From Escherichia phage EC167: 50,988 nucleotides of DNA. Both the position numbers and the translations under genes were made by a program. Positions 1-50,988 of this stretch are shown one piece after another. The stretch lies in sequence record ON185587.1; one strand, written 5' to 3'. Positions within the stretch are counted from its first letter, which is position 1. Every line of letters begins with the position of its first letter. The notes below the pieces were generated by a model, which was given only the letters and a program-made list of their open reading frames with translations, did not search any database and was not told where the DNA came from.

Positions 1-528
1 ATGGCTAAAAACGTTGAGCCTGCTGTAAAGGCATTAAATTTCAAAGAGTTATATAATAAAACCTATGGCGATATTGTTACGCTAAACAACCGCCACAAGT
101 ACACGCCGGAACAGGTTTTTGATATGGCGATCCGCTATTTCACTTGGGCCGAAGAGAATCACATTCAGGCGGCTGAAACTGCTTCCTTTCAGGGTGACGT
201 GTACGAGAGCAGAGTTTACAAGCCTCGCGTTTTCACGGTTAACGGATTCAGCTTGTATCTCGGCGTGACTGAGGCCGCCGTAAGCAAATGGCGTAAAGAG
301 CCTGGATTCTGCGATGTGATGGAGTTTGTTGATAAAGTAATTTACGAGCAAAAATTCCAGCTTGCGGCAAATAACATGATTAATGCTGGATTTATCGGTA
401 AAGAGATCGGAGTAGAGAAGCCAGCAACAGTGAGCGTCGAAGCGAGCGCGGCAGCTAATGCAAGCATTGACGCAGTAACTGTCGATGAGGTGAAAGAGGC
501 TGTTATTGATATTCTGGAGCAACTTTAA
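1..528 (+). CDS. terS: terminase small subunit
   Basis: 175 aa ORF directly upstream of and overlapping (ATGA) the large terminase; helix-turn-helix-like segment (GFSLYLGVTEAAVSKWRK); RBS and promoter for it lie at the window end (circular genome). Confidence 0.7.
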   Translation: MAKNVEPAVKALNFKELYNKTYGDIVTLNNRHKYTPEQVFDMAIRYFTWAEENHIQAAETASFQGDVYESRVYKPRVFTVNGFSLYLGVTEAAVSKWRKEPGFCDVMEFVDKVIYEQKFQLAANNMINAGFIGKEIGVEKPATVSVEASAAANASIDAVTVDEVKEAVIDILEQL

Positions 529-2096
529 TGATCATATGGGAAGATTTGACGGCGGCGCAAAAGCGAGCCATTAAAGAAATCAGCGAGCATTCATTCGAAA
601 AGATGATCAGAATCTGGTTCCAATTGTTGCAGGGGCAAAAATTCCAGAGCAACTGGCATTTTAGCTTATTGTGCAGTGAGGTAGAGAAGATCATCAATGG
701 AGAGTCGCAGAATGTGATTTTCAACATTACGCCAGGTAGCGGTAAGACTGAGATTTTCTCGATCCACATGTCACCATACGCGTCATTGAAAAGCCGGAAG
801 GTGAGAAACCTTAACCTTTCGTTTAGTGATGGCCTTGTCCAGCAAAACAGCAACCGGATAAAGGAGATTATTGGTTCTCCTGAGTGGCAAGAGCTATGGC
901 CTGGAAAACTGGCAAAGGCGAGCGCTAAAGATCTGATAGTCACCGAAGGCGGAAAGGTTAAATTGCAAGTTAACTCACGTTCTATTGGCGGACAGGTAAC
1001 AGGTTTGCGTGGCGGCTATATGGACGATGGTTTTACTGGTATGCTTGTTCTTGACGATCCAGACAAGCCGGATGACATGCTTTCTAAGGTCAAGCGTGAG
1101 GCTATCCACATGCGGTTAAAAAACACGGTGCGATCGCGTCGAATGAAAGACACCACGCCGATTGTTATGGTGCAACAGCGACTACACGTTAATGATTCCA
1201 CCTGGTTTATGCTTAATGGCGGGATGGGTGGTATTGAGTTTAAAGTTGTGAGTATTCCGGCGCTGGTTACGAAAGAATACCGCGAAACGCTTCCTGATTG
1301 GTTGAAGCCTGAATTTGATCGTGATGTTCTGTCAAGTAAGCCAGTGATGATAGATGGCGTCGCTCATTATTCATTTTGGCCTGCGAAGGAAAGCGCGGAG
1401 GAGTTGCTTGCATTGCGCAATGCAGATCCTTACACGTTCGCCAGCCAATACCAACAGCAACCCATCGCGCTTGGCGGGAACGTGTTTAAAACAGAGTGGT
1501 TCCAGTATTACGGCAGCGGCGAAAAGTGCGCACTACCAAAACCGGATCGCTTTGAATACACATTTATTACTGGAGATACCGCGCAGAAGGCCGGAGAGCT
1601 TAACGACTATTCGGTTTTTTGTTATTGGGGGATGTATAAGAATCGCGTTTACTTCATTGATGGCATTCGCGGAAAGTGGGAAGCGCCTGATCTTGAATTA
1701 AATTTTATTGCCTTCGTTAACCAGTGTTGGAAGCGCAATAAAGAGTGTGGCAGCTTGCGACGTATCCACATTGAGGATAAGGCCAGCGGCACGGGCTTGA
1801 TTCAGGGGGCCAAAAAGAAGATACCGATTGATATAAATCCCGTTCAGCGAAGCAACGACAAGGTAACGCGAGCAATGGACGCCGCTCCAGTAATGAGGGC
1901 CGGACGTGTGGCACTGCCAGAAAATCACCCAATGCTGCCTGAGATACTGGCAGAGGTTGCAGCATTCACTTTTGATGATTCTCATCCCCATGATGATATT
2001 GTCGATAATATAGTTGATGCTGTTAACGTCGAAATGAACTTGGCAGATGATCCGGTGGCAAGGATGAAAAAGCTGGCAGGTCTACGCAATAAATAG
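528..2096 (+). CDS. terL: terminase large subunit (ATPase + nuclease)
   Basis: 522 aa; P-loop-like TPGSGKTE, Walker B-like LVLDDPD, acidic C-terminal nuclease-like region; position before portal. Confidence 0.85.
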   Translation: MIIWEDLTAAQKRAIKEISEHSFEKMIRIWFQLLQGQKFQSNWHFSLLCSEVEKIINGESQNVIFNITPGSGKTEIFSIHMSPYASLKSRKVRNLNLSFSDGLVQQNSNRIKEIIGSPEWQELWPGKLAKASAKDLIVTEGGKVKLQVNSRSIGGQVTGLRGGYMDDGFTGMLVLDDPDKPDDMLSKVKREAIHMRLKNTVRSRRMKDTTPIVMVQQRLHVNDSTWFMLNGGMGGIEFKVVSIPALVTKEYRETLPDWLKPEFDRDVLSSKPVMIDGVAHYSFWPAKESAEELLALRNADPYTFASQYQQQPIALGGNVFKTEWFQYYGSGEKCALPKPDRFEYTFITGDTAQKAGELNDYSVFCYWGMYKNRVYFIDGIRGKWEAPDLELNFIAFVNQCWKRNKECGSLRRIHIEDKASGTGLIQGAKKKIPIDINPVQRSNDKVTRAMDAAPVMRAGRVALPENHPMLPEILAEVAAFTFDDSHPHDDIVDNIVDAVNVEMNLADDPVARMKKLAGLRNK

Positions 2097-2112
2097 CACT
2101 AATTGCTAAAAA
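2092..2112 (+). promoter_or_regulatory. conserved intergenic motif, variant (AATAGCACTAATTGCTAAAAA), followed by TATATAAT
   Basis: Member of the 18-copy motif family; TAG stop of terL lies inside the motif. Confidence 0.4.
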
Positions 2113-2124
2113 GTTATATAATCA

Positions 2125-2150
2125 AGGCTGGATTTTTCCAGCCTTTTTTA
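2125..2150 (+). terminator. hairpin + U-tract immediately upstream of portal RBS
   Basis: AGGCTGGA-TTTT-TCCAGCCT followed by TTTTTTATT. Confidence 0.55.
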
Positions 2151-2166
2151 TTATGGAGATTTGACG

Positions 2167-3459
2167 ATGAGTGAAAAAACAAGGCTAGTTAAGGCCGATG
2201 GATACAACGAGATTTTCAAGGGTAGCAATGGCAATGGGCGTGTGGAGTTGCCTTTCTTTATGCAAGGGTTCGAATACACCACGCACGCTGATTTTTACAT
2301 TCGCGACGGCCTAGCAAAACGAATTATCGACGTTGTTCCAGAAGAAATGGTGACACCTGGATTTAATATTGATGGCGTGGAAGATGAGGAGAGTTTTAGA
2401 TCTTTGTGGGATGAGAAGCGACTAAACGATAAAATCATTGATGCGCTTTGCTGGTCGCGTCTTTTTGGTGGCGCTGCAATCGTGGCAATCGTTCAGGATG
2501 GCAGGGCATTAAAGTCACCTGTAGCGCCTGGTGCAATCCTTGAAGATGTTCGCGTTTACGATCGCTTTCAGGTTCGCGTAGAAAAGCGCGAAACTAATCC
2601 ACGTAAGGTGCGATATGGTGAGCCATTAATTTACACCATTTCACCTGGTGCGGACTTGCCAGAATATCAGGTTCACTATTCGCGAGTCTGTATTATCGAC
2701 GGTGAGCGGCTACCAAATCAGCGACGTCAGTCAAATGATGGTTGGGGTGAGTCAATCCTGAATAAGCGATTGGTTGAGGCTATTTGTGATTACAACTACT
2801 GCGAAAACTTAGCAACTCAATTGTTGCGACGTAAGCAACAGGCAGTATGGAAAGCTAAAGGACTTGCCGATCTTTGTGATGATGATGATGGTGTTAACGC
2901 CGCACGTTTGCGCCTTGCTCAAGTTGATGATGAGGGTGGCGTAGGCCGCGCGATCGGCATTGATGCGGAAGATGAGGAATATGATGTTTTAAATTCTGAT
3001 ATTTCCGGCGTCGATTCATTCCTGGAAAAGAAGATGGATCGCATTGTATCTCTTTCCGGCATCCATGAAATCATCCTCAAAAACAAGAACGTTGGCGGTG
3101 TTAGCGCGAGCCAAAACACGGCGCTTGAAACCTTCTACAAGCTGATCGATCGAAAGCGAAAGGAAGAATACAAACCAATCCTTGAATTTCTGATCCCGTT
3201 CCTGATTCAAGAGGAAGAATGGAGTATTCACTTTGCGCCGTTAAGCGTTCCCAGCGAAAAGGACCAGGCCGAGATCTTGAACAAGAATATTGATTCTTTG
3301 AGCAAGGCTATTGACGGTCAATTCATGGATACAGAGGAGGCGCGCGACACATTGCGAGCCATTGCGCCTAACGTTAAACTAAAGGACGGCAATAACATTA
3401 AATTACCTGAGCAGGACGTAGAGCTGGAGCCAGGAACAACCGAGGGTAGCAATCAATGA
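2167..3459 (+). CDS. portal protein
   Basis: ~430 aa ORF after terL with GGAG RBS; ORF-track start 2161 is a TTG, ATG at 2167 preferred; acidic C-terminus typical of portals. Confidence 0.75.
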   Translation: MSEKTRLVKADGYNEIFKGSNGNGRVELPFFMQGFEYTTHADFYIRDGLAKRIIDVVPEEMVTPGFNIDGVEDEESFRSLWDEKRLNDKIIDALCWSRLFGGAAIVAIVQDGRALKSPVAPGAILEDVRVYDRFQVRVEKRETNPRKVRYGEPLIYTISPGADLPEYQVHYSRVCIIDGERLPNQRRQSNDGWGESILNKRLVEAICDYNYCENLATQLLRRKQQAVWKAKGLADLCDDDDGVNAARLRLAQVDDEGGVGRAIGIDAEDEEYDVLNSDISGVDSFLEKKMDRIVSLSGIHEIILKNKNVGGVSASQNTALETFYKLIDRKRKEEYKPILEFLIPFLIQEEEWSIHFAPLSVPSEKDQAEILNKNIDSLSKAIDGQFMDTEEARDTLRAIAPNVKLKDGNNIKLPEQDVELEPGTTEGSNQ

Positions 3460-4211
3460 TAGTGAAAGGCGTCGTTAAACAATGGCGCTTTCCTGAAGCA
3501 AGCGAGCGGCAATTGCGCCGCTCAATTCAGGAGGCGATAAGGGATCTTGTTGTGCTGATGCGCAGCAAAACAAAGGAAATGAAATTTGACGCGGACACCG
3601 AAGAAATCAACGCCGCAGAGGATGAGATTAGTAGCTTCGCGTTAAAGCTAATAGCTGGCATCGCCGCATCACTTCCGGTTATCGGCCTTGCTGTTTATAA
3701 ATTCAACGCAAAGCAATTTATTAACGTAGCGAAATCAACGGGAGGCAAGTCAAATTCCGCCGTTATCATCCTTATGGCTATTGGGGCCAATGCGAATGAG
3801 AGTTGGTATAGGACGCTATACGGTCAATGGCATGACATGACGATCGCATCTCTTCAAAAACTATTTGTAAACATTGTGTCTGACTGGTCAACCAATATCA
3901 GATCGGCAAACTTTCGCGGAATGAGAGATAGTCAGGTTAATGAATTGGCTGGTAAGAGGTTCGCAGTTTATAGCTCTTGGGGTAAGACAAGGGCTGAAAA
4001 CATCATAGGCGCTTGGAATAGTAGACTCATGCGCCAGCGTCTTTATGATGCAAAAGTAGCTCATTATTTTTGGCATGGTATGCTTGATGACAGAGAGCGA
4101 TTACAGCATGTACAATGGGAAGGTAAGCGAATTGCGCTAGATTCTGAACATGATTTTCCTGGTGAGCCTTTCGGTTGTCGTTGTTGGGCTATACCAGATT
4201 GGAACAGTTAA
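3456..4211 (+). CDS. head morphogenesis protein (Mu F / SPP1 gp7-like)
   Basis: 251 aa; overlaps portal stop (ATGA); C-terminal H/G/R/C-rich region typical of F-like minor head proteins; position. Confidence 0.6.
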   Translation: MIVKGVVKQWRFPEASERQLRRSIQEAIRDLVVLMRSKTKEMKFDADTEEINAAEDEISSFALKLIAGIAASLPVIGLAVYKFNAKQFINVAKSTGGKSNSAVIILMAIGANANESWYRTLYGQWHDMTIASLQKLFVNIVSDWSTNIRSANFRGMRDSQVNELAGKRFAVYSSWGKTRAENIIGAWNSRLMRQRLYDAKVAHYFWHGMLDDRERLQHVQWEGKRIALDSEHDFPGEPFGCRCWAIPDWNS

Positions 4212-4221
4212 GAGGTATTAA

Positions 4222-5337
4222 ATGAAAGCAAAACAAAGATTTGATAGCGCCAAAGTAAAGGCGCACTTTGATGATAACGGGTTTTTAGTTGATCGCCCTA
4301 TCGTGGCGCGAATTGGTTTACAAGTCTATCAGACCCCTTTCGGTGAGCGCAGAGAGTTTCGTCCTGCGTCCGAAGTATTCAAGGCCGACTCACTCGCCAC
4401 CTTCGCAGGGAAGCCAGTCACGGTTGGTCACGTTACGGTAACTCCAGAAAACGCCGAAAAGGTTGTGGTTGGTTCTTGTGCTGGTGCTGGTGTGCCGAAC
4501 GGGATCGGCGTAGAGGTTCCGTTAAGCATTTACTCAAAACGAGCAATCGAAAGCGCGAAGAAGCGAGACACGGCGGAGATTTCAGTTGGTTATACATCGG
4601 TTGATATTGATAAACCAGGTTGGGGCAATAATAAAACTGGTGAGTACGTTTTCGATGAGGATGTTAGCGAAGACTGGAAACCTGATTCTCCTGATTGGGT
4701 TAAGTTTGATGCAATCCAGACTGAAATCAAGGTAAACCACATCGCGTTAGTTTTCCGAGGTCGCGCGGGTATTGCAAAATTAAACCTTGATAGCCAGCAA
4801 GATTTTCCGTATAGTGACGACGTTATTAACAACAAAGAGGATCAAATCATGACTGTAAAAATTAAACTTGATGGCGCTGTAGAGTTTGACGTGCCGAAAG
4901 CAGTTGCGGATCACATTGAATCACTGAAAGCTGATGCCAAAGCACAGAAAGAAAAGGCGGACGGTCTGGAAGCTGAGCGAGATGCACTGCAAACCAAAGT
5001 AGATGGCATTCAGGATCAGATTGATGCCGCAGTCAAGAAAGCAAAAGGAGATGCCGCGCAACATGCTCAATTAGTAGCAGACGCTAAAGAGTTAGGAATC
5101 AAGTGCGACGGCCTGGATGCGAAAGCAATCAAGGTTGCATACATCAAAGAAGTTATGGGCAATGACGTTTCCGATAAAACTGATGCCTATATCGAAACAG
5201 CTTTCGACATCGCCAAAAACTCTGATAAAATGGCGGCACAGCGTAAGAGCATTAAAGGTGACTCTTTCGCTAATGAAAAACAGGATGACGCAGGTTCTAA
5301 GCTGAATCCCAACGCTCGTTTTGAGAAACTGAAATAA
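4222..5337 (+). CDS. scaffolding / prohead maturation protein (coiled-coil C-terminus)
   Basis: 371 aa; long Ala/Lys/Asp/Gln-rich coiled-coil C-terminal half; located between F-like protein and capsid genes. Confidence 0.5.
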   Translation: MKAKQRFDSAKVKAHFDDNGFLVDRPIVARIGLQVYQTPFGERREFRPASEVFKADSLATFAGKPVTVGHVTVTPENAEKVVVGSCAGAGVPNGIGVEVPLSIYSKRAIESAKKRDTAEISVGYTSVDIDKPGWGNNKTGEYVFDEDVSEDWKPDSPDWVKFDAIQTEIKVNHIALVFRGRAGIAKLNLDSQQDFPYSDDVINNKEDQIMTVKIKLDGAVEFDVPKAVADHIESLKADAKAQKEKADGLEAERDALQTKVDGIQDQIDAAVKKAKGDAAQHAQLVADAKELGIKCDGLDAKAIKVAYIKEVMGNDVSDKTDAYIETAFDIAKNSDKMAAQRKSIKGDSFANEKQDDAGSKLNPNARFEKLK

Positions 5338-5349
5338 GGAGTAATTAAA

Positions 5350-5829
5350 ATGGCTAAAATTGGAGCAAGTTATTTTGACACTATGGCGATCGCACTACCT
5401 GGCATGGTTGCTGACACTTCTAAATACAACATTGACGGCGCTTGCGTCGTTAGTGAAGGTGGAGAAATTCTTGTTGGTACTGCCGTGCAGGTTGTCGCAG
5501 TGCAAGCGGTTGAAGGTCATAAACTTATTAAGCGCATGGAAACAGGAAAATACCCTTACGGTGTGGCAATTCGTTCTCACTGGCAAACTGTTAACTCTCA
5601 AGGAAAGATGGTTTATGAAGAAGGAAGCGCAATCAACGTAATGACATCTGGCAGAGTTTGGATTCTTTCAAAGTCAAGCGCAGCACCAGTCTTCGGAACT
5701 GCCGTTAAACTTGATGTTGATGGTCATGAAAAATCAGACGGCACAATCACTACTAACTGGACCTACGCTGGCGGATTTGTCAAATATAAAGATATTAATC
5801 TTGTAGAAGTTCAGTTGCAGCAACTGTAA
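5350..5829 (+). CDS. capsid-associated / head decoration-like protein
   Basis: 159 aa; strong RBS AAGGAG; N-terminal domain shared with next gene (DTSKYNIDG..PYG.A.RS). Confidence 0.5.
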   Translation: MAKIGASYFDTMAIALPGMVADTSKYNIDGACVVSEGGEILVGTAVQVVAVQAVEGHKLIKRMETGKYPYGVAIRSHWQTVNSQGKMVYEEGSAINVMTSGRVWILSKSSAAPVFGTAVKLDVDGHEKSDGTITTNWTYAGGFVKYKDINLVEVQLQQL

Positions 5830-5844
5830 TTAGAGTTTAATATT

Positions 5845-5875
5845 GGGACCATCCTTTTGGATGGTCCTTTTTTTA
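5845..5875 (+). terminator. intrinsic terminator-like hairpin
   Basis: GGACCATCC-TTTT-GGATGGTCC followed by TTTTTTT. Confidence 0.6.
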
Positions 5876-5888
5876 TGGAGAAATTATT

Positions 5889-6902
5889 ATGGCTTATGAA
5901 AATTTAATGTTGCACGATGCATGTCCTGGCAATCTCTCTGATACTTCAACCTATAACATTGATGGCGATTGTGTTGCTCAAGGTGATATTGAGTTTGGAT
6001 CAGCGGTTCGGGTTGTCGGAATAGTTGATGGAATGAGGGTTGTGACGGCGCTTTCTGATGGTGAAACTCCTTACGGCATCGCTTTTCGTTCCCAATATGA
6101 GCACCTGAGCGGTAAAATTCTCGACGGAGAGGTGTGTAACGTCGTTTCTCACGGTCGGGTGTGGGCGCTTACTTCTCTTAGTGAAGCCCCGAAATCATTC
6201 TCAAAACTAAAAATCGGTGTTGGAGGAGTAGTAACTGGCGTAGATGATTATGTTGGCTGGACATTTGCTGGTGGCTTTGTTAAGCACGAAGACGGTCACA
6301 TTATTGAGGTTCAGGTGAAGCAAAATGCTCTAATCGTTCCACCCCCTCCGCCTCCTGTGGTGCTGGTAGAGTCTGCAACAATTAACACTGACAAGGAGAG
6401 TCCGCAGCCAAACAATGCTCCTGTAAAATGCAGTATCACAGTAGAGCCTGGCAACGCCACCGATAAAACTGGTGTTTGGTCTGTTGATGCTGTAAACATT
6501 GCGACTATTGATGCCGATACCGGTATTCTAACTCCTGTTGGTGGTGATGCATTCGGTAGTGTAAACGTAAATTGGACGGCTAACGATGCAAGCAAGACTA
6601 AGGCCACGATTGTTTATCAATTCGAAAAAGCTGTTGTTAGCGTCGCTAGTGCAACCGTAAGCCTTGAGAAAAATTCTGCAATTGTTGGTGAAACCGTTCA
6701 GGCGAGCGTTGTCGTTGCTCCAGAAGATGCTACCAATAAATCCGGATCTTGGTCGTTGTCAAATGGTGATTTTGCATCCGCAGATCCTAGCACTGGACTG
6801 GTAACTACCAGTGCCGCTGGCGAAGTTGATGTTATCTGGACAGCTGCGGATGGTTCTGGCGTTAAAGGTCAGCAAAGACTAACAATTACCGATCCTGAAT
6901 AA
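5889..6902 (+). CDS. capsid decoration-like protein with C-terminal Ig-like (Big_2-type) domains
   Basis: 337 aa; N-terminal paralogue of the 5350 gene, poly-Pro linker (PPPPPPVV), then repeated Ig-like segments. Confidence 0.55.
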   Translation: MAYENLMLHDACPGNLSDTSTYNIDGDCVAQGDIEFGSAVRVVGIVDGMRVVTALSDGETPYGIAFRSQYEHLSGKILDGEVCNVVSHGRVWALTSLSEAPKSFSKLKIGVGGVVTGVDDYVGWTFAGGFVKHEDGHIIEVQVKQNALIVPPPPPPVVLVESATINTDKESPQPNNAPVKCSITVEPGNATDKTGVWSVDAVNIATIDADTGILTPVGGDAFGSVNVNWTANDASKTKATIVYQFEKAVVSVASATVSLEKNSAIVGETVQASVVVAPEDATNKSGSWSLSNGDFASADPSTGLVTTSAAGEVDVIWTAADGSGVKGQQRLTITDPE

Positions 6903-6919
6903 CATAAAAACGCTTTGAC

Positions 6920-6940
6920 GCTTTAACAAAAAGTGCTATC
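6920..6940 (-). promoter_or_regulatory. conserved intergenic motif, inverted relative to downstream capsid gene
   Basis: Plus strand reads GCTTTAACAAAAAGTGCTATC; also reads as TTGACG-16-TATCAT on the plus strand. Confidence 0.4.
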
Positions 6941-6944
6941 ATCT

Positions 6945-6970
6945 AGGCTGTTACATTTAACAGCCTTTTA
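6945..6970 (+). terminator. hairpin + short U-tract immediately upstream of major capsid RBS
   Basis: AGGCTGTT-ACATTT-AACAGCCT then TTT. Confidence 0.45.
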
Positions 6971-6983
6971 TGGAGGAAACAAA

Positions 6984-7955
6984 ATGGCTAAAAAATACGA
7001 TGAATTAGATGCTACTATTGTAGCAAATCATTTGCAGATTCAGGGTGTTAAGTCCGACGCTTCTGATATGGGTATTTGGACCGCTCAAGAGCTACACAAG
7101 ATCCGCTCTAACGCATACGAGAAAGAGTATCCGGCAGGTTCCGCGCTTCGCGTATTCCCTGTAACAAACGAGCTTTCTGATACTGACAAGACTTTCGAAT
7201 ATCAGACTTTTGATAAGGTTGGCTACGCGAAAATTATCGCCGACTACACCGATGATCTGCCTACTGTTGACGCGTTGATGACTTCTGAGTTTGGCAAAGT
7301 GTTCCGCTTGGGTAACGCTTACCTGATCTCCATTGATGAGATTAAAGCAGGTCAGCGAACTGGCAAGAGCCTGTCAACTCGCAAGGCTAACGCTGCGCAA
7401 AATGCGCATGATCAGTTGATTAACTTCCTGGTGTTCAAAGGTTCCAAGCCTCATAAGATCGTTTCCGTTTTCGATCATCCTAACCTTACGAAAATTGCAT
7501 CCAAAGGCTGGATGAGCAATGACGGCAATACCAAGTTCCCGCAGGTAGCAAGCGATGAACTGGAGGCCGCAATCGAAACGATCGAGGAAGTAACAAAAGG
7601 CCAGCACCGCGCGACTAACATCCTGATCCCGCCGTCCATGCGCAAAGTCCTGACGGTTAGAATGGAAAATACCACTGAAAGTTATCTGGAATACTTCCAG
7701 AAGCAAAACGGCGGTATCACTATCGACTCTATCGCAGAGCTTGAGGATATTGACGGCAAAGGTACGAAAGGTTGCTTGGTTTACGAAAAAGATCCAATGA
7801 ACATGAGCATTGAGATTCCAGAAGCGTTTAATATGCTTCCAGCGCAGCCAAAAGATCTTCATTTCAAGGTTCCTTGCACTTCCAAGTGTACTGGCCTTAC
7901 GATTTATCGTCCGTTTACGATGGTGCTCATTACCGGCTTGAAAAAAGCTGAGTAA
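6984..7955 (+). CDS. major capsid protein
   Basis: 323 aa; RBS GGAGGAAACAAA before ATG at 6984 (ORF-track start 6933 is upstream extension); flanked by terminators, consistent with a highly expressed structural gene. Confidence 0.65.
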   Translation: MAKKYDELDATIVANHLQIQGVKSDASDMGIWTAQELHKIRSNAYEKEYPAGSALRVFPVTNELSDTDKTFEYQTFDKVGYAKIIADYTDDLPTVDALMTSEFGKVFRLGNAYLISIDEIKAGQRTGKSLSTRKANAAQNAHDQLINFLVFKGSKPHKIVSVFDHPNLTKIASKGWMSNDGNTKFPQVASDELEAAIETIEEVTKGQHRATNILIPPSMRKVLTVRMENTTESYLEYFQKQNGGITIDSIAELEDIDGKGTKGCLVYEKDPMNMSIEIPEAFNMLPAQPKDLHFKVPCTSKCTGLTIYRPFTMVLITGLKKAE

Positions 7956-7964
7956 TTAGATAAC

Positions 7965-7995
7965 ATGGGGAGCCTTAATGGTTCCCCTTTTTTAT
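7965..7995 (+). terminator. intrinsic terminator after capsid gene
   Basis: GGGGAGCC-TTAAT-GGTTCCCC followed by TTTTTTATTT. Confidence 0.6.
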
Positions 7996-8011
7996 TTATG
8001 GAGTGCATAAA

Positions 8012-8278
8012 ATGAGCAAAAATTTAAAACTTAAAGTAACTGGCGTTTGCATGATTATTATGGACGGTAAGCGTTATCATCCTGGTGATGAAATTGAAAT
8101 TGAATCCGATCGCATTAATGACTCCGCAATTGAATACCTGATCGCTCGCGGTGATGTGGAAGTTAAAGACAATTCCGAAATTAACGAGCAAATCAAGGCG
8201 AAGGCGGAGAAGAAGCGCAAAAAAGATCCTACCGAGGGTAAGAGCCGCAAAGAGCTAGAGGACGGCGGCGAATATTAA
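8012..8278 (+). CDS. hypothetical small protein, head module
   Basis: 88 aa from ATG 8012 (GGAG RBS); Lys/Glu-rich C-terminus. Confidence 0.45.
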
Positions 8279-8324
8279 TAATTGGGGCGCTTATGCGCCC
8301 TTTGTCACATCTGGAGAAAACAAA

Positions 8325-8744
8325 ATGGTAGATGAATTTTACACAGACGCTGAAATCATGCAGCAAATCGTAAAGTTAGCGCCGCCAATGCAACAAGTTG
8401 ATCCCGATTTAATTGTTGCATGGATTGATCTTGCTAAAGAGTTTGTTTGCAAAAAGCGGTTTAAAAACTCATACCCGAAAGCGGTTGCGCTTTACACTCT
8501 TCACCTTATGACCTTAGACGGGGCAATGAAACAGGAAGGTGAAAGCGTAGAAAGCTATTCCCGCCGCGTCGCCTCGTTCACTCTGACTGGTGAGTTTAGT
8601 CAGACGTTTGATCGAATCTCTTCCGATACAAGAGGAAAGCAGATCCGTCAAACGCCGTGGGGCAAAATGTACGAAGTATTAAACCGTAAGCACGGTGGCG
8701 GCTTTGGCCTTGCAACTGGATTGCGCAGGAGATGTTGCCGATGA
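8325..8744 (+). CDS. head-tail connector / adaptor protein
   Basis: 139 aa, RBS, position after capsid gene. Confidence 0.45.
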
Positions 8745-9112
8745 ATTACAATGAGATTGCAAGAATGGCTACGGCTGGGATTAACTTTTTCAGCGACGCT
8801 AACGGTATGTTTAAGTGCATCACGCAGCAGGGCGGAGTTGAGATTATCGGAGGAGAGGAAGTTACCAAGCCGGAGATTTCAGTGATGATAAAGGGGCTTG
8901 TTAGATCTCCGAGGACTAGAGAGGTTGACGGTGAAACAATCCGAGTAACCGACAAGTTGGGGATATTCACCAATGAAACTGAGATCAAAAATGGTTATCA
9001 GATTGAAATTGATGGCCAACGTTATGTTGTCGTTGAAGCAAGACCAGTCAGGCAGACTAACATCACGGCAGCTTATCGTCCGATATTAAGGAGGATTGCT
9101 GTGCATGGCTAA
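8732..9112 (+). CDS. head-tail joining protein
   Basis: 126 aa, overlaps upstream gene, AGGAG RBS. Confidence 0.45.
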
Positions 9113-9548
9113 AAACTACACGATAAGGGAATTTCACGGCAACATTGATGCGTGGATAAACGCCGTTGATAGTGGACTAAAAGATTGCGTGGAATTGTTC
9201 GCCGAAAAAGTACACACAGATTTGGTTAAGCGTTCTCCGGTAGATACTGGTCGTTACCGTGGAAACTGGCAGGTAACAGCAAATAAGCCGCCATTGTATG
9301 CGCTTAATCAGTACGATAAGCACGGAGACAAAACGATCGCGGAAGGCAAGCGCGCCATATACGCGATTTTACGAGGTGGCGGCGCAGTAAGAGCCATTTA
9401 TTTTTCTAACATGCTTATTTATGCTAACGCGCTTGAGTACGGTCATTCAAAACAAGCGCCAGCGGGTGTGCTTGGGATTGTAGCGGTTAAGTTGAGATCT
9501 TATATGGCTGAAGCAATAAAAGAGTCGAGGGCTAAAAATGCACTATGA
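9105..9548 (+). CDS. tail completion / neck protein
   Basis: AAGGAGG RBS; start GTG 9101 or ATG 9105. Confidence 0.45.
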   Translation: MAKNYTIREFHGNIDAWINAVDSGLKDCVELFAEKVHTDLVKRSPVDTGRYRGNWQVTANKPPLYALNQYDKHGDKTIAEGKRAIYAILRGGGAVRAIYFSNMLIYANALEYGHSKQAPAGVLGIVAVKLRSYMAEAIKESRAKNAL

Positions 9549-9936
9549 ATTAATGCTATCGGCGCGCAAGGCGCTGGCGACTGAATACGAAAGCAGATTC
9601 ATGATCGCTTATGAAAACGTAGAGTTTACGCCACCTGGTGACGGTTCGCCGTGGTTGAAGTTTGACTATGCCGAAGTTGACACAGAATACTTGTCATTGG
9701 ATCGCAAATGCGTTTCTTATATCGGAATGATTCAGGTTGGTATTGTGTTTGCACCAGGTTACGGAACTGACAGGCCGCGTGTTCTCGCTAAAGAGATTGC
9801 GCAATTCTTTTACGATGGTAAAATGTTGGAGCACGGGTATATATATGAGGGTGCAAGAGTTCACAAACCGCTCAAGAGTGAAAGCGGCTGGATTCTCCCA
9901 ATAAGGTTTTATGTTAGAATTGAAACAAAGGAGTAA
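9538..9936 (+). CDS. tail terminator-like protein
   Basis: 132 aa, overlaps upstream gene; position before major tail gene. Confidence 0.4.
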   Translation: MHYELMLSARKALATEYESRFMIAYENVEFTPPGDGSPWLKFDYAEVDTEYLSLDRKCVSYIGMIQVGIVFAPGYGTDRPRVLAKEIAQFFYDGKMLEHGYIYEGARVHKPLKSESGWILPIRFYVRIETKE

Positions 9937-9941
9937 AAATT

Positions 9942-10604
9942 ATGCATTTACCAAATGGATCGCAAATTTTCGTTGAGAGCAATCGCGGAAGCGAAATCCA
10001 AGCAACAGCAGTGTCAAACGCCAAAGATCCTGTTTTCACTGTTGCATCTGGCGGCACTGCGTACAAGAAAGGTGATTATGTGATCATCACTGCGTCTTCT
10101 TGGGGTAAGCTGATTGATCGTGTTATGCGTGTAAAGGCTAACGGTGAAGAAACAAGCGTGACTCTTGAAGGTGTAGATACTACTGATCCGAACGTTTTCC
10201 CGACTGGCGGTACTGCATCTTTTGCCAAAATTGATGCATGGACTGAGATCCCTTGCGTTCAAGATTTGTCGCAGGACGGCGGCGAACAGCAATACTACAC
10301 TTATCAGTGTTTGGCAGACGATCAGGAACAGCAGTTACCTACCTATAAGAGCGCCGTTTCTCTTACCTACACTTTTGCGCACGAATACGATAACGCGATC
10401 TATCCGTTACTTCGTGCAGCAGATGAATCCGGCGCTGTAACGGCGCTTCGTATGTATGTACCAAAAGCAAAAGAGATGCGTTGCTGGGCTGGCGTCCTTT
10501 CGTTCAACGAGATCCCACAGACCACGGTTAACGAAATGGAGACTGTTTCCCTTTCTGTATCCCTGAAAGGTCGATTCACCTTCCTACCTTCTCAAGTAAC
10601 ATAA
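9942..10604 (+). CDS. major tail protein
   Basis: 220 aa, strong RBS AAAGGAG, followed by a strong terminator and then the chaperone/tape-measure genes. Confidence 0.6.
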   Translation: MHLPNGSQIFVESNRGSEIQATAVSNAKDPVFTVASGGTAYKKGDYVIITASSWGKLIDRVMRVKANGEETSVTLEGVDTTDPNVFPTGGTASFAKIDAWTEIPCVQDLSQDGGEQQYYTYQCLADDQEQQLPTYKSAVSLTYTFAHEYDNAIYPLLRAADESGAVTALRMYVPKAKEMRCWAGVLSFNEIPQTTVNEMETVSLSVSLKGRFTFLPSQVT

Positions 10605-10608
10605 TAAC

Positions 10609-10633
10609 AAGGGGCGTTGCGCCCCTTTTTTTG
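10609..10633 (+). terminator. intrinsic terminator after major tail gene
   Basis: GGGGCG-TTGC-GCCCC followed by TTTTTTTTG. Confidence 0.7.
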
Positions 10634-10670
10634 TTACTGTACAATCATGCTACACGATTCATAATCAATT

Positions 10671-10691
10671 CTTTTAACAAAAAGTGCTATC
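10671..10691 (-). promoter_or_regulatory. conserved intergenic motif, inverted, directly upstream of chaperone RBS
   Basis: Plus strand reads CTTTTAACAAAAAGTGCTATC then AAGGAG RBS. Confidence 0.4.
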
Positions 10692-10703
10692 AAGGAGAAA
10701 AAA

Positions 10704-11021
10704 ATGTCAAAAATGAAATTGACTCTTGGGCCGCTTCCTGACTTTAAATTACCAGTGAAATTTGCAATGCCTAACGGAGAAGATCAAACAATTGTATTTA
10801 CGGTTCGTCATCGCAAAACAAGTGAGATTCACGAGCGATACACTTCGGACAATCCAATGAGCGATGTTGAAATGATCACCTTCCTTGCTTCCGGTTGGAA
10901 TCTTGATGATGAATTTAACGAAGAAAATATTAAACAGCTTCTTGATTATTACCCAGCAACAGCAATTGGGTTAACTAGCGCATATATGAAAGCGCTTGCG
11001 GGGCAGCGAGTAAAAAACTAA
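10704..11021 (+). CDS. tail assembly chaperone (G-like)
   Basis: 105 aa ORF immediately upstream of tape measure; ends just after an A-AAA-AAC slippery heptamer. Confidence 0.7.
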   Translation: MSKMKLTLGPLPDFKLPVKFAMPNGEDQTIVFTVRHRKTSEIHERYTSDNPMSDVEMITFLASGWNLDDEFNEENIKQLLDYYPATAIGLTSAYMKALAGQRVKN

Positions 11022-11332
11022 AAAGGGCGGTTTACCTGTTTTATCAGAAACCGCCGACAGATGCAGAGCTTGAGGCCGTTGGCCTTACAAGGGCAGACTA
11101 TGAAGGAGAAGATCCGCCAGAGGTTATATTTGATGAAAGCATGATGCAATCATGGGATATATTTTGCGCAATGCAAACGCAATGGAGATGTTCAGGCGGT
11201 GGCGCTTACGGATTTGATTATAATGTCTTGCCTATGCTTTTTGAGATTTACAAGGTTGAGGATCGCGAGATGGCGCTAAACGACTTGCGAGTCATGGAAC
11301 AAAAAGCACTTGAAATGATGCATTCAAAATAA
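10704..11332 (+). CDS. tail assembly chaperone GT-like fusion via programmed -1 frameshift
   Basis: Slippery A_AAA_AAC about 11011-11017, 1-2 codons before the G stop; the -1 frame is open from there to the stop at 11332 and contains the ORF-track 11141-11332 ORF. Confidence 0.6.
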
Positions 11333-11355
11333 GCGCCTGCGGGCGCTTTTTTATT
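11332..11355 (+). terminator. hairpin + U-tract upstream of tape-measure RBS
   Basis: GCGCC-TGC-GGGCGC followed by TTTTTTATT. Confidence 0.5.
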
Positions 11356-11371
11356 ACCTGGAGGATTAACA

Positions 11372-14044
11372 ATGTCAGAACAATACGCAGGCTTGACGCT
11401 TGGGGTTGACGTTTCTCAACTCAACAATGCTGTAAAGTCTTTGCAGCAATTAAAGAAGGCAAACGACGACGCAAAGGGAAGCGTTGAGGGTTTTGTTGAT
11501 TCCGAGGTTGTTGCAAGGCAAAGAGCCAAACAATTGGCTGAGGAGTTGGCAAAGCAGAAACAAGAATTTAAAGCAATTCAGTCGGCAATAGATCCGACAG
11601 CAAGCAAAATGGATAAGTTGCGCCATGCTGCGACACAGCTTGATGCGCTTTGGAAAAAAGGCATTGTGCCGGATGATACATTCTTTGAGTTAGGATCAAT
11701 TCTTGAGACGCAGCAAAATAAACTAATCGCAACTAAGAAGGCGCTAACTGAAGAAGGCCGCGCGGCGATTGAGGAAGCAAAAAATAAGGCAAGAGCAGAG
11801 GCTGAGGCAAGAAAGTTTATTGCGGCATTGCAGGCGCAAGCTGACGCAGCGGAAAAAACAAAATCAGAGCTTGTCGAAATGAGAGCCGCACAACTTGGAG
11901 TTAGTGCAGAGGCCGCGCCATTTATTGCAAAAATGAAGGAGCAGGAAAAACAAGCCTCAAAACTTGGCGTTTCTATGGGGCAATATAAGCAAGCAATGGC
12001 GCAATTGCCAATGCAGATCACTGATGTTGTTACTTCTCTTGCTTCAGGTATGCCAGTATGGATGGTTGCAATCCAGCAGGGCGGGCAAATCAAGGACTCA
12101 TTCGGCGGTGTTGCTAATACGTTTAAAGTTCTAATGACATTTGTCACGCCTTTAAGTGTAGGAATGACGGCACTGACTGGTGCGCTTGGTTATGCTGCAT
12201 ATAATGCATACAAAGCAAATGCGCAACTGAAGGAGATCACAAAAACCGTTCAGGAGGCAACTGGTCTTTCTGGTGATTTTGCGGAGCGGATTGCAACTGG
12301 AATCCAGGCGCTATCTGACAAGACAGGTGAGAGCGCCGACAATCTGGCAAAGGCATACATAAGCACTAAGGATGGAGCAACCGAGGCCATACAAAAACTC
12401 GTCGATGTTGGATTTACCTATGACGAAGCAAAGGCAAAAGTAAACGAATACAAAAACGCATCAAGTTTTGTAAGTCTTAACAATGAAATTGCTGATCACA
12501 AAAACAAGGTTCTTGAGCTTGGCGATTCATGGTATGCGGTCTTAAAAGCAAAACGTGATTATGCTTCACCGTCAGGCGGGCTGTTGGGGAAAGAGCTTGG
12601 TTATGTGAATCCAATGCTGCAATTTGCGAAGAACACCTATGAGGATATAGGAAAGATCGTAAAAGATGCGAATAAGGATATGGCAGAACGAGCAGCACGC
12701 ATCGACAGAGAAAACCTTTCCTTAAACAGAGTGCGAGCGGCGCAAGAGGCTTTAAACAAAGCCATTGAAGATCAGAAAAATGTAGCAAGGACAGCAGACG
12801 AAGAGTTGAAAAAACGAGCGGCTGAGAACGTGGAGTTCAGGCGAAAAGAGCTTGAAGAGGCGAAGAAGGCGCAGCAGCAAAAGGAGAAAGTTGGTGGAGT
12901 TGTAAAAGCACCAACAGAGCAGCTTGATAAGGAGCTATATGTTCTCAAGGCGCAACTTGAAACTCTGAAAGAGCACCGAACTGTAAATGATGTTATTTCA
13001 CGCCAGAGGCAATCTTTGTGGAGCATTGAAAAGCAGATCCAGATCCTTGAGGAAGCGCAAAGCAAGCGCAAGCTGACAGGGGCGGAACAGGCGCTACTTA
13101 ACGAGCAAAAAGCTGTTCTTGCTATGGCAAAAGAAAATGCCGAGATAGGCGATCAGATTGTTTTGCAACAGAGAAAGAATAAGCAATATCGGGACGGGCT
13201 TAAATTCATTCAGCAAACATCAGATGCTATTGACGCTATGAACTTGCGACAGTCTGGAGCTACAGATCTGCAAATCCAGCGAGAGCTTGAGTTGAAGAAG
13301 TTGCGAACTGATTATGTTGCTGGCGGCGGTAGTATCGACGATGAAATTTATCAGCAGATGGAAGCAAAGCTGAAGGAGTATTACGCCACTGAGGATCAGC
13401 TTAGAAATAATTGGATTGCAGGAGCAAAAAACGCATGGGAGGTTTACGGACAAGATGCAATGGATATGTACGGCAACGTGCAAGATATTGCAAGCGAGGC
13501 GCTCAACGGCCTAACCAACCAAATGGCTACATTCCTTGCAACAGGTAAGGCAAACTTTAAGAGCTTTGCAACGTCAATCATCCAAATGATTATTCAGATG
13601 ATCACAAAGATGGTTATCTTTAATGCCATATCTGGTGCGATTGGCGGTGACACTTGGACGATTGGAAGTCTTCTTAAAAATGTTGGATTTGCAACTGGTG
13701 GATACACTGGCGACGGCGGGAAGTATGAGCCAGCAGGTGTTGTCCATAAAGGCGAGTTTGTCATGACGAAGGAGGCCACGAAGCGGATCGGGGTTGGAAA
13801 TCTTTACAAAATGATGCGCGGTTATGCAAATGGCGGCGTTGTTGGCGGCACTTCATACACTGGAGGAGGAGTTTCATCTGGAGCAACAAATCTTAATATT
13901 GGCGGGATCAGCGTTGATATTAACAACGGAAGCGATCCGAAAGGGTTGGAGACTGGCGTAAAAATGATTTTCACTGATATGATTAAGCGTTCCTGTACGC
14001 AGGGTGGGGAAGTTTACGAATTTGTTATGTCTAAGCGGGGGTGA
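11372..14044 (+). CDS. tail tape measure protein
   Basis: 890 aa, extensive coiled-coil N-terminal half, Gly-rich C-terminal segment, position after G/GT. Confidence 0.85.
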
Positions 14045-14100
14045 TAGTGAAACTTGAGCAATTCAAATGGTGCACGCAAACGCAAGGAGGCGGCGGCACT

Positions 14101-14397
14101 ATGACCACATCAAATAACGACAGGGAAATCTCATTTGGTAATGGTTACACGCAGGTTGCGTCAGGAGGGTTTAACACGGTACGCAGGGAGTTTTCCATTG
14201 TCTATGTTGGCAAGGATTACAGAGACGTTGTTGACTTCCTGGATGGACACAGGCTGAAGCCGTTTTTATGGTTTATGCCTGACGGTCAACCTGGTCTATT
14301 CAGGGTAAAATCTGGTAGCGTTGGATTAACTCCAATATCAGCAACCGTTCAGGAAGTGAAAGCAACATTTACTGAGCAATTTACATCAATGCAATAA
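14101..14397 (+). CDS. minor tail protein (lambda M-like)
   Basis: Strong RBS AAGGAGG before ATG at 14101 (ORF-track start 14041 is GTG extension); position after tape measure. Confidence 0.55.
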   Translation: MTTSNNDREISFGNGYTQVASGGFNTVRREFSIVYVGKDYRDVVDFLDGHRLKPFLWFMPDGQPGLFRVKSGSVGLTPISATVQEVKATFTEQFTSMQ

Positions 14398-14399
14398 TT

Positions 14400-14426
14400 C
14401 AAGCCGCCTTTGTGCGGCTTTTTTAT
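14400..14426 (+). terminator. intrinsic terminator-like hairpin
   Basis: AGCCGC-CTTTGT-GCGGCT followed by TTTTTTATT. Confidence 0.55.
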
Positions 14427-14458
14427 TGATGATACAATGCACGAAAGGAGGTGCAATT

Positions 14459-15220
14459 ATGGCTAATGAAACAACAGGTCGCGCGGATCTTGAAAATTGT
14501 CTGCAAAGCCTTTACCCTGGCGAGATTATCACGCTAATTGAAATTGACGGCACAAAGTTTGGCGCAAACATTTACCGCATACACAATGAGAACATCTCAT
14601 ACACTGCGGAAGAATTGTTGCAGGCGCGAGAAACTGGAGTTCTCCCGCCGAAAGAGATTACATTCCGTGGTGAGGTTTACGGCGCGCGCCCGTTCGGAAT
14701 ATCTGGAATCAACTTCACAAGCAACGGAAAGGCTGATAAGCCACAATTGATACTATCAAACCTTGACAGCCAGGTGAGCGCGATGATTCGCAACTTTAAC
14801 GGCATGATGCAAGCTAAGGTTACAATCTGGATCACGCCAGCGGAATTAATGGGTAAAGATGGCAGCATTAAAGACGGAGCTTCAAGAAAGCTGGTTTACT
14901 ACATTGAGCGCCCAAGCCATTACAATAGAATGATGGCGAAATTTGACCTGACATCGCCTTATGATATGGATGGAATAATGATTCCTCCGCGAATAACTCA
15001 AAGCGTTTGTTATTGGGCGCAGCGTGGATGGTATCGAAGCGGAAAAGGTTGCGGATACAATGGATCGCGAATGTTTGACAAAGACAACAATCCTGTAACC
15101 GATCCATCTCAAGACTTTTGCGCAGGAACTGTAACAGCGTGCAAACTTCGTTTTGGTGCAGATCAGCAGCTTGATTTTGGCGGTGCACCAGTAGCAAGCC
15201 TGTTAAGGAGAAATCAGTGA
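14459..15220 (+). CDS. minor tail protein (lambda L-like, Cys cluster)
   Basis: RBS AAGGAGG before ATG 14459; C-terminal four-Cys region (CYWAQ..GCGY..FCAG..TAC) as in lambda L. Confidence 0.6.
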   Translation: MANETTGRADLENCLQSLYPGEIITLIEIDGTKFGANIYRIHNENISYTAEELLQARETGVLPPKEITFRGEVYGARPFGISGINFTSNGKADKPQLILSNLDSQVSAMIRNFNGMMQAKVTIWITPAELMGKDGSIKDGASRKLVYYIERPSHYNRMMAKFDLTSPYDMDGIMIPPRITQSVCYWAQRGWYRSGKGCGYNGSRMFDKDNNPVTDPSQDFCAGTVTACKLRFGADQQLDFGGAPVASLLRRNQ

Positions 15221-15951
15221 TGATTAGTGCAAAAATAAAACTTGAAATAATGCAGCACGTAAAAGATGAATACCCGCGCGAGGCGTGCGGTGTTATCACT
15301 CAAAAATCACGCGTGCAAAAATACCACCGCATAACCAACGTGCATGATGATCCTGAAAATCATTTTGAGATGGACGCAATTGAATACGTTGAAGCGTGTG
15401 AAAGTGGCGAGCTTATTGCTGTTGTACATAGCCACACTGGAGACGGGGCAAGTACAATCCCAAGCGCCCATGACACATGCATGTGTGATGAAATGGGGGT
15501 TTCATGGGTTATTGTGTCATGGCCTGAAGGTGATATGAGAATCATTGAGCCTGAATCTCGTCCTCTGATTGGTCGCCCGTGGTCGCTTGGGGCGTATGAT
15601 TGCTGGGGGCTTATTATGGCATGGCACAAGCAACATGGTGTTATCCTGAATGATTTCAGGAAACCATATGAATGGTGGAAGCCTGAGCACGGTGAAAATC
15701 TTTACCAGGAAAATTATCTGAAAGAGGGTTTTGTTGAAACAGGAGAGCCGCCAAAACCTGGTGATATGGTTATCTTTCAGCTTTCCGCGCCAGTGTGGAA
15801 TCATGCAGGCATTTATCTTGGCAACAATCAGTTGCTTCATCATGCCTTTGGCAAGTTGTCAAGGGTTGATTTGTATTCTGGATGGTATCAGGAACATGCA
15901 AAAATTGTTTGTAGACATAAGGATCTGAAATATGACTTTGAAGGTAATTAA
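15220..15951 (+). CDS. tail assembly protein (lambda K-like; MPN/JAB + NlpC/P60)
   Basis: JAMM-like HSHTGDGASTIPSAHD motif and C-terminal Cys/His papain-like segment (YDCWGL...H); overlaps L-like stop. Confidence 0.7.
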   Translation: MISAKIKLEIMQHVKDEYPREACGVITQKSRVQKYHRITNVHDDPENHFEMDAIEYVEACESGELIAVVHSHTGDGASTIPSAHDTCMCDEMGVSWVIVSWPEGDMRIIEPESRPLIGRPWSLGAYDCWGLIMAWHKQHGVILNDFRKPYEWWKPEHGENLYQENYLKEGFVETGEPPKPGDMVIFQLSAPVWNHAGIYLGNNQLLHHAFGKLSRVDLYSGWYQEHAKIVCRHKDLKYDFEGN

Positions 15952-16528
15952 GTTATCTGGATCTTTAGGCAGAAGATTTGGAGTATTTCATAAGCTGGCT
16001 GTTGACTCATACCCTGAAGCAATCCGCGCACTATCTTCGCAGGTGGAAGGATTCAAGGACTACATGCAAAGCGAAGTAGGATCGCGAATGCGTTACGCTG
16101 TATTTGTTGATGGCAAGAACGTTGGACAGCACAATGAAAAAGCGTGGAAATGTGCAAAGGAAGTGAGGATTATTCCAATCCCAACAGGTTCAAAGTCTGG
16201 TGGGTTGTTTCAGGTTGTTCTTGGGGCGGTTATTATGGCGACTGCATTTTTTACTGGTGGAGCTTCACTTGCTTTGATGGGTGCCTTTGCATCGTCTGCT
16301 TTCATGATGGGTGGCGCTATGGTACTTGGCGGTGTAATGCAAATGATCTCACCGCAGCAAGGAGGATCAAGATTGTCATCCCAATCAGCAGAAAACAAGC
16401 CGTCTTATGCTTTCGGCGGCGCTGTCAACACAACGGCAGCAGGATACCCAATACCATTGCCATATGGTCAAAGGACCGTTGGCGGTGCTATCTGGTCGGC
16501 TGGAAGCTATGCAGAGGATAAGGCTTAA
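15932..16528 (+). CDS. tail assembly protein (lambda I-like)
   Basis: 198 aa, overlaps K-like gene, hydrophobic Gly/Ala-rich C-terminal half; position before J. Confidence 0.55.
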   Translation: MTLKVIKLSGSLGRRFGVFHKLAVDSYPEAIRALSSQVEGFKDYMQSEVGSRMRYAVFVDGKNVGQHNEKAWKCAKEVRIIPIPTGSKSGGLFQVVLGAVIMATAFFTGGASLALMGAFASSAFMMGGAMVLGGVMQMISPQQGGSRLSSQSAENKPSYAFGGAVNTTAAGYPIPLPYGQRTVGGAIWSAGSYAEDKA

Positions 16529-16534
16529 TATAAA

Positions 16535-16563
16535 AGAGTCGCGCGTTGCGCGGCTTTTTTTTT
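16535..16563 (+). terminator. intrinsic terminator-like hairpin before J
   Basis: GTCGCGCG-TTG-CGCGGC followed by T9; then GCCCGTATAAT promoter-like -10. Confidence 0.55.
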
Positions 16564-16608
16564 GCCCGTATAATTCAACAAATCAAATAGCACAAAAGGT
16601 GAAAAGGC

Positions 16609-19600
16609 ATGGCTGAAAATATGATAACTGGCAGTAAGGGGGGATCATCAAAACCTTATGTGCCGAAAGAGATGGAAGATAACCTGATCTCAATAAACAA
16701 AATCAAAATCCTTCTTGCCGTTTCCGATGGCGAGTGCGATCCAGATTTCACGCTTCGCGATCTGTATCTTGATGATGTTCCTGTAATTGCAGACGACGGA
16801 ACTGTTAACTACCAGGGTGTGAGCGCAGAGTTTCGCCCAGGTACACAGACTCAAGATTACATCCAGGGATTTACTGACACGTCAAGCGAAGTGACGCTGG
16901 CGCGTGACATTACTACGTCAAATCCTTATGTAATTTCTGTAACCAACAAAACATTATCTGCTATCAGAATAAAAATGCTAATGCCAACAGGCATTAAGCA
17001 AGAGGATAACGGCGATCTTGTCGGCGTTAAGGTTACTTATGCTGTTGATGTGGCTGTTGACGGAGACTCTTACAAAGAAGTATTGCGAGACACTATCGAA
17101 GGTAAAACTCGCTCCGGTTACGACAGAAGCAGAAGGATTGACCTTCCGGCATTTAATGATCGAGTATTACTTAGGGTTAGAAGGGTTACGGCAGACAGCA
17201 CATCTTCTCGTGTTACTGATCTTATTAAGCTACAAAGTTACGCTGAGGTTATTGATGCAAAATTCCGTTATCCTCTGACTGGTCTTGTATACGTTGAATT
17301 TGACAGTGAGTTGTTCCCTAACCAGATCCCTAACATTTCAATCAAGAAGAAATGGAAGTTAATTAATGTTCCGAGCAATTACGATCCGGTAATGCGAGAG
17401 TATCACGGTTCATGGGATGGTACTTTCAAGAAAGCGTGGTCGAACAATCCGGCGTGGGTTCTTTATGACATTATCACAAACCAGCGATACGGATTAGATC
17501 AGCGAGAACTTGGCGTGCAGGTTGACAAATGGAGTCTTTACGAAGCGGCGCAATACTGCGATCAGAAAGTGCCGGATGGAAAAGGCGGTACAGAGCCGCG
17601 TTATCTATGCGACGTTGTGATTCAAAGCCAGATTGAGGCTTATCAGCTTATTCGTGACATTTGCTCTATCTTCCGTGGAATGAGCTTTTGGAATGGAGAG
17701 AGCTTGTCAATAGTTATTGATAAACCACGCGATCCATCTTACATCTTCACAAATGATAACGTTGTTGATGGGGATTTTCAGTATACGACAGCAAGCGAAA
17801 AGAGCATGTACACACAGTGCAACGTGACGTTCGACGACGAGCAAAACATGTATCAGCAGGACGTCGAAGGCGTGTTTGATACTGAGGCAGCACTACGCTT
17901 TGGATACAATCCTACAAGCATAACAGCGATCGGATGTACGCGCAGGAGTGAGGCAAATCGGCGCGGTCGATGGATACTAAAAACCAACTTGCGCAGCACT
18001 ACTGTAAACTTTGCTACTGGCCTGGAAGGGATGATCCCATCAATAGGTGATGTGATTGCTGTTGCTGACAACTTTCACAGCAGCAACCTGAAGTTAAACC
18101 TATCAGGTCGCGTGATGGAGGTTTCCGGTTTGCAGGTGTTCGTTCCGTTTAAGATTGACGCGCGACCAGGTGATTTCATTATCATCAACAAGCCTGACGG
18201 AAAGCCAGTTAAGCGCACAATCTCAAAGGTAAGCGGTGACGGAAAAACCATTGAGTTAAACATTGGGTTTGGATTTGAAGTTAAACCGGACACGGTTTTT
18301 GCAATCGACCGCACTGATATTGCATTGCAGCAATACGTTGTAACGAGTATCGGCAAAGGTGATGATGATGATGATGATGATGAATTTACAACGGCTGTTG
18401 AATATGACCCGAACAAATACGACGAGATTGATTATGGAGTAAACATTGACGACAGGCCAACTTCAATTGTCCAGCCTGACACAATGGCAGCGCCTGAAAA
18501 TGTGCAAATATCCTCCTACTCGCGAATTGTCCAGGGTGCAAGCGTTGAAACAATGGTTGTGTCGTGGGATAAAGTACCTTACGCATCGCTGTATGAAATG
18601 CAGTGGCGAAAAGGTGATGGCAACTGGCTGTATACGCCGCAGACAGCTAACAAAGAGATAGAGGTAGAAGGAATTTATTCAGGGAACTATCAAGTAAGGG
18701 TTAGATCTGTTTCTGCAAGCGGTAACACCTCCCCGTGGTCAAAGATTGCAACCGCCACCCTGATAGGTAAAGTTGGCGAGCCAGGAGCGCCGATTAATCT
18801 TACAGCTTCTGATAATGAAGTTTTTGGCATTCGTGTCAAATGGGGTATGCCGGAAGGATCAGGCGATACGGCTTACATTGAGCTTCACCAATCTCCAGAC
18901 GGAACGGTTGAAAACTCAAGCCTGCTTACGCTGATTCCATATCCTCAATATGAGTATTGGCATAGCACGTTACCAGCGGGTCAAGTTGTATGGTATAGAA
19001 TCCGTAGCGTTGACAGGATCGGCAACGTTTCCGGCTGGACTGACTTTGTTCGCGGCATGGCGTCAGATGATGTTGAATCTGTTTTAGGCGACATTCTGGA
19101 CAAGATTTTTGATACCGAAGCGGGTCAAGAAATCAAAGAGAACGCCATAGACAGTGCAAACAAAATCAAAGACCAGGCGCAATCAATCATCCAGAACGCA
19201 TTGGCAAACGATGCTGATGTGAAGTGGACGCGAGTACAAAACGGAAAGCGTAAGGCTGAATATGGTCATGCACTGGAGCTTATTGCTACCGAAACGGAGG
19301 CGCGCGTAACTCAAATCGAAGAGTTAAGGGCGTCAATTGATAAAGATATAGTTTCAAGTATCAAAACCGTTCAGGAAGCGATTGCCAACGAATCAGAGAC
19401 GCGAGCTACTCAAGTTCAGCAGCTTGATTCTAAATTTACAAAGGAAATAGACGGCGTAAAACGAGATACGGCTGCAAGTATTGGCGAGGTAAGGCAAACC
19501 ATTGCCAATGAATCAGAAGCGCGCGCTCAGGCCGTTCAGCAGCTTGACGCTAAGTTCACGAAAGAGATAAACGACCTTGACGGAGTTATCAAAACAGAAG

Positions 19601-20187
19601 TCGAGGCTAACATCTCAGAAGTGAAACAGGCGATCGCCAATGAGACAGAGGCAAGGGTTCAGGCTGACCAGGCTTTAACAGCCAAATTTGGAGACGTTGA
19701 ATCTGCATTAGCTCAAAAACTTGATTCGTGGGCCAACGTTGATTCGGTTGGCGCTAAGTACGCTATGAAATTGGGCCTTACTTACAAGGGGCAGAAGTAC
19801 AGCGCAGGCATGATCATGCAGTTGTCGCAATCTTCTCAAGGCCTGATCTCGCAAATCTTGTTCGATGCTAACAGGTTCGCGATCATGACTAGCTCTACTG
19901 GCGGTACGTTTACATTGCCTTTCGTTGTTGAAAACAACCAAGTTTTCATTAACAGCTTGTTAGTGAAAAACGGGTCCATAACGAATGCCATGATTGGAAA
20001 TGTTATTCAGTCAAACAATTTTGTTCAAAATCAGCAAGGTTGGAGGCTTGATAAAAACGGAATATTTGAAAACTACGGATCAACTCCAGGAGAGGGAGCT
20101 ACTAAATTCACCAACGAAGGATTGAAGGTAAAAGATGCAAACGGAGTATTGAGGGTTGAAGTCGGAAGGATTACCGGAAGCTGGTAA
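16609..20187 (+). CDS. central tail fiber / host specificity protein (lambda J-like)
   Basis: 1192 aa; J-type conserved core (WSNNPAWVLYDIITNQRYGLD), FN3-like region, poly-Asp linker, C-terminal tandem ~40-aa coiled-coil repeats. Confidence 0.85.
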   Translation: MAENMITGSKGGSSKPYVPKEMEDNLISINKIKILLAVSDGECDPDFTLRDLYLDDVPVIADDGTVNYQGVSAEFRPGTQTQDYIQGFTDTSSEVTLARDITTSNPYVISVTNKTLSAIRIKMLMPTGIKQEDNGDLVGVKVTYAVDVAVDGDSYKEVLRDTIEGKTRSGYDRSRRIDLPAFNDRVLLRVRRVTADSTSSRVTDLIKLQSYAEVIDAKFRYPLTGLVYVEFDSELFPNQIPNISIKKKWKLINVPSNYDPVMREYHGSWDGTFKKAWSNNPAWVLYDIITNQRYGLDQRELGVQVDKWSLYEAAQYCDQKVPDGKGGTEPRYLCDVVIQSQIEAYQLIRDICSIFRGMSFWNGESLSIVIDKPRDPSYIFTNDNVVDGDFQYTTASEKSMYTQCNVTFDDEQNMYQQDVEGVFDTEAALRFGYNPTSITAIGCTRRSEANRRGRWILKTNLRSTTVNFATGLEGMIPSIGDVIAVADNFHSSNLKLNLSGRVMEVSGLQVFVPFKIDARPGDFIIINKPDGKPVKRTISKVSGDGKTIELNIGFGFEVKPDTVFAIDRTDIALQQYVVTSIGKGDDDDDDDEFTTAVEYDPNKYDEIDYGVNIDDRPTSIVQPDTMAAPENVQISSYSRIVQGASVETMVVSWDKVPYASLYEMQWRKGDGNWLYTPQTANKEIEVEGIYSGNYQVRVRSVSASGNTSPWSKIATATLIGKVGEPGAPINLTASDNEVFGIRVKWGMPEGSGDTAYIELHQSPDGTVENSSLLTLIPYPQYEYWHSTLPAGQVVWYRIRSVDRIGNVSGWTDFVRGMASDDVESVLGDILDKIFDTEAGQEIKENAIDSANKIKDQAQSIIQNALANDADVKWTRVQNGKRKAEYGHALELIATETEARVTQIEELRASIDKDIVSSIKTVQEAIANESETRATQVQQLDSKFTKEIDGVKRDTAASIGEVRQTIANESEARAQAVQQLDAKFTKEINDLDGVIKTEVEANISEVKQAIANETEARVQADQALTAKFGDVESALAQKLDSWANVDSVGAKYAMKLGLTYKGQKYSAGMIMQLSQSSQGLISQILFDANRFAIMTSSTGGTFTLPFVVENNQVFINSLLVKNGSITNAMIGNVIQSNNFVQNQQGWRLDKNGIFENYGSTPGEGATKFTNEGLKVKDANGVLRVEVGRITGSW
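18361..18381 (+). repeat. (GAT)7 trinucleotide repeat encoding poly-Asp linker in J
   Basis: Seven perfect GAT codons followed by GAA; read directly from sequence. Confidence 0.9.
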
Positions 20188-20217
20188 AAAAAAGGGGGCA
20201 TAGCCCCCTTTAATTTT
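20186..20217. terminator. bidirectional terminator between J and the minus-strand RBP cassette
   Basis: A8-GGGGGC-ATA-GCCCCC-TTTAATTTT; U-tract on both strands. Confidence 0.7.
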
Positions 20218-20830
20218 AATCATAGTGTGATGCATTTATAACCAAAACAGATGAGGCGGTGTAAATACCAACAGGTCCAGGGGTTTGTGCAACCTGCCTG
20301 GAAAAAGAGTAGATCCCGTTACCATACGCGGCAGCTTGAGACTCAAAAATCATAAATCCACCTAAAGCCGGATTAGGTACAGAGTTTAACGCTGTTAGTG
20401 ATGGCATTATTGCGCAAGGGTAGCCCAGGTTAACATCAAACGCGATCCCGCTCACACCAACTTGCTTTGCATCAAGCGGCCTCATTTTTCCATGATAAAC
20501 CATTTCACCATGAGCGTTATAAAACGCTATGCCGTGACTACCTGGAGGAGTCACAATGTTACTAAAAGCATAAACAATAACCTCCCCTTGATTATCAGAT
20601 CTATCAATTCTTATTGCGTGCCTTCCACCATTGTTAAATTGCGTAAATGATATGTATGATTTAGCAGTCAATCTAACAAAGAAAAAACATACCCTATCAA
20701 CAGGAATTGACGAAGTAAAAACGGTTCCGGTATTAGCAGATATTACTGCCCGATCAATTAGATTAACTGGAGTGAAATCTGGACTTAACCATAACGATCC
20801 GTCTGATTTTTTTATACTCATCCCGTACAT
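20216..20830 (-). CDS. putative receptor-binding protein (RBP-locus gene)
   Basis: ~204 aa ORF (start ATG at 20830; ORF-track 20842 is TTG) downstream of J on opposite strand, in a cassette ending with a Cor-like lipoprotein; function inferred from position. Confidence 0.4.
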   Translation of the reverse strand: MYGMSIKKSDGSLWLSPDFTPVNLIDRAVISANTGTVFTSSIPVDRVCFFFVRLTAKSYISFTQFNNGGRHAIRIDRSDNQGEVIVYAFSNIVTPPGSHGIAFYNAHGEMVYHGKMRPLDAKQVGVSGIAFDVNLGYPCAIMPSLTALNSVPNPALGGFMIFESQAAAYGNGIYSFSRQVAQTPGPVGIYTASSVLVINASHYD

Positions 20831-20832
20831 TA

Positions 20833-21111
20833 TCACCCCCAAAAAGTATATATATATCTTGAATCAGATCCAGAAAGCCCACTCCATGTAACGGTGTCGC
20901 CACTTACCCCTAAGTTTGGTGCTCCAGGGTCGCCACCACGCCAGGAATTCATGCTAACATATATTGCTTTCAATGATTTACCTGGCGGCCTGTTTTGGTA
21001 AGTCTTGCTACCTGATGGCTGAGTGAATTTATCAAGGAAGAAAACAGGCGTTAAAAGTCCTGTAACTTCCCTTCCTCGATCGTCATATATTGCATAACCA
21101 TATTGCGCCAT
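20833..21111 (-). CDS. hypothetical protein of RBP cassette
   Basis: 92 aa; start codon overlaps upstream stop (TAATG) indicating translational coupling. Confidence 0.4.
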   Translation of the reverse strand: MAQYGYAIYDDRGREVTGLLTPVFFLDKFTQPSGSKTYQNRPPGKSLKAIYVSMNSWRGGDPGAPNLGVSGDTVTWSGLSGSDSRYIYTFWG

Positions 21112-21380
21112 TAATTACACCTCAAATCAATAAATTTACTTTCATTTTGCCAACGGTTGATAAATTTAACTTCTTTATTGTTAACGCTCAACCTGTATTG
21201 CTTTTGGCTGAATCTGTTTTCGCGGACCGCATTAATTTTAACTTCATGGAATCCGTTAACAGGGAATGTTTTAACGTTAAATTTTGCCGTGCAATCGATC
21301 TCCTTGAAGTTGCCAGTAGGCGAAGAAGAACATCCGGTCAGAGCGGCTACGGTGGCGATAACTGCGATTAATTTTTTCAT
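21111..21380 (-). CDS. outer-membrane lipoprotein, Cor-like superinfection exclusion candidate
   Basis: Signal peptide MKKLIAVIATVAALTG-C with lipobox; ~89 aa; AAGGAG RBS; location next to tail fiber genes as for cor/llp genes. Confidence 0.55.
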   Translation of the reverse strand: MKKLIAVIATVAALTGCSSSPTGNFKEIDCTAKFNVKTFPVNGFHEVKINAVRENRFSQKQYRLSVNNKEVKFINRWQNESKFIDLRCN

Positions 21381-21386
21381 CTTCAA

Positions 21387-21881
21387 TACTCCTTAGTTGT
21401 TGTTGGCTGTAACTATACACGATCCGGCAAGCCGAGTTTAGCAAAAAGTGCTACTTGTTATTTTTTGTTTTCCAGCGTTATCGAATTTAAGACGGCGCAA
21501 ATTTAGCGCAAATTTTAGACAACATAAGAGCAATAAACAATCAATAAAATAGATACATACATATAAAATCAATAGTTTATTTATTTATGTATGTATATTT
21601 GTTTTTTCTTGTTATCTGTGTTTCTTGTGGTTTTGGTTGTTTGTGGTGATTTTTCTTTCTGAGTATCTGCATGTGCCATCATTCATGTGTATGTATATAA
21701 TCCTGCGTATCTGAGAGAACAAGGGAACAAGAAAAATAACACATGTTAATCATTAACTTACATGTCAGATTTGTTTTCTTGCCATCTGAGAACGTTTAGG
21801 AAACAGAAAAAACAAAACAACTATTGACTAAATCAACCAAATGGCTACAATGCACACACAAAGCAACAAGGAGCATCAAAG
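21387..21881. promoter_or_regulatory. AT-rich non-coding control region 1 (divergent promoters, inverted and tandem repeats)
   Basis: 495 bp without credible ORF; 13-bp inverted repeat TACATACATATAA/TTATGTATGTA, tandem GCGCAAATTT x2, IHF-like AATCAATAGTTTA, GGGAACAAGAAAAA box, TTGACT-17-TACAAT promoter for exo-erf-ssb. Confidence 0.6.
21436..21455 (-). promoter_or_regulatory. conserved intergenic motif variant upstream of Cor-like operon
   Basis: Minus strand reads AGTAGCACTTTTTGCTAAAC followed by GTATAGT. Confidence 0.45.
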
Positions 21882-22937
21882 ATGAGTGATTTTAACGCCT
21901 ACACTAGCGAAGAAATGAGCAATGAGCTTTATCATGATCCTAACGCGTGGACGGCTGAATACGTCAGCGGTTCCAGCCTGGCGGAGATTTACAGCACTTG
22001 CCCGGCGTACTGGAAGTACAAGCCTCGCCAGGAAACCAAAGCACTTGTTTTCGGTACGCAGTCGCATACCAATTTTGAAAGCAAGGAGTTATTCGAAAAA
22101 ACATATCGCCGCGCACCGTCGCAGGATGACTTTAAGGATCTGATAACAAGCCAAACTGCGTTGGCTTCAAAGCTGAAATCTTTTGGCCTGAAAGGCACGA
22201 CTGGTAAGCAGTATCCAGAATTGTTGGAAATGCTGTACAAGTGCGGTGAGGATCTCAATGTATGGTGGCTTATCGAAATGATGGCAGAATGCCAGGCAGC
22301 AGCGGACGGAGTGCAGTTAATCGACGCGAAAGACTATGATGCCTGTGTAGCGATGCGGCGCGTACTTGAGGCAATACCTGAGCATAATGCTTGCATGAAT
22401 AGCCCAACCGCGCAGCGTGAAATGTCAATATTCGGGATCATCAATGGCGTAAAAGTTAAAGTGCGTCTTGATCACGTTGACGTAAACAATGATGTAAAGG
22501 CCACAATCATTAACGGTTACGACGAAAAAGGCCGACCGATTTATGAAGAGGTCATCTATCCAGAAGCTGTGATTATCACTGACTATAAAACAACGGTTAG
22601 CGCAAATCCGGTTGACTTCCAGCGCCTGGCTTACAATCACGGCTATTATCTCAAAATGGCTTTGCAGCATGATTTATTCAAAAAGGCTTATCCAGACGAA
22701 GAAAGACCAGTAATTGTGAGATTGCTTGCTCAAGAGAAGAAAGAGCCTTACTTGCCGCTCGCATTCCGCATGAACATTGAGCAATTGAAGATTGGGCGTA
22801 TCCAGTACATGAGCGTGATCAATAAGTTCAATGTTTGCCAGAAGTTAGATGAATGGCCTTCGTATGCAAACGGACAACCAGAAATTGATCTTGATACTCC
22901 TGATTGGGTGCGCGCTCAATTCAGGCAGTATCTATAA
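21882..22937 (+). CDS. recombination exonuclease (PD-(D/E)XK family)
   Basis: 351 aa; D..D/E..K signature (DHVD...IITDYKT); immediately upstream of Erf-like annealing protein. Confidence 0.55.
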   Translation: MSDFNAYTSEEMSNELYHDPNAWTAEYVSGSSLAEIYSTCPAYWKYKPRQETKALVFGTQSHTNFESKELFEKTYRRAPSQDDFKDLITSQTALASKLKSFGLKGTTGKQYPELLEMLYKCGEDLNVWWLIEMMAECQAAADGVQLIDAKDYDACVAMRRVLEAIPEHNACMNSPTAQREMSIFGIINGVKVKVRLDHVDVNNDVKATIINGYDEKGRPIYEEVIYPEAVIITDYKTTVSANPVDFQRLAYNHGYYLKMALQHDLFKKAYPDEERPVIVRLLAQEKKEPYLPLAFRMNIEQLKIGRIQYMSVINKFNVCQKLDEWPSYANGQPEIDLDTPDWVRAQFRQYL

Positions 22938-22998
22938 CAAACTAAACAAATAGCTAAACTTTTATAATGGTTGGTGATATAATTCGCCAACCAGATAA

Positions 22999-23667
<669 letters not shown>

Positions 23668-23671
23668 TAAA

Positions 23672-23693
23672 CGGGGCGCTTGCGCCCCTTTTG
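23672..23693 (+). terminator. intrinsic terminator-like hairpin
   Basis: GGGGCGC-TT-GCGCCCC followed by TTTT. Confidence 0.5.
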
Positions 23694-23710
23694 TCATAGG
23701 AGAAAACAAA

Positions 23711-24163
23711 ATGCACGTTATTACAGGTGAGATCCGAAAAGAGCCAAAAGTAAAGCAAATGCCTAACGGCAGCACGCTATATGTTGTTGAGCTTTCCGAG
23801 CGATACAAAGACCGAGAGGGAAATTGGCAGTATACAAACTATGTGTTTTTCTTTAACGCGAAAACAGACGGCCTGAATGGTTGGTATGCTGAGGCTTTCC
23901 AGGTAGGCAAGGTTATTTCTGTTTCCTGCGATACATTGCGTGTTGAAACGCGAGAATACAACGGAAAGATTTACAGTACCGTACAGCCTGGCGGATTTGC
24001 AAACCTGCTATTTAGCCAGCGCGGAGAAAGCCAGCAACAATATCAGCAGCGAACGCAAGGAGGCTGGGGGCAACCACAACAGCAACAGCAACAAAATACT
24101 CAACAGCATCCTCAGCAAAGCAATCAGCCTCCGATTGACTTTGACGACGATATACCATTCTGA
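23711..24163 (+). CDS. ssb: single-stranded DNA-binding protein
   Basis: OB-fold-like N-terminus, Gln/Gly-rich linker, acidic C-terminal tail DFDDDIPF typical of SSB; start at ATG 23711 with AGGAG RBS. Confidence 0.8.
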   Translation: MHVITGEIRKEPKVKQMPNGSTLYVVELSERYKDREGNWQYTNYVFFFNAKTDGLNGWYAEAFQVGKVISVSCDTLRVETREYNGKIYSTVQPGGFANLLFSQRGESQQQYQQRTQGGWGQPQQQQQQNTQQHPQQSNQPPIDFDDDIPF

Positions 24164-24167
24164 TAAC

Positions 24168-24198
24168 AAAAAGCCCCGCATGTGCGGGGCATTTTTTT
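24168..24198. terminator. bidirectional terminator between ssb and tail fiber gene
   Basis: GCCCCGCA-TGT-GCGGGGC flanked by A5 and T7. Confidence 0.7.
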
Positions 24199-26914
24199 AG
24201 TTAAGAGTAGTAGGATTGTTGATTAGCTTTGACAGCAACTCTTTTAATTCTGCAACCTCCTTTTCAAGTTTTGATATTCTTTCTTTGTTATCAACATCAC
24301 GAGCGCGAAGCGCTTTTATTGCAGCCAAACCATCTAATAGCATTGGTGTTTGATCAAGATGCCACAAACCTCCAACATCCTTAACATATTCGCGGTCGAT
24401 CTGCTTAATTTGCTGTGATATAACCCCTCTTCTTGTTGCACCTCTAATTTCTTTAGTATGATGCTCATCTTTAAACTTGAATAGCTTAAACTCCATCCTC
24501 TCTATGTTTGATAGCGCGCATTCAACATCAAGATTTCCTAGCACATCCTTCATTCTTTCATCAGACACCGCCGACGTTGTTACTTGCGCCCATGCAGACC
24601 ACGAAGAAGCATTTGTCTGTATTCTTGTATAAATGCGGTTCGATGTGTCATAGAATCTTTGTTGGTTCCACCTACCACTGACGCCTTGTGATGCAGTTTT
24701 GCCGTAAGATAATCCTTGTGTTGTTTGTGTAAACAAAGAGCCATACACATCACCTGATAGTGGCGCATTTGAATAAATCCCGCCAACATTAAGCCATCCT
24801 TGCGGGACAACATTCATATCCCTTTCATCACCAGCGCCAACTATATTGGAGTTCCCATTTGGAGAAAGACCACCATCAAATGATACATACATCTTCAATG
24901 TTGAGTTTGGCTTAGGTATAGCAACTGTGTTTCTTCCAGATGTGTCACTTCCATTCGCAAAGAACACATTTAAAGCATTCGATGCGTCATTCTCAATGCA
25001 TATTATTTTACCTATAACAGCGTTGTCTACTTGAGTAGTTTTGCATGTTACAGCAGGCCAAGGGCTTTCTATTGTTACCCCAGCAAAAGTAGGTGAGTGA
25101 GTTGCGCTTAATCCTATGTTGTTTTTTATTCCTTCCGCATCACGCGCACCAGTGCCGCCATAAGAAATATCAATTGGACTTCCAGGCCTTATAGCTCCAC
25201 TTAATGATAAAGATCCATCATAACCAAATCCGAAAAACTTATGATTTGATCCACCACTTGGATCTCTTATCACAATCTCACCACCCGATGAAGCCGCGCG
25301 AAATTCAGCGTTTCTTAAAATACTACCATCACGAAAAGAAGACCTATAGGTAAAACCATTTACATCTATGCCCTCCGCAACAAACCCAAGATTTGACTTG
25401 ATTGTTTTAGTTGACTCAAAGCTGCCATTTAGCTTTAGAGAGCTAATCGTCATGTCTATAGTTCCGGCATAATTCATGGCTTGCTTTAAGTAAGGATTCC
25501 CATTTCCATCTCTAAAAAAATCATTGCAATAGAATCCATTTAAACCGTTTGAAAAATTCAATTGGTTTCCACATCCATACTCATCACCAATACCATCATC
25601 GGCATTCTCAATCCCCCACTTGTAAACGCACTTGTCTGAAGCATCAGGATTTTCCGACCAGTCAGAAGTAGGAACTGTTACGCTTGATCTTGGAGTCTTT
25701 CTCAAGTAAACAGGGAAGCCATCGCCTCTAACATAAATTGCATTGTGACCAAACTGCCCCTTAGATGATCCCCTAACGCAAAGTATCGCAACCTCATATG
25801 CAGAATATGCAAAAAAGTTAGCAAAGGCCACCTTGCCTTTATCAGACCACCCCCCACTCCTTACCCACAATCTAAGAGTATTGCAATTTGGATCTTCTGA
25901 TCCAAGTCTTGATGGCGTTGTCATTTCTACTTCTGTTAGAAAGTTGCCACTAAAATCTTCTGGTTGATGTATTATTATCGGATAATATTTTTTATCCTCC
26001 GCACCAGCGGGAGCCTCAAGAACTAAAACACGGTCCAAGCCGCTATCAGGAATCAGCAGATTTCTTTGCGCTTCTGGAATGGTTTTTCCTCCAGTTCCAC
26101 CTTGAGCTACGGATAACGCAACAATATTTCTAGATGTGTTATCCCACACACCCCAATCGCCATTATCCTTGACAAATAATTGTTTTGTTCCATCTCCGCT
26201 TTTCATGTTTGTTTCGCCATTAGATGACAATTGAACAAATCTATCTAATGATAAATTTTGCCTTGACTTTGCCTTGTCTTGTAAATCTGCCAAGTTTTGA
26301 GACTTAACAAGAAAGTTTCCAGGCTGAATGCTATCGGCATACTCCTTGGCTTTGTCTTCGCTTGCTTTTGCTGCATCCTGACTACCCTTAGCAGCTGTTG
26401 CAGAATTTGCCGACGCATCTTGACTGGCCTTTGCAGCATTCTTGAATTGCTCGGCGTCATTTCTTGCATTAACAGCATTTGTTTCGCTTGTTTTTGCAGC
26501 TTCCGCGCTTTGTTTTGCTGATTCAGCACCCTGTTTAACCTGATCTGCAAGCTGTTTCAGGCTATCAATATCAAAATCTTTGAAAAACTCTATTGCTTCC
26601 TCAATAACAGCCTCTTTGCTTTGATAGTAGCGAAGTGTTTCCGCTACGTCCTGCGCCAGCCCGTCAACCGTTAACGAGTCATGCAGCAAGATCAGGTAAT
26701 TTGTCTTCTGGACTACCGCTCCGCCAGTAGTAATTGCGTGAATGCTTGTATCGCTAATCACTTCTGTGATCACGGCAGCCTGCAAAGGTTGAGTAAGAAA
26801 GAAAATAGTTGCACCTGGGCGAATCAAGGTTAATTGCTCACGCCATTTTGTGTCGTAACCAGTTACATAACCTTGCGCGTCCATAGACGCTTGGCCTTGT
26901 CTGTAAATTGCCAT
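24197..26914 (-). CDS. side tail fiber with C-terminal intramolecular chaperone (peptidase S74-like) domain
   Basis: ~905 aa; Ala/Lys/Gln-rich N-terminal coiled region, Gly-rich beta-rich central part, C-terminal SDERMKDV...coiled-coil autoproteolytic chaperone signature; AGGAGG RBS before ATG at 26914. Confidence 0.7.
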
Positions 26915-26930
26915 TTGTAAAATCCTCCTA

Positions 26931-26951
26931 AATAGCACTTTTTGCTAATGA
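26931..26951 (+). promoter_or_regulatory. conserved intergenic motif, inverted relative to adjacent tail fiber gene
   Basis: AATAGCACTTTTTGCTAATGA 17 nt from tail fiber start codon, pointing toward terminator at 26981-27005. Confidence 0.4.
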
Positions 26952-26980
26952 CAATGCAGATAATAGCATTTTCAAATGCA

Positions 26981-27005
26981 AAAAAAAACCCCGCTTATGC
27001 GGGGT
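26981..27005 (-). terminator. terminator after primase gene
   Basis: Minus strand: CCCCGC-ATAA-GCGGGG followed by T9. Confidence 0.65.
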
Positions 27006-27020
27006 AATACTAGCGGAGTT

Positions 27021-27950
27021 TTATAGCAGTGATTCGGGCTTGTAGAGTTTTCTTTCTACGCCCTGTTTAAAATTATCGTTAACAGGCATCATTATGTCAA
27101 GACCTCTTTCCTCTGCCGCGATTATCACATCACGATCATCTTTCCGGCAGACTACGCGCATTCTTCTTTCTCCTTTATATCTATGCGCAACCATTTCAAG
27201 ATTTGAAGGAGTAAAGCAAGCCCACACTTCTTGACCAGTTGATAAATGAACATGCTGGGAATCAACCCAATCAAGGCACAAATAGATCGTCTTATCTGTG
27301 CTACCTGTTTTAACAACAGATCCGCGCGTGTAGTCGCGAGCTAAAAACCAATCCTTTCCATCCTCATCAATGAAAAGCACGTTACACATTTCATCATCCA
27401 GCCCGTCATCATGCACCAGGTGACAAGATAGCGCGTGAATGTATCGACCATCCTTGACGCCGCAATCATAATGACAATCTTCCGGCGGATATATCCCCTC
27501 ATAAACGCTTAAAGGTGTGCGATCGAATTTTAATGTTTTTGCCATCACTTTTTCGCAACATTCATGACTTGCCTGTTTCCCGAACGAGTAACCAGAAGAA
27601 CGCGAAGCGCGTTTGTTTGCTCTGATCCTGTAATCTTGTGGCACTTTTCCGAGGAAGCGGCCCAAAATGTTGATGGCCTCGCTGTAAGGTTCGCCAGTTA
27701 ATTTCATTAACCAACCGATCCCCGTGTCGTTGCCGCATACGTTGCAGATCGCGCCGCCGTCGCCATCTTCATTTAGCTTATCAGTCCATCTAAAACGATC
27801 CTTACCGCCGCAGTGTGGGCAAGGTTGATGCTTTTTGTTGAAAACATCGCTATGCAGTCCGCAAATGCTTTGTAGTGCTTCACGCCATAACCCATTCATA
27901 TATGGCAAAACATCTTCTTTCTGATAGGTCATAAAGTTTTCAGTATTCAT
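27021..27950 (-). CDS. DNA primase (zinc-ribbon + TOPRIM-like)
   Basis: CPHCGG..CNVCG zinc ribbon near N-terminus, acidic TOPRIM-like C-terminal half; start at ATG 27950 with GAGG RBS (ORF-track start 28028 crosses a terminator). Confidence 0.65.
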   Translation of the reverse strand: MNTENFMTYQKEDVLPYMNGLWREALQSICGLHSDVFNKKHQPCPHCGGKDRFRWTDKLNEDGDGGAICNVCGNDTGIGWLMKLTGEPYSEAINILGRFLGKVPQDYRIRANKRASRSSGYSFGKQASHECCEKVMAKTLKFDRTPLSVYEGIYPPEDCHYDCGVKDGRYIHALSCHLVHDDGLDDEMCNVLFIDEDGKDWFLARDYTRGSVVKTGSTDKTIYLCLDWVDSQHVHLSTGQEVWACFTPSNLEMVAHRYKGERRMRVVCRKDDRDVIIAAEERGLDIMMPVNDNFKQGVERKLYKPESLL

Positions 27951-27961
27951 GGCAAACCTCA

Positions 27962-27999
27962 ATAAAAAAGCCCAGCAAATATTATCATTTCGCTGGGCC
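27962..27999 (-). terminator. terminator between HTH gene and primase
   Basis: Minus strand: GCCCAGC-15 nt loop-GCTGGGC followed by TTTTTTATT. Confidence 0.5.
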
Positions 28000-28005
28000 T
28001 TATCA

Positions 28006-28482
28006 TTAGCTATTCGTGCTGTTATCACCTTTGTAGAATCGTCCTCCTGGTTCGTAGTCTGAATTTTTGACTACGCGCAACATTTCGTATTTGTCGCAAC
28101 GGGTAGTAAGAGGCTTGCCGTTAGAATCAAACCGCAGATCTGGACGACAAAATGATGCGCGGTATCCTTTGCACCCATTATATTTGTAGTCGTTATGCAC
28201 CTTTTGTGCTCCAGCGGCTGAAATCATGCCACGCTTTCGCCACTGGTTAACGACTTGCTGAGATACGCGTAGACGTCGAGCCATAGCAGGAACACCGCCG
28301 TAATACTCGATCAGAATGTCAAGGCGAGATTTCAGGCTTGCTTTTACCTCATCTCGCAGGATAAGAAATCCGGTTCGGTGTTTTCGTGGCTTTTTGTCTT
28401 TACCTCGTCGCGTTCCGTTGTTACCGTTAATAGTGCGCTTGTCGATCTCACCCGTAGACACTGCAATTCGTGCATCTTTCAT
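28006..28482 (-). CDS. DNA-binding protein with Cro/YdaS-like helix-turn-helix and C-terminal Cys-rich region
   Basis: 158 aa; basic N-terminus, GGVPAMARRLRVSQQVVNQWRKRG HTH-like segment, four Cys in C-terminal 50 aa. Confidence 0.45.
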   Translation of the reverse strand: MKDARIAVSTGEIDKRTINGNNGTRRGKDKKPRKHRTGFLILRDEVKASLKSRLDILIEYYGGVPAMARRLRVSQQVVNQWRKRGMISAAGAQKVHNDYKYNGCKGYRASFCRPDLRFDSNGKPLTTRCDKYEMLRVVKNSDYEPGGRFYKGDNSTNS

Positions 28483-28492
28483 CTAGTCACCT

Positions 28493-28513
28493 CATAGCAT
28501 TTTTTGTTAAAAC
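28493..28513 (+). promoter_or_regulatory. conserved intergenic motif upstream of helicase operon
   Basis: CATAGCATTTTTTGTTAAAAC, then AT-rich TATTATAT; lies in divergent region with HTH gene. Confidence 0.45.
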
Positions 28514-28569
28514 AGTTTATTGTAATGATTCTATTATATACTCCAAATGGCATTTTTTAAAGGTTTAAG

Positions 28570-30567
28570 ATGATTCCAAATATCGAAAAACAAATATCAG
28601 CGTTAGGCGAGGCAGTAATAAAAAGCATCCAAGAGCGATTCACTGTTGGCAATATAGTGCCTTATCCTTATCAGTGCGTTGCGTATGCCGAGATCGCAAA
28701 GCGCATGAAAAACTATGAGCATCCTTTCTTTGTTAAGGCTTCTGTGTCGGCTGGCAAAACTTTGATGTTTGCGATGGTTGCTGCGCAATGCCGCAAAATG
28801 GGATTGAAAATGATGGTCCTTGCTCGCCAGGCTGAAATTGTTGATCAGGATTCGGAAGAGATCAGCAATCTTGGCGTGCCAAACTCAATCTATTGCGCCG
28901 GACTGAAAACAAAAAGCGCATACTTTCCGATCGTAGTCGGTTCTGAGGGCACTGTAGTAAACGGATTGTTTAAGTCGTTAGGTGATTATGTTCCGCACGT
29001 TATCGGTATTGATGAATGTCACCAGGTGGATTGGGAGGATCTCGCCGACGCGATAGAAAATAATGAATCTTACCAGCAGATGACCACTAAGAAGGATTTG
29101 CCTGTACTGATTGGAGAAGAACAGAAATTTGATTCCAATGGCGATCCAATGTTCGGAACAGGGCGCACACAGTACACCGTAATAATCATGGAAATGATGC
29201 GCAGGTGTCGCGAGGCATACGGTCACGAATTGCGAATATTCGGTATGACTGGATCTGAATTTCGCGGCGTGGTTCCAATACTGGTTGAAGATAAGAACAA
29301 AAAGGGATTCTGGCGTGAGCAGGTGACTAACATAGACACAAACTACTTAATCAAATTCGGTTCGGTAGTGCCAACAAATTTCGGAGACGCAGGCGACCTT
29401 GGGTATGACCTTTCAGAGTTCGAAGCCAGTAGCGAGGATGGCGTTTCAGACTTTGACGCTAAAACATTGCGCAAGATGGAAGAAAAGATTCATCAAGACG
29501 CAACAATGACACAGAAAATCATGGATAAAGTCCATGAGATATGCAAAGACAGGAACGGAGTTTTAGTTACATGCGCAGGGGAAAGACACTGCAAGGAGGC
29601 CGCCGCCGCACTGCCGCAAGGCGTTGAATACAGGATCATAACTGGCAAAACTGGAGATAATCAGCGTAAAGAGTGGCTGAGGGAGGCATACGAGGGGAAA
29701 GTAAAATACATCTTCCAGGTACAGGCGCTTACCACTGGCGTTAACGTTCCGTTTTGGGATACTTCGGTAATACTGAGAAAGATAGGATCTCTAACATTGC
29801 TTATCCAGCTTTTGGGGCGCGGTATGCGACTGCTTAAGCAATGGCACATTGAGCAGGGATTCAAGAAAAAAGATCATCTTGTATTGGATTTTGCAGGTAC
29901 TATGGATGAGTTAGGTGATTTGTATTTCGATCCAATCCTTGAGCAAGCGCAATTTCAAAAGAGATTTACAAATGGGAAAGATCCTAAGACTTGCCCGATA
30001 TGTGGAACGCTAAACAGCTTTTACGCTCGCCGATGTATGCACGTAGACGATAACGGGAAACGATGCGAGCATTTTTGGACTTACAGAATTTGCGAGGACC
30101 AGGTAGATCCGAGAACAAAAAAGATAATCAAGCGCGGTTGCGGAACAAAAAACGACGTAGTGGCGAGAGTTTGCCGTTGTTGTGACATTTCTCTTGTCGA
30201 TCCTAACGAGAAGTTAAGCGGTAAGCACTACACCAAAAACGATTGGTGCAACGTTAAATCTTTCCGCGTTGATATGACGAAAAACCAGAAAGGAATTGTT
30301 TTTTGCTATGAGCTTGAGGCCAACGGCGACACGTTCAAGGCATACGAAAGATTTTTCCCTGAGTCAGAAAGCAACATTTGCCGGACGATATGGAGAAAAA
30401 TAGCATTGCAGCACATACCGGATCGCAAGATTGCTGGTATGGTGGCGAGCTATAGAAATGCGCGTAAAATAATGTCATACGCTCATCACATCATGCCTCC
30501 TGTACGCGTAACGCATCGCAAAAACGGCAAAGGTGAGGATAACATTGCAAAACGTGAGTTTGTTTAA
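28570..30567 (+). CDS. ATP-dependent DNA helicase (SF2, DEAH-like) with C-terminal zinc ribbons
   Basis: Walker A SVSAGKTL, DECH box (GIDECHQV), C-terminal CPICG...CEHFW and CGTKN...CRCC clusters. Confidence 0.7.
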   Translation: MIPNIEKQISALGEAVIKSIQERFTVGNIVPYPYQCVAYAEIAKRMKNYEHPFFVKASVSAGKTLMFAMVAAQCRKMGLKMMVLARQAEIVDQDSEEISNLGVPNSIYCAGLKTKSAYFPIVVGSEGTVVNGLFKSLGDYVPHVIGIDECHQVDWEDLADAIENNESYQQMTTKKDLPVLIGEEQKFDSNGDPMFGTGRTQYTVIIMEMMRRCREAYGHELRIFGMTGSEFRGVVPILVEDKNKKGFWREQVTNIDTNYLIKFGSVVPTNFGDAGDLGYDLSEFEASSEDGVSDFDAKTLRKMEEKIHQDATMTQKIMDKVHEICKDRNGVLVTCAGERHCKEAAAALPQGVEYRIITGKTGDNQRKEWLREAYEGKVKYIFQVQALTTGVNVPFWDTSVILRKIGSLTLLIQLLGRGMRLLKQWHIEQGFKKKDHLVLDFAGTMDELGDLYFDPILEQAQFQKRFTNGKDPKTCPICGTLNSFYARRCMHVDDNGKRCEHFWTYRICEDQVDPRTKKIIKRGCGTKNDVVARVCRCCDISLVDPNEKLSGKHYTKNDWCNVKSFRVDMTKNQKGIVFCYELEANGDTFKAYERFFPESESNICRTIWRKIALQHIPDRKIAGMVASYRNARKIMSYAHHIMPPVRVTHRKNGKGEDNIAKREFV

Positions 30568-30986
30568 TGGCTATAACTGATAAAGGCGATTATCTTGAGT
30601 TTTACGAAAGGGATCCAACCGACACGAGAAGGGAAGTTAATCACCAGATAGATAGTTTTCAGTGGTTGACTTATGCTCATCCTTATTTGCTGGCGTGGCA
30701 TACGGTAAACGAGAATGAGAAGTCTAAAGCAACGGCGATGATTGATCAGCAGTCCGGCTTGGTTAAGGGAGTAAGCGATTTCATCATCCTGATTGGTTTA
30801 AACGGAAAATACCCCTTTGCAGCGATTGAGATCAAACGAGTGAATAAATCAGGCAAGGGGAAAGCATCACCAGTCAGCGATGAACAAAAGGCTTTTTTGC
30901 GTCGAGTTCGCAGCTTAGGAGGATTCGCTGCGGTCGCCTACGGATTTAATCAGTTTAAGTTGGCTATTGAATACATGCTTAAATAG
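30567..30986 (+). CDS. VRR-NUC domain nuclease
   Basis: 139 aa; PD-(D/E)XK-like GVSDFIIL...AIEIK motif; overlaps helicase stop. Confidence 0.55.
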   Translation: MAITDKGDYLEFYERDPTDTRREVNHQIDSFQWLTYAHPYLLAWHTVNENEKSKATAMIDQQSGLVKGVSDFIILIGLNGKYPFAAIEIKRVNKSGKGKASPVSDEQKAFLRRVRSLGGFAAVAYGFNQFKLAIEYMLK

Positions 30987-31002
30987 CACTTTTTGTTAAA
31001 AC
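30982..31002 (+). promoter_or_regulatory. conserved intergenic motif + GC dyad + CATAAT upstream of dam
   Basis: AATAGCACTTTTTGTTAAAAC, dyad GGCGCGATGGATTGCGCC, CATAATT; TAG stop of upstream gene inside motif. Confidence 0.5.
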
Positions 31003-31065
31003 TGGCGCGATGGATTGCGCCATAATTCAATAATACGAGATAGCTTTTAATAGCGGAGAAATGAA

Positions 31066-31791
31066 ATGGCTAAAGATATTTTAGATAAAGACACCCATGA
31101 CGCATTAGTTAGCTTTGAGCAGTTGGAGAGAGAAACATTTATAGGGAATGCCCTTGCAACTGGAGGCCATTACCAGGCAGTAAAGCCAAATCAATATTAT
31201 AAGGTAAGCGGCAACCGATACGCTGGAAGCACCACGCCGGACGTTGTGCGAGATATGTGGAGCACGCCTCAAGAGATCGTGGAGTGGATGGAATCAGAAT
31301 TTGGTGAATACGATCTCGACGCGGCAGCAAGCCAGGAAAACGCAGTTTGCGAGAAGTTCTATAGCAAGGAGACAAACTGCTTAAAGCGTTGGTGGGGTAG
31401 CAACAAGCACGTATGGCTTAACCCGCCGTACAGCAACCCAACTCCATTTATCAAGAAAGCAATTGAGCAAATGGAGCACAACAACCAAATTGATGTTTTG
31501 TTGCCAGCCGACAACTCTACAGCATGGTTTTATGAGGCGCAGAAAAACGCGGCTGAAATCATCTGGATCACTGGCGAGGTTTACGAAGAGGGTGGAGTAG
31601 AATACTCCCGCACCGGAAGAATCGCCTTTGTGTCTGGATTGACTGGTGAGCCTGTGCAGGGCAACAACAAGGGAAGCGTGATTTTTGTCATGCGCAAACT
31701 TAAAGAAGGCGAGGAGCAGAAAACGCGATACGTTAAGATCAGCGATATTTGCCCTTCTGTAACAGAACGTCGCGCACGCAAACGGAGCTAA
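31066..31791 (+). CDS. dam: DNA N6-adenine methyltransferase (phage Dam type)
   Basis: 241 aa with NPPYS catalytic motif IV and conserved aromatic N-terminal region. Confidence 0.75.
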   Translation: MAKDILDKDTHDALVSFEQLERETFIGNALATGGHYQAVKPNQYYKVSGNRYAGSTTPDVVRDMWSTPQEIVEWMESEFGEYDLDAAASQENAVCEKFYSKETNCLKRWWGSNKHVWLNPPYSNPTPFIKKAIEQMEHNNQIDVLLPADNSTAWFYEAQKNAAEIIWITGEVYEEGGVEYSRTGRIAFVSGLTGEPVQGNNKGSVIFVMRKLKEGEEQKTRYVKISDICPSVTERRARKRS

Positions 31792-31795
31792 CACG

Positions 31796-32053
31796 ATGGA
31801 AAAAGAGAGAAGCGTTTATTTAAATGAAACTGGCGAGTGGTTGTTATTTCGCGCTATGGTGTGCGATGCACTTGATAAAAACCCTAACGTGAAAAAGATG
31901 ATTGATTGCGATCCGTGGGAATTTTCAAGCGCATTAGATATGAGCTTTGAGGAGACAAGAAAACTCCCGCTTGAAAAATGGCACGAACAAATCAGAAATG
32001 ACATGCAAGAGTTTGTCGATTCGTGGAATTTTCAGCACGGAATGATCCACTAA
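31796..32053 (+). CDS. hypothetical protein
   Basis: 85 aa ORF, ends with stop inside conserved motif. Confidence 0.4.
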   Translation: MEKERSVYLNETGEWLLFRAMVCDALDKNPNVKKMIDCDPWEFSSALDMSFEETRKLPLEKWHEQIRNDMQEFVDSWNFQHGMIH

Positions 32054-32072
32054 TAGCACTTTTTGTTAAAAC
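32052..32072 (+). promoter_or_regulatory. conserved intergenic motif + dyad GCCCGGCCTAGTGTCGGGC + CATAAT
   Basis: Canonical copy; near-identical dyad to the minus-strand copy at 35776. Confidence 0.5.
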
Positions 32073-32128
32073 GCCCGGCCTAGTGTCGGGCATAATTATT
32101 TCAACGAAGAAAACATGAGGAAATAAAA

Positions 32129-32308
32129 ATGGTGGTATTCGATAAACGCGCTTTTAATCTTGCTCAAGAAGCAGCAAAAGGTTCAGTGGATGGCGGTTCA
32201 AAGGAAGGATTCCAGTTTGATTGGGAGATCGCAATGTTTTTACTGAAAGTTGCATACGGTCACGCGCCAATTGAACAAGCGGAGGCATATTATAAGCATG
32301 AAGGTTGA
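32129..32308 (+). CDS. hypothetical small protein (~59 aa)
   Basis: Not in ORF track (below 61 aa); GAGG RBS and motif promoter upstream; coordinates approximate. Confidence 0.35.
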   Translation: MVVFDKRAFNLAQEAAKGSVDGGSKEGFQFDWEIAMFLLKVAYGHAPIEQAEAYYKHEG

Positions 32309-32540
32309 GCAAGGAAGAGATGCGGTATGGAATCACGCTAAAGAATGCGGTATTGCCGACGATATAAAGAAGATCGCGCAATACTTTGATATTGCAGATG
32401 TGAGCATAATTAGCGGCGATAAGATGACTTTCCTCAAGGAAAGGCCGCGAAAAATGGTAAGAGTTCCAGCAGTTCCAACAAAAATTGATTTCAAATCTGT
32501 AATCGACAGCAGCAGAGAGCAAAGGAAAAGATTTAAATGA
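32298..32540 (+). CDS. hypothetical protein
   Basis: 80 aa from ATG 32298 (GGAGG RBS); ORF-track start 32250 also possible. Confidence 0.35.
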   Translation: MKVEQGRDAVWNHAKECGIADDIKKIAQYFDIADVSIISGDKMTFLKERPRKMVRVPAVPTKIDFKSVIDSSREQRKRFK

Positions 32541-33022
32541 TAAATTGGAGTGATTATTTTGAATATAGAAATGGAATACTTTACTGGAAAGTAAGGAGAA
32601 ATGGGAGAAATGGAGGAGTCAAGCCTGGAGACGTTGCAGGGTGCAAAAATGAATATGGATATGTTTTAATAGGATTTAATGGAAAACTGCACTACAGACA
32701 TTCAATAGTTTGGGAAATGCACAACGGTAAGATTCCAGAAGGATTTGTCATAGATCATAAAAACCCCGTTTGTGATGGCGAGGAGGCTAATGACAATATC
32801 GACAACCTTAGAATAATACGTCATTCAGACAACCTTAGAAAAGGTTGCGGTAGAGTTAGAAAAAGCAATACAAGCGGAATAACTGGCGTTATGTATAATA
32901 AAAGAGATGATCTATGGGTAGCTTCAATATGCGTAAACTCAAATAGAATATCAAAATCATTCAAATCAATGGATGATGCTATAAATCAGAGGATGATTTG
33001 GGAATCAGAATACATAAAATGA
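32537..33022 (+). CDS. HNH homing endonuclease with AP2 DNA-binding domain
   Basis: HNH motif (HRHSIVWEMHNG..IDHKN..DNLR) and AP2-like SGITGV...W segment; AT-rich codon usage; paralogue of 38162 and 39622 genes. Confidence 0.7.
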   Translation: MINWSDYFEYRNGILYWKVRRNGRNGGVKPGDVAGCKNEYGYVLIGFNGKLHYRHSIVWEMHNGKIPEGFVIDHKNPVCDGEEANDNIDNLRIIRHSDNLRKGCGRVRKSNTSGITGVMYNKRDDLWVASICVNSNRISKSFKSMDDAINQRMIWESEYIK

Positions 33023-33116
33023 GGATAGTTATCATGTGGCGCTTGTTTGTTCTACCGTTACCCGTTATCATCGCTGTTACAGTTATGTACCATATAGTGA
33101 TGAGATAGGTAGCAGA

Positions 33117-34232
33117 ATGAAAAATGTAAAAATTACAGATGAGCAATTCAAGATCGAACGGGCGGCAGGTAAGACATATAAACAGATCGCTCAAGAGTAC
33201 GGAATGAATGTGAGAAGCGTCGAGCGTCGCGCGGCGCGTCTTGCAAAGCAAGGACAGTTATCGACCATCGGAGCGCCTGGTTTTGGTGTTCATGGTGAGT
33301 CAGTAATGACTGACAAAGAAGGAAATATAATCCTCAAGTGGACCAAAACCAGCAAGGATAAAGAGCAATTAGAGGCACTGATGCGCGCAGCTATGGAGGC
33401 GTTTAGCGAGGAAGTGCCGCGATTAGATCCAGTTCCATTGCAGGAGCGTAACTATAATGAAACGCTTTCATTGTATCCGATCTTTGACATGCACTTAGGC
33501 GCTATGGCCCATAAGCACGAATGCGGAGAAAATTGGGATACTGCTACGGCGGAGCGCGTTATGAATAACTTTATCGACTATGCTTTGATGTGCGCACCGG
33601 ACAGCGAAAAGGCTGTTATCCTGATTGGTGGCGATATGCTGCATAGCGACGGCCTGGAGGCTGTGACACCTGCAAGCGGTCACGTACTTGATCAAGATAG
33701 CCGATATGCAAAATTGGTTTACGTTGCAATCCGTGCAATGCGTCGCGCAATTAATAAAATGCTGTTAAAGCATAAACATGTTGAGGTCCAGATCGTAGAG
33801 GGCAATCACGACCAATCAGGAATGATTTGGCTACGCGCAGCGATGGCGGCAGCATATGAGAACGAGCCGCGCGTTTACGTTGATGTTTCTCCTCGCGTTG
33901 TTCACCACACGCAATACGGAAAAACTTTCCTTGCGTACCATCACGGGCACACAGTGCGTAAACCGGAGGCTTTGCTAATGATGTGCGCGTCAGATTGGCG
34001 GGAGGACTTCGGAAACTCAAAAACTATGTATGCGCACGTAGGGCACTGGCATCACCAGACCGTGACGGAAACGTCGCTTGGCATCGTTGAGGTGCATAGC
34101 ACCCTGGCGGCAAAAGACGCATACGCCGCGCGAGGTGGCTGGAGATCTCGACGCCGTGCAGCGGTTATCATTTACGACAAAGAGCATGGAGAAGTGGGGC
34201 GATTTGTTCACTATCCAGAAATGATGAATTGA
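33117..34232 (+). CDS. metallophosphoesterase (calcineurin-like) with N-terminal HTH-like segment
   Basis: DMHLG, GGDMLH, GNHD, HHGH, GHWHH metal-binding motifs; start 33117 preferred over ORF-track 33036. Confidence 0.55.
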   Translation: MKNVKITDEQFKIERAAGKTYKQIAQEYGMNVRSVERRAARLAKQGQLSTIGAPGFGVHGESVMTDKEGNIILKWTKTSKDKEQLEALMRAAMEAFSEEVPRLDPVPLQERNYNETLSLYPIFDMHLGAMAHKHECGENWDTATAERVMNNFIDYALMCAPDSEKAVILIGGDMLHSDGLEAVTPASGHVLDQDSRYAKLVYVAIRAMRRAINKMLLKHKHVEVQIVEGNHDQSGMIWLRAAMAAAYENEPRVYVDVSPRVVHHTQYGKTFLAYHHGHTVRKPEALLMMCASDWREDFGNSKTMYAHVGHWHHQTVTETSLGIVEVHSTLAAKDAYAARGGWRSRRRAAVIIYDKEHGEVGRFVHYPEMMN

Positions 34233-34277
34233 TGAATTTTTATTTAAATCAATGACAAATTAAATCAAAAACTTGCA

Positions 34278-34308
34278 AAGGGGCGGCGTTTGTCGCCTCT
34301 TTTTTTTG
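34278..34308 (+). terminator. intrinsic terminator before lysis cassette
   Basis: AGGGGCG-8 nt loop-CGCCTCT followed by T8. Confidence 0.65.
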
Positions 34309-34377
34309 TTTAATTTTTTACCATGTGCGTTTATCATGCGGTCAATATATTGACTTTAATTAATATGGAGAATAAAA

Positions 34378-34593
34378 ATGAAAGATTTTATTAACGCAGC
34401 TACCGCCGGATCTGGCGGTTCATCTATCGCAAGCGCCGCTACAGGGCAGTTAACCATTGCTATTGCCAGCTTTGTTTTAATGGCTGCATTCGGTGCATGG
34501 GGCGCTTACCTTCGCTGGCGTGATAGTAAAAAATTCCACGAGGCAATCGAAAAAGGTGATATTCAAAAAGCTATTGAGATCAGGGGCAAGTAA
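34378..34593 (+). CDS. holin (pinholin-like, two TMD)
   Basis: 71 aa; Gly/Ala/Ser-rich weakly hydrophobic TMD1 and hydrophobic TMD2, charged C-terminus; directly precedes SAR endolysin. Confidence 0.6.
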
Positions 34594-35084
34594 TGAGCAT
34601 AAAGAACAAGGTAGCGGCTGCGGCCTTTGGCGTTGCGGTTGCCTTGACTTCTCCACTTCTTGAAGAGATCGAAGGGGTAAGATACAAGCCATACAAAGAT
34701 ATTGCGGGAATATGGACGGTTTGCGCAGGAATCACCGGACCAGATGTTATCCTGGGGAAAACGTACACTAAAAAAGAGTGTGATGCTTTGTTGGCTAAAC
34801 ATATCCAGGTTGCTAAAAAAGAAGTTGACAAGCAGGTTAAGGTTGACATTCCTGATAGTATGCGTGCAGCAATGTACTCATTCACTTATAATGCAGGTGT
34901 GGGAGCTTTCAGAAATTCAACAATGCTGAAACTCATCAACCAGGGGAAATTAAACGAGGCTTGCGATCAGCTTTATCGTTGGACGTATTACCATAACCCC
35001 AAAACAGGAAAGCGCGAGAAGTCTAAAGGCTTACTTAACAGGCGCAAGGTCGAATACAAATATTGCACAATGGATCTGAAATGA
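34593..35084 (+). CDS. SAR endolysin (lysozyme, T4/P1 Lyz-type)
   Basis: N-terminal signal-anchor-release-like segment [13 protein letters not shown] followed by E-x8-D-x5-T catalytic arrangement. Confidence 0.7.
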
Positions 35085-35476
35085 TGAAGAAATTTTTACT
35101 TACACCAATCGCAATGGCGGTGATCTTGTCTGGATGTTCAAGCGTTACGCCACTGACCGGATTAATCGGCAGCAAGCCGGAAATCACAGCCCAGGCTGGC
35201 GCGGAGAACGTGAAGCAGACAGTTGGCATTACAGCAAAGCAGGACGTCAGCACAAAACAGGAAACCACAATAAAGGAATCTGCGGTTGACAAGGTGGACA
35301 CGTCCAGCAAGAAGGATTTCACAACATCAACCATTCAGGCCAATACCATCAAGGCAGACAAAATTCAGGTCGTGCAGGGTAATAACGGCAGATGGTACGA
35401 TCCAATAATCATATGCGTGGTTGTGTTAATTGTGCTGATTTTTCTTTACTGGAGAGAAAAGAAAAAGGAGGCTTAA
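35081..35476 (+). CDS. unimolecular spanin (T1 gp11 type)
   Basis: Lipoprotein signal with lipobox (VILSG-C) plus C-terminal transmembrane helix ([16 protein letters not shown]). Confidence 0.7.
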
Positions 35477-35492
35477 TGCCTCCTTTATTTTT
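35462..35492. terminator. bidirectional terminator between lysis cassette and minus-strand operon
   Basis: AGGAGGC-TTAAT-GCCTCCT flanked by A/T tracts on both sides. Confidence 0.65.
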
Positions 35493-35715
35493 ATGCGTCG
35501 GGCCACATATGAGTTTCGTTTGTTGGCTTGTTCGATTCGTCGTACTGCCTTACTTCAATGCTGCAAGTGTCGCCATACATTTCTGCAATCTTGCGCTCAT
35601 TTTCAACCGCAGATTGCTCACTCCATCCAAAATCCCTGTCGTAAATTGTCGGGATTTCAGCAGAAGATCCGTTGTCATGATTATATACGCGAACTACTAA
35701 AAACTTGCTGGACAT
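35491..35715 (-). CDS. hypothetical protein
   Basis: 74 aa; own motif-type promoter at 35776 and RBS. Confidence 0.45.
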   Translation of the reverse strand: MSSKFLVVRVYNHDNGSSAEIPTIYDRDFGWSEQSAVENERKIAEMYGDTCSIEVRQYDESNKPTNETHMWPDA

Positions 35716-35775
35716 AATTTTACCTTTTGGTTGTTTCGTTTCGATGAAACAAATATACCCGACACTAGGCCTGGC

Positions 35776-35796
35776 GTTTTAACAAAAAATGCTATT
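35776..35796 (-). promoter_or_regulatory. conserved intergenic motif (minus orientation)
   Basis: Minus strand: AATAGCATTTTTTGTTAAAAC + dyad + TATATT. Confidence 0.5.
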
Positions 35797-35912
35797 CCAT
35801 ACGCTTTACCGTAACCAGTAATACACCATCATCATTGCATAAAACATGTTCAGTGGTGCTAAAAGCGCGCATATCTGAATAAAGTAGCGTAAGTAAAGCA
35901 TGAATAAAATCC

Positions 35913-36308
35913 TCATGTGATATTGAATTTACGGCGCAGTGCTTCAAGATCTTGTCTATTAGCTTTTGCCTGGAACAACTCATCATCGCCCATCTCCCCT
36001 ATTCTAGCCATATCCCTGATCCAGACGTTGCGCATACCATCCAGGCTATACAATTCGAATCCGAAAGGCCGCTTTGACGATCCTTTGGACCAGTATTTTC
36101 CGCAGACCCCATCTATATAACCAGCCGTCATCATTCTTGCGCAAAATTCCTTAGATGCAAGGCTGGCGAACATTCTCGGCGTAAGTCCGGCGGCCCGTGC
36201 GAGCCGCTCACATTCTCTATGCTGATAGATAAATTTGGCTATGTGCTGCCTGTTAAACCAGTCGTATGACTCACACCATTTATACAGATCAAGCAAAAAC
36301 ATAATCAT
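35913..36308 (-). CDS. hypothetical protein translationally coupled to DUF3987-like NTPase
   Basis: 131 aa; start ATG overlaps upstream stop (ATGA). Confidence 0.45.
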   Translation of the reverse strand: MIMFLLDLYKWCESYDWFNRQHIAKFIYQHRECERLARAAGLTPRMFASLASKEFCARMMTAGYIDGVCGKYWSKGSSKRPFGFELYSLDGMRNVWIRDMARIGEMGDDELFQAKANRQDLEALRRKFNIT

Positions 36309-37885
36309 CCCAGCAGTATTGGATTGACAAAAATAACACCATTAATCACACAAACATAATTTCTTTCTTCCAGCATTGGCAGCAAGTGCCCTTCTATCCT
36401 CTTCATTACGCCAGCCTGACCAACGAAAGGTTTTACCTTTCTCGCTGATTCGTACAGGGCGCGAATATTCAGGATCCCTTTGTTCGCCTTGCCGTGCCTC
36501 GTGATCAATTCAATCAATTTACCCATTTCAGCATCATCACCAGCATAACCAGAAGCATTGGCGGCGCTAATGTATGTTTTGCTCAATTCCTGAAACATGA
36601 TCAACGCCTCTTGCATTGTTTCCACGTCGATCTCTTTCGACTTCTGCGGGTATCCGGCAGGATTAAACCAGTTGCGGATAACATGCAGGACGGAAGCAAG
36701 CCTGATCACCTGTTTATCCATTTTACCCAGCGCACCGCGTAACATTGTATGAGAATACTTTCCGCCGTCTGCAAGATGCGGTTCCATATCCTGGCGAGCA
36801 ATGTTGAGCACTCGCATAGCTGAACGGCTTATTTTCAGCGATATATTTGATTCGCTCATGATGTTATGCACCAATTGATAATATTGGGCCTTCAATTCAG
36901 GATCCACCGCCTCATAGGTAGAATCACCATTTTCATCAATGAATGAGCGACGGCCTAAGAATGATTCCTCACGGACCAACAAAAAGCGCTCACTCACACC
37001 GATACCGCGCGATCCAGCGTCCATGATTCCGCTTATCGTTTCATCCTGGGCTATAACGCTCATACATCCAAGTGCGCGAAAACTCATGTTATTGTCAGCA
37101 TTAGCGCGGGCAATTGATACGTGACCATTATCCCACGCCTTAAGCACTAGCTCACTGTTAGTCTTCCTTTCGCTATTGGCATAGGTCAAGCCTAACAGGC
37201 TGTTAATACTTGTTGCTTCGTCAGATATTACGGCAAAGTTACCTTGCTTGTTGTTGATTTTCGCCAAGCCTTCTGGAGTGGTATCTGAAACAGGGAAAGT
37301 TATATCACACATCTTTTCCAGCTTCTCCTCCAGATCCTCTTTTTCCTGGTATAGAGATTCCATATCAGCGCCTGATCTTTCGCTTTTCATCTCCTTTGCA
37401 AGACCTGCCAACTTTGCCTGTATTTTCTTTCTTTCCTTGCGGCGTTGCTCGTTGATCTTCTCAACTTCCGCAATCATCGGAGCAATAGCCATGCTGTTGA
37501 TCGCAGATTTACCAGTTGACGGCGGCTGGCTTGTAACGACGTAAAGCGCAGTCGGCTGATCGGTTCCGTGATAGTCAACTGTAAAGCGTCCAAGCATAGC
37601 GGCAGAAATGCAGCCGATAAAGTGCATGTAAGCCGATGATTCAGGGAATTGAACTGATCGCGAAATGCTGCGTGATAACTTGCCGACAACATCAATATCA
37701 TTACCAAGAGAAATTACGGGGTAGCGATCGTGACCGCTATTTACATCCTTTACGTCGCCCCAAAAGCTGGACGACTGGCGATAGCCGTTAGCCTGAATTG
37801 ATACGCGAACTGGCGAAAGGTTCTGGCTTTCAGCCATAGCGATTATTTGCTGTGGAGTTAATTTGTTCGTTTCTAATGAAAACAT
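36305..37885 (-). CDS. P-loop NTPase, DUF3987 / replicative-helicase-like
   Basis: 526 aa; deviant Walker A TSQPPSTGKSAI, Walker B FAVISDEAT; strong RBS AAGGAG; family assignment from memory of motif, not searched. Confidence 0.4.
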   Translation of the reverse strand: MFSLETNKLTPQQIIAMAESQNLSPVRVSIQANGYRQSSSFWGDVKDVNSGHDRYPVISLGNDIDVVGKLSRSISRSVQFPESSAYMHFIGCISAAMLGRFTVDYHGTDQPTALYVVTSQPPSTGKSAINSMAIAPMIAEVEKINEQRRKERKKIQAKLAGLAKEMKSERSGADMESLYQEKEDLEEKLEKMCDITFPVSDTTPEGLAKINNKQGNFAVISDEATSINSLLGLTYANSERKTNSELVLKAWDNGHVSIARANADNNMSFRALGCMSVIAQDETISGIMDAGSRGIGVSERFLLVREESFLGRRSFIDENGDSTYEAVDPELKAQYYQLVHNIMSESNISLKISRSAMRVLNIARQDMEPHLADGGKYSHTMLRGALGKMDKQVIRLASVLHVIRNWFNPAGYPQKSKEIDVETMQEALIMFQELSKTYISAANASGYAGDDAEMGKLIELITRHGKANKGILNIRALYESARKVKPFVGQAGVMKRIEGHLLPMLEERNYVCVINGVIFVNPILLG

Positions 37886-37937
37886 TCGTTAGCTTCTCCT
37901 TTGTGGGCCGTAAATTTTAACGGCCCAATACTACCCC

Positions 37938-37958
37938 GTTTTGTCAAAAAGTGCTATT
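37938..37958 (-). promoter_or_regulatory. conserved intergenic motif variant (TTGACA form)
   Basis: Minus strand: AATAGCACTTTTTGACAAAAC + dyad GGGCCG..CGGCCC. Confidence 0.5.
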
Positions 37959-38175
37959 TGATCCGCTCTATTGCAACCAGAAGTCGATCAGGCTGGCGGT
38001 CGCTGTAGCATTCTCCTGTAATCCCATCCTTAAACGTAAAGTAAAGCGCCTTATGATATGAAAAACCAATCAGCCAACCTACCGCAGTTTTTTTGATGGG
38101 CCTGACTATATCGCCAGGCTTGAAGGTTTTTGTTGCTGAATTAGTAACCTTATAGCGATATTCAGTCTTGATCAT
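37954..38175 (-). CDS. hypothetical protein
   Basis: 73 aa from ATG overlapping HNH stop (ATGATCAAGACTGA); stop TAG inside motif. Confidence 0.4.
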   Translation of the reverse strand: MIKTEYRYKVTNSATKTFKPGDIVRPIKKTAVGWLIGFSYHKALYFTFKDGITGECYSDRQPDRLLVAIERIK

Positions 38176-38683
38176 AAGGCTTCTCGCTTCCGTGGTTTTC
38201 GTGGAATCCGTACTTTTTCCAAATAGCATCTCTTGATGATACAGCGCTATCAATTGATGCATGATAACCACCAGAAATACACCTGCCATCAACAGTTACT
38301 TGTACGCACCATTTAGACACCCTCTTATTCAACATCACGCCAGTATAACCAGATTTATTTGTCGATCTCCTTGTGTGGTTTTGTGAGTTTTGTTTTCTTG
38401 TGACAAGCCGAAGGTTTTCGATTCTATTGTCATCTCTTATGTGATTCACGTGATCTATCTCCATTCCTTTTGGTATTGTTTTTCCATGCATCCACCAAAC
38501 AATCCAATGCGCCGGATACTCTCTGCCACCAATACCTATACGTCTATATCCGTTTTTAGTTATATAACCTGCCTCATCGCCAATTTTTGCCCGTCTTCCT
38601 GATGGGCTTTTCCATAATAGACGACCATTTTCATATATAAATAAATTTAGAAGTACTTGCCTTGAAATTCCGCTATTGCACAT
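38162..38683 (-). CDS. HNH homing endonuclease with AP2 domain
   Basis: HNH motif (HWIVWWMHG..IDHVNH..DNR..NLR) and AP2-like SGYTGV segment. Confidence 0.7.
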   Translation of the reverse strand: MCNSGISRQVLLNLFIYENGRLLWKSPSGRRAKIGDEAGYITKNGYRRIGIGGREYPAHWIVWWMHGKTIPKGMEIDHVNHIRDDNRIENLRLVTRKQNSQNHTRRSTNKSGYTGVMLNKRVSKWCVQVTVDGRCISGGYHASIDSAVSSRDAIWKKYGFHENHGSEKPYDQD

Positions 38684-38874
38684 TTAAATCCAACCTCGCA
38701 TCTTTCAAGAGTCCATTGCTCACCTTGAGCATCAACAACGTAACCAGCTACAGCGCCTAAAACCCTTCCCATAATTATCTCATAGCGTTTACCTTCCTTA
38801 AAATGCTGACCTGGCTTTACGCTGTTCATGTGGTGGTAAACTTTTGTGCATTTTATTGTTCTCTTCTTTGTCAT
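38647..38874 (-). CDS. small protein, paralogue family member A
   Basis: 75 aa; RBS AAGGAG; N-terminal K-C-x-x-x-Y...KPG motif shared with 40884 and 44932 genes. Confidence 0.5.
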   Translation of the reverse strand: MTKKRTIKCTKVYHHMNSVKPGQHFKEGKRYEIIMGRVLGAVAGYVVDAQGEQWTLERCEVGFKCAIAEFQGKYF

Positions 38875-38929
38875 CGTTTATTTCTCCTTTCGTTTCGGTG
38901 AAGTGATTATGCAAGGTTTTTACATCTGG

Positions 38930-38950
38930 CTTTTAACAAAAAGTGCTATT
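38930..38950 (-). promoter_or_regulatory. conserved intergenic motif (minus orientation)
   Basis: Minus strand: AATAGCACTTTTTGTTAAAAG ... GCATAAT. Confidence 0.5.
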
Positions 38951-39632
38951 TTGAGTTTGACTCAAAGACGGCGCGAGCAAAGCCGCGCGGAGTGAGTGAG
39001 CGTAGTTGCTTTGTTCTGGCAGACTTACCGCCTAAAAACTTCCAACCCCAAAAGAACATTACGCCCTCATCATTGGATAACGGCTTGCGTTCGGGTTCTG
39101 TAAATCCGTTGCCGCACCAGATAGCAGTCCTTTTTGTGTAGCCATCCTTTATCGGCATCTTGGGGTGAAAAGATCCATCGGATTCGTCCAGGTAGTTACC
39201 AAAATCTCGAGGATTGAAATAAAAATCAGGCTTTCGCCATAGCGTTGATAGTCGGCCTACAGGATTCTCAGCCATCCAGGGGACACCGAAATGATTCCCG
39301 ACAGTTTCAACCATGATTGCATTTTTGAGCGCAACCTGAATATCATCATCGCTTCGCACGTGCTTGATTCCTGATTGGGCAAACATGGTGCAGTCTGGAA
39401 ATCCAAATACAATATCTGGTTTTGGAATACCAATCTTACTGATTCTTTCAATGAAATTTTCATCAATCCACATATTTACATAATGCAGATTTTCATGTTT
39501 CATCTTGATGAAATATTCTCCGTGATTGCCTTCATCAGCGTTAAAGCAATAGCATTGATAGCCAGCCTTCGCATATTCAAGCAGCATGATTCCAGATCCA
39601 TCAAACATTGAGTAAGCAACTTTATTTCCCAT
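38946..39632 (-). CDS. minimal cytosine-C5 methyltransferase-like protein
   Basis: ~228 aa; motif I FDGSG, motif IV-like GFPDCTMF (canonical GFPCQ), ETV for ENV, C-terminal RSLTPRGFARAV resembling the LTPRE motif; almost no target-recognition domain; start at MGNK preferred. Confidence 0.45.
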   Translation of the reverse strand: MGNKVAYSMFDGSGIMLLEYAKAGYQCYCFNADEGNHGEYFIKMKHENLHYVNMWIDENFIERISKIGIPKPDIVFGFPDCTMFAQSGIKHVRSDDDIQVALKNAIMVETVGNHFGVPWMAENPVGRLSTLWRKPDFYFNPRDFGNYLDESDGSFHPKMPIKDGYTKRTAIWCGNGFTEPERKPLSNDEGVMFFWGWKFLGGKSARTKQLRSLTPRGFARAVFESNSK

Positions 39633-40149
39633 GATTTTTATGATACCCCAATTCATTCTCGGCTTTACGTTTTGCGGCAACAGCATCTCCAAAACTGGAA
39701 AAACAACCTATATAAATCCTACTTCCTCGCTTTCCGCCTCCAACCCTTACAACCCATTTGCCATGTTTATTTTTATGCACACATGGTATGCCACTTTTAT
39801 TGTTTTTCTGCTTTGATGTGTTTCGCATATTTCCTTTGTGATCTTTTAACTCAAAGTTTATTGCTCTGTTATCAGTCGTAATGTGATTTACGTGATCAAC
39901 CTCCTTTCCTTCAGGTATAGGCCCATAGTGCATTTCATAGCATATTCTATGAATTTTCAGGTTATAACGTTTTCCGTTTACAGTAAGTGCAGTTTCTAAA
40001 TATCTGCCACCACTACCCAAAGAGCCAACCTCATTACCAGCATTGCAAGCATTCCATTGTTTAGCTCTTGATTGGTGAATATCTTTTCTTTCTTTCCAGA
40101 ACAGCTTTCCAGTTTCTGGATTGTATGTAAAGTAATCATGCCAATTCAT
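39622..40149 (-). CDS. HNH homing endonuclease with AP2 domain
   Basis: HNH motif (HRICYEMHYG..VDHVNH..DNR..N) and AP2-like SGIPCV segment. Confidence 0.7.
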   Translation of the reverse strand: MNWHDYFTYNPETGKLFWKERKDIHQSRAKQWNACNAGNEVGSLGSGGRYLETALTVNGKRYNLKIHRICYEMHYGPIPEGKEVDHVNHITTDNRAINFELKDHKGNMRNTSKQKNNKSGIPCVHKNKHGKWVVRVGGGKRGSRIYIGCFSSFGDAVAAKRKAENELGYHKNHGK

Positions 40150-40157
40150 TCATTACC

Positions 40158-40382
40158 TCAAAACGGAAAACAGCGCGGACAACTAGGATCGAAATCGCAT
40201 CCACAATCATTAACAATCATATTTGGATCTGCAAATATTGCGCTTGATTCAAGATCCATATCCATATCACCTAAAGCCTCATCAAGAGTCTTAATTTTAT
40301 ATGCCACTTCAAGCGCCGCCTCTTTATTTAGTCCGGCATCTTCTGCCATTTGAAGGCGCTCAAAAAAACCGTCTTGACTCAT
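40158..40382 (-). CDS. hypothetical protein with C-terminal Cys cluster
   Basis: 74 aa; acidic; CGCDFDPSCPRC at C-terminus. Confidence 0.4.
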   Translation of the reverse strand: MSQDGFFERLQMAEDAGLNKEAALEVAYKIKTLDEALGDMDMDLESSAIFADPNMIVNDCGCDFDPSCPRCFPF

Positions 40383-40493
40383 CAGATCATCACCTTAAAC
40401 ATAATATAAATTAATGCCACACATGACGCCGCAAGAGTGACTACAAGCATAAAAACAACAACAGAAAGAGCAATATAAGTAATTTTATTCATC
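40383..40493 (-). CDS. putative 36-aa hydrophobic membrane peptide
   Basis: Not in ORF track; MNKITYIALSVVVFMLVVTLAASCVALIYIMFKVMI; stop overlaps next start; coordinates approximate. Confidence 0.25.
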
Positions 40494-40538
40494 GTTCATT
40501 CCTATATTTAAGGGCGCGCATTAGCGCCCATCAATTTA

Positions 40539-40775
40539 TTATGCAGCTTTCCAATTTTGAATATAGAATGAGTATTCATTCAGCATTTCTTTTAATCCAG
40601 CCTCGCTGAATTTACGCAACTTACCGCCAGGATGAATACCGACAGTGTAACCGCCCTTACCTTCTGTGATGGTTAACTGGTTGATTCCGCTAGATTTATC
40701 AAGTCGAACAATAACGCGGTGATGTGCCGTAACAGTCGCCATAATATTTTCAACTTTGATTGATTTTGCAGTCAT
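40539..40775 (-). CDS. hypothetical protein
   Basis: 78 aa from internal ATG with GAGGA RBS (ORF-track start 40847). Confidence 0.4.
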   Translation of the reverse strand: MTAKSIKVENIMATVTAHHRVIVRLDKSSGINQLTITEGKGGYTVGIHPGGKLRKFSEAGLKEMLNEYSFYIQNWKAA

Positions 40776-40883
40776 TCTATATTCCTCAGTTAAAGTAAGA
40801 GTGTCGTGGCGCTCTTTTTCCGTCGCCGCCGTAATGGTCATTTGCAACCGCCACCATCCAAGCGTTTTTGAAAATAAATAGCC

Positions 40884-41096
40884 TCATTTCTTATTTTTCA
40901 GCTTAAATTTATGACCTGGAACACCAGCGCCAATATACCCATCGTTGTATTCCATTAAATAAAGGTGAAGACCATTATCTGAAATTACATGAGGATCTTC
41001 TTTGAGATTTCCCATTAGTGGATATTCTTTTCCGCGCGTGAATCTCCATGTTGAGTTATAAGTTTCTACGCATTTAAGTTTTAATTGCTTTGCCAT
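40884..41096 (-). CDS. small protein, paralogue family member B
   Basis: 70 aa; shares N-terminal KLKCVETY...F.RG..Y pattern with 38647 and 44932 genes. Confidence 0.45.
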   Translation of the reverse strand: MAKQLKLKCVETYNSTWRFTRGKEYPLMGNLKEDPHVISDNGLHLYLMEYNDGYIGAGVPGHKFKLKNKK

Positions 41097-41377
41097 TATG
41101 CGATCCCAGTTACGTTAAAACTTACAGCCTTTGTTGCGCTAAATACATAAGAATCAACAGCGCCGCCAAATACACGAATTTTACACTGGCCGTACTGCGC
41201 ATTCATATTTCGCCAAACCGTTCTATTAGAGCAGAATGCGCTACCAGTCTTAATAAGCGTATCCATCTCTTTTCTTAGATCGCGATAGTCAAGCCAGAAT
41301 CTAAAGGCGCGCTGTTTAATTCGCGCCGCCTTGATTTTTTCTCTTGCGCTATTGAAATCATTCTTTTCGTATGCCAT
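41096..41377 (-). CDS. hypothetical protein
   Basis: 93 aa; GGAG RBS; overlaps downstream start. Confidence 0.4.
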   Translation of the reverse strand: MAYEKNDFNSAREKIKAARIKQRAFRFWLDYRDLRKEMDTLIKTGSAFCSNRTVWRNMNAQYGQCKIRVFGGAVDSYVFSATKAVSFNVTGIA

Positions 41378-41514
41378 TAAATGATCTCCATGTATGTTTC
41401 AAAGCCATTTAACTTGAACAGGCCGTTTTCACATTTGCGCACGTTCCAAGTTAGCCCTGGCGGCCCTGCAAAATGCCTCCGCCAGATCCAAATCATTTTC
41501 GGTAATCACCGCCA

Positions 41515-41787
41515 TTACTTCTTGATCTCCTCACTGATAAATTTCAGCACCTGACGCAAGAAAACCTCGTTGCTGATAGTCGCTGGCAATTCTTCTTTCA
41601 CTTCTTGCGGCAGATAGATATTGCCGTGCCAGGTCAAGCAATCGTAGTTGATACGATAAGAGCAAAGCAACTCGCAATCGTTATCTCCTTCCCAAATGCA
41701 GAGTTGCAGAACATCGCCAAAATCTTCAACAGTCAGATCCAGACCGTGACGCTTAGCGAAATTGAAAGTGGTTTTGCTGATGTTCAT
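41515..41787 (-). CDS. hypothetical protein, first gene of minus-strand early operon
   Basis: 90 aa; AGGAG RBS; motif-type promoter upstream. Confidence 0.45.
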   Translation of the reverse strand: MNISKTTFNFAKRHGLDLTVEDFGDVLQLCIWEGDNDCELLCSYRINYDCLTWHGNIYLPQEVKEELPATISNEVFLRQVLKFISEEIKK

Positions 41788-42458
41788 TGCTATCTCCTGA
41801 TCGGTTCGTTTTGATGTGTGTAATGTACCCGATCAGGTGGCCTGAGTTTTAACAAAAAGTGCTATTTGACGGTTAGCGCCAGGATTGCGATCGAAATAAT
41901 CATAAGTAATCATTCGTAATCAAATCACGTCAAAATGATGATTGCCTTTGCAAATTTGATGAGAAAAGCAATCACGTTTAATCATTGGTTGCAGGGGAGA
42001 TAGTGAAACCTTCCCCTCTCGCCTCACTTTTTTGCCTGGCTGTCAGTGGTTGTTATGTTCCGTTCCTGCGTGTTCTTTTGTTGACCTTCCGCAAAATACG
42101 ATAACAAAAAATAACAAACAATACCTATATAATACATTGAAAAATAAGGATTATTTATTTATATGTATCTATATATTCTCTTTTGTTATCTTGGTTATTG
42201 TGGTATTTGGTGGGGGTATATAGTTTTTGTGTATCTGTATGTGTGTATGGGTATGTAGGGGTATATATATCTATATGGCGCTTTCCGCGAGAAAACTTCG
42301 ATAACAAGCAATGATAACATTGATTTATAAGGAAAAATAACGCCTATATTGTTATTGTGCCACCATATAAAATTGATAAAACACGCGGGAACAAGAAAAA
42401 ACAGTTGACACATTAAATAGCATTATTGATAATGCCCACACCTAACAACCAGGAGGCA
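41788..42458. promoter_or_regulatory. AT-rich non-coding control region 2 (divergent promoters, iterons, dyads)
   Basis: 671 bp without credible ORF; TAATCAT repeats phased at 10 bp (41897, 41907, 41917) plus further copies; hairpin + U-tract at about 42003-42045; GT-rich repeats homologous to region 1; GGGAACAAGAAAAA box; TTGACA-17-GATAAT promoter for early genes. Confidence 0.6.
41846..41866 (-). promoter_or_regulatory. conserved intergenic motif (minus orientation)
   Basis: Minus strand: AATAGCACTTTTTGTTAAAAC upstream of 41787 gene. Confidence 0.5.
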
Positions 42459-42926
42459 GAAATGAGCGAGCAATCATTCACTGACACGCTGCGCCGTGCC
42501 GCTATTATGCTGGCTAATGGCGAGGAAGAGACGATCAAGATTCCTGACGCGTATTTGCAGGTCCACATGTTCGGCAAGAAGTCGGCAAGCAATCCGGCGG
42601 CCTACATTCGCCAGATCATGAGTCGAGTGCCAGAAGTCGCCGAGCGGGGGCGCGTATCCGTTACCCGTGACGTTTACGGGCCGGAAGATGAAAACTTCGG
42701 TAGCACTTTCTACGAGGTGCGGATTGTTGAAGGCCGTCGCAAGGTTTACAACAAAGAGGCACTGGAAAGGGCAGTGCGCCAGGCTAAGCGCAAGGTTGCA
42801 GAGGCGATCATTGATATGTCACCAAACCTGGCAAACTATGCGCCGGAAGAGTATGAAACGTTATCAAAGGCCGTCGCTGACTTTCACGCGATGATCAAAA
42901 AAACTTTCCTGGAGGATGAACAATGA
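42459..42926 (+). CDS. hypothetical early protein (first gene of plus-strand early operon)
   Basis: 155 aa from ATG 42459 (RBS CAGGAGG); immediately downstream of TTGACA-17-GATAAT promoter. Confidence 0.5.
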   Translation, partial: EMSEQSFTDTLRRAAIMLANGEEETIKIPDAYLQVHMFGKKSASNPAAYIRQIMSRVPEVAERGRVSVTRDVYGPEDENFGSTFYEVRIVEGRRKVYNKEALERAVRQAKRKVAEAIIDMSPNLANYAPEEYETLSKAVADFHAMIKKTFLEDEQ

Positions 42927-43194
42927 AAAGGCGTTAATCGGTGTTTTGGTGGCAATGGCATTCCTGACCGGGTGCAAAGAAGATGGCGCGCATGTTGGCA
43001 ATGTGCAGATGGCTAACCCTGGCGATGACTACAGCGTAAGGGAGCTATTCACCGCTGACGGTTGCACCGTTTACCGATTCTATGACGGTCGCACTGTTTA
43101 CTTCACCAACTGCAAGGGCGCTACTAGCTGGGAAGTGTCGAAAAGCAATGGCAAAGGCACGAAGACAGAACATATGACCGTCGAGGCAAAATAG
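42916..43194 (+). CDS. small lipoprotein
   Basis: 92 aa; signal peptide with lipobox (AFLTG-C); four Cys in mature part. Confidence 0.5.
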   Translation: MNNEKALIGVLVAMAFLTGCKEDGAHVGNVQMANPGDDYSVRELFTADGCTVYRFYDGRTVYFTNCKGATSWEVSKSNGKGTKTEHMTVEAK

Positions 43195-43210
43195 CACTTT
43201 TTGTTAAAAC
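43190..43210 (+). promoter_or_regulatory. conserved intergenic motif + dyad GCCAGGTGCAAAGCCTGGC + CATAAT
   Basis: Canonical copy; TAG stop of lipoprotein gene inside motif. Confidence 0.5.
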
Positions 43211-43266
43211 GCCAGGTGCAAAGCCTGGCATAATAGCCTCATCGAAACGAGATTGAGGAAACAAAA

Positions 43267-43452
43267 ATGGCACGTCGCATCACCAAAGACCTTAAAGTCC
43301 TGAACAAAGAAAACGTAGTTAAAATCCTGGTTATCTGGGGCTACAGCGAAGAAACAGCAAAGCAGAAGGTAGAGGTAGGTTATGATCTGGCTGTAAAAGC
43401 AATGCCAAACGACGACGCCAAAGGCATTGCAAACTATGTAGCGTTCTTTTAA
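43267..43452 (+). CDS. hypothetical protein
   Basis: 61 aa, GAGGAA RBS. Confidence 0.4.
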   Translation: MARRITKDLKVLNKENVVKILVIWGYSEETAKQKVEVGYDLAVKAMPNDDAKGIANYVAFF

Positions 43453-43467
43453 TTAGCAGGTGAATAA

Positions 43468-43653
43468 ATGAAAACGAAATTAGTCCATAAGTCAGAAATC
43501 AAGATCGGCGATACTGTGATTCACAACGGAGAGCTTAGAACGGTAGGCAAAGAGTCAATAAGCCACGATGAATTTATGGGGATCTTGTTGTTCGGTGACT
43601 CTTATCATCTTGGTTACAAGATGGTTGAGCTTGTGGAAGAGGTAAAATTCTAA
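43468..43653 (+). CDS. hypothetical protein
   Basis: 61 aa, RBS. Confidence 0.4.
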   Translation: MKTKLVHKSEIKIGDTVIHNGELRTVGKESISHDEFMGILLFGDSYHLGYKMVELVEEVKF

Positions 43654-43673
43654 ATAGCACTTTTTGTTAAAAC
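43653..43673 (+). promoter_or_regulatory. conserved intergenic motif + GCATAAT
   Basis: Canonical motif; no clear dyad in this copy. Confidence 0.5.
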
Positions 43674-43751
43674 TCGAAAGCGATAACCAGGCATAATAAA
43701 TCACATAGGGCGGCACGGCGTCGCCCACAAAACCAATCAGGAGAAAGCACC

Positions 43752-44633
43752 ATGTTAAAACTTACTGACATTAAATTCCCGATCACCTTCGAATCTCGCG
43801 GCGTTGGTCATTTCATGTTTACCGACGAGAAGACATGCACTAAGTTTAACGAATACGGAAGTCCAAACGCTTCAACAATGGAGATTGAACACTTCATTGA
43901 AGCGCACAATAAACAATACAACTCACTCAGAGACTACGGTTACGCAATGCCAGGCTACACCTGTTTCCACTACAAGCCATATAAAGGCCAGGTGTTGCCA
44001 GTGCGATCACCGGAACGCGCAGAGATTCCGATGGTCGAGATGAAAACATGCGACTATAAAAAGCTGTGGTGCTTAAGTCTGGACAATATCAAGTATCCGA
44101 TCGTATTCCGCGCGGATGGTAACTCAACGATTCGCTATACGTCACCAGACAACGGCGTTTATAGCGACGGTCAGAAATCAGAGCTTAAGGTTGATTTCTT
44201 TGTCAACGGTCACAATAGACACAATCCGCACAACGAAAAAGATAAAGTGTATTACGTGGAAGATATTACAAAACACTTGTTTGGCGACGCTCCAATTGGC
44301 GGCGGTAAGCCATATTTTGCGCAGGCGATAGATAACGCTGCCAGACGCATTGGTGAGCAGATTCACAGTCAAACAATCAAGGCGTCTGTTCTTGTTGCGC
44401 AAGATGTCGTAAGTAAGAGCGCCATTGAAGACATGCCAGTTGCCGCCACGTTAAAAGGCGTTCAGCTTGATGATGGTGTGTGGTTTGAAGTAACGGCTAC
44501 ACCAAAGACGATCGAGATTCATGATGACGTTGTTATTCTTCTGCTTCACTACGGCGGCTATAAAAACCGGACTGTTGCGGGTGAGATCAGCATCAAGCGC
44601 GGAACGATGGTTAAGTGGAAGGTGAAGATTTGA
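43752..44633 (+). CDS. hypothetical early protein with internal tandem domain duplication
   Basis: 293 aa; residues ~4-80 and ~110-190 share pattern (IKFPITFESRG / IKYPIVFRADG); RBS AGGAGAAAG. Confidence 0.45.
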   Translation: MLKLTDIKFPITFESRGVGHFMFTDEKTCTKFNEYGSPNASTMEIEHFIEAHNKQYNSLRDYGYAMPGYTCFHYKPYKGQVLPVRSPERAEIPMVEMKTCDYKKLWCLSLDNIKYPIVFRADGNSTIRYTSPDNGVYSDGQKSELKVDFFVNGHNRHNPHNEKDKVYYVEDITKHLFGDAPIGGGKPYFAQAIDNAARRIGEQIHSQTIKASVLVAQDVVSKSAIEDMPVAATLKGVQLDDGVWFEVTATPKTIEIHDDVVILLLHYGGYKNRTVAGEISIKRGTMVKWKVKI

Positions 44634-44857
44634 GTTTGCTCACTGCGGCGCACGTCGCCGCATGGATCGGATTGTTTGCCTACCTGTTTAGCTTTTATTG
44701 AGGTGAGAGATGGCTACCTGGATTTTGCTGATTCTTATGATTGATGGCGGCGTTGACCATATCGAAATGAATAGCCAGCAATCTTGCATTGAGGCACGAG
44801 AGCAGATCAAGAACAACAACAGGTTTTATGCGTACACTCACACGCTATGCATTAAGA

Positions 44858-44878
44858 AATAGCACTTTTTGTTAAAGC
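44858..44878 (+). promoter_or_regulatory. conserved intergenic motif + TATAAT inside dyad
   Basis: AATAGCACTTTTTGTTAAAGC then GGCCAGGTATAATGGCC. Confidence 0.5.
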
Positions 44879-44931
44879 TCAAATGTGGGGCCAGGTATAA
44901 TGGCCTCACTTTCAACGAAGGAGATAAAACG

Positions 44932-45150
44932 ATGTACATTAAAAAGAAGATGAAATGCGTTTCCGTTAACTATGCTTGCTCTGGCATGTTCAAGCCTGGC
45001 GAAATCTATACGGCGCAAAAACTGAAATCATCAACCGGATCTTTTTACGTGAGCAATAGTAAGGGTCATCGCATGTTCCTGAACGGCGGCGAAGGCACTA
45101 AGGTTATGGCACACGCTATGGTAATGGCGGAATTTGAGGAAGTGAAATAA
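44932..45150 (+). CDS. small protein, paralogue family member C
   Basis: 72 aa from ATG 44932 (AAGGAG RBS); N-terminal KKKMKCVSVNY...FKPGEIY and C-terminal AEF shared with member A. Confidence 0.5.
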   Translation: MYIKKKMKCVSVNYACSGMFKPGEIYTAQKLKSSTGSFYVSNSKGHRMFLNGGEGTKVMAHAMVMAEFEEVK

Positions 45151-45152
45151 TC

Positions 45153-45362
45153 ATGGACAAGAACAAAACAGCAAAATATAAATTCACCGACGACTACGGA
45201 GACACCATCGACGTTTATCAGCGTGGAAATAAGATCTTTATAGATGGCACTTTCGAATATGGCCGGATGCCAGACTTTCGGGGAATACTTTCGGCAGATA
45301 GCGCGCGACGCATGGCGAACGTGTTAAATAAACTGGCGGCAAAGATTGAGGCGATGCAATGA
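45153..45362 (+). CDS. hypothetical protein
   Basis: 69 aa. Confidence 0.4.
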   Translation: MDKNKTAKYKFTDDYGDTIDVYQRGNKIFIDGTFEYGRMPDFRGILSADSARRMANVLNKLAAKIEAMQ

Positions 45363-46084
45363 AAAAATACACTTTCGAACTGTGGGGCAAGAAGTACGAA
45401 TTAATGACCAGTAAGCCGATTGTTATCGTTGACATGGACGGCACGCTATCGGACGGATCGCATCGCTTGCACTTGCTGCCAACTGAAAACTTGCACCTTA
45501 CCGAAAGCTGGTCCAAGTTCAACAAGGCCGCCGCCAAAGATGCGCCGATTAGTAGCACGATTGCTGTTATTAACGGATTGTGGGTATCTGGATTTGCAAT
45601 CGTTATCCTGACCGGACGCAGCGACGAAGTTCGCCAGGAAACGAAACACTGGCTTAATGATAATGGAGTCAAGCACGACGCGTTAATCATGCGCCGCAAG
45701 GAAGATAACAGAAAAGACACGATCATCAAAGAGGAAGTCTTGCGAGCTATCGGACTGGAAAACATTGTGTGCGCTTTTGACGATTCGCCGAACGTGGTTA
45801 AGCACTTCCGCAGCTTGGGTATTACAACCTATCAGGTCACGGAATACGACAAGCCACACGCTCACATACAATCTCACGGCGTGGAATCAATCAAGATAAC
45901 GAAGCGCGCCCGATTCGTTGGCAGCAAAGATATCCTTGTCAATGCCAGCTTTACCAGAGGAATAGCCTATGACGTTGTTTCTTATCATGACAAGAGTTTA
46001 TGGTTCATGATGATTCTGGATGCGCCTGGTCATTCAATCATAGTGACGGCGATTTTGTTAATGCGTAATAGCACTTTTTGTTAA
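45359..46084 (+). CDS. HAD-superfamily phosphatase (nucleotidase / polynucleotide 3'-phosphatase-like)
   Basis: DxDGT motif I (IVIVDMDGTLSD), downstream T/S and K/D motifs of HAD fold; overlaps upstream stop. Confidence 0.55.
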   Translation: MKKYTFELWGKKYELMTSKPIVIVDMDGTLSDGSHRLHLLPTENLHLTESWSKFNKAAAKDAPISSTIAVINGLWVSGFAIVILTGRSDEVRQETKHWLNDNGVKHDALIMRRKEDNRKDTIIKEEVLRAIGLENIVCAFDDSPNVVKHFRSLGITTYQVTEYDKPHAHIQSHGVESIKITKRARFVGSKDILVNASFTRGIAYDVVSYHDKSLWFMMILDAPGHSIIVTAILLMRNSTFC

Positions 46085-46087
46085 AAC
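46067..46087 (+). promoter_or_regulatory. conserved intergenic motif + dyad enclosing TATAGT
   Basis: AATAGCACTTTTTGTTAAAAC; GGGCTTGCGGTATAGTAAGCCC; overlaps 3' end of phosphatase gene. Confidence 0.5.
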
Positions 46088-46142
46088 ATCTTAACGGGCT
46101 TGCGGTATAGTAAGCCCATCAGCAACAAACGAGGATTAAATC

Positions 46143-46406
46143 ATGGCTAACAAGATCGAATTTTTTAAAGCGGTAGATATTATCGACGGCGCGCATTGCT
46201 TCTTCGCTATCCATTCTATTGACGGCAAGGATATTGGGTACAACGTTATCCGTCGAGATGGAATATCAAAACTTAGTGACCTGGTAGGCCATATTGTGTC
46301 AATCGGGAAATGCGCATGGCCCGATTCGCCACGAGAGCCGCGCCGCCGCGACATGATTAATCCTGAATTGCTTTACACGCTGGTAGTAGAGGGAGAAAAT
46401 AAATGA
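46143..46406 (+). CDS. hypothetical protein
   Basis: 87 aa, RBS GAGGA. Confidence 0.4.
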   Translation: MANKIEFFKAVDIIDGAHCFFAIHSIDGKDIGYNVIRRDGISKLSDLVGHIVSIGKCAWPDSPREPRRRDMINPELLYTLVVEGENK

Positions 46407-46588
46407 TTTGGTTACTTGCTTTTTGGGTTGTTTTTCTTTACATTTCAGGCTTGTTTACGTTCCGCGCGTTGGTGAAATATTCTGACGCGACAGACAAAGA
46501 CGATAAAATCGTTCTCGCTTTCTGGTTTGTTTGGGTGTGGTTAGCAATTTACGAGATCATCAGAGACAAACAGAAATTTGAGTGGTGA
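46403..46588 (+). CDS. small membrane protein (two hydrophobic helices)
   Basis: 61 aa; Trp/Phe-rich hydrophobic segments. Confidence 0.4.
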   Translation: MIWLLAFWVVFLYISGLFTFRALVKYSDATDKDDKIVLAFWFVWVWLAIYEIIRDKQKFEW

Positions 46589-46788
46589 TTCTTGCTATGG
46601 CGCATTCATTCAGTGCGCCATGTTGAGAAAACCTAAAGGGGGAAATGATGCGTAACTTTGAAAAAATCATTACCAAAAAGAAGCGTCGCGGGTACGATGA
46701 GCATGTGGAGTTTGTGAACAAGCAACGCAAGAAGCGCCATAGACGCGAAATGCTGCATAATATCAACTCACACTATGGAGAAAAATAA

Positions 46789-46980
46789 ATGCAATTGCCA
46801 CCATTTGACAAAAAAAGCGAAGAGATTGCCAAAACTGCATGTCACCTTCGAGAGCTTGCCGACATGATAGAGCGCGGTCAGGTTATGATTGTCAATATGA
46901 CGATTAAAAGCGAGAATAGAAATTTCAAGGTTTTAAGCGAGACAACAGAAATTACTGTGTTGAAAGCAAGGGGAGAATAA
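46789..46980 (+). CDS. hypothetical protein
   Basis: 63 aa. Confidence 0.35.
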   Translation: MQLPPFDKKSEEIAKTACHLRELADMIERGQVMIVNMTIKSENRNFKVLSETTEITVLKARGE

Positions 46981-46982
46981 TC

Positions 46983-47573
46983 ATGAAACGAGACATTATT
47001 ATCCTTAATGGGCCGCCTGGCTGTGGAAAGGACACTATTGCAGCTTACCTAACGGGCCATCGTTACCCAGCGGTTAAGGCATCATTCAAGCAACCTATGT
47101 TCGACATTGCTTTTTCTATGCTTGGCCCGACTCGATACGATGAATTTATGGACCTGTACAACGACAGAGAGCAAAAAGAAAATCCTCAAGTTATCTTAGG
47201 CGGCAAGTCACCTCGACAATTCATGATCTGGATTAGCGAGGATGTAATGAAGCCAGTTTTTGGGGATCACTATTTCGGGCGTCGAATGGTTGAAGAGATT
47301 CACGATATGTACCGAGATTTGGCGGTTGTGATCAGTGATGGCGGATTCCCCGAAGAAATCAAGCCGATTGTTAATGCAGGGCATGAAGTGCATATTTGCC
47401 GATTGCATCGCGACGGCTTCACGTTTGCTGGCGATTCGCGAAACTATATTGACCTGAGCGGTTATCACTATCGAATCCATCACTATGATTTCCACTTGCA
47501 GGACGGCAAGCAGGAACTTGCTGTAAACGAGATCGTCAATACTGTCAAATGGAAACACACACAGATTAAATAG
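46983..47573 (+). CDS. P-loop nucleotide kinase (dNMP kinase-like)
   Basis: Walker A GPPGCGKDT at N-terminus; size ~196 aa; resembles phage deoxynucleoside monophosphate kinases by motif only. Confidence 0.5.
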   Translation: MKRDIIILNGPPGCGKDTIAAYLTGHRYPAVKASFKQPMFDIAFSMLGPTRYDEFMDLYNDREQKENPQVILGGKSPRQFMIWISEDVMKPVFGDHYFGRRMVEEIHDMYRDLAVVISDGGFPEEIKPIVNAGHEVHICRLHRDGFTFAGDSRNYIDLSGYHYRIHHYDFHLQDGKQELAVNEIVNTVKWKHTQIK

Positions 47574-47589
47574 CACGAATTGCTAAACG
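47569..47589 (+). promoter_or_regulatory. conserved intergenic motif variant + dyad GCGGGG..CCCCGC + TATAAT
   Basis: AATAGCACGAATTGCTAAACG; TAG stop of kinase gene inside motif. Confidence 0.5.
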
Positions 47590-47643
47590 CGGGGTTATCG
47601 GCCCCGCTATAATGCTCACATCAACAAGCAATAGGAAATCGCA

Positions 47644-48024
47644 ATGGTTAACATCAGAAAAATCCGCGTCGGCACTAAATTCTTAGTTACTTACGCAATT
47701 CCAGAGAGCGGAATGAAGAAGGGCCAGATTGTTAAGGTTGATAGCAAAAGGTTCGGAATCCCTGGTATCAATGGCTATCTAATCAATAGAGATCTTGGAT
47801 TCGACGGATTCGCTATCCGTGCGCTTGATGGTATTGTTGCCACTCTTAAACGAATCACTAATCATCGCGGCTGCCCAATCAAGACGATTAAAGCGCCAGT
47901 AAATTACGGCAAACTGGATAATCGTCGAATCCGCCGCCTGGCGCGTAACGCGTTAAAATTCCGTGGCGTAGGCGATGATTTCTACTATGGATACAAGAGG
48001 ATTGCGCGCAATGCTGGGAAATAA
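47644..48024 (+). CDS. hypothetical basic protein
   Basis: 126 aa, Arg/Lys-rich. Confidence 0.4.
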   Translation: MVNIRKIRVGTKFLVTYAIPESGMKKGQIVKVDSKRFGIPGINGYLINRDLGFDGFAIRALDGIVATLKRITNHRGCPIKTIKAPVNYGKLDNRRIRRLARNALKFRGVGDDFYYGYKRIARNAGK

Positions 48025-48123
48025 CAATAACGCAACGAATCCTAAGCCACCTTTTGATTTTCATTCCGCAATGATTGCGGTATTATCAATGCTACTTTTT
48101 CTTTATAGCACGAGGGCGCTACT

Positions 48124-48372
48124 ATGGTTTTTAGCGCATTGAAACGACTGTTTAAGCCGGAATACCGGATCGTATTTTGCCGCGACTGTTCTACTTATCA
48201 TGTGCAGCGACGCAGCTTAGGCGGCAATTGGCACTATGTTACAGACGACTTTTTCGGCATCATTGCCACTGAATTTAAGTATTACAGTGATGCTTATATG
48301 TACGTCAAGAAGCGCCACCGCTTACGCAAGTGTCGTTTTTCCGTACTGATTCACATTAATGATTGTTACTGA
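48124..48372 (+). CDS. hypothetical protein
   Basis: 82 aa; preceded by TTGATT-dyad-TATTAT promoter-like arrangement. Confidence 0.4.
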   Translation: MVFSALKRLFKPEYRIVFCRDCSTYHVQRRSLGGNWHYVTDDFFGIIATEFKYYSDAYMYVKKRHRLRKCRFSVLIHINDCY

Positions 48373-48379
48373 GGTGAAA

Positions 48380-48562
48380 ATGAAAACTGGTATTATTATT
48401 CTTTTCCTGATCCTTTTCGGTAGCCATTTAACAATTAACTATGAGGGCATTATGGCCTTTTGGGGCAACTTGATGGTTTTTGCCGCTGGTTCAATTACTG
48501 GCTACTCTGACGGAAAAAAGGACGGCGTTCGCAAGATGCTGATGGGGCTTAAACAAAAATAA
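48380..48562 (+). CDS. small membrane protein
   Basis: ~60 aa from ATG 48380 (GAGGTGA RBS); hydrophobic IIILFLILFG segment. Confidence 0.4.
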   Translation: MKTGIIILFLILFGSHLTINYEGIMAFWGNLMVFAAGSITGYSDGKKDGVRKMLMGLKQK

Positions 48563-48573
48563 GGGGATCTGAA

Positions 48574-48864
48574 ATGGCAAACAAAACTTACCGCAAACTA
48601 CTGGTTAGCGCTTTTGAAAACATCGCGCAGTGTAACAAGTGGAACGACTCTAAACACTCGCCAGTCACAATGAAGCGCGCCGGATTCAAAAATGCTCGTT
48701 CATGGGCGCGAGCTTTCGCAGCTTGCTATATGCCGGATGGTGGACTAGGAGCGATGAACGATTTTTTGATCAACATGATAGAGGAAGCTGCGCGAGATGA
48801 TCGACCGCTGACACAGCGAGATTTTGACGACTTCGCGCGCGATGAGCTTTACTATCTGAGCTAA
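48574..48864 (+). CDS. hypothetical protein
   Basis: 96 aa; stop just before conserved motif. Confidence 0.4.
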   Translation: MANKTYRKLLVSAFENIAQCNKWNDSKHSPVTMKRAGFKNARSWARAFAACYMPDGGLGAMNDFLINMIEEAARDDRPLTQRDFDDFARDELYYLS

Positions 48865-48883
48865 TAGCACTTTTTATTAAAAC
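48863..48883 (+). promoter_or_regulatory. conserved intergenic motif variant (TTATTA form) + dyad
   Basis: AATAGCACTTTTTATTAAAAC then GGGCATTTGATAAAGTGCCC. Confidence 0.45.
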
Positions 48884-48939
48884 TTCCGCAAGGGCATTTG
48901 ATAAAGTGCCCTTATTGAAGCGAAACAGAGGAAAGCGCA

Positions 48940-49161
48940 ATGAAAATCAAAATCACCAAAATCGACACCATCAACGGCGACGGATCAATCACTCTTGAGC
49001 AATGCGGTTTGGTTGTTGGTGATGTGCTGGAGGTTGACGGTCATTTCAGCGACGGATCTTATTGTGTTATTGCGCCGCGTAACAGCGAGTTTATCAAGGC
49101 TGGCGATAATATTAGTGTTAACCATGACGAATGCGAGGTAGTAGAAAATGATCACGATTAA
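48940..49161 (+). CDS. hypothetical protein
   Basis: 73 aa, acidic. Confidence 0.4.
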   Translation: MKIKITKIDTINGDGSITLEQCGLVVGDVLEVDGHFSDGSYCVIAPRNSEFIKAGDNISVNHDECEVVENDHD

Positions 49162-49411
49162 CCTGTCAGAGCAGCAAGCGCGCATTATGTTAGCGGCCTT
49201 TGGCTGGCGAGATGATGACGGCATCCAGGCAACGGTTAAAATTCCTGAGCCAGTGGCGCGTGAAGTTTTCAGCCAGCTAGAACACGCATTTGATCCTGCT
49301 GGGACTGAGCAAGCGGAAACTGCCGCATGGTTCGGAGAGAACGGATACAGAGATCAGCAAGTCGAAAACTGGAAGCGCATAAACGAGACTATGGAGGAAT
49401 CAGGTTTATGA
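49148..49411 (+). CDS. hypothetical protein
   Basis: 87 aa, overlaps neighbours. Confidence 0.4.
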   Translation: MITINLSEQQARIMLAAFGWRDDDGIQATVKIPEPVAREVFSQLEHAFDPAGTEQAETAAWFGENGYRDQQVENWKRINETMEESGL

Positions 49412-49722
49412 TTTACATTCACTACTACCAAATAGGAACTAACGAGAACAAAAAAGAGCATCGTTTCATCCACGATGATTTGGACAAGGCAAAGGCCCAG
49501 CAACAGGTTTTAGGCGGCGTCATTCAGGCTTTTGAGCCTGTAGAAGATATTGAGTACCGCGAGCATTTAAAAGATGTTGTTATTGATGAGATCTCTTGCT
49601 TGATTGATGATATGACAAATCACGGCCCTGGTTCCCCGTGGGAAGACGCAGGATCTGTAACGTGGGACAAGGCCAAAATTAAGACGCTAAACAACTTTCG
49701 AGAGATTCTCGACGGTTTTTAA
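49408..49722 (+). CDS. hypothetical protein
   Basis: 104 aa from ATG overlapping upstream stop (ATGA); ORF-track start 49327 is upstream extension. Confidence 0.4.
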   Translation: MIYIHYYQIGTNENKKEHRFIHDDLDKAKAQQQVLGGVIQAFEPVEDIEYREHLKDVVIDEISCLIDDMTNHGPGSPWEDAGSVTWDKAKIKTLNNFREILDGF

Positions 49723-49920
49723 TTAAAAACGCATAGCCGTTAGAGCACCTCAATCGCATTCTAACGAGCTATTTTTCTGGTAAGGCGATTTAATGGATGA
49801 GTACAAACAACCTTCTCAGTGGTGCAAAGAGAAGCAAGAAGAGGCACTGGAGCGAGGAGATGTGGAAGAAGCTATGAACTATTTCAAACTTGCGGAAGAA
49901 TGGAAGGGGAGAGGATACTG

Positions 49921-50151
49921 ATGTTCGGCATGAATGAGGCGCAATTCAACGCAGCTAAACGCCAGGCTAAAAAGTGCGGCGAGGCGATGAAAGCGGATGT
50001 GGAAAAGCGCGGGAAGTATGTTGATGAAGTAATGAAGGGCATCATTGCAGAACACTACCAGCCAATCGCGCCAATGTTGACGATCACTCAATTCATTTGG
50101 CTATGTGGTTACTTGCGTGGACGTTGGGGGAACGCTTTCGACAGGGAATGA
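49921..50151 (+). CDS. hypothetical protein
   Basis: 76 aa from internal ATG (MFGMNEAQ...); a 42-aa ORF 49793-49921 may precede it. Confidence 0.35.
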   Translation: MFGMNEAQFNAAKRQAKKCGEAMKADVEKRGKYVDEVMKGIIAEHYQPIAPMLTITQFIWLCGYLRGRWGNAFDRE

Positions 50152-50313
50152 TTGACAACTCTTTCCTGATTGGTTAGCATGGTGTCGTTTACATAAGAGC
50201 GGCTTAGTCCGAACGCGTGACGCGATAGTCACACAGCAACGGCGATATGCAGGAGGTTTTTGCAACGCAAGATAATCCGTAAGACGTATCGCCTTTTTTA
50301 ATGGAGATCCAAA

Positions 50314-50547
50314 ATGATTAAATACAAATTAACCGTTTCTTTCCGTGATACCGTTATTCATCCTTTCTACAATAGCTTTGTTAACAGCTTTACAGTAGAA
50401 GCGACAGAGGATCAGCTGGACGGTGACGAAACTTACATTTCTATTGGAAATGTTGCTTACCCGATTCACAACATTACCAGCATTAAGCGTGAGGTTGTCG
50501 CTGATGAATTACAAAGTGAAGATGACGATCCGGCGAATGGGGCGTAA
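50314..50547 (+). CDS. hypothetical acidic protein
   Basis: 77 aa, acidic C-terminus; RBS GGAG. Confidence 0.4.
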   Translation: MIKYKLTVSFRDTVIHPFYNSFVNSFTVEATEDQLDGDETYISIGNVAYPIHNITSIKREVVADELQSEDDDPANGA

Positions 50548-50685
50548 TTGCCAATCATGCAAACAGGAATATGAATGCGTAGTTGATGCTCTTGATGAAC
50601 TGGAAGCAGTAGCAAAAGCAAAAGAGCAATCGGGCGCTAATCCTGAAACACATCAATTTTCGATTAACCTTGTGAGGGCTTTACA

Positions 50686-50910
50686 ATGATCGCATTATCT
50701 TTCTGCATTGGTTTTATCATGGCTATCATTATCTTTTCCGTTGTCATGCACTTTGCTTATAAGTTCGTGATTAATAAAGGTTGGTACGCTTCTGCAATCT
50801 GGAGCGAAAAACAAAAGAAATGGCTTGTACGTGGTCAATACCTGATGATCGGCAGCAAGATCCTAAATTCCATTCGAGCCAAAGATGGGAAAGTAAAATA
50901 TACAGCTTAA
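50686..50910 (+). CDS. small membrane protein
   Basis: 74 aa; N-terminal hydrophobic helix (IGFIMAIIIFSVVM); followed by terminator. Confidence 0.4.
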   Translation: MIALSFCIGFIMAIIIFSVVMHFAYKFVINKGWYASAIWSEKQKKWLVRGQYLMIGSKILNSIRAKDGKVKYTA

Positions 50911-50914
50911 AAAT

Positions 50915-50940
50915 CACCCGCCGCACGGCGGGTTTTTTAT
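50915..50940 (+). terminator. intrinsic terminator at end of early region
   Basis: CCCGCCG-CAC-GGCGGG followed by TTTTTTATT. Confidence 0.7.
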
Positions 50941-50951
50941 TGCCCGTTGTT

Positions 50952-50960
50952 TGGTATAAT
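50952..50960 (+). promoter_or_regulatory. extended -10 promoter (TGgTATAAT) for terS operon across the circular junction
   Basis: TG at 50952-50953, TATAAT 50955-50960, RBS AAAGGAGG at window end, ATG at position 1. Confidence 0.5.
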
Positions 50961-50988
50961 CAGGCATCTAACCAAAGGAGGATTAACA

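Follow-up and report, generated by a model that had tools for sequence, protein, structure and literature searches.

Here, we analysed a window of 50,988 nt, a Drexlerviridae (Warwickvirus) genome of a T1-like coliphage (Escherichia phage EC167, ON185587.1), and found that its 21-nt repeat fits a regulatory box of the host. It appears fairly likely that each forward copy (14 of the 18 copies are co-oriented with the downstream gene) serves as the upstream half of a 'class II mar/sox/rob' sigma70 promoter. Since the repeat matches the mar/sox/rob box (marbox), to which MarA, SoxS and Rob, host activators of stress responses and antibiotic resistance, bind, and is placed as in the E. coli micF promoter, the phage probably uses a host regulator, through which its early and middle genes would run.

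The 21-mer has 14 matches in the window at no more than three mismatches, against 0.01 expected from shuffles. The other four copies (2092+, 21436-, 26931+ and 47569+) are TAGCAC-N3-TTGCTAA variants, the one at 21436- aligning best at 21435-21455; the 18 copies reported by the first-pass annotation were thus all recovered. The repeat itself is already published, as it is the same element as the "21-nt direct repeats" (DR1-DR18) of phage TLS, described in 2024 and noted in T1, Rtp and Rogue1 too (PMC11447400). The two sets share the consensus aaATAGCACnnnTTGnTAAAA and the copy number; both run with transcription and lie at comparable distances from start codons. In its accessible text, the TLS paper lists the function of the repeat as open (stoperator, enhancer site or UP element) and, unlike the present analysis, neither ties it to the marbox, nor gives a -10 hexamer at a fixed gap, nor makes the hairpins part of the unit (PMC11447400).

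In 12 of the 14 forward copies, a -10-like hexamer lies exactly 18 nt after the 21-mer (CATAAT in five, and TATAAT, TATAGT, TATTAT, TATATT, TAAAAT, TACATT and TAAAGT in one each); in 21435- and 44858+ the gap is 17 nt (Table 1). The box is centred near -41, without a -35 hexamer, and its end is 48-78 nt from the start codon, where 55-75 nt had been claimed. The motif search in relatives that had been proposed earlier found the repeat across Drexlerviridae: among 291 unique instances from IMG/VR Drexlerviridae contigs, YAnnnT follows at a gap of exactly 18 nt in 227 (78%), position -14 is G in 85%, position -15 is T in 50%, and the predicted +1, within a conserved CA start, is A in 86%. The fixed gap, the G at -14 and the A at +1 support, at the level of sequence, a reading of the forward copies as promoter units in which a conserved upstream element would replace the -35 hexamer. 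The earlier statement that orientation follows the downstream gene holds for these 14 copies, and three others are reversed. In eight copies the upstream gene ends at the internal TAG, fewer than the at least ten claimed (the VRR-NUC gene, for instance, stops at the TAG inside the 30982+ box), and in a further four copies the upstream stop is a TAA overlapping the box. The 46067+ box lies within the 3' end of the PNK-phosphatase gene, with the stop TAA at 46082-46084.

The TTGTTA-to-ATAAT spacing of 22 bp had been given correctly, and neither the sigma70 -35/-10 spacing nor sigma54 nor sigma28 fits the repeat. Promoters of the sigma54 type (TGGCAC-N5-TTGCW) deserve hardly any credence: the similarity is one of words only (TAGCAC and TTGCT), the TAGCAC-N3-TTGC spacing is 2 bp short of the invariant GG-N10-GC, A stands in place of the first G of the GG pair, and a sigma54 reading would not account for the conserved -10 hexamer 18 nt downstream. 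Between 29.0 and 49.0 kb, canonical -35/-10 promoters show no enrichment, with 31 found against 39.5 in shuffles; a canonical sigma70 promoter is found at 42405-42433 (TTGACA-17-GATAAT).

Table 1. Copies of the repeat in the window. Predicted promoter, predicted class II marbox promoter; minus-strand elements are given in their own direction.
Feature	Coordinates	Strand	Box	-10 hexamer	Hairpin	Start codon	Remarks
Predicted promoter, helicase/VRR-NUC unit	28493..28537	+	28493-28513 CATAGCATTTTTTGTTAAAAC	TATTAT 28532-28537		ATG 28570	predicted start ~28544
Predicted promoter, dam methylase	30982..31026	+	30982-31002	CATAAT 31021-31026	spacer, 31003-31022	ATG 31066	predicted start ~31033
Predicted promoter	32052..32096	+	32052-32072	CATAAT 32091-32096	spacer, 32073-32091	ATG 32129	
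Predicted promoter	35752..35796	-	35796-35776	TATATT 35757-35752	weak	ATG 35715	
Predicted promoter, DUF3987-type helicase	37904..37958	-	37958-37938	TAAAAT 37919-37914	37927-37904, -10 in loop	ATG 37885	
Predicted promoter	38906..38950	-	38950-38930	CATAAT 38911-38906	absent	ATG 38874	
Predicted promoter	41822..41866	-	41866-41846	TACATT 41827-41822		ATG 41787	first of leftward early block
Predicted promoter	43190..43234	+	43190-43210	CATAAT 43229-43234	spacer, 43211-43229	ATG 43267	
Predicted promoter	43653..43726	+	43653-43673	CATAAT 43692-43697	43708-43726, within predicted leader	ATG 43752	
Predicted promoter	44858..44909	+	44858-44878	TATAAT 44896-44901	44885-44909, -10 in loop	ATG 44932	17-nt gap
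Predicted promoter	46067..46117	+	46067-46087	TATAGT 46106-46111	46096-46117, -10 in loop	ATG 46143	
Predicted promoter, GAA variant	47569..47613	+	47569-47589 AATAGCACGAATTGCTAAACG	TATAAT 47608-47613	47589-47607	ATG 47644	
Predicted promoter	48863..48913	+	48863-48883	TAAAGT 48902-48907	~48890-48913, -10 in loop	ATG 48940	one core mismatch (TTTAT)
Predicted promoter, Cor-like lipoprotein unit	21412..21455	-	21455-21435 AGTAGCACTTTTTGCTAAACT	TATAGT 21417-21412		21386	17-nt gap
Atypical copy	2092..2151	+	2092-2112				at end of large terminase gene, TAG stop 2094-2096
Reversed box	6920..6966	-	6940-6920				between upstream stop 6900-6902 and major head gene
Reversed box	10647..10691	-	10691-10671			ATG 10704	abuts tail chaperone gene Shine-Dalgarno
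Reversed box	26931..26968	+	26931-26951				opposite to both flanking genes

Aligned to the 20-bp mar/sox/rob box (AYnGCACnnWnnRYYAAAYn; core GCAnnWWnTGnnAAA), positions 2-21 of the repeat agree with the consensus. In the window, the exact core GCANNWWNTGNNAAA (PMC12052159) has 18 hits versus 1.67 expected, 16 of them repeats, and the box consensus AYNGCACNNWNNRYYAAAY (PMC2064960) at no more than one mismatch has 17 hits versus 1.32 expected, of which 14 are repeats; the main repeat variant, GCACTTTTTGTTAAA, fits the consensus GCAHWWWWTGYYAAA (PMC6900184) perfectly. Across 266 family instances, variation is limited to the N, W and Y positions of the box, and every specified position fits in at least 93%, except position 19, where micF likewise departs from the consensus. 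With a weight matrix trained on 85 Salmonella ChIP-seq sites of MarA/SoxS/Rob/RamA (PMC10268841, Table 1), repeats are the top 14 of the 101,948 15-mers in the window and score 15.2-17.7 bits (training median 11.2; micF 14.6). Some of the ChIP-seq-bound sites are identical to family variants, e.g. GCACAAATTGCTAAA.

A forward box that overlaps the -35 region without a -35 hexamer defines class II (PMC12052159, PMC6900184, PMC10268841). In E. coli K-12 micF, ACAGCACTGAATGTCAAAAC is followed by 18 nt, TAGAAT, 7 nt and +1; the phage box is identical to it at 15 of 20 positions and has the same 18-nt gap, and RamA is located at about -41 on micF (PMC8811837). The second E. coli example, fumC, fits the box, and its -10 hexamer is ambiguous. 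Thus, the phage-specific promoter class proposed by the first-pass annotation was not borne out, as the element fits the host box and its geometry is that of class II. The box does not vary among T1, TLS, Rtp and phages of Klebsiella, Erwinia and 'Vibrio', and a non-Drexlerviridae Klebsiella siphovirus contains none.

According to the reading we favour, the 20-bp asymmetric box at about -51 to -32 would be occupied by an AraC/XylS-family activator of the host, bound as a monomer (Rob, MarA or SoxS in E. coli; in Klebsiella and Salmonella, RamA as well). Through contacts with alpha-CTD and sigma region 4, the activator would make up for the absent -35 contact. DNA opening by RNA polymerase would take place at the TAnnnT hexamer, which lies 18 nt downstream and is often part of an extended -10 (TGnTAnnnT), and transcription would start at the conserved A ~7 nt past the hexamer, followed by an A-rich leader, the Shine-Dalgarno and the gene. 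The 14 units would wire essentially all early/middle (DNA-metabolism) genes to the host regulator, the remaining genes being served by few canonical sigma70 promoters, such as that at 42405-42433. In the literature searched, no report of protein binding, transcription starts or activator dependence was found for the repeats. Unstressed laboratory E. coli, with little MarA or SoxS and most of its Rob sequestered, supports good growth of T1-like phages. The classical mutations to T1 resistance lie in fhuA and tonB and are not known in rob, mar or sox. Strict dependence on one activator is therefore unlikely. Activation by MarA/SoxS/Rob-type activators is often just 2-4 fold (PMC8811837). The extended -10 of many of these promoters could work without an activator.

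Good growth in unstressed cells would also suit an activator-free arrangement, in which extended -10 sigma70 promoters carry the 21-mer as an A/T-rich UP-like element for alpha-CTD/sigma region 4. The family-wide frequencies of G at -14 and T at -15 and the T- and A-tracts inside the element agree with it, and the TLS paper, in its accessible text, raises a UP element among its options and sees a likeness to those of T5 and T4 promoters (PMC11447400). Nevertheless, we regard it as quite unlikely: the invariant bases are GCA, TG and AAA rather than A/T tracts in general, the UP register (-59 to -38) is ~9 bp further upstream than the element (-51 to -31), and UP function predicts neither the top score in the MarA-family site matrix nor the micF-like box sequence and spacing.

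On the other hand, a phage-encoded factor might read the box and activate or repress the promoters, the marbox likeness being convergence or mimicry; this we consider unlikely. Such a factor could be the conserved Cro-like regulator (28006-28482) or an immediate-early protein, for example the DUF7174 product expressed from the canonical promoter at 42405. The regulator belongs to the core genes of the family (829 phage records), and its N-terminal 30 residues are nearly invariant. The box lies 10-15 nt upstream of its start in nearly all 80 loci, an autoregulatory-looking layout (the 28493+ box is 10 nt upstream of the divergent regulator gene start and abuts its Shine-Dalgarno), but this adjacency is also explained if the box is the helicase promoter. 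In TLS, where only three canonical sigma70 promoters are present, one of them (P57) serves the regulator, which could thus be the first product made. The imperfect dyad in the box, TAGCA-N5-TG(C/T)TA, would suit a dimeric HTH protein, although most copies have TGTTA as the second half-site and the flanks lack symmetry. The phage box is also conserved beyond the marbox consensus, at positions 1-3 (ATA), 11-12 (TT) and 19-20 (AC), which could mean an extra or different reader. Against a phage-encoded factor, positions 10-11 vary as W only and position 15 as Y only (21-mer numbering), which is the degeneracy of the host box and would not be needed for mimicry. The regulator, which had been suggested earlier as the binding protein, proved a poor candidate. 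Its Cro-like fold comprises one Cro-type HTH, in contrast to the two of a MarA-like domain; its recognition helix is highly variable across the family (QQ..N, IQ..Q, LK..W, NS..T and others), and it is only ~50% identical among T1, TLS, Rtp and the Klebsiella, Erwinia and 'Vibrio' phages, in which the box does not change. No MarA homologue was detected in the phage (phmmer best E = 4.4), and Pfam found no HTH_18/AraC domain among the phage proteins.

A GC-rich dyad had been said to follow most copies. Of the 14 promoter-type copies, 8 have a strong GC-rich hairpin (dG -12 to -18, z about -3 to -4.4) and the other six have no such hairpin. In four of the eight it occupies the spacer and reaches to the first base of the -10 hexamer, and in the other four it spans the hexamer. 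Compensatory changes occur in 6 of 8 and 4 of 5 predicted hairpin pairs of orthologous promoters, which upholds the reported covariation of the dyad. The idea that the hairpin sets promoter geometry was not supported, because its position relative to the -10 is not fixed. This, together with the T1 annotation of the hairpins as terminators and a rho-independent terminator marked by the TLS annotators, makes it more likely that they are 3'-end/terminator structures of the upstream unit which overlap the promoter. Their termination efficiency is doubtful since most hairpins in the window have no U-tract, and their role may instead be 3'-end protection. Under the host-activator reading, the hairpin would belong to the upstream transcription unit, after the stop codon inside the box, as its terminator, attenuator or 3'-end stabiliser. 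The start is predicted in the 3' arm or beyond it, no more than about 3 nt from where the arm ends, so the new transcript would lack the 5' arm and could not form the hairpin.

Hairpins after many copies, with their annotation as terminators in T1 and TLS, would also be compatible with repeats that are no promoters, i.e. repressor or 'stoperator'-type roadblock sites (an analogy raised in the accessible text of PMC11447400) or the upstream flank of intergenic terminators. Four copies are indeed found outside a promoter context, and in three of these the box separates a late -10-like hexamer from a Shine-Dalgarno. We think such a role very unlikely for the repeats, as the fixed 18-nt gap to TAnnnT in 78% of the 291 instances, with TGn and CA start, would be unexpected, the strong hairpin is missing from 6 of the 14 forward copies, and a temperate-type repressor is absent from these virulent phages.

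Among the four copies without promoter geometry, three are reversed and one stands before a terminator. After the 2092+ box come a true terminator (stem ~2124-2145 plus T-run), whose loop holds GATTTT at the +18 position, and the portal gene. The reversed copies had been placed directly on the ribosome-binding sites of late genes; this is true of 10671- and 26931+, while 6920- lies 31 nt upstream with a hairpin between. On the plus strand, the latter is followed by that hairpin (6945-6966, loop TACATT), TTTT, a Shine-Dalgarno (6972-6976) and ATG 6984. The 10671- box is preceded on the plus strand by a terminator and CATAAT (10660-10665), and on its own strand has TAGCAT (10652-10647) at +18, where the T1 orthologue has TAAGAT. 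Around 26931+, the order on the minus strand is the primase terminator, TGcTATTAT (26968-26960), 8 nt, the box, a Shine-Dalgarno (26930-26924) and the tail-fibre ATG 26915.

Several known systems resemble these units in part. Terminators overlapping promoters ('transcriptons' proposed for T1) likewise have a GC hairpin just past the upstream stop codon, and some family members show a full T-run with the -10 in the loop (T1 35995-; TLS DR10/T57), whereas the window hairpins mostly have no U-tract. The middle promoters of T4, dependent on MotA/AsiA, also combine a sigma70 -10, often extended, with an activator box that replaces the -35. The MotA box, TTTGCTTTA, resembles the phage word TTGCTAAA. 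However, it is centred at -30, with the phage TTGCT ~7 bp further upstream, and the T4 activator is phage-encoded, a domain that Pfam does not find in the early ORFs of the window. At class II CRP/FNR and lambda CII promoters, the activator site similarly overlaps or replaces the -35 at about -41.5, but dimers or tetramers bind symmetric or direct-repeat sites of other sequences, whereas the asymmetric phage box would fit a monomeric two-HTH protein. With micF and the class II MarA/SoxS/Rob(/RamA) promoters of E. coli, the phage copies share the 20-bp asymmetric box (with A at position 19 in common), its forward placement over the -35 region and the distance to the -10. They differ in that a virulent genome carries 14-20 near-consensus copies per 50 kb, at most early/middle genes, many of them supplemented by an extended -10 (TGn) and a GC hairpin that overlaps the promoter, whereas host boxes are degenerate and scattered.

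The window is the complete or near-complete genome (50,988 bp) of a T1-like virulent coliphage that showed 98.6% identity across 8 kb to vB_Eco_mar001J1, tiwna, FritzSarasin and others, with tiwna classified in Drexlerviridae, Tempevirinae, Warwickvirus. Its gene blocks and the individual features discussed here are collected in the table. For relatives with 93% coverage, the alignment to the window consisted of two to three joined pieces, pointing to an insertion or deletion inside 28-36 kb by which they differ from it. Three HNH_3 endonuclease ORFs, similar to homing endonucleases, are located amid the early/middle genes, and an Mre11-like phosphoesterase ORF has an N-terminal HTH that weakly resembles sigma70 region 4 (Pfam Sigma70_r4_2, E = 0.004, below threshold).

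Gene blocks, repeat copies without class II layout and other features of the window
Feature	Position	Strand or direction	Remark
Terminase, head and tail genes	1-20.2 kb	+	
Small Cor-like unit	after the tail genes	leftward	
Recombination genes	after the Cor-like unit		
Tail fibre, primase and 'transcriptional regulator' genes	after the recombination genes	-	
Helicase, dam and lysis genes	after the regulator	rightward	
Early/middle gene block	35.5-41.9 kb	leftward	
Block of small early genes	42.4-51 kb	rightward	
Repeat copy	2092	+	true terminator follows, GATTTT in loop at +18
Repeat copy	6920	-	reversed relative to neighbouring late genes
Repeat copy	10671	-	reversed relative to neighbouring late genes
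Repeat copy	26931	+	reversed relative to neighbouring late genes
Possible short antisense RNA	10606-10652	-	from reversed box 10691-10671
Bidirectional terminator	~10609-10634		
Intragenic 15-mer	660-674	-	outside repeat family
Intragenic 15-mer	10215-10229	+	outside repeat family
Intragenic 15-mer	25800-25814	+	outside repeat family
Cro-like regulator	28006-28482	-	
Degenerate box remnant	28006-28022	-	regulator-primase junction
Hairpin with T-rich tail	32073-32091		
HNH_3 endonuclease ORF	32537-33022	+	
HNH_3 endonuclease ORF	38162-38683	-	
HNH_3 endonuclease ORF	39622-40149	-	
Mre11-like phosphoesterase ORF	33036-34232	+	
Divergent region	41867-42425		
Best canonical sigma70 promoter	42405-42433	+	TTGACA-17-GATAAT, 11/12
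ORF (DUF7174, phrog_4841)	42426-42926		
Initial transcribed sequence (example)	43238-43251		C-n-C-A(+1)-T-C-G-A-A-A-C-G-A-A

All 18 repeat copies were found where the first-pass annotation had placed them: the 21-mer AATAGCACTTTTTGTTAAAAC had 14 matches with at most three mismatches in the window (0.01 expected), and the remaining four copies were TAGCAC-(TAA/GAA/TTT)-TTGCTAA variants. When the copies were aligned in their own orientation, a -10-like hexamer was observed exactly 18 nt past the 21-mer in 12 copies and 17 nt past it in two, and all 14 copies with such a hexamer face the next gene. The position for a -35 element with a 17-bp spacer reads AAAACn, which is no -35 hexamer, and the 21-mer, here called the box, occupies about -51 to -31 relative to the start predicted from the -10 hexamer and a conserved CA. 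Fourteen of the 18 copies are oriented with the downstream gene, as had been stated for the early and middle regions; the other four do not show promoter geometry. Start codons were located 48-78 nt past the box in the 14 copies, where 55-75 nt had been claimed, and the internal TAG is the stop codon of the upstream gene in eight copies rather than in at least ten, with a TAA overlapping the box in four more.

A pattern scan of IMG/VR retrieved at least 120 stretches, most of them from Drexlerviridae contigs of ~50 kb, among which were T1, TLS and Rtp, and a few from single-match contigs of other sizes. A motif search in related T1-like genomes had been proposed, and both box and spacing recur across the family. 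Among the matches listed, YAnnnT was present at a gap of exactly 18 nt in 227 of 291 unique instances, with at most 28 at each of the other offsets. Within these 227 listed instances, G at -14 (85%) and T at -15 (50%) form an extended -10 element (TGn), a C-preceded A lies 7 nt past the hexamer as the expected start (86%), and an A-rich leader with the consensus CATCGAAACGAA and then a Shine-Dalgarno sequence follow downstream of this start. The hexamer at a fixed gap, the TGn element and the conserved CA identify the unit as a predicted sigma70-type promoter in which the 21-mer replaces the -35 region.

The predicted initial transcribed sequence is also conserved, at unit positions 49-62; it is A-rich, common to paralogous promoters and kept across the family, and CAACGAAACGAA is the most frequent 12-mer of the locus in Vc1, a phage recorded from Vibrio. 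This sequence may serve as a leader for translation or RNA stability.

The repeat has previously been described in phage TLS as a 21-nt element with the consensus aaATAGCACnnnTTGnTAAAA and A, T and G subgroups, and has been reported in T1, Rtp and Rogue1 as well; the authors recognized three canonical sigma70 promoters only, considered stoperators, enhancer-binding sites and UP elements, and listed the function as open (PMC11447400). In the early/middle region of the window, canonical -35/-10 promoters were not enriched (31 vs 39.5 in shuffles). The best of them in the early/middle half of the genome lies within the divergent region heading the rightward early block, directly upstream of the DUF7174 ORF, and is likely a host-only immediate-early promoter and the counterpart of TLS P01.

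Several known elements were compared with the repeat. Our first idea, a dimeric-HTH dyad at -42, was rejected on two grounds: TAGCA-N5-TGYTA is an imperfect dyad, and changes in the Cro-like regulator of the phage are not mirrored in the box. A Cro/CI-type dimer operator was rejected on the imperfect dyad and on a recognition helix that varies under a constant box. As had been noted, sigma54 does not fit, since TAGCAC-N3-TTGC gives AG-N8-GC and not the GG-N10-GC required at -24/-12. For a T4 MotA-type middle promoter, TTGCT is centred near -37 whereas the MotA box is at -30. Lambda CII repeats (TTGC-N6-TTGC), Fis and IHF misfit in spacing or sequence, and the Lrp consensus reached 13/15 in one variant only, all four judged, like sigma54 and MotA, by inspection against their consensus sequences. 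The sigma54, MotA, CII, Lrp, Fis and IHF readings were set aside, superseded by the fit to the marbox, the site of the host activators MarA, SoxS and Rob.

The 20-bp asymmetric mar/sox/rob consensus AYNGCACNNWNNRYYAAAYN (PMC2064960), which corresponds to positions 2-21 of the repeat, had 17 matches with at most one mismatch in the window compared with 1.32 expected, and 14 of the 18 repeats were among them. The core derived from ChIP-seq, 5'-GCANNWWNTGNNAAA-3' (PMC12052159), had 18 exact matches compared with 1.67 expected, including 16 of the 18 repeats, the other two being one mismatch off, and the main variant agreed at 15/15 with the stricter pattern GCAHWWWWTGYYAAA (PMC6900184). Among 266 unique family boxes, collected with at most four substitutions and anchored by the downstream hexamer, each specified consensus position was obeyed in at least 93%, except position 19 (A, not Y), a deviation shared with the E. 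coli micF promoter. Only N, W and Y positions varied, with A or T alone at positions 9-10 and C or T alone at position 14. With a weight matrix built from 85 Salmonella ChIP-seq sites, repeats made up the top 14 of 101,948 15-mers and scored 15.2-17.7 bits, compared with 14.6 for micF and a training median of 11.2; some ChIP-bound sites are identical to family variants, such as GCACAAATTGCTAAA. Three intragenic 15-mers either agree with the marbox core or reach 12.4-14.7 bits with this matrix; chance alone would give ~1.7 exact core matches in the window.

In class II promoters, the forward box lies over the -35 region, 30-42 bp ahead of the start (on micF, its centre is at about -41), no recognisable -35 hexamer is present, and the activator touches both sigma region 4 and the alpha-CTD (PMC12052159, PMC8811837, PMC6900184, PMC10268841). 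In E. coli K-12, micF consists of ACAGCACTGAATGTCAAAAC, 18 nt, TAGAAT, 7 nt and the annotated +1 of MicF; it shares 15 of 20 box positions with the phage, including the A at position 19, and has the same 18-nt gap. For fumC, used as a second geometry reference, the box fits and the -10 hexamer is ambiguous. All 14 forward copies have every sequence feature of class II, their starts being predicted from sequence, and direct sequence tests make it very likely that the units are promoters whose marbox sits at the class II site. Instead of the phage-specific promoter class suggested in the first-pass annotation, sequence and spacing fit a host mar/sox/rob box in class II layout. Binding of the near-consensus phage boxes by Rob, MarA, SoxS or RamA in vitro is likely. 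No published link between marboxes and T1-like phages was found in our literature searches, and those on Drexlerviridae transcript maps and Rogue1 returned nothing on the function of the repeat; within the literature searched, the marbox assignment appears to be new for a repeat that was itself already known.

We consider it reasonably probable that host activators drive these promoters. The weakest step of this model is that the phage would rely on Rob, MarA, SoxS or RamA in vivo, because T1-like phages thrive in laboratory cells that are not under stress. In addition, Rob has been reported as largely aggregated in such cells (PMC10268841), activation by the MarA family is often modest (PMC8811837), and the extended -10 elements of many copies may provide activator-independent activity. 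These elements favour an activator-independent, UP-like function of the box, an explanation that we regard as distinctly unlikely; non-promoter roles take up what remains of the probability after these explanations and a phage-encoded reader. The box is conserved beyond the consensus, which allows for a second or a different reader. No MarA/AraC homologue encoded by the phage was detected: the best hit of a phmmer search of all six reading frames, with E. coli MarA as query, had E = 4.4, and Pfam searches of 47 early/middle ORFs, concatenated into six queries, gave no HTH_18/AraC, sigma, MotA or AsiA match above threshold (Serglycin matches were artefacts of the GS linkers in the concatenated queries).

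The phage regulator, previously proposed as the binder of the box, is encoded by a family core gene (829 phage records) and is predicted to be a single Cro-like all-alpha HTH protein (mean pLDDT 84), for which phmmer and Foldseek pointed to Xfaso-1 and N15 Cro. From one family member to another, the recognition helix of this protein differs greatly, whereas the box is invariant in the same genomes, which speaks against this protein. A phage-encoded reader in general is considered unlikely. The same box is present in phages recorded from Erwinia (Snitter) and Vibrio (Vc1, MT360682), in Vc1 also with the same spacing. Because the helix varies while the box is invariant even in Erwinia and Vibrio phages, these comparisons argue for a reader that would be conserved across hosts. 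The box is located 10-15 nt upstream of the regulator start in almost every lineage, but this adjacency is not decisive because the same box is the helicase promoter. A Klebsiella siphovirus outside the family, with only a distant HTH homologue, had 0 boxes. The most conserved part of the regulator is an N-terminal stretch, DKRTINGNNGTRRGKDKKPRK, which is nearly invariant and has a pLDDT of about 50.

The GC-rich dyad that had been noted after most copies was recovered as a strong hairpin at eight of the 14 forward copies (dG -12 to -18 kcal/mol, z about -3 to -4.4). Four of these hairpins take up the spacer and reach as far as the hexamer's first base, and four hold the hexamer in the loop. 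When promoters were grouped by downstream gene, the arms differed in sequence while pairing was kept; for the DUF3987 helicase they are GGGCCGT/ACGGCCC, GGTTGCCC/GGGCAAC, GGTGCGG/CCGCATC and GTTGCCGT/GCGGCAAC, with the -10 hexamer in each loop. According to RNAalifold, 6 of 8 pairs in the helicase group and 4 of 5 in the pooled spacer hairpins show compensatory double changes, which bears out the covariation of the dyad suspected earlier. The accompanying idea that the hairpin modulates promoter geometry was judged less likely than a 3'-end structure, since the hairpin takes no constant place with respect to the hexamer and a strong one is missing from six of the 14 copies.

In the window, a T-rich tail was observed only at copy 2092+ and at one further hairpin (table), and most hairpins have no U-tract; full T-runs are present in some family members. 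The T1 and TLS records mark several hairpins as rho-independent terminators, and the T1 GenBank record annotates terminators and no promoters or enhancers. In the simplest reading, the hairpin would form the 3' end of the upstream unit, which has its stop codon in the box, and would be packed onto the next promoter. The start is predicted in or after the 3' arm (at most about 3 nt from its end), so that the new transcript would leave out the 5' arm and escape the hairpin. Termination may be partial, or the hairpin may stabilise RNA, because most hairpins in the window lack a U-tract. Terminators of the opposite strand were rejected as a general explanation and are plausible only for the four spacer hairpins, which are followed on that strand by GTTTTAAC. 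At the regulator-primase junction of many relatives (T1 35995-35930 (-), TLS DR10/T57), the promoter is nested in a terminator: box, 18 nt and hexamer lie inside a complete terminator (stem, T6), and a Shine-Dalgarno sequence follows. Only a degenerate box remnant is present at this junction in the window, where both genes overlap.

Among the four copies without class II layout, 10671- and 26931+ are located, on the gene strand, after a terminator and a -10-like hexamer (CATAAT; TGcTATTAT; in T1, TGaTAAAAT) and adjoin the Shine-Dalgarno sequence, so they would fall at about +1 to +22 of the predicted late transcripts. The claim that inverted copies sit directly on ribosome-binding sites is upheld for these two and not for 6920-, which is followed, just ahead of the major head gene, by a hairpin holding TACATT in the loop. 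On the strand of 10671- itself, TAnnAT at +18 is kept both here (TAGCAT) and in T1 (TAAGAT); a short antisense RNA from this reversed box is possible, and a bidirectional terminator is located about 10 nt past its predicted start. MarA represses purA, hdeA and rob via backward boxes over the core promoter. By analogy, it is conceivable that the reversed boxes repress late promoters.

A much wider scenario, to which we give only a slim chance, is that Drexlerviridae (>800 genomes) borrow host activators of antibiotic and oxidative stress responses as their early/middle code and time late genes by reversed boxes and titration. In a family lacking its own early/middle promoter code, forward boxes would switch on early/middle genes, while reversed boxes that cover the start sites or leaders of late promoters (those of tail fibre, tail chaperone/tape measure, major head and regulator) would hold these down until replication. 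Replication would multiply the roughly 18 high-affinity boxes per genome and thereby titrate a limited activator pool, which would bring about the early-to-late flip. If this is true, multidrug-resistant hosts constitutive for mar, ram or sox would be better hosts for Drexlerviridae, and loss of the activator would trade phage resistance against drug sensitivity.

To our knowledge, transcription control in T1, a classical T phage, and its relatives has never been worked out. The class II marbox reading makes the question left by the TLS authors directly testable by standard experiments; it differs from the accessible text of their paper, in which no -10 hexamer at a fixed distance, no hairpins within the unit and no known binding protein are given (PMC11447400). 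If the reading is true, gene expression in the Drexlerviridae, a large family isolated widely and in use against Klebsiella and E. coli, would be tied to MarA, SoxS, Rob and RamA, which are causes of clinical multidrug resistance, with a bearing on phage-antibiotic interactions, host-range prediction in Enterobacterales and the design of portable, stress-responsive phage promoters. These phages would also clearly exemplify reliance of a virulent phage on a host transcription activator in place of its own sigma factor, polymerase or co-activator. The host itself offers a similar arrangement: in E. coli K-12, the fumC marbox (ATGGCACGAAAGACCAAACA) begins 3 nt past the T-run of the fumA terminator, and this packing of terminator and then box between fumA and fumC resembles the intergenic cassettes of the phage.

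What the first reader, a model, noticed from the sequence alone, without database searches (positions are those of the whole stretch)
20216..21455. Opposite-strand cassette after J: candidate receptor-binding protein, coupled small protein and Cor-like lipoprotein
Three overlapping minus-strand genes are transcribed from a motif-type promoter and end at a bidirectional terminator shared with J. The first gene encodes a ~89-aa lipoprotein (lipobox LTG-C) resembling Cor/Llp-type superinfection exclusion proteins that block the phage's own outer-membrane receptor. The two downstream proteins have no recognisable motifs and are candidates for the receptor-binding determinant; such loci are typically hypervariable.
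Basis: partly seen in the sequence, partly recalled or inferred. Interest (0 to 1): 0.5.

Follow-up and report, generated by a model that had tools for sequence, protein, structure and literature searches.

The report
BtuB-type receptor cassette after tail-tip gene
This is the already-described host-receptor cassette of a T1-like coliphage: a receptor-binding protein with a small partner, plus a lipoprotein that probably blocks the same receptor (BtuB) on infected cells; it is real but ordinary.

Summary
Three tightly packed minus-strand genes (lipoprotein 21111-21380, 92 aa 20833-21111, 204 aa 20216-20830) lie between a copy of a recurrent promoter-like motif and a hairpin terminator shared with J.

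The window is a Warwickvirus (Drexlerviridae), about 98% identical here to phages tiwna, tonnikala and FritzSarasin (Bas04). Bas04 is recorded as BtuB-dependent, and this is the published 'bona fide RBP locus downstream of gpJ' (Maffei 2021), BtuB allele.

What I add:
- The 92-aa and 204-aa families (PHROG 557 and 425, as in T1 gp32/gp31) occur fused into one ~315-aa protein right after J in many phages, so they act as one unit.
- All three proteins co-vary with receptor type (BtuB versus FhuA), while the J tip does not.
- The swap boundary lies at the lipobox. The resemblance to Cor is therefore mostly the signal peptide and first mature Cys; the mature lipoprotein is a distinct, BtuB-associated family.

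No protein function was tested here. Interest is low.

The parts
21412..21453 (-). Promoter-like element: a diverged copy of the recurrent 19-nt motif (TAGCACTTTTTGCTAAACT, 21453-21435), an 18-nt spacer, then the -10-like TATAGT (21417-21412)
   Evidence: 15 copies in the window against 0.03 expected, with the same motif-to-hexamer spacing as family D1. Activity was not tested.
21111..21380 (-). 89-aa lipoprotein (signal peptide plus lipobox LTG|C; mature ~72 aa with conserved Cys30 and Cys88). Candidate BtuB-directed superinfection-exclusion protein, a Cor/Llp/Rtp45 analogue. RBS AAGGAG at 21388-21393.
20833..21111 (-). 92-aa protein of PHROG 557 (the family of T1 gp32), mislabelled 'outer membrane protein'. 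Proposed partner or adaptor of the RBP at the J tip.
   Evidence: family more conserved than the 204-aa family; no signal peptide or TM segment; fused to the large protein in ~315-aa homologues; literature: Ig-like small protein modelled at the tail-spike tip.
20216..20830 (-). 204-aa all-beta protein of PHROG 425 (the family of T1 gp31), mislabelled 'membrane associated protein'. Proposed receptor-binding protein for BtuB.
20191..20211 (.). Hairpin (AAAGGGGGC-ATA-GCCCCCTTT) with T-runs on both strands: a shared convergent terminator for J and for the cassette
   Evidence: terminators annotated at the same place in vB_Eco_Sip.
20199..21330 (.). The exchangeable segment: the stretch with no DNA homology to the FhuA-type Warwickvirus Bas05. 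Its right end lies just after the lipobox codons of the lipoprotein gene; its left end lies in the terminator.
   Evidence: blastn: homology 16001-20198 and 21331-23500 only. (Bas05 and Bas06 signal peptides 100% identical; mature parts 19%).
16609..20187 (+). J-like central tail fibre (1192 aa). Its C-terminal ~100 aa are the presumed docking site for the 204-aa/92-aa unit.
   Evidence: 67% identical to T1 gp33; C-terminal ~250 aa align with the Stx-phage fibre that precedes the same gene pair; last 100 aa 80-86% identical between BtuB- and FhuA-type Tempevirinae.

Best explanation
This is the receptor-specificity cassette of a T1-like (Warwickvirus) phage, in its BtuB-type allele.

The 204-aa protein is the receptor-binding protein. 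It is not part of J. It docks non-covalently on the C-terminal tip of the trimeric J fibre, together with or through the 92-aa protein, and binds the extracellular face of the outer-membrane vitamin B12 transporter BtuB to trigger irreversible adsorption.

The first gene encodes a small lipoprotein. It would be exported and anchored in the inner leaflet of the outer membrane, where it binds the periplasmic side of the same receptor and makes it unusable. This protects the infected cell from superinfection and protects progeny from being wasted on cell debris. That is how T5 Llp acts on FhuA and Rtp45 acts on LptD.

The three genes form one operon that runs from a phage-type promoter motif towards J and ends at the shared hairpin. 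The segment from the lipobox to the terminator is exchanged as a block between phages, which switches receptor and immunity together.

Shown here: gene structure, family membership, fold similarity, co-variation with receptor type, fusion of the two tip proteins in other phages, and the exchange boundaries. Inferred: BtuB binding by the 204-aa protein, the role of the 92-aa protein, exclusion by the lipoprotein, and promoter activity.
For: Identity and receptor:
- The region is 96-98% identical to Warwickviruses including Bas04.
- Bas04 is listed with BtuB as terminal receptor. Bas06 (BtuB) has the same three-gene layout. Bas05 and Bas07 are listed as FhuA.
- The window's proteins are 95/98/99% identical to Bas04's and 52/71/65% to Bas06's, but 16-26% to those of the FhuA phages Bas05 and T1. 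The last 100 aa of J are 80-86% identical across both receptor types.

The 204-aa protein as RBP:
- Oekolampad has the same layout: SE lipoprotein first, RBP last, convergent on J. Both functions are reported as shown experimentally there (bioRxiv 10.1101/2025.07.07.663478).

The 92-aa and 204-aa proteins as a unit tied to J:
- The same PHROGs, 557 and 425, are matched in T1 and in Stx phage P27. In both, the pair follows a fibre gene, and in P27 that fibre has a J-like C-terminus.
- Proteins of 307-325 aa carry PHROG 557 at the N-terminus and PHROG 425 at the C-terminus. They start where a J-sized ORF of at least 700 aa ends in 75 of 78 viral loci. About half of these loci have a convergent lipoprotein ORF downstream, by a crude pattern that gave at least one false positive.
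- Neither protein has a signal peptide or a TM segment.
- Literature: a 204-aa protein encoded downstream of the needle gene of phi24B, a short-tailed Stx phage, was detected in virions, with extra density at the needle tip. AlphaFold-Multimer placed the 'hand-like' protein on the spike tip.

Lipoprotein:
- It has a lipobox and two conserved Cys, like T1 Cor.
- Its family tracks BtuB.
- The exchange joint lies at the lipobox.
Against: - No experiment here or in the papers read shows that this 204-aa protein binds BtuB. Support in the literature is correlation plus AlphaFold3 models.
- Sequence-level homology to the LptD-type RBP is absent (hhalign probability 0.2%), so that link rests on a predicted model.
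- The role of the 92-aa protein is open. In phi24B the small protein was not detected by mass spectrometry, and multimer modelling did not settle its position.
- Putting an RBP gene behind an exclusion gene in one operon implies shared timing, which is unexplained.
- The promoter is a motif match only; the sigma-70 scan found nothing canonical there.
Confidence: 0.8

Rival explanations
1. All three products are envelope proteins that act together in superinfection exclusion. The 92-aa and 204-aa proteins are an 'outer membrane protein' and a 'membrane associated protein' that assist the Cor-like lipoprotein. Receptor recognition lies elsewhere.
For: The PHROG and RefSeq names say so. The KanT1 paper suggests a role related to exclusion because of the association with cor (PMC13164509). 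In this window the three genes share one operon headed by the lipoprotein gene.
Against: Neither protein has a signal peptide or a hydrophobic segment. The fold matches a solved RBP. In T1, Bas05 and Stx phages the pair is transcribed with the fibre gene, and Stx phage P27 has the pair with no small lipoprotein gene annotated next to it. Fused forms directly follow J. The phi24B 204-aa counterpart is reported in virions. Membrane-affinity estimates in PMC12309495 were low.
Confidence: 0.06
2. The 92-aa and/or 204-aa proteins are assembly chaperones for the J tip (like lambda Tfa or T4 gp38-type helpers) and are not in the virion. The receptor is read by the C-terminus of J itself.
For: The genes are small and lie next to the fibre gene, as is usual for fibre chaperones. 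PMC12309495 mentions structural or chaperone-like roles. The small protein was not seen in phi24B virions. A preprint reports receptor-associated k-mers in the J C-terminal tip.
Against: The last 100 aa of J are 80-86% identical between BtuB and FhuA phages, whereas the cassette proteins fall into two classes that follow the receptor. The large protein has the fold of an RBP solved in contact with its receptor. The phi24B 204-aa counterpart was found in virions. This rival remains open for the 92-aa protein alone.
Confidence: 0.1
3. The lipoprotein is not an exclusion factor. It could be an unrelated moron, or a lysis-type lipoprotein (o-spanin-like) that happens to sit here.
For: There are weak PHROG hits to Rz-like spanins and to several unknown lipoprotein families (E 0.03-0.08). 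No sequence or fold match to Llp, Rtp45 or mature Cor could be established.
Against: Those weak hits cover only the signal peptide (residues 1-26). The gene occupies exactly the slot of cor in T1 and Bas05 and of the proven SE gene in the Oekolampad/Rtp layout. Its mature domain changes together with the RBP and the receptor. The two-Cys pattern matches T1 Cor.
Confidence: 0.08

Closest known systems
BtuB-type 'bona fide RBP locus' downstream of gpJ in Drexlerviridae (Bas04 FritzSarasin bas04_0023-0025; Bas06 KarlJaspers bas06_0024-0026; Maffei et al. 2021, PMC8594841)
   Same: Same position, same three genes in the same order and orientation. Proteins are 95-99% identical to Bas04's and 52-71% to Bas06's. 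Both phages are recorded as BtuB-dependent.
   Different: Nothing of substance; the window is another isolate of the same allele.
T1 / N15-type FhuA cassette (T1 gp32, gp31 and Cor gp30; Bas05)
   Same: Same PHROG families 557, 425 and 1119, in the same slot between J and the exonuclease VIII-like gene. The lipoprotein gene is in the same place and orientation.
   Different: In T1 and Bas05 the small and large genes run with J and only cor is convergent. Here the pair is inverted and follows the lipoprotein gene. Proteins are only 16-26% identical (hhalign of the large protein E 8e-6). The receptor is FhuA, not BtuB.
LptD-type locus (Oekolampad bas18_0025 RBP plus bas18_0026 SE lipoprotein; Rtp44/Rtp45; PDB 9RPT, 9RPS)
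   Different: The RBP is a single 321-aa chain with no separate small protein. There is no detectable sequence homology (PHROG 1265 only E 0.021). The receptor is LptD.
Stx-phage (Traversvirus) pair: P27 gp60/gp59, and the gp55/gp54 pair downstream of the phi24B needle gene
   Same: In P27, a 92-aa and a 205-aa protein in the same order lie right after a fibre gene with a J-like C-terminus. They are 54% and about 44% identical to the window's proteins. The phi24B paper describes a 204-aa protein, encoded with a small one downstream of the needle gene, that was detected in virions.
   Different: These are short-tailed temperate phages. No small lipoprotein gene is annotated next to the pair, and Lom follows instead. 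The reported receptor is BamA.
T5 Llp / pb5 system
   Same: Same logic: a separate RBP on the tip of the central fibre, plus a small lipoprotein that disables the same TonB-dependent transporter from the periplasmic side (PMC9586334, as summarised).

Membership tests
Receptor-specificity locus downstream of gpJ in small siphoviruses, BtuB allele (Maffei 2021) | Lies directly downstream of the gpJ homologue, between conserved flanks | tested here: met
   The J stop is at 20187 and the cassette spans 20216-21380. The flanks are homologous to Bas05, but the cassette is not.
Receptor-specificity locus downstream of gpJ in small siphoviruses, BtuB allele (Maffei 2021) | Allele matches that of phages with an experimentally determined BtuB requirement | tested here: met
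   95-99% protein identity to Bas04 and 52-71% to Bas06, both listed as BtuB. 16-26% to the FhuA phages Bas05 and T1.
Receptor-specificity locus downstream of gpJ in small siphoviruses, BtuB allele (Maffei 2021) | The phage needs BtuB, and the encoded protein binds it | not testable with these tools
   Needs plating on a btuB mutant and binding assays. The literature read offers only correlation and AlphaFold3 models.
PHROG 425 / PHROG 557 tail-tip pair (T1 gp31/gp32; 'hand-like' plus small Ig-like proteins of Matusiak 2025) | Profile match over the full length | tested here: met
   204-aa protein: PHROG 425, E 2e-48, residues 1-204. 92-aa protein: PHROG 557, E 1.6e-20, residues 3-92. T1 and P27 proteins hit the same profiles.
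PHROG 425 / PHROG 557 tail-tip pair (T1 gp31/gp32; 'hand-like' plus small Ig-like proteins of Matusiak 2025) | Small gene then large gene, next to a fibre gene with a J-type C-terminus | tested here: met
   The small-then-large order is kept and the pair is adjacent to J. The orientation relative to J is inverted compared with T1.
PHROG 425 / PHROG 557 tail-tip pair (T1 gp31/gp32; 'hand-like' plus small Ig-like proteins of Matusiak 2025) | Component of the virion tail tip | not testable with these tools
   The only evidence is from the literature on the phi24B 204-aa protein gp54.
Cor superinfection-exclusion protein (T1 gp30, phi80/N15 Cor; PHROG 1119) | Homology of the mature domain to Cor | tested here: not met
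   BLASTP and hhalign alignments to T1 Cor stop at residue 34-35, that is, the signal peptide plus the first Cys. Mature parts are 16-22% identical. The PHROG 1119 match is weak (E 3e-8, 35 bits), although its reported stretch spans residues 1-89. The shared signal peptide is part of the conserved flank.
Cor superinfection-exclusion protein (T1 gp30, phi80/N15 Cor; PHROG 1119) | Small lipoprotein with a lipobox and two mature Cys, encoded convergent to J next to the tip-protein genes | tested here: met
   Lipobox LTGC; Cys30 and Cys88 invariant in 13 homologues; T1 Cor has Cys25 and Cys73. The gene is in the same slot as cor in T1 and Bas05.
Cor superinfection-exclusion protein (T1 gp30, phi80/N15 Cor; PHROG 1119) | Excludes FhuA-dependent phages | not testable with these tools
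   Not expected here, since the family tracks BtuB. Needs expression in trans.
T5 Llp-type fold | Structural similarity to Llp (PDB 8A60 chain B) | tested here: inconclusive
LptD-binding RBP family (Rtp44 / Oekolampad RBP; PHROG 1265) | Fold similarity to the solved RBP | tested here: met
LptD-binding RBP family (Rtp44 / Oekolampad RBP; PHROG 1265) | Sequence homology | tested here: not met
   hhalign probability 0.2%. PHROG 1265 only E 0.021 over 46 residues. The Oekolampad RBP hits PHROG 1265 at 2e-122 and not PHROG 425.

The most novel reading that the evidence does not exclude
The 92-aa and 204-aa proteins are two chains of a single receptor-binding unit, encoded as one fused ~315-aa protein in Erwinia, Pantoea and Pseudescherichia prophages. 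This unit shares a fold, and so probably an ancestor, with the LptD-binding RBPs. If so, the FhuA-, BtuB- and LptD-specific RBPs of small siphoviruses, and probably the BamA-associated pair of Stx phages, would be one superfamily of 'hand-like' tip proteins rather than the 'unrelated families' stated in the literature. Receptor and immunity would be exchanged together by recombination between the J terminator and the lipobox-coding joint of the lipoprotein gene.
Probability: 0.5. Interest if true: 0.45.

Novelty: already known. Interest (0 to 1): 0.25.

Why it matters
The cassette decides which outer-membrane protein the phage uses and which phages an infected cell excludes. Reading it allows a receptor prediction from sequence alone: BtuB here. 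That is useful for designing phage cocktails and for making phage-resistant production strains.

This particular locus has already been catalogued, so the window adds no new kind of system. Three points from this work could be useful. [quoted passage not shown] The fold link to the solved LptD-binding RBP and the natural fusions argue that the small and large proteins form one RBP unit. The exchange joint at the lipobox suggests a simple design rule for swapping receptor and immunity together in engineered T1-like phages.

Tried and rejected
- Pfam gave nothing above threshold for any of the three proteins.
- Profile searches of PDB sequences gave nothing for the lipoprotein or the 204-aa family.
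- The simple sigma-70 scan found no canonical promoter upstream of the lipoprotein gene. The promoter claim rests on the recurrent motif only.
- Cor orthology of the lipoprotein was rejected. Pairwise and profile-profile similarity to T1 Cor is confined to the signal peptide and first Cys.
- The Llp fold test was inconclusive.
- The spanin reading was rejected: those PHROG hits cover the signal peptide only.
- I tested whether the 92-aa protein is a paralogue of one half of the 204-aa protein. Only a ~21-residue hairpin motif aligns (YG-x-x-I-Y/W-D/N-x-x-G; hhalign probability 8%). Similar-looking segments occur at the N-terminus and middle of the large protein and in the J C-terminus, but I did not test this statistically. 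I treat it as a lead only.
- I tested whether the 92-aa protein corresponds to part of the 321-aa Oekolampad RBP. No signal was found.
- I tested whether the J C-terminus co-varies with receptor type among the five phages compared. It does not clearly do so.
- The Rtp genome paper (PMC1367250), which first proposed RBPs downstream of J, is not held. I cite it only through PMC8594841 and PMC13164509.
- The lipoprotein homologue in Proteus phage 3H10_20 is not next to a tip-protein gene, so it gave no extra context.
Full report
**1. What is in the sequence**

Between the stop of the 1192-aa J-like gene (16609-20187, plus strand) and an exonuclease VIII-like gene (21882-22937) there are three minus-strand ORFs:
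- an 89-aa protein at 21111-21380, starting MKKLIAVIATVAALTG|CSSS;
- a 92-aa protein at 20833-21111;
- a 204-aa protein at 20216-20830.

Read directly, the first two genes overlap by one base (TAATG). The second and third are 2 nt apart (TGA-TA-ATG). Each start is preceded by a Shine-Dalgarno-like sequence.

A hairpin at 20191-20211 (9 pairs, 6 G-C) with T-runs on both strands fills the 28-nt gap between the two convergent stop codons. The same site is annotated as a terminator in phage vB_Eco_Sip.

Upstream of the first gene lies a diverged copy of a 19-nt motif, TAGCACTTTTTGTTAAAAC. The motif has 15 copies in the window within 3 mismatches, against 0.03 expected. As in the other copies, a -10-like hexamer follows 18 nt downstream, here TATAGT at 21417-21412. 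Promoter activity is inferred only, because a plain sigma-70 scan sees nothing canonical there.

**2. Where the window comes from, and what is known about this locus**

The stretch 20100-21600 is 96-98% identical to many Warwickvirus genomes (Drexlerviridae, Tempevirinae). These include tiwna, tonnikala and FritzSarasin (Bas04), all of which annotate the same three CDSs.

Maffei et al. 2021 (PMC8594841) described the 'bona fide RBP loci' directly downstream of gpJ in these small siphoviruses. They matched the alleles to the terminal receptors. Their supplementary table lists the following:
- Bas04 (Warwickvirus): BtuB
- Bas05 (Warwickvirus): FhuA
- Bas06 (Hanrivervirus): BtuB
- Bas07 (Hanrivervirus): FhuA

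A 2026 preprint (10.64898/2026.04.02.716166) confirms the correlation on more phages. [quoted passage not shown] It supports these by AlphaFold3 models only.

For the LptD allele there is experimental proof. The Oekolampad RBP was solved bound to LptDE. The adjacent lipoprotein of phage Rtp (Rtp45) was solved on the periplasmic side of LptD, where it prevents RBP binding (10.1101/2025.07.07.663478).

**3. The three proteins follow the receptor; J does not**

I compared the window with Bas04, Bas06 (both BtuB), Bas05 and T1 (both FhuA). Identities are given for mature lipoprotein / small protein / large protein:
- Window to Bas04: 95 / 98 / 99%.
- Window to Bas06: 52 / 71 / 65%.
- Window to Bas05 or T1: 16-26%.

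The last 100 residues of J are 80-86% identical among the Tempevirinae whatever the receptor. The predicted receptor of this phage is therefore BtuB. This rests on near-identity to a phage with a recorded receptor, not on a test.

**4. The 204-aa protein has the fold of a solved RBP**

- Pfam and PDB sequence searches are empty.
- PHROG 425 matches at E 2e-48. T1 gp31 and the Stx-phage P27 gp59 match the same profile.
- A profile of 15 homologues aligns to T1 gp31 with E 8e-6. The BtuB and FhuA proteins are therefore remote homologues, not unrelated.
- An AlphaFold2 model built on that alignment is confident (pLDDT 88, pTM 0.85, all-beta).
- Sequence methods do not see this relation.
- Foldseek against predicted viral structures finds the fold in uncharacterised proteins of 204-334 aa. 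These come from phages of Pectobacterium, Proteus, Providencia, Pseudomonas, Acinetobacter and Xanthomonas.

The Oekolampad locus has the same layout as the window: SE lipoprotein gene first, RBP gene last, convergent on J.

**5. The 92-aa protein belongs with the 204-aa protein**

- It matches PHROG 557 (E 1.6e-20), as do T1 gp32 and P27 gp60.
- Its family is more conserved than that of the large protein: mean column identity 77% against 66%. That fits a structural partner better than the receptor-contacting part.
- An exhaustive profile search with the 204-aa family found 126 clusters. About a dozen are proteins of 307-325 aa in which the match starts near residue 95-110.
- Four of the five such proteins I scanned carry PHROG 557 in their first ~80 residues and PHROG 425 in the rest. 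These are natural fusions, in the same order as the two genes.
- In 75 of 78 viral contigs the fused gene starts where a J-sized ORF of at least 700 aa ends. Two of these ORFs were checked and match the J family, PHROG 31.
- In about half of the contigs a convergent lipoprotein ORF follows. This count comes from a crude pattern that gave at least one false positive. Two of these ORFs were checked and match PHROG 1119.
- The fusions occur in prophages of Erwinia, Pantoea, Pseudescherichia, Enterobacter and relatives.

Neither protein has a signal peptide or a hydrophobic segment. [quoted passage not shown]

Published work points the same way:
- Matusiak et al. 2025 (PMC12309495) modelled a small Ig-like protein and a 'hand-like' protein at the tail-spike tip of Dhillonvirus, Traversvirus and Littlefixvirus.
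- A cryo-EM and proteomics preprint on Stx phage phi24B detected a 204-aa protein (gp54), encoded downstream of the needle gene, in virions. It also saw extra density at the needle tip. The small protein was not detected.

In Stx phage P27 the pair (54% and about 44% identical to the window's proteins) follows a fibre gene. The C-terminal ~250 residues of that fibre align with the C-terminus of the window's J.

**6. The lipoprotein is a Cor analogue, not a Cor orthologue**

- PHROG 1119 (Cor) matches weakly (E 3e-8).
- BLASTP and hhalign to T1 Cor align only residues 1-35, that is, the signal peptide, the lipobox and the first Cys.

The reason shows in a DNA comparison with Bas05, a FhuA-type phage of the same genus. 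Homology runs through J to 20198, breaks, and resumes at 21331. That point is about 50 nt inside the lipoprotein gene, just after the lipobox codons. Consistent with this, Bas05 (FhuA) and Bas06 (BtuB) have identical 17-residue signal peptides but mature parts only 19% identical.

The exchanged block is therefore 20199-21330: mature lipoprotein, small protein and large protein. The signal peptide and the promoter region belong to the conserved flank.

Its function is inferred from three things:
- its position;
- its co-variation with the receptor;
- the two solved precedents, Llp on FhuA (like BtuB, a TonB-dependent transporter) and Rtp45 on LptD.

**7. Layout compared with T1**

In T1 and Bas05 the order is J, then small, then large on the J strand, with cor convergent. 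In the window, Bas04 and Bas06, the small-large pair is inverted and follows the lipoprotein gene in one operon. The proven LptD-type locus has the same operon layout. The BtuB allele thus combines T1-type protein families with the LptD-type layout. The consequence for timing, an RBP gene behind an exclusion gene, is unexplained.

**8. Verdict**

- the receptor is BtuB by inference;
- the lipoprotein is a distinct family that shares with Cor little more than the signal peptide;
- the two 'motif-less' proteins belong to known, though misnamed, phage families.

The locus in near-identical phages is already in the literature as the BtuB-specific receptor locus, so novelty is 'already known' and interest is low. 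What remains open and testable:
- direct binding of the 204-aa protein to BtuB;
- the role of the 92-aa protein;
- exclusion by the lipoprotein;
- whether the FhuA-, BtuB-, LptD- and BamA-associated tip proteins form one superfamily, as the fold match and the fusions suggest.

Noticed in passing
window, 15 sites: 6920, 10671, 21435, 28495, 30984, 32054, 35776, 37938, 38930, 41846, 43192, 43655, 44860, 46069, 48865: A 19-nt motif, TAGCACTTTTTGTTAAAAC, recurs on both strands (15 copies against 0.03 expected). Each copy is followed 18 nt later by a -10-like hexamer, often with an inverted repeat in the spacer. Two minus-strand copies (6920, 10671) sit inside the plus-strand structural module and point against the genes, which a simple promoter reading does not explain.
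   Followed up: partly
window 21460-21880, and 21577-21656 versus 42151-42211: About 420 nt of non-coding, AT-rich DNA lie between the cassette promoter and the exonuclease VIII-like gene. It contains a ~60-nt element (TTATTTATTTATGTATG...TTGTTATCTGTG...) that partly repeats in tandem and recurs at 42151-42211. This could be a regulatory or replication-related region.
   Followed up: no
window 19376-19468 and 19496-19588 (inside J): A 93-nt imperfect tandem repeat (71% identical) encodes repeated 'IANESExRA..VQQLD.KFTKEI' segments in the distal shaft of J. J also carries a run of eight Asp (GKGDDDDDDDDEF), where T1 has GDDDEE.
   Followed up: no
GenBank MG065643, MG065657, MG065681 ('Campylobacter phage' E6, C4, A139; 49,946 bp): These records carry a cassette 52-64% identical at protein level to the window's lipoprotein and 204-aa protein. 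They have the size of a T1-like coliphage, so the host label looks doubtful.
   Followed up: no
L008-L087 (IMG/VR contigs) and L088-L107 (Erwinia, Pantoea, Pseudescherichia, Enterobacter, Rosenbergiella, Lonsdalea genomes): The small and large tip proteins are fused into one 307-325-aa protein (PHROG 557 plus 425). The fused gene sits directly after a J-sized ORF in 75 of 78 viral loci, and about half of the loci have a convergent lipoprotein ORF downstream.
   Followed up: yes
L003 (Stx phage P27, NC_049925) 3434-5618: Short-tailed Stx phages carry the same small-plus-large pair (54% and about 44% identical to the window's proteins). It follows a 422-aa fibre protein with a J-like C-terminus, no small lipoprotein gene is annotated next to it, and lom comes next. 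A recent preprint found the phi24B 204-aa counterpart in virions and proposes it as the BamA-binding protein.
   Followed up: partly
L108 (Proteus phage 3H10_20, MT740244) 4001-4267; also Cronobacter phage vB_CsaP_009 and Vibrio phage vB_VibM_83AMN: Homologues of the lipoprotein (31-37% identical over the full length) occur in ~58-92 kb phages. In the Proteus phage, the one examined, the gene stands alone among early genes and tRNAs, not next to a tail-tip gene. The same Proteus phage also has a structural homologue of the 204-aa protein elsewhere (BFVD hit A0A7L7SGZ3).
   Followed up: partly
window J C-terminus (aa ~1143-1186), 92-aa protein aa 3-22, 204-aa protein aa 1-21 and 98-118: A short hairpin-like motif (YG-x-x-I-Y/W-D/N-x-x-G-x-hydrophobic) recurs at the N-termini of both tip proteins and in the middle of the large one. 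Similar segments occur twice in the last 50 residues of J (GWRLDKNGIFENYG, LKVKDANGVLRVEVG; compare T1 gp32 YGISTWDANGVYNNYG). It might be the docking element, but only the 21-column alignment between the 92-aa N-terminus and residues 98-118 of the large protein was tested (E 0.004, probability 8%).
   Followed up: partly

What the first reader, a model, noticed from the sequence alone, without database searches (positions are those of the whole stretch)
21387..21881. Long AT-rich non-coding hub 1 with inverted repeats, homologous to hub 2
About 495 bp without a credible ORF lies between the Cor-like operon and the recombination operon. It contains a 13-bp perfect inverted repeat (TACATACATATAA ... 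TTATGTATGTA), a tandem GCGCAAATTT repeat, an IHF-like site (AATCAATAGTTTA), GT-rich degenerate repeats (TTGTTATCTGTG, TTTCTTGTGG, TTTGTGGTG) and a GGGAACAAGAAAAA box about 60 bp upstream of a TTGACT-17-TACAAT promoter. The GT-rich block and the GGGAACAAGAAAAA box recur in the same order in hub 2 (41788-42458), suggesting a duplicated regulatory module or origin-like element.
Basis: seen in the sequence. Interest (0 to 1): 0.6.

Follow-up and report, generated by a model that had tools for sequence, protein, structure and literature searches.

The report
Duplicated origin-like module in T1-like phage
This T1-like coliphage carries two copies of a conserved non-coding DNA module of about 370 bp, an easily melted AT core flanked by arrays of short phased repeats next to an early promoter, and it is the best current candidate for the still unidentified replication origins of this phage family.

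Summary
Window 21387-21881 is a 495-bp non-coding, 33% GC gap in a complete T1-like (Drexlerviridae, Warwickvirus-like) genome. About 350 bp of it aligns collinearly with hub 2 (21524-21873 vs 42101-42455, 62.5% identity, z = 29 against dinucleotide shuffles), so the similarity is not AT bias.

Each hub holds the same module:
- the least stable DNA duplex in the genome (hub cores rank 1 and 2 in this phage, T1, TLS and Rtp);
- triplets of short sites spaced 9-11 bp, in both orientations. All 6 such triplets in the 51-kb genome lie in the hubs;
- one of the two best intergenic sigma-70 consensus promoters at the right edge.

The site word differs between lineages (TGTT[A/T/C] here, TGTAAC in T1) but is shared by both hubs of one genome. 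The hub interior is better conserved than synonymous sites of the neighbouring gene. No ORF or Rfam RNA explains it.

The closest known architecture is satellite phage P4 ori/crr, and the phage encodes a P4 alpha-type primase.

Best reading (about 0.5): paired iteron-plus-unwinding-element replication origins coupled to early transcription. Main rival (about 0.3): an early-promoter control complex. The binding protein was not identified and function is untested.

Details to correct: the perfect inverted repeat is 11 bp, the promoter spacer is 16, and the box lies about 90-100 bp upstream of the -35.

The parts
21387..21881 (.). Hub 1: 495-bp non-coding AT-rich gap between the Cor-like operon (minus strand) and exoVIII/Erf/SSB (plus strand)
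   Evidence: small ORFs not conserved; no Rfam match
21412..21456 (-). Leftward phage-type promoter: T1-family 21-nt repeat (AAGTAGCACTTTTTGCTAAAC, 21456..21436) plus a -10 TATAGT (21417..21412)
   Evidence: family D5; geometry shared with 15 other copies; repeat described for TLS in PMC11447400
21456..21481 (+). Arm A: forward triplet TGTTAT / TGTTTT / CGTTAT at 10-bp spacing
   Evidence: aligned with T1 TGTAAC/CGTATA/TGTAAC; 74% complementary to arm C (I2)
21495..21515 (+). Tandem GCGCAAATTT x2. This is the left copy of a GGCG(C/T)AAAT-type box that recurs to the right of the GT block in relatives
21536..21613 (.). AT-rich core with dyad symmetry: 33-nt arms, an 11-bp perfect inverted repeat (21553-21563 / 21586-21596), and the IHF-consensus string at 21567. 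21540-21600 is the least stable 60-bp duplex of the whole window
   Evidence: dG -59.1, z 4.5; hairpin z -2.3
21600..21650 (+).
   Evidence: 70% identical to hub 2 42151-42211 (D7)
21716..21741 (-). Arm C: reverse triplet GAACA / GAACA / TAACA. It contains the GGGAACAAGAAAAA box (21723-21736)
   Evidence: T1 equivalent is GTTACA/GTTACG/TAGACA
21789..21819 (-). Arm D: reverse sites GAACG / AAACA / AAACA / AAACA, abutting the -35
   Evidence: aligns with the hub-2 GGGAACAAGAAAAA box
21824..21851 (+). Rightward sigma-70 promoter TTGACT-16-TACAAT for exoVIII/Erf/SSB. Nearly invariant in 30 relatives
   Evidence: equivalent to TLS P51
41788..42039 (.). Hub 2, left part, not homologous to hub 1: leftward 21-nt-repeat promoter (41845-41865), an AATCA/TGATT repeat zone (41895-41990) and a hairpin (41993-42017). 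By position it corresponds to the TLS pac region
42040..42404 (.). Hub 2 module homologous to hub 1: arm A' forward triplet 42051/61/71; reverse pair 42101/42111; core 42125-42185 (second least stable duplex in the window); forward site 42184; reverse sites 42301/42314; arm D' reverse triplet 42378/88/98, which includes the box at 42387-42400
42405..42433 (+). Rightward sigma-70 promoter TTGACA-17-GATAAT (11 of 12 matches) for the early operon that starts at 42462
   Evidence: equivalent to TLS P01

Best explanation
Each hub contains one copy of a module of about 370 bp that assembles a nucleoprotein complex. I think it most likely acts as a replication origin of the iteron-plus-unwinding-element type, physically coupled to an early sigma-70 promoter.

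Proposed mechanism (inferred, not shown):
1. A sequence-specific protein, probably phage-encoded, binds cooperatively to the phased triplets of TGTT-type hexamers (arms A-D). The sites lie on one face of the helix and occur in both orientations.
2. The bent or wrapped complex melts the AT core between arms A and B, helped by negative supercoiling behind RNA polymerase as it leaves the adjacent early promoter.
3. The phage helicase(s) and the P4-alpha-type primase are then loaded, and host Pol III elongates.

The two copies, 20.6 kb apart, would act as two origins or as an origin plus a cis-acting helper site. P4 ori/crr is a tool-verified precedent; SPP1 oriL/oriR is a precedent from my own knowledge.

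Shown: the anatomy, its uniqueness in the genome, its conservation, and the co-evolution of the two copies.

Inferred: protein binding, melting, and initiation of replication at these sites.
For: 1. Hub 1 and hub 2 share a collinear 350-bp homology far above composition-matched chance in this phage (z 29), T1 (z 11.5), TLS (z 16) and Rtp (z 41). Within-genome similarity (scores 63, 35, 38, 83) exceeds similarity between orthologous hubs of this phage and T1 (27, 25). That is concerted evolution.

2. In all four genomes the two least stable 60-bp duplex windows of the whole genome are the two hub cores (z 4.5-5.8; third place is at most 3.8).

3. Phased triplets of [TC]GTT[ATC][TC] occur 6 times in the 51-kb window, all inside the hubs. 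Block-shuffled genomes give 0.1 +/- 0.4. T1 has 7 triplets of its own word, 6 of them in its hubs, in the same order: forward, core, forward, reverse, reverse, promoter.

4. Unbiased k-mer enrichment gives lineage-specific words shared by both hubs of a genome: TTGTTAT, 8 of 22 genome copies (expected 0.3); T1 TGTAACA, 6 of 6; TLS GTGAACA, 4 of 8; Rtp CCGCGGA, 6 of 6. All four phages infect E. coli, so a co-evolving phage factor is more likely than a host factor.

5. The 367-bp interior between the promoters is more conserved than 4-fold degenerate sites of the adjacent exonuclease gene: 94% vs 77% in L003; 73% (shuffle baseline 52%) vs 42% in L005.

6. A non-coding gap of 240-580 bp precedes the exonuclease gene in the great majority of 43 relatives, down to 57% protein identity (the remaining, larger values reflect my simple ORF call on genomes without a leftward gene). 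TLS keeps the whole module although it has no leftward gene there, so the module is not just a divergent-promoter spacer.

7. The annotated P4 record shows the same design: all 11 genome copies of TGTTCACC lie in ori and crr, as a triplet and pairs at 9-11 bp in both orientations. An AT-rich stretch sits between inverted copies, and ori lies between divergent genes.

8. The window primase is homologous to the P4 alpha primase domain (E 1e-16).

9. No origin has been identified for T1-like phages (PMC11447400, PMC7718038).
Against: - No experiment or replication-related signal is available. GC skew follows transcription direction only.
- No origin-binding initiator was found. The P4 alpha iteron-binding C-terminal domain is not detectable in this phage. 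The only recognisable sequence-specific DNA binder is a Cro/YdaS-like HTH protein, and it fits the 21-nt repeats better. The winged-helix prediction for the helicase C-terminus is weak (best Foldseek E 0.08) and its putative recognition helix is hydrophobic.
- The hubs coincide exactly with the two best intergenic sigma-70 promoters, and arm D touches the -35. A pure promoter-control function explains this more simply, and it also explains why there are two copies.
- In T1 hub 2, TGTAAC sites overlap the promoter like operators.
- The degenerate site patterns were defined after looking at the data.
- There are no GATC clusters or DnaA boxes.
Confidence: 0.5

Rival explanations
1. The module is purely an early-promoter control region. 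It is an upstream array of operator or enhancer sites for a phage regulator that switches the two strong sigma-70 early promoters off (or boosts them). The inverted arms are brought together by DNA looping, and the flexible AT core forms the apex of the loop, as in a repressosome. Replication starts elsewhere.
For: - The hubs sit exactly at the two best intergenic sigma-70 consensus promoters of the genome.
- Arm D abuts the -35 in both hubs.
- In T1 hub 2 an inverted TGTAAC pair overlaps the promoter.
- Arms A/C and B/D are inverted copies 190-260 bp apart (I2 and I11).
- Two regulated promoters explain naturally why there are two co-evolving copies.
Against: - Twelve or more sites spread over 370 bp, plus a core that is consistently the least stable DNA in four genomes, is more than known promoter control needs.
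- Arm A and the core are kept in TLS about 350 bp from the only promoter there.
- The design matches the experimentally annotated P4 ori/crr.
Confidence: 0.3
2. The triplets are binding sites for a host OmpR/PhoB-family response regulator (ArcA-P, OmpR, PhoP, CpxR or TorR type). This would tie early transcription or initiation to host physiology.
For: ArcA-P sites are commonly three direct repeats of TGTTA-like pentamers on one helical face. The natural icdA site uses TGTTA / TGTAA / TGTCA, the same variants seen in the hubs (PMC4173790).
Against: - Hub spacing is mostly 9-10 bp, whereas ArcA-P needs 11 bp and fails with one extra base pair.
- Position 5 is A in only a minority of sites, and the 3' flank is T-rich rather than A-rich.
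- The site word changes in concert between phage lineages that all infect E. coli.
Confidence: 0.07
3. The module serves DNA packaging or recombination, for example as a packaging enhancer or a hotspot for recombination between hubs, because hub 2 also holds the pac region.
For: - TLS pac maps to the left part of its hub 2.
- Mosaic breakpoints lie inside hub 2 when this phage is compared with tonijn.
Against: - The pac-like zone (41880-42040) is not part of the sequence shared with hub 1.
- Hub 1 has no counterpart of the pac-zone AATCA/TGATT repeat array: its only related word, AATCAATA, occurs twice in the core.
- Terminase sites would not need a copy 20 kb from pac.
Confidence: 0.05
4. The similarity is a neutral relic of an old duplication, or a by-product of AT-rich composition, or the region encodes small proteins or a non-coding RNA.
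For: - Some GenBank relatives annotate 29-44 aa ORFs in the gap.
- The region has low-complexity AT/GT composition.
Against: - The alignment score is 29 sd above dinucleotide shuffles.
- The interior is more conserved than synonymous sites.
- The ORFs carry stop codons in relatives.
- No Rfam family matches, apart from one AT-driven sub-threshold hit to Plasmodium RNase P.
- The interior lies between outward-facing promoters, and its only internal promoter-like string is not conserved.
Confidence: 0.03

Closest known systems
Satellite phage P4 bipartite origin (ori + crr) with type 1 iterons TGTTCACC bound by the alpha primase-helicase
   Same: - Short repeats with a TGTT(CAC) core occur nowhere else in the genome.
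- They are clustered as triplets and pairs at 9-11-bp spacing in both orientations.
- An AT-rich stretch lies between inverted copies.
- A second cis element kilobases away carries the same repeats.
- ori lies in a non-coding region between divergently transcribed genes (annotated record NC_001609).
- The T1-like phage encodes a homologue of the alpha primase domain.
- TLS-lineage hub words (TGTTCAC) share 7 of the 8 bases of the P4 iteron.
   Different: - No detectable homologue of the alpha helicase or its C-terminal iteron-binding domain.
- The sites here are more degenerate hexamers.
- The two copies are whole homologous modules of about 350 bp, each with its own AT core and promoter. P4 instead has an origin plus a repeat-only helper.
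- The AT core is far more extreme here (z 4.5-5.8, against 2.2 in P4).
- Function here is untested.
Two-origin pac phage SPP1 (oriL/oriR bound by G38P) and iteron-plus-AT-rich origins such as lambda ori and SaPI ori (from my own knowledge, not checked with the tools)
   Same: One initiator recognises repeated boxes next to an AT-rich unwinding region at two distant places in a headful-packaging siphovirus genome. Iterons flank or adjoin the unwinding element.
   Different: The SPP1 and lambda origins lie inside genes. Their repeat lengths and initiator families differ. No homologous initiator is recognisable in this phage.
Multi-repeat operator arrays of OmpR/PhoB-family regulators, e.g. three-repeat ArcA-P sites
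   Same: Three direct repeats of TGTTA/TGTAA/TGTCA-like words on one helical face, next to or overlapping a promoter (PMC4173790).
   Different: Spacing is 9-10 bp instead of a strict 11. The flanks differ. The words are lineage-specific. There are four arrays per module plus an AT core. No such regulator is encoded by the phage.
T1-family 21-nt direct repeats (aaATAGCACnnnTTGnTAAAA) described for TLS
   Same: One copy, oriented with the leftward gene, forms the left edge of each hub.
   Different: This is a separate, genome-wide, promoter-associated element (15-17 copies). It is not part of the module shared by the two hubs.

Membership tests
Iteron-type replication origin (P4 ori/crr-like) | Clusters of a short repeated word essentially confined to the locus | tested here: met
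   TTGTTAT: 8 of 22 genome copies lie in the hubs (expected 0.3). All 6 phased triplets of the degenerate site lie in the hubs, against 0.1 +/- 0.4 in shuffles. T1: TGTAACA 6 of 6.
Iteron-type replication origin (P4 ori/crr-like) | Repeats phased at about one helical turn, in direct and inverted orientation | tested here: met
   Gaps between neighbouring same-strand sites are mostly 9-11 bp. Autocorrelation peaks at 8-11 and 20 bp across 15 relatives. Order along the module: forward, forward, reverse, reverse.
Iteron-type replication origin (P4 ori/crr-like) | Adjacent AT-rich DNA unwinding element | tested here: met
   The hub cores are the two least stable 60-bp duplexes in each of four genomes. 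This shows thermodynamic propensity only; melting itself was not shown.
Iteron-type replication origin (P4 ori/crr-like) | A second cis-acting locus carrying the same repeats | tested here: met
   Hub 2 module 42040-42404.
Iteron-type replication origin (P4 ori/crr-like) | A cognate initiator with an iteron-binding domain is encoded | tested here: not met
   Only the primase domain of P4 alpha has a homologue. There is no alpha helicase or Pox_D5 C-terminal domain. No other DNA-binding domain was found in about 30 ORFs scanned, apart from the Cro-like HTH. A binder of unknown family is not excluded.
Iteron-type replication origin (P4 ori/crr-like) | Replication initiates at the locus | not testable with these tools
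   Needs marker-frequency sequencing, 2D gels or a plasmid amplification assay.
ArcA-P (OmpR/PhoB-type) multi-repeat operator | TGTTA repeats with 11-bp centre-to-centre spacing and an A-rich 3' flank | tested here: not met
   Spacing is 10/10, 10/9, 8/12, 11/9, 10/10 and 10/10. Position 5 is A in a minority of sites. The flank is T-rich (one search compared with PMC4173790).
IHF binding site | WATCAANNNNTTR core, conserved in position | tested here: inconclusive
   AATCAATAGTTTA (21567) fits the core. It is kept in near relatives but absent at the aligned position in hub 2 and in T1-group hubs.
Sigma-70 early promoter | Near-consensus -35 and -10 at 16-18 bp spacing, intergenic, conserved | tested here: met
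   21824 TTGACT-16-TACAAT (10/12) and 42405 TTGACA-17-GATAAT (11/12). Nearly invariant in 30 relatives. Listed as P51 and P01 for TLS. No transcription start site data.
T1-family 21-nt direct repeat | aaATAGCACnnnTTGnTAAAA, in the direction of transcription, upstream of a start codon | tested here: met
   Reverse-strand copies at 21436-21456 and 41845-41865 precede the leftward genes.
Structured non-coding RNA (Rfam) or small protein genes | A covariance-model match, or a conserved open reading frame | tested here: not met
   No Rfam match at gathering threshold or at E <= 1, except a Plasmodium RNase P artefact at 24.9 bits against a threshold of 100. The ORFs are interrupted in relatives.

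The most novel reading that the evidence does not exclude
The two hubs are the long-sought replication origins of T1-like (Drexlerviridae) phages. On this reading they form a co-evolving pair of modules, each with an unwinding core flanked by four arrays of three phased hexamers. The hexamers are read by a still unannotated phage protein of a new initiator family. Each module is wired to one of the only strong host-type early promoters, so that early transcription licenses initiation.
Probability: 0.4. Interest if true: 0.7.

Novelty: new member of a known kind. Interest (0 to 1): 0.55.

Why it matters
T1 is one of the seven classical T phages, and Drexlerviridae are among the commonest coliphages in sewage, gut samples and laboratory contaminations. 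The papers I could search state that the family's origin of replication has not been found (PMC11447400, PMC7718038).

The analysis gives two precise, testable candidate loci, each with a defined core and defined site arrays. It shows that they are conserved and co-evolve across the family. It also links them to the P4 ori/crr design and to the phage's P4-type primase.

If confirmed, the result would:
- locate the origins;
- point to an unknown initiator or regulator among the many unannotated early proteins;
- explain why these intergenic regions are recombination junctions between phage modules;
- show which non-coding DNA must be kept when engineering T1-like phages.

If the module proves to be only a promoter-control region, it still defines the early-to-late switch elements of the family.

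Tried and rejected
- Rfam at gathering and E-value thresholds, and tRNA search: nothing.
- Small ORFs in the gap: not conserved.
- Cruciform or hairpin at the core: modest dyad symmetry in this phage (z -2.3 and -2.6) but none in T1, so it is not a family feature.
- Internal promoter GTGCCA-17-TATAAT at 21673: not conserved in relatives.
- GATC clustering or DnaA boxes as in oriC: absent. The module interiors contain no GATC although the genome has 5.8 per kb.
- GC skew: tracks gene orientation only.
- Identifying the binder:
  - The recognition helix of the Cro/YdaS-like HTH protein varies between lineages, but not in step with the site word. TLS-type and window-type helices differ strongly yet both go with TGTT sites.
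  - The placement of that HTH gene fits the 21-nt repeats instead.
  - The C-terminus of the DUF3987 helicase is predicted as a winged helix, but only weakly, and it is highly conserved between lineages.
  - Two conserved basic small proteins (35913-36308 and 38647-38874) have no PDB or Pfam relatives.
- Searching for hub-2 relatives through the downstream gene failed because that gene is variable.
- No similar DNA in plasmids or E. coli genomes.
- Literature searches for T1-family transcriptomes or origin mapping found nothing relevant. The search for the string TGTTCACC was uninformative; the P4 iteron was instead verified from the annotated P4 record.
Full report
**Context.** The window is an essentially complete genome of a T1-like siphovirus. 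It is 95-98% identical over the hubs to Escherichia phages brachmannus, tonijn, BEK7, vB_EcoS-95 and tiwna. Tonijn is classified as Drexlerviridae; Tempevirinae; Warwickvirus. Hub 1 (21387-21881) lies between a minus-strand Cor-like lipoprotein gene and the plus-strand exoVIII-Erf-SSB genes. Hub 2 (41788-42461) lies between a leftward operon that contains a DUF3987 helicase and a rightward operon of small early genes.

**Checking the observation.** The gap is 495 bp at 32.7% GC, against 44.2% for the genome. Its 31-44-aa ORFs have TTG or ATG starts and low-complexity products, and stop codons interrupt them in relatives whose exonuclease is 75-80% identical. There is no Rfam or tRNA match.

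Four details need correcting:
- The perfect inverted repeat is 11 bp (21553-21563 / 21586-21596), inside 33-nt arms that are 76% complementary.
- The promoter spacer is 16.
- The box is about 90-100 bp, not 60, from the -35.
- The IHF-consensus string is not conserved at the equivalent position in hub 2 or in T1.

**Is the hub 1 / hub 2 similarity more than AT bias?** Yes. A local alignment covers 21524-21873 against 42101-42455: 365 columns, 62.5% identity, few gaps, score 63. Two hundred dinucleotide-preserving shuffles give 13.1 +/- 1.7, with a maximum of 19. The same test is significant within T1 (z 11.5), TLS (z 16) and Rtp (z 41). The two hubs of one genome resemble each other more (scores 63, 35, 38, 83) than orthologous hubs of this phage and T1 do (27 and 25). 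The copies therefore evolve in concert.

In the collinear alignment the two GGGAACAAGAAAAA boxes do not pair with each other. Each is one instance of a repeated site type.

Only the right 420 bp of hub 2 is homologous to hub 1. By position, the left 250 bp corresponds to the pac region of TLS. The TLS paper places pac about 5,882 bp from a HindIII site, and the only nearby HindIII site is at 5876. That puts pac at base 1 of the record, inside the TLS hub-2 equivalent. The T1, TLS and Rtp records all begin inside that gap.

**Anatomy of the shared module.** Reading left to right in hub 1:
1. A leftward promoter made of the T1-family 21-nt repeat plus a -10.
2. Arm A, three forward sites TGTTAT/TGTTTT/CGTTAT at 10-bp spacing (21456-21481).
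3. Tandem GCGCAAATTT.
4. An AT core with dyad symmetry (21536-21613).
6. Arm C, three reverse sites (21716, 21724, 21736), including the box.
7. Arm D, three to four reverse sites (21789-21819), touching the -35.
8. TTGACT-16-TACAAT.

Hub 2 has a forward triplet at 42051/61/71, a reverse pair at 42101/11, the core at 42125-42185, a forward site at 42184, reverse sites at 42301/14, a reverse triplet at 42378/88/98 and TTGACA-17-GATAAT.

T1 shows the same order of arms but with a different word, TGTAAC/TGTATA/TGTCTA and their complements, at 9-10-bp spacing. TLS keeps the full module upstream of its exonuclease gene even though no leftward gene exists there.

**Statistics on the sites.**
- Unbiased k-mer counts show lineage-specific words concentrated in both hubs. 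TTGTTAT: 8 of 22 genome copies (0.3 expected). T1 TGTAACA: 6 of 6. TLS GTGAACA: 4 of 8. Rtp CCGCGGA: 6 of 6.
- With the degenerate pattern [TC]GTT[ATC][TC], the hubs hold 30.5 sites per kb against 8.4 elsewhere. Shuffled hubs give 7.0 +/- 2.7 sites against 28 observed.
- Triplets of same-strand sites 8-12 bp apart occur six times in the genome, all in the hubs. Composition-preserving block shuffles give 0.1 +/- 0.4. In T1, six of seven triplets are in hubs.
- Word autocorrelation over 15 diverse hub-1 sequences peaks at 8-11 and 20 bp.

The degenerate patterns were chosen after inspecting the data, so the exact numbers are optimistic. The k-mer results are not affected by that choice.

**The core.** Using nearest-neighbour duplex energies, the two least stable 60-bp windows of the whole genome are the hub cores in this phage (21540 and 42125, z 4.5). 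The same holds in T1, TLS and Rtp (z 5.0-5.8), with a clear gap to third place. In this phage both cores also have more dyad symmetry than shuffles (z -2.3 and -2.6). T1 does not show this.

**Conservation.** A non-coding gap of 240-580 bp precedes the exonuclease gene in the great majority of 43 relatives, down to 57% protein identity. The remaining, larger values reflect my simple ORF call on genomes without a leftward gene. The rightward promoter is nearly invariant.

The 367-bp interior between the two promoters is more conserved than 4-fold degenerate sites of the adjacent gene. In L003 it is 94% against 77%. In L005 it is 73%, with a shuffle baseline of 52%, against 42%.

At aligned positions the TGT/ACA cores of the sites are the conserved columns, and the flanking bases switch together between lineages.

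Against tonijn, the pac-side 260 bp of hub 2 is 98% identical and the AT core nearly identical. The arms and the right side, including the first early gene, are replaced. The replacement still carries phased TGTT triplets.

**Promoters.** The only intergenic matches of at least 10 of 12 to the sigma-70 consensus are at 21824 and 42405, plus weaker candidates at 6915 and 50152. The TLS authors list three intergenic sigma-70 promoters: P01 in hub 2, P51 in hub 1, and P57 upstream of the HTH-primase operon. So each hub carries one of the early promoters. Most other operons carry the 21-nt repeat instead of a -35.

**What is it?** Coding, RNA and neutral-relic explanations are excluded by the results above. 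What remains is a DNA-level assembly site for a sequence-specific protein. All four phages compared infect E. coli, yet the word differs between them and is shared by both hubs of one genome. A co-evolving phage factor is therefore the most economical assumption.

Two functions fit: a replication origin, or an early-promoter control complex.

For the origin:
- The combination of phased short repeats in both orientations, an extreme unwinding-prone core, and a second distant copy is the textbook origin design.
- It matches in detail the experimentally annotated origin of satellite phage P4. There, all 11 genome copies of TGTTCACC lie in ori and crr, as a triplet (9310/9320/9331) and as pairs at 9-10 bp in both orientations.
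- In P4 an AT-rich stretch lies between inverted copies, and ori lies between divergent genes.
- The window primase is homologous to the P4 alpha primase domain (24% identity, E 1e-16).
- The TLS-lineage word TGTTCAC shares seven of the eight bases of the P4 iteron.
- No origin is known for the family.

For promoter control:
- The perfect association with the two early promoters.
- Arm D touches the -35.
- Operator-like sites overlap the T1 hub-2 promoter.

The two functions are not exclusive, since transcription-activated origins are common. I commit to an origin coupled to the early promoter at about 0.5, and to pure promoter control at about 0.3.

**The binder.** I could not identify it.
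- The only recognisable sequence-specific DNA-binding protein is a Cro/YdaS-like HTH protein (28482..28006), co-transcribed with the primase.
- Its recognition helix varies between lineages, but not in step with the hub word.
- A 21-nt repeat sits in its own leader, which suggests that it is the autoregulated activator of the 21-nt-repeat promoters instead.
- The DUF3987 helicase is not similar to P4 alpha by BLASTP.
- The helicase's C-terminal 85 residues are predicted as a winged helix (pLDDT 78). Foldseek matches are weak (best E 0.08), and the domain is conserved across lineages.
- Other small conserved basic proteins gave no hits.

**Host response regulator sites.** These were considered because three-repeat ArcA-P sites use TGTTA/TGTAA/TGTCA. 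Hub spacing is 9-10 bp rather than the strict 11, and the flanks differ, so this remains a minor rival.

**Novelty and interest.** Within the literature I could search, these modules have not been described for T1-like phages. The TLS paper discusses only the 21-nt repeats and states that no origin-like repeats were found. The kind of element (iterons plus an unwinding element, or a multi-operator promoter region) is well known, so I rate it a new member of a known kind. Its interest lies in making the open question of the T1-family origin directly testable at two defined loci.

Noticed in passing
window, 15 strict copies, e.g. 30983, 32053, 43191, 43654, 44859, 46068, 47570 (+); 38949, 41865, 35795 (-): The T1-family 21-nt repeat (ATAGCAC-N5-GnTAAAA, with an internal dyad TAGCA-N5-TGyTA) sits at a fixed distance from a -10-like hexamer. 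In 11-12 copies the hexamer starts exactly 38 nt after the A of ATAGCAC. The repeat therefore covers about -50 to -30, with its dyad centred near -42, and there is no -35. This is the geometry of a class II activator-dependent promoter. The TLS paper lists the function of the repeat as an open question.
   Followed up: partly
window 28483-28569 and gene 28482..28006 (-): The Cro/YdaS-like HTH gene, first in the operon with the primase, has its own TTTAAA-17-TATAAT promoter. The 21-nt repeat of the divergent helicase promoter lies inside its 5' leader. This arrangement fits an autoregulated activator that binds the 21-nt repeats.
   Followed up: partly
window 41880-42040: The left part of hub 2 carries AATCA/TGATT repeats (41895-41990) and a hairpin (41993-42017). 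By position it corresponds to the restriction-mapped pac site of TLS, and the T1, TLS and Rtp records all start there. It is probably the packaging initiation region of this phage.
   Followed up: partly
window 42004-42105 (+): A possible 33-codon ORF (GTG start, GGGGAG 5 nt upstream) encodes MKPSPLASLFCLAVSGC..., which has a lipobox-like VSGC. The N-terminal part lies in the stretch that is 98% conserved with tonijn, but T1 has no equivalent. It is probably spurious.
   Followed up: no
window 42048-42461 compared with L128 (tonijn) 1289-1990: There is a mosaic junction inside hub 2. The pac side is 98% identical and the AT core nearly identical. The arms, the promoter side and the first early gene are replaced by a different allele that still has phased TGTT triplets. 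Many relatives match only the first 63% of the hub-2 query.
   Followed up: partly
records MG065643, MG065649, MG065657 and others, found with window 21300-21950 and 41700-42520: About 20 GenBank records named 'Campylobacter phage' (49,946 bp, host C. jejuni) match both hubs at about 72% identity. They look like T1-like coliphages, so the host assignment is doubtful.
   Followed up: no
whole window; hub interiors 21422-21881 and 41890-42461: GATC is very frequent (294 sites, 5.8 per kb), consistent with the phage Dam methylase. It is absent from the roughly 1 kb of hub module interiors.
   Followed up: partly
window 31003-31022, 32073-32091, 43211-43229: GC-rich hairpins with compensatory differences between copies (GGCGCG/GCGCC, GCCCGG/CGGGC, GCCAGG/CCTGGC) lie between the 21-nt repeat and the -10, inside the promoter spacer. 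They may be overlapping terminator and promoter elements.
   Followed up: no
window 19376-19588: A 93-nt direct repeat (71% identity, 120-bp period) lies inside the 1192-aa tail tip (J-like) gene, in its coiled-coil-like ANESE(A/T)RA region.
   Followed up: no
window 21494-21515 and about 21700-21712; hub 2 42086-42100 and 42275-42299; Rtp hubs: A second conserved box of the type (G/C)CGC(G/A)AAAT flanks the core-plus-GT block on both sides, about 200 bp apart and in the same orientation. In Rtp it appears as the palindrome TCCGCGGA, and all 6 genome copies of the 7-mer CCGCGGA lie in the hubs. It may be the site of a second factor.
   Followed up: partly

What the first reader, a model, noticed from the sequence alone, without database searches (positions are those of the whole stretch)
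35913..37958. Translationally coupled operon of a DUF3987-like P-loop NTPase and a 131-aa partner
A 526-aa protein with a deviant Walker A (TSQPPSTGKS) and Walker B (VISDEAT) is expressed from its own motif-type promoter and is coupled through an ATGA overlap to a 131-aa protein of unknown function. The phage already encodes a separate primase and a DEAH helicase, so this NTPase is either the actual replicative helicase or initiator, or an accessory ATPase of another function.
Basis: partly seen in the sequence, partly recalled or inferred. Interest (0 to 1): 0.5.

Follow-up and report, generated by a model that had tools for sequence, protein, structure and literature searches.

The report
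T1-type phage MCM-like helicase operon
This is the conserved helicase gene of T1-like phages, an MCM-like ATPase of the DUF3987 family already annotated as "DNA helicase", followed by a small winged-helix partner and a third overlapping gene; the helicase is ordinary, and only the partner's role is unknown.

Summary
A 526-aa ORF (36305-37885, minus strand) and a 131-aa ORF (35913-36308, minus strand) overlap by ATGA. The quoted Walker A and B strings are present and nearly invariant in homologues.

The window is a Warwickvirus (Drexlerviridae, T1-like), 99% identical here to phage FritzSarasin. The pair are the orthologues of T1 ST9 ("DNA helicase") and ST10.

The partner is a basic winged-helix protein with a conserved acidic D-D/E-E/Q-L-F motif. 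It is confined to T1-like phages and lay directly downstream of the helicase gene in 79 of 80 loci.

- The ATGA overlap is lineage-specific; the conserved start is probably the second ATG.
- The unit has a third, overlapping 64-aa gene.
- The "motif promoter" is a published T1-like repeat of unproven function.

Verdict: known kind, low novelty. The partner's function remains open.

The parts
37939..37959 (-). Copy of the T1-like 21-nt repeat (aaATAGCACtttTTGaCAAAA). Its TAG (37954-37956) is the stop codon of the upstream ORF. It contains TTGACA at 37942-37947.
   Evidence: The same repeat was described for phage TLS in PMC11447400.
37914..37919 (-). -10-like hexamer TAAAAT, 18 nt after the repeat (the same offset as CATAAT/TATAAT in other copies) and 22 nt after TTGACA.
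   Evidence: Sequence, aligned with the other copies. The generic sigma-70 scan did not call it.
37904..37927 (-). Inverted repeat GGGCCGT-N7-ACGGCCC that encloses the -10-like hexamer. It would form a stable hairpin in read-through RNA.
   Evidence: I14; centroid structure, z -1.9.
36305..37885 (-). 526-aa DUF3987 / MCM-like AAA+ (SF6) helicase, the orthologue of T1 ST9. An SD-like GGAG lies at 37896-37899.
37505..37528 (-). Walker A, QPPSTGKS (residues 120-127). All positions are invariant in 38 homologues except T124, which is T, S or A.
37217..37231 (-). Walker B, VISDE (residues 219-223). E223 is invariant.
36986..36988 (-). R300 in the motif S-E-R-F, directly before strand beta5. Candidate arginine finger, resembling the MCM 'SRF' motif.
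36308..36538 (-). C-terminal winged-helix domain of the helicase (residues about 450-526, pI 9.25).
   Evidence: phrog_7327 match to residues 441-525; many winged-helix hits.
35913..36308 (-). 131-aa partner (129 aa if started at 36302), the orthologue of T1 ST10, phrog_2794. It has an N-terminal helix, a winged helix (residues about 20-75, nt 36084-36251) and C-terminal helices.
35973..35987 (-). Conserved acidic-hydrophobic motif D-D-E-L-F (residues 108-112). The tail after it is variable across lineages.
   Evidence: the codons vary synonymously between lineages.
35792..35986 (-). Third gene of the unit, 64 aa, phrog_9539. Its ATG lies inside the D-D-E codons of the partner, and its stop is the TAG of the next repeat copy.
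   Evidence: Annotated in FritzSarasin as bas04_0044.
35777..35797 (-). Next copy of the 21-nt repeat. It marks the end of this unit and the start of the next one (74-aa ORF 35491..35715).

Best explanation
A short minus-strand transcription unit of a Warwickvirus (T1-like phage) encodes three genes.

1. **The helicase.** This is the phage's own hexameric-type replicative helicase, an MCM-like AAA+ ATPase of the DUF3987 family (superfamily 6). It has an N-terminal helical domain, a long coiled-coil hairpin after the P-loop, a pre-sensor-1 beta-hairpin, an arginine finger and a C-terminal winged helix.
2. **The partner.** This is a small basic winged-helix protein carrying an acidic D-D/E-E/Q-L-F motif. 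Its start lies within 4 nt of the helicase stop.
3. **A third gene.** It encodes a 64-aa protein of unknown function and overlaps the partner's 3' end.

The phage has no DNA polymerase or DnaB-type helicase gene. The inferred mechanism is that the DUF3987 helicase unwinds the fork for the host polymerase, working with the phage Zn-ribbon/DnaG-type primase and the phage SSB. The winged-helix partner would be a stoichiometric accessory subunit that helps place the helicase on DNA or links it to another replisome component through its acidic motif.

**Shown:** the fold, the motifs, family membership, conserved gene order and spacing, and the taxonomic range.

**Inferred:** the replicative role, hexamer formation, translational coupling, and every functional statement about the partner.
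For: **Family.**
- Pfam DUF3987, E 5.9e-44, 151 bits against a cut-off of 27.
- PHROG 2373 'DNA helicase', E 8e-244.

**Fold.**
- The AF2 model has pLDDT 89 and pTM 0.87.

**Motifs.** Walker A and B, R260 in the pre-sensor-1 hairpin, IAQDE, SER300F and R383 are invariant or nearly so in 38 homologues.

**Context.**
- This is the only hexameric-helicase candidate in the window.
- The other helicase is SF2 (ResIII/Helicase_C) and is followed by a VRR-NUC nuclease.
- The primase lacks a helicase domain.
- In relatives of 36-39% identity, the DUF3987 gene heads or adjoins the replication module. In L088 the order is DUF3987, DnaG-type primase, SF2 helicase, exonuclease. In L087 it is DUF3987, SF2 helicase and, further on, exonuclease, AAA_24 and SSB. 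In Vi II-E1 and pIS4-A it lies next to the primase.

**Literature.**
- DUF3987 proteins were predicted to be SF6 replicative helicases of phages with a C-terminal wHTH (PMC4889955).
- A PriCT-DUF3987 protein is a 5'-3' helicase that depends on its Walker A and B motifs (PMC11724360).

**Partner.**
- pI 9.1.
- It lies immediately downstream on the same strand in 79 of 80 loci, with spacing -4 to +4 nt in 70. The same order holds in T1 and in Klebsiella phage Sushi.
- The DDELF motif is kept through synonymous codon changes, and in the 111-aa versions it lies one residue from the C-terminus.
- The junction RNA is unstructured.
Against: - I found no genetic or biochemical data for any T1-like DUF3987 protein or its partner.
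- In T1-like phages the gene lies about 8 kb from the primase and SF2 helicase cluster. One T1-family paper treats the SF2 helicase plus the primase as the likely initiators and does not discuss this gene (PMC11447400).
- No sequence-level match to Pfam MCM was listed at E <= 1, and none to any PDB chain.
- The partner's winged helix is generic, so the fold alone does not separate a helicase accessory from a transcription factor.
- No complex prediction could be run.
- No iterons were found in or next to the operon.
Confidence: 0.65

Rival explanations
1. The DUF3987 ATPase is an accessory motor, for example in recombination-dependent replication, repair or fork restart. The true fork helicase would then be the SF2 DEAH helicase next to the primase, or host DnaB.
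For: - The SF2 helicase is adjacent to, and divergent from, the primase in T1-like genomes.
- The TLS paper proposes that pair as the initiators.
- The DUF3987 gene sits among small early genes far from the primase.
Against: - The SF2 helicase is followed by a VRR-NUC nuclease. From general knowledge, that pairing is typical of recombination or fork processing.
- The DUF3987 protein has the complete ring-helicase AAA+ motif set and an MCM-like fold.
- In distant relatives it is directly coupled to a DnaG-type primase.
- A family member is a proven helicase that binds its primase.
Confidence: 0.15
2. The 131-aa winged-helix protein is mainly a transcription factor that binds the ATAGCAC...TTGnTAAAA repeat and activates or represses the 18 or so motif-preceded units. 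Its position next to the helicase gene would then be a matter of timing, not of complex formation.
For: - The fold is a basic winged helix.
- Both the protein family and the repeat are found in Drexlerviridae and are absent from the five non-Drexlerviridae DUF3987 loci.
- The motif units have a -10-like hexamer but no properly spaced -35 (22-nt gap), as in activator-dependent promoters.
Against: - Near-zero spacing to the helicase gene in 70 of 79 loci points to equimolar co-production.
- The phage has a separate Cro/YdaS-like HTH regulator next to the primase.
- A shared taxonomic range is expected for any Drexlerviridae-specific feature.
- No binding test was possible.
Confidence: 0.15
3. 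The pair is an anti-defence or host-takeover module unrelated to replication.
For: - Early-region location among small unknown genes.
- A nearby gene family (the 128-aa protein of SECphi27) triggers Mokosh type I.
Against: - The Mokosh trigger is a different protein.
- The conserved AAA+ helicase machinery and the primase synteny point to replication.
Confidence: 0.03

Closest known systems
DUF3987 (PF13148) helicases, e.g. [quoted passage not shown]
   Same: - Same Pfam family, with a full-length match.
- Walker A and B present.
- C-terminal winged helix.
- Association with primases in phage and mobile-element replication modules.
   Different: - There is no PriCT or AEP domain. The N-terminus is a small helical domain.
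- The primase here is a separate Zn-ribbon/DnaG-type protein encoded about 8 kb away.
- A dedicated winged-helix partner gene follows the helicase only in T1-like phages.
Archaeal and eukaryotic MCM helicases (PF00493)
   Same: - AAA+ core with a pre-sensor-1 hairpin, an S-x-R-F arginine-finger motif and a C-terminal winged helix.
- The deviant Walker A (xxPSTxKS) resembles the MCM GDPxxxKS motif; this comparison is from memory.
   Different: - No sequence-level Pfam MCM match.
- No N-terminal OB/Zn domain.
- A long coiled-coil insertion after the P-loop.
- The characterised DUF3987 member translocates 5'-3', whereas MCM translocates 3'-5'.
Self-loading MCM-like helicases of staphylococcal elements (SCCmec Cch/Cch2, SaPI Rep; PMC9371898, PMC7581432)
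   Same: - MCM-like AAA+ helicases of mobile elements that replicate with host polymerase.
- They are encoded in operons with small accessory proteins.
   Different: - They belong to a different family (DUF927 type).
- Their origin binding is built into the helicase.
- They have no homologue of the 131-aa partner.
T1 ST9/ST10 and the same pair in about 830-920 sequenced Drexlerviridae genomes
   Same: They are orthologues. T1 ST9 is 58% identical to the window helicase and ST10 is 53% identical to the partner. The order is the same and the spacing is 4 nt.
   Different: - In T1 an HNH endonuclease and another gene precede ST9, with no motif directly upstream.
- T1 has no ATGA overlap.
- The third overlapping ORF is not annotated in the T1 RefSeq record.

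Membership tests
DUF3987 (PF13148) | Score above the Pfam gathering threshold over most of the model | tested here: met
   151.2 bits against a cut-off of 27; residues 81-430 match model positions 3-350 of 364.
DUF3987 (PF13148) | [quoted passage not shown] | tested here: met
   QPPS[TSA]GKS and hhS(D/A)E, with K126 and E223 invariant in 38 sequences.
DUF3987 (PF13148) | [quoted passage not shown] | tested here: met
   [not shown]
DUF3987 (PF13148) | Association with a primase, either fused or encoded by a neighbouring gene | tested here: inconclusive
   Not adjacent in this window; the primase is at 27021..28028. It is adjacent in relatives of 35-39% identity.
DUF3987 (PF13148) | ATP-dependent DNA unwinding | not testable with these tools
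   Shown only for AgaPH (PMC11724360).
MCM family (PF00493) / AAA+ pre-sensor-1 hairpin clade | Sequence match to the MCM profile | tested here: not met
   PF00493 is not listed at E <= 1. No PDB MCM chain was found by phmmer or hmmsearch.
MCM family (PF00493) / AAA+ pre-sensor-1 hairpin clade | MCM-like AAA+ fold with sensor-1, arginine finger and pre-sensor-1 beta-hairpin | tested here: met
   - Hairpin at 255-270 before strand 273-279.
- SER300F before strand 301-305.
MCM family (PF00493) / AAA+ pre-sensor-1 hairpin clade | N-terminal OB-fold/Zn domain | tested here: not met
   In the model, residues 1-100 are helical or coil only.
Winged-helix DNA-binding proteins (partner) | H-H-H core followed by a beta-hairpin wing | tested here: met
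   [not shown]
Winged-helix DNA-binding proteins (partner) | Demonstrated nucleic-acid binding | not testable with these tools
   The only indirect support is the basic pI of 9.2 for residues 1-85 and conserved arginines at 20, 35, 45, 58 and 80.
Translationally coupled gene pair | Stop and start overlap or lie within a few nt, conserved across relatives | tested here: met
   ATGA here. Spacing is -4 to +4 nt in 70 of 79 loci. The junction RNA is unstructured. Actual reinitiation was not tested.
Sigma-70 promoter | -35 and -10 hexamers 16-18 nt apart | tested here: not met
   TTGACA and TAAAAT are 22 nt apart. The generic scan did not call it.

The most novel reading that the evidence does not exclude
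The 131-aa winged-helix protein would be a previously unrecognised, Drexlerviridae-specific helicase co-factor. It would act as a Cdt1-like or adaptor subunit, docking on the MCM-like helicase and using its acidic D-D/E-E/Q-L-F tail (loosely like an SSB C-terminal tip) to recruit a host or phage replisome component. That would explain how a phage with an MCM-type helicase plugs into the bacterial Pol III replisome. The 64-aa gene that starts inside the motif's codons could be a third component.
Probability: 0.25. Interest if true: 0.5.

Novelty: already known. Interest (0 to 1): 0.22.

Why it matters
**Helicase.** The helicase assignment only confirms existing annotation. T1-like phages carry a DUF3987, MCM-like helicase alongside a DnaG-type primase and rely on host polymerase. 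It is useful to state this clearly because a recent T1-family paper still discusses the SF2 helicase as the likely replication helicase.

**Open part.** The partner is modest but real. It is a winged-helix protein confined to this phage family, always coupled to the helicase gene, and carries a conserved acidic tail motif. It is a concrete and cheap target for pull-down, multimer prediction and deletion. Results could show how an archaeal/eukaryotic-type helicase is loaded and connected to a bacterial replisome.

Tried and rejected
- **PDB sequence searches.** Single-sequence and profile searches for both proteins gave nothing significant.
- **NCBIfam.** No hit for either protein.
- **Partner versus helicase profile.** The profile-profile comparison tested for duplication of the helicase's own winged helix. 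It was not significant.
- **Exhaustive HMMER search with the partner profile.** Against 1.84 billion representatives it found only 22, with no remote relatives or fusions.
- **Foldseek against viral models.** It returned only T1-like homologues.
- **AFDB50 library.** Unavailable.
- **Mokosh type I trigger.** I tested whether the partner is the 128-aa SECphi27 protein that triggers Mokosh type I. It is not; that protein is encoded by a different gene.
- **Small ORFs next to distant DUF3987 genes.** None is homologous to the partner.
- **Iterons.** None found in or beside the operon. TAATCAT is enriched window-wide (23 copies against 11 expected), but its only cluster is at 41897-41985, outside this finding.
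- **GC skew.** It follows the direction of transcription and gives no origin signal.
- **Classical T1 genetics.** Literature searches for genes 1 and 2 and for host dna gene requirements found nothing in the held library.
- **Beta-clamp motif.** I considered D-D-E-L-F as a beta-clamp-binding motif and rejected it, because the Q/L positions of the QLxLF consensus (recalled from memory) are not matched.
Full report
**1. Observation**

The two ORFs exist as described. ORF 36305..37885 (-) encodes 526 aa and ORF 35913..36308 (-) encodes 131 aa. The plus strand at 36305-36308 reads TCAT, so on the coding strand the partner's ATG overlaps the helicase's TGA as ATGA.

The strings TSQPPSTGKS (residues 118-127) and VISDEAT (residues 219-225) are both present. 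In an alignment of 38 homologues with 36-87% identity to the window protein:
- Q120, P121, P122, S123, G125, K126 and S127 are invariant.
- S221 and E223 are invariant.
- D222 is D in 33 sequences and A in 5.

**2. Where the window comes from**

The segment is 99% identical to Escherichia phage FritzSarasin (Drexlerviridae, Tempevirinae, Warwickvirus). There the two genes are bas04_0046, "putative helicase", and bas04_0045, "hypothetical protein".

In phage T1 the orthologues are ST9 ("DNA helicase", 522 aa) and ST10 (135 aa). They have the same order and are 4 nt apart. tblastn finds the helicase in 925 phage records and the partner in 834, nearly all of them Drexlerviridae.

**3. The 526-aa protein**

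*Family and fold*
- It matches Pfam DUF3987 with E 5.9e-44 (151 bits, cut-off 27) over residues 81-430.
- It matches PHROG 2373, "DNA helicase", with E 8e-244.
- It has no sequence-level match in the PDB.
- An AlphaFold2 model built on the 38-sequence alignment is confident (pLDDT 89, pTM 0.87).

*Reading the model together with the conservation*
- Strand beta1 at residues 115-119 precedes the P-loop QPPSTGKS.
- The P-loop helix is extended into a coiled-coil hairpin (126-191).
- Walker B lies at the end of strand 217-221, with E223 invariant.
- A beta-hairpin at 255-270 carries invariant R260. It sits directly before strand 273-279, which ends in IAQDE. This is the position of a pre-sensor-1 hairpin and sensor 1.
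- Invariant S-E-R300-F lies directly before strand 301-305. This is the position and form of the MCM "SRF" arginine finger.
- A helical lid contains invariant R383, a candidate sensor 2.
- A basic C-terminal winged helix spans about residues 450-526 (pI 9.25).

The assignment of sensor and finger roles is my inference from AAA+ topology.

*Literature*
- Kazlauskas et al. 2016 linked DUF3987 to MCM and superfamily 6. They noted the C-terminal wHTH and the association with AEP or DnaG primases, and predicted that these proteins are phage replicative helicases (PMC4889955).
- In 2025 a PriCT-DUF3987 protein (AgaPH) was shown to be an oligomeric, ATP-dependent 5'-3' helicase that binds its primase-polymerase. 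Walker A and B mutants were inactive (PMC11724360).

**4. Is it the replicative helicase?**

*Gene inventory of the window*
- A Zn-ribbon (primase-helicase type) primase without a helicase domain.
- A Cro/YdaS-like regulator.
- An SF2 ResIII/Helicase_C helicase followed by a VRR-NUC nuclease.
- Erf, a PD-(D/E)XK exonuclease, and an SSB.
- An Mre11-like exonuclease, methyltransferases and kinases.
- No DNA polymerase and no DnaB-like or SF3 helicase.

The DUF3987 protein is therefore the only ring-helicase candidate.

*Genomic context in relatives of 35-39% identity*
- In L088 the order is DUF3987, DnaG-type primase (3 nt downstream), SF2 helicase, then a DUF3799 exonuclease.
- In L087 the order is DUF3987, SF2 helicase and, further on, the exonuclease, AAA_24 and SSB.
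- In Salmonella phage Vi II-E1 and Aeromonas phage pIS4-A the gene adjoins the primase.

This supports a replication role by association.

*Evidence against*
- I found no experiment on a T1-like phage.
- The 2024 TLS paper discusses the SF2 helicase plus the primase as possible initiators and does not mention this gene.

I put the replicative-helicase reading at about 0.7.

**5. The 131-aa partner**

*What it is*
- It matches PHROG 2794 (unknown function) and has no Pfam, NCBIfam or PDB match.
- Its annotation as "YdbL" in some records has no support in my searches.
- The AF2 model (pLDDT 88) shows an N-terminal helix, a classic winged helix (helices 20-29, 33-39 and 44-62, wing 65-74) and short C-terminal helices.
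- The winged-helix part is basic (pI 9.2).
- A profile search of 1.84 billion representative proteins found only 22 representatives, so the family is confined to T1-like phages. Foldseek against viral models agrees.

*Gene order*
- In 79 of 80 IMG/VR loci that encode a partner homologue, the DUF3987 gene lies directly upstream on the same strand. The one exception is cut by a contig end.
- Spacing is -4 to +4 nt in 70 of the 79.
- The ATGA overlap occurs only in the three Warwickvirus-like loci.
- Most homologues start MF(L/I)LD, so the conserved start here is probably the second ATG (36302), 2 nt after the TGA. A GGGTAA to GGATGA change is enough to create the upstream ATG.
- The junction RNA is less structured than shuffled controls.
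- Translational coupling is therefore plausible and conserved in kind, but it has not been demonstrated.

*The conserved motif*

S/T-D-D/E-E/Q-L-F (residues 107-112) stands out. It is kept despite synonymous codon variation. In the 111-aa versions it lies one residue from the C-terminus. In other lineages the tail after it varies freely from 1 to 43 residues.

**6. A third gene**

In most lineages the ATG of a conserved 63-67-aa ORF lies inside the D-D/E codons (GATGAT/GATGAA). This ORF overlaps the variable tail of the partner by 17-146 nt.

Here it is 35792..35986 (-), 64 aa, phrog_9539. Its stop is the TAG of the next repeat copy. FritzSarasin annotates it; the T1 RefSeq record does not. 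The unit therefore has three genes. The functional C-terminus of the partner is effectively the acidic motif.

**7. The "motif-type promoter"**

*Architecture*
- The window holds about 18 good copies of ATAGCACnnnTTGnTAAAA.
- The copy upstream of the helicase gene (37939-37959, minus strand) has TTGACA in place of TTGTTA.
- A -10-like TAAAAT follows 18 nt after the repeat, the same offset as CATAAT or TATAAT in other copies.
- The helicase ATG lies 51 nt after the repeat. In most other copies this distance is 51-62 nt.

This fixed architecture supports a promoter-type element.

*Caveats*
- TTGxxA lies 22 nt from the -10-like hexamer, which is not a canonical sigma-70 spacing. The generic scan did not call it.
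- The same 21-nt repeat was already reported for phage TLS (21 copies), with its function left open (stoperator, enhancer or UP-like; PMC11447400).

*Conservation*
- A repeat copy at this distance upstream of the helicase gene is conserved in many loci from several lineages.
- It is not conserved in T1 or Webervirus, where the helicase gene lies inside a longer unit.

**8. How it most likely works**

*Shown*
- An MCM-like DUF3987 AAA+ protein with a complete catalytic motif set.
- A basic winged-helix partner with an acidic motif.
- Conserved order and spacing.
- A taxonomic range limited to T1-like phages.

*Inferred*
- The helicase forms a ring and unwinds the phage fork for host polymerase.
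- The phage primase and SSB complete a minimal replisome. The phage SSB ends in DFDDDIPF, the same tip as E. coli SSB (the comparison with E. coli is from general knowledge).
- The partner is made with the helicase and acts as a DNA-binding or adaptor subunit in loading or replisome coupling.

*Rivals*
- An accessory role for the ATPase (0.15).
- The partner as a transcription factor for the repeat (0.15).
- An anti-defence module (0.03).

I checked a tempting link to the SECphi27 128-aa Mokosh type I trigger and rejected it. That protein is encoded by a different gene.

**9. Novelty and score**

The helicase gene is already annotated in hundreds of genomes. Its family has been analysed in print, and one member has been characterised biochemically. 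The window is 99% identical to a deposited phage. The finding is therefore already known and of low interest (0.22).

The residual open item is the partner and the overlapping third gene. To my knowledge no function has been proposed for either. The most novel reading my evidence allows is a family-specific helicase co-factor that links an MCM-type helicase to a bacterial replisome. I give it a probability of 0.25 and an interest of 0.5 if true.

Noticed in passing
window, 18 copies, e.g. 2093-2113(+), 30983-31003(+), 35775-35795(-), 37937-37957(-), 38929-38949(-), 43191-43211(+), 47570-47590(+): The repeat ATAGCACnnnTTGnTAAAA has a rigid architecture. A -10-like hexamer follows 18 nt after it, and the next start codon lies 51-62 nt after it in most copies. 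Its TAG serves as the stop codon of the upstream ORF in at least 8 copies. The TTGxxA to -10 spacing is 22 nt, which suggests an activator-dependent or otherwise non-canonical promoter. The repeat is published for TLS, but its function is unproven.
   Followed up: partly
window 35792-35986 (-); T1 record NC_005833 about 43993-44193 (-): A conserved 63-67-aa ORF (phrog_9539) starts inside the D-D/E codons of the partner's DDELF motif and overprints the partner's variable tail. It is not annotated in the T1 RefSeq record.
   Followed up: partly
window 38175-38880: This stretch differs from FritzSarasin. It holds an HNH endonuclease gene (38162..38683, minus strand). It also holds a 75-aa ORF (38647..38874, minus strand) that is 45% identical to the C-terminal part of the SECphi27 128-aa protein reported to trigger Mokosh type I. 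This version may be shortened or replaced.
   Followed up: partly
window 41870-42420: The intergenic region between the divergent early units is AT-rich and packed with short repeats. These include TAATCAT three times at 41897-41985, GATAACAA-type repeats and TATCTATAT-type repeats. A related T-rich block lies at 21577-21656. It is a candidate origin or regulatory region. GC skew gives no origin signal.
   Followed up: partly
window 23660-24163 (+): The phage SSB ends in DFDDDIPF, the same tip as E. coli SSB. It can presumably use the host's SSB-interaction network.
   Followed up: no
L088 5001-9123; L087 5001-8483; L003; L004: In non-Drexlerviridae phages with a DUF3987 helicase of 35-39% identity, the gene heads an operon of the type DUF3987, DnaG-type primase, SF2 helicase, exonuclease. 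The same gene set is split between two genome regions in T1-like phages. A small unrelated ORF sits directly upstream of the helicase gene in these phages, and there is no partner homologue.
   Followed up: partly
window 37904-37927: A 7-bp G+C-rich inverted repeat encloses the -10-like hexamer of the helicase leader. Comparable hairpins sit between the repeat and the -10-like hexamer in other copies, where the T1 record annotates them as terminators. The repeat units may therefore combine terminator and promoter functions.
   Followed up: no
BFVD entries A0A6M5CCU5 and A0A6M5CB08 (Vibrio phage Vc1): Proteins annotated 'DNA primase' (529 aa) and 'Helicase' (345 aa) in Vc1 contain 55-59-aa segments 46-49% identical to the partner. 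These are probably frameshifted or mis-called ORFs in that record rather than true fusions.
   Followed up: no
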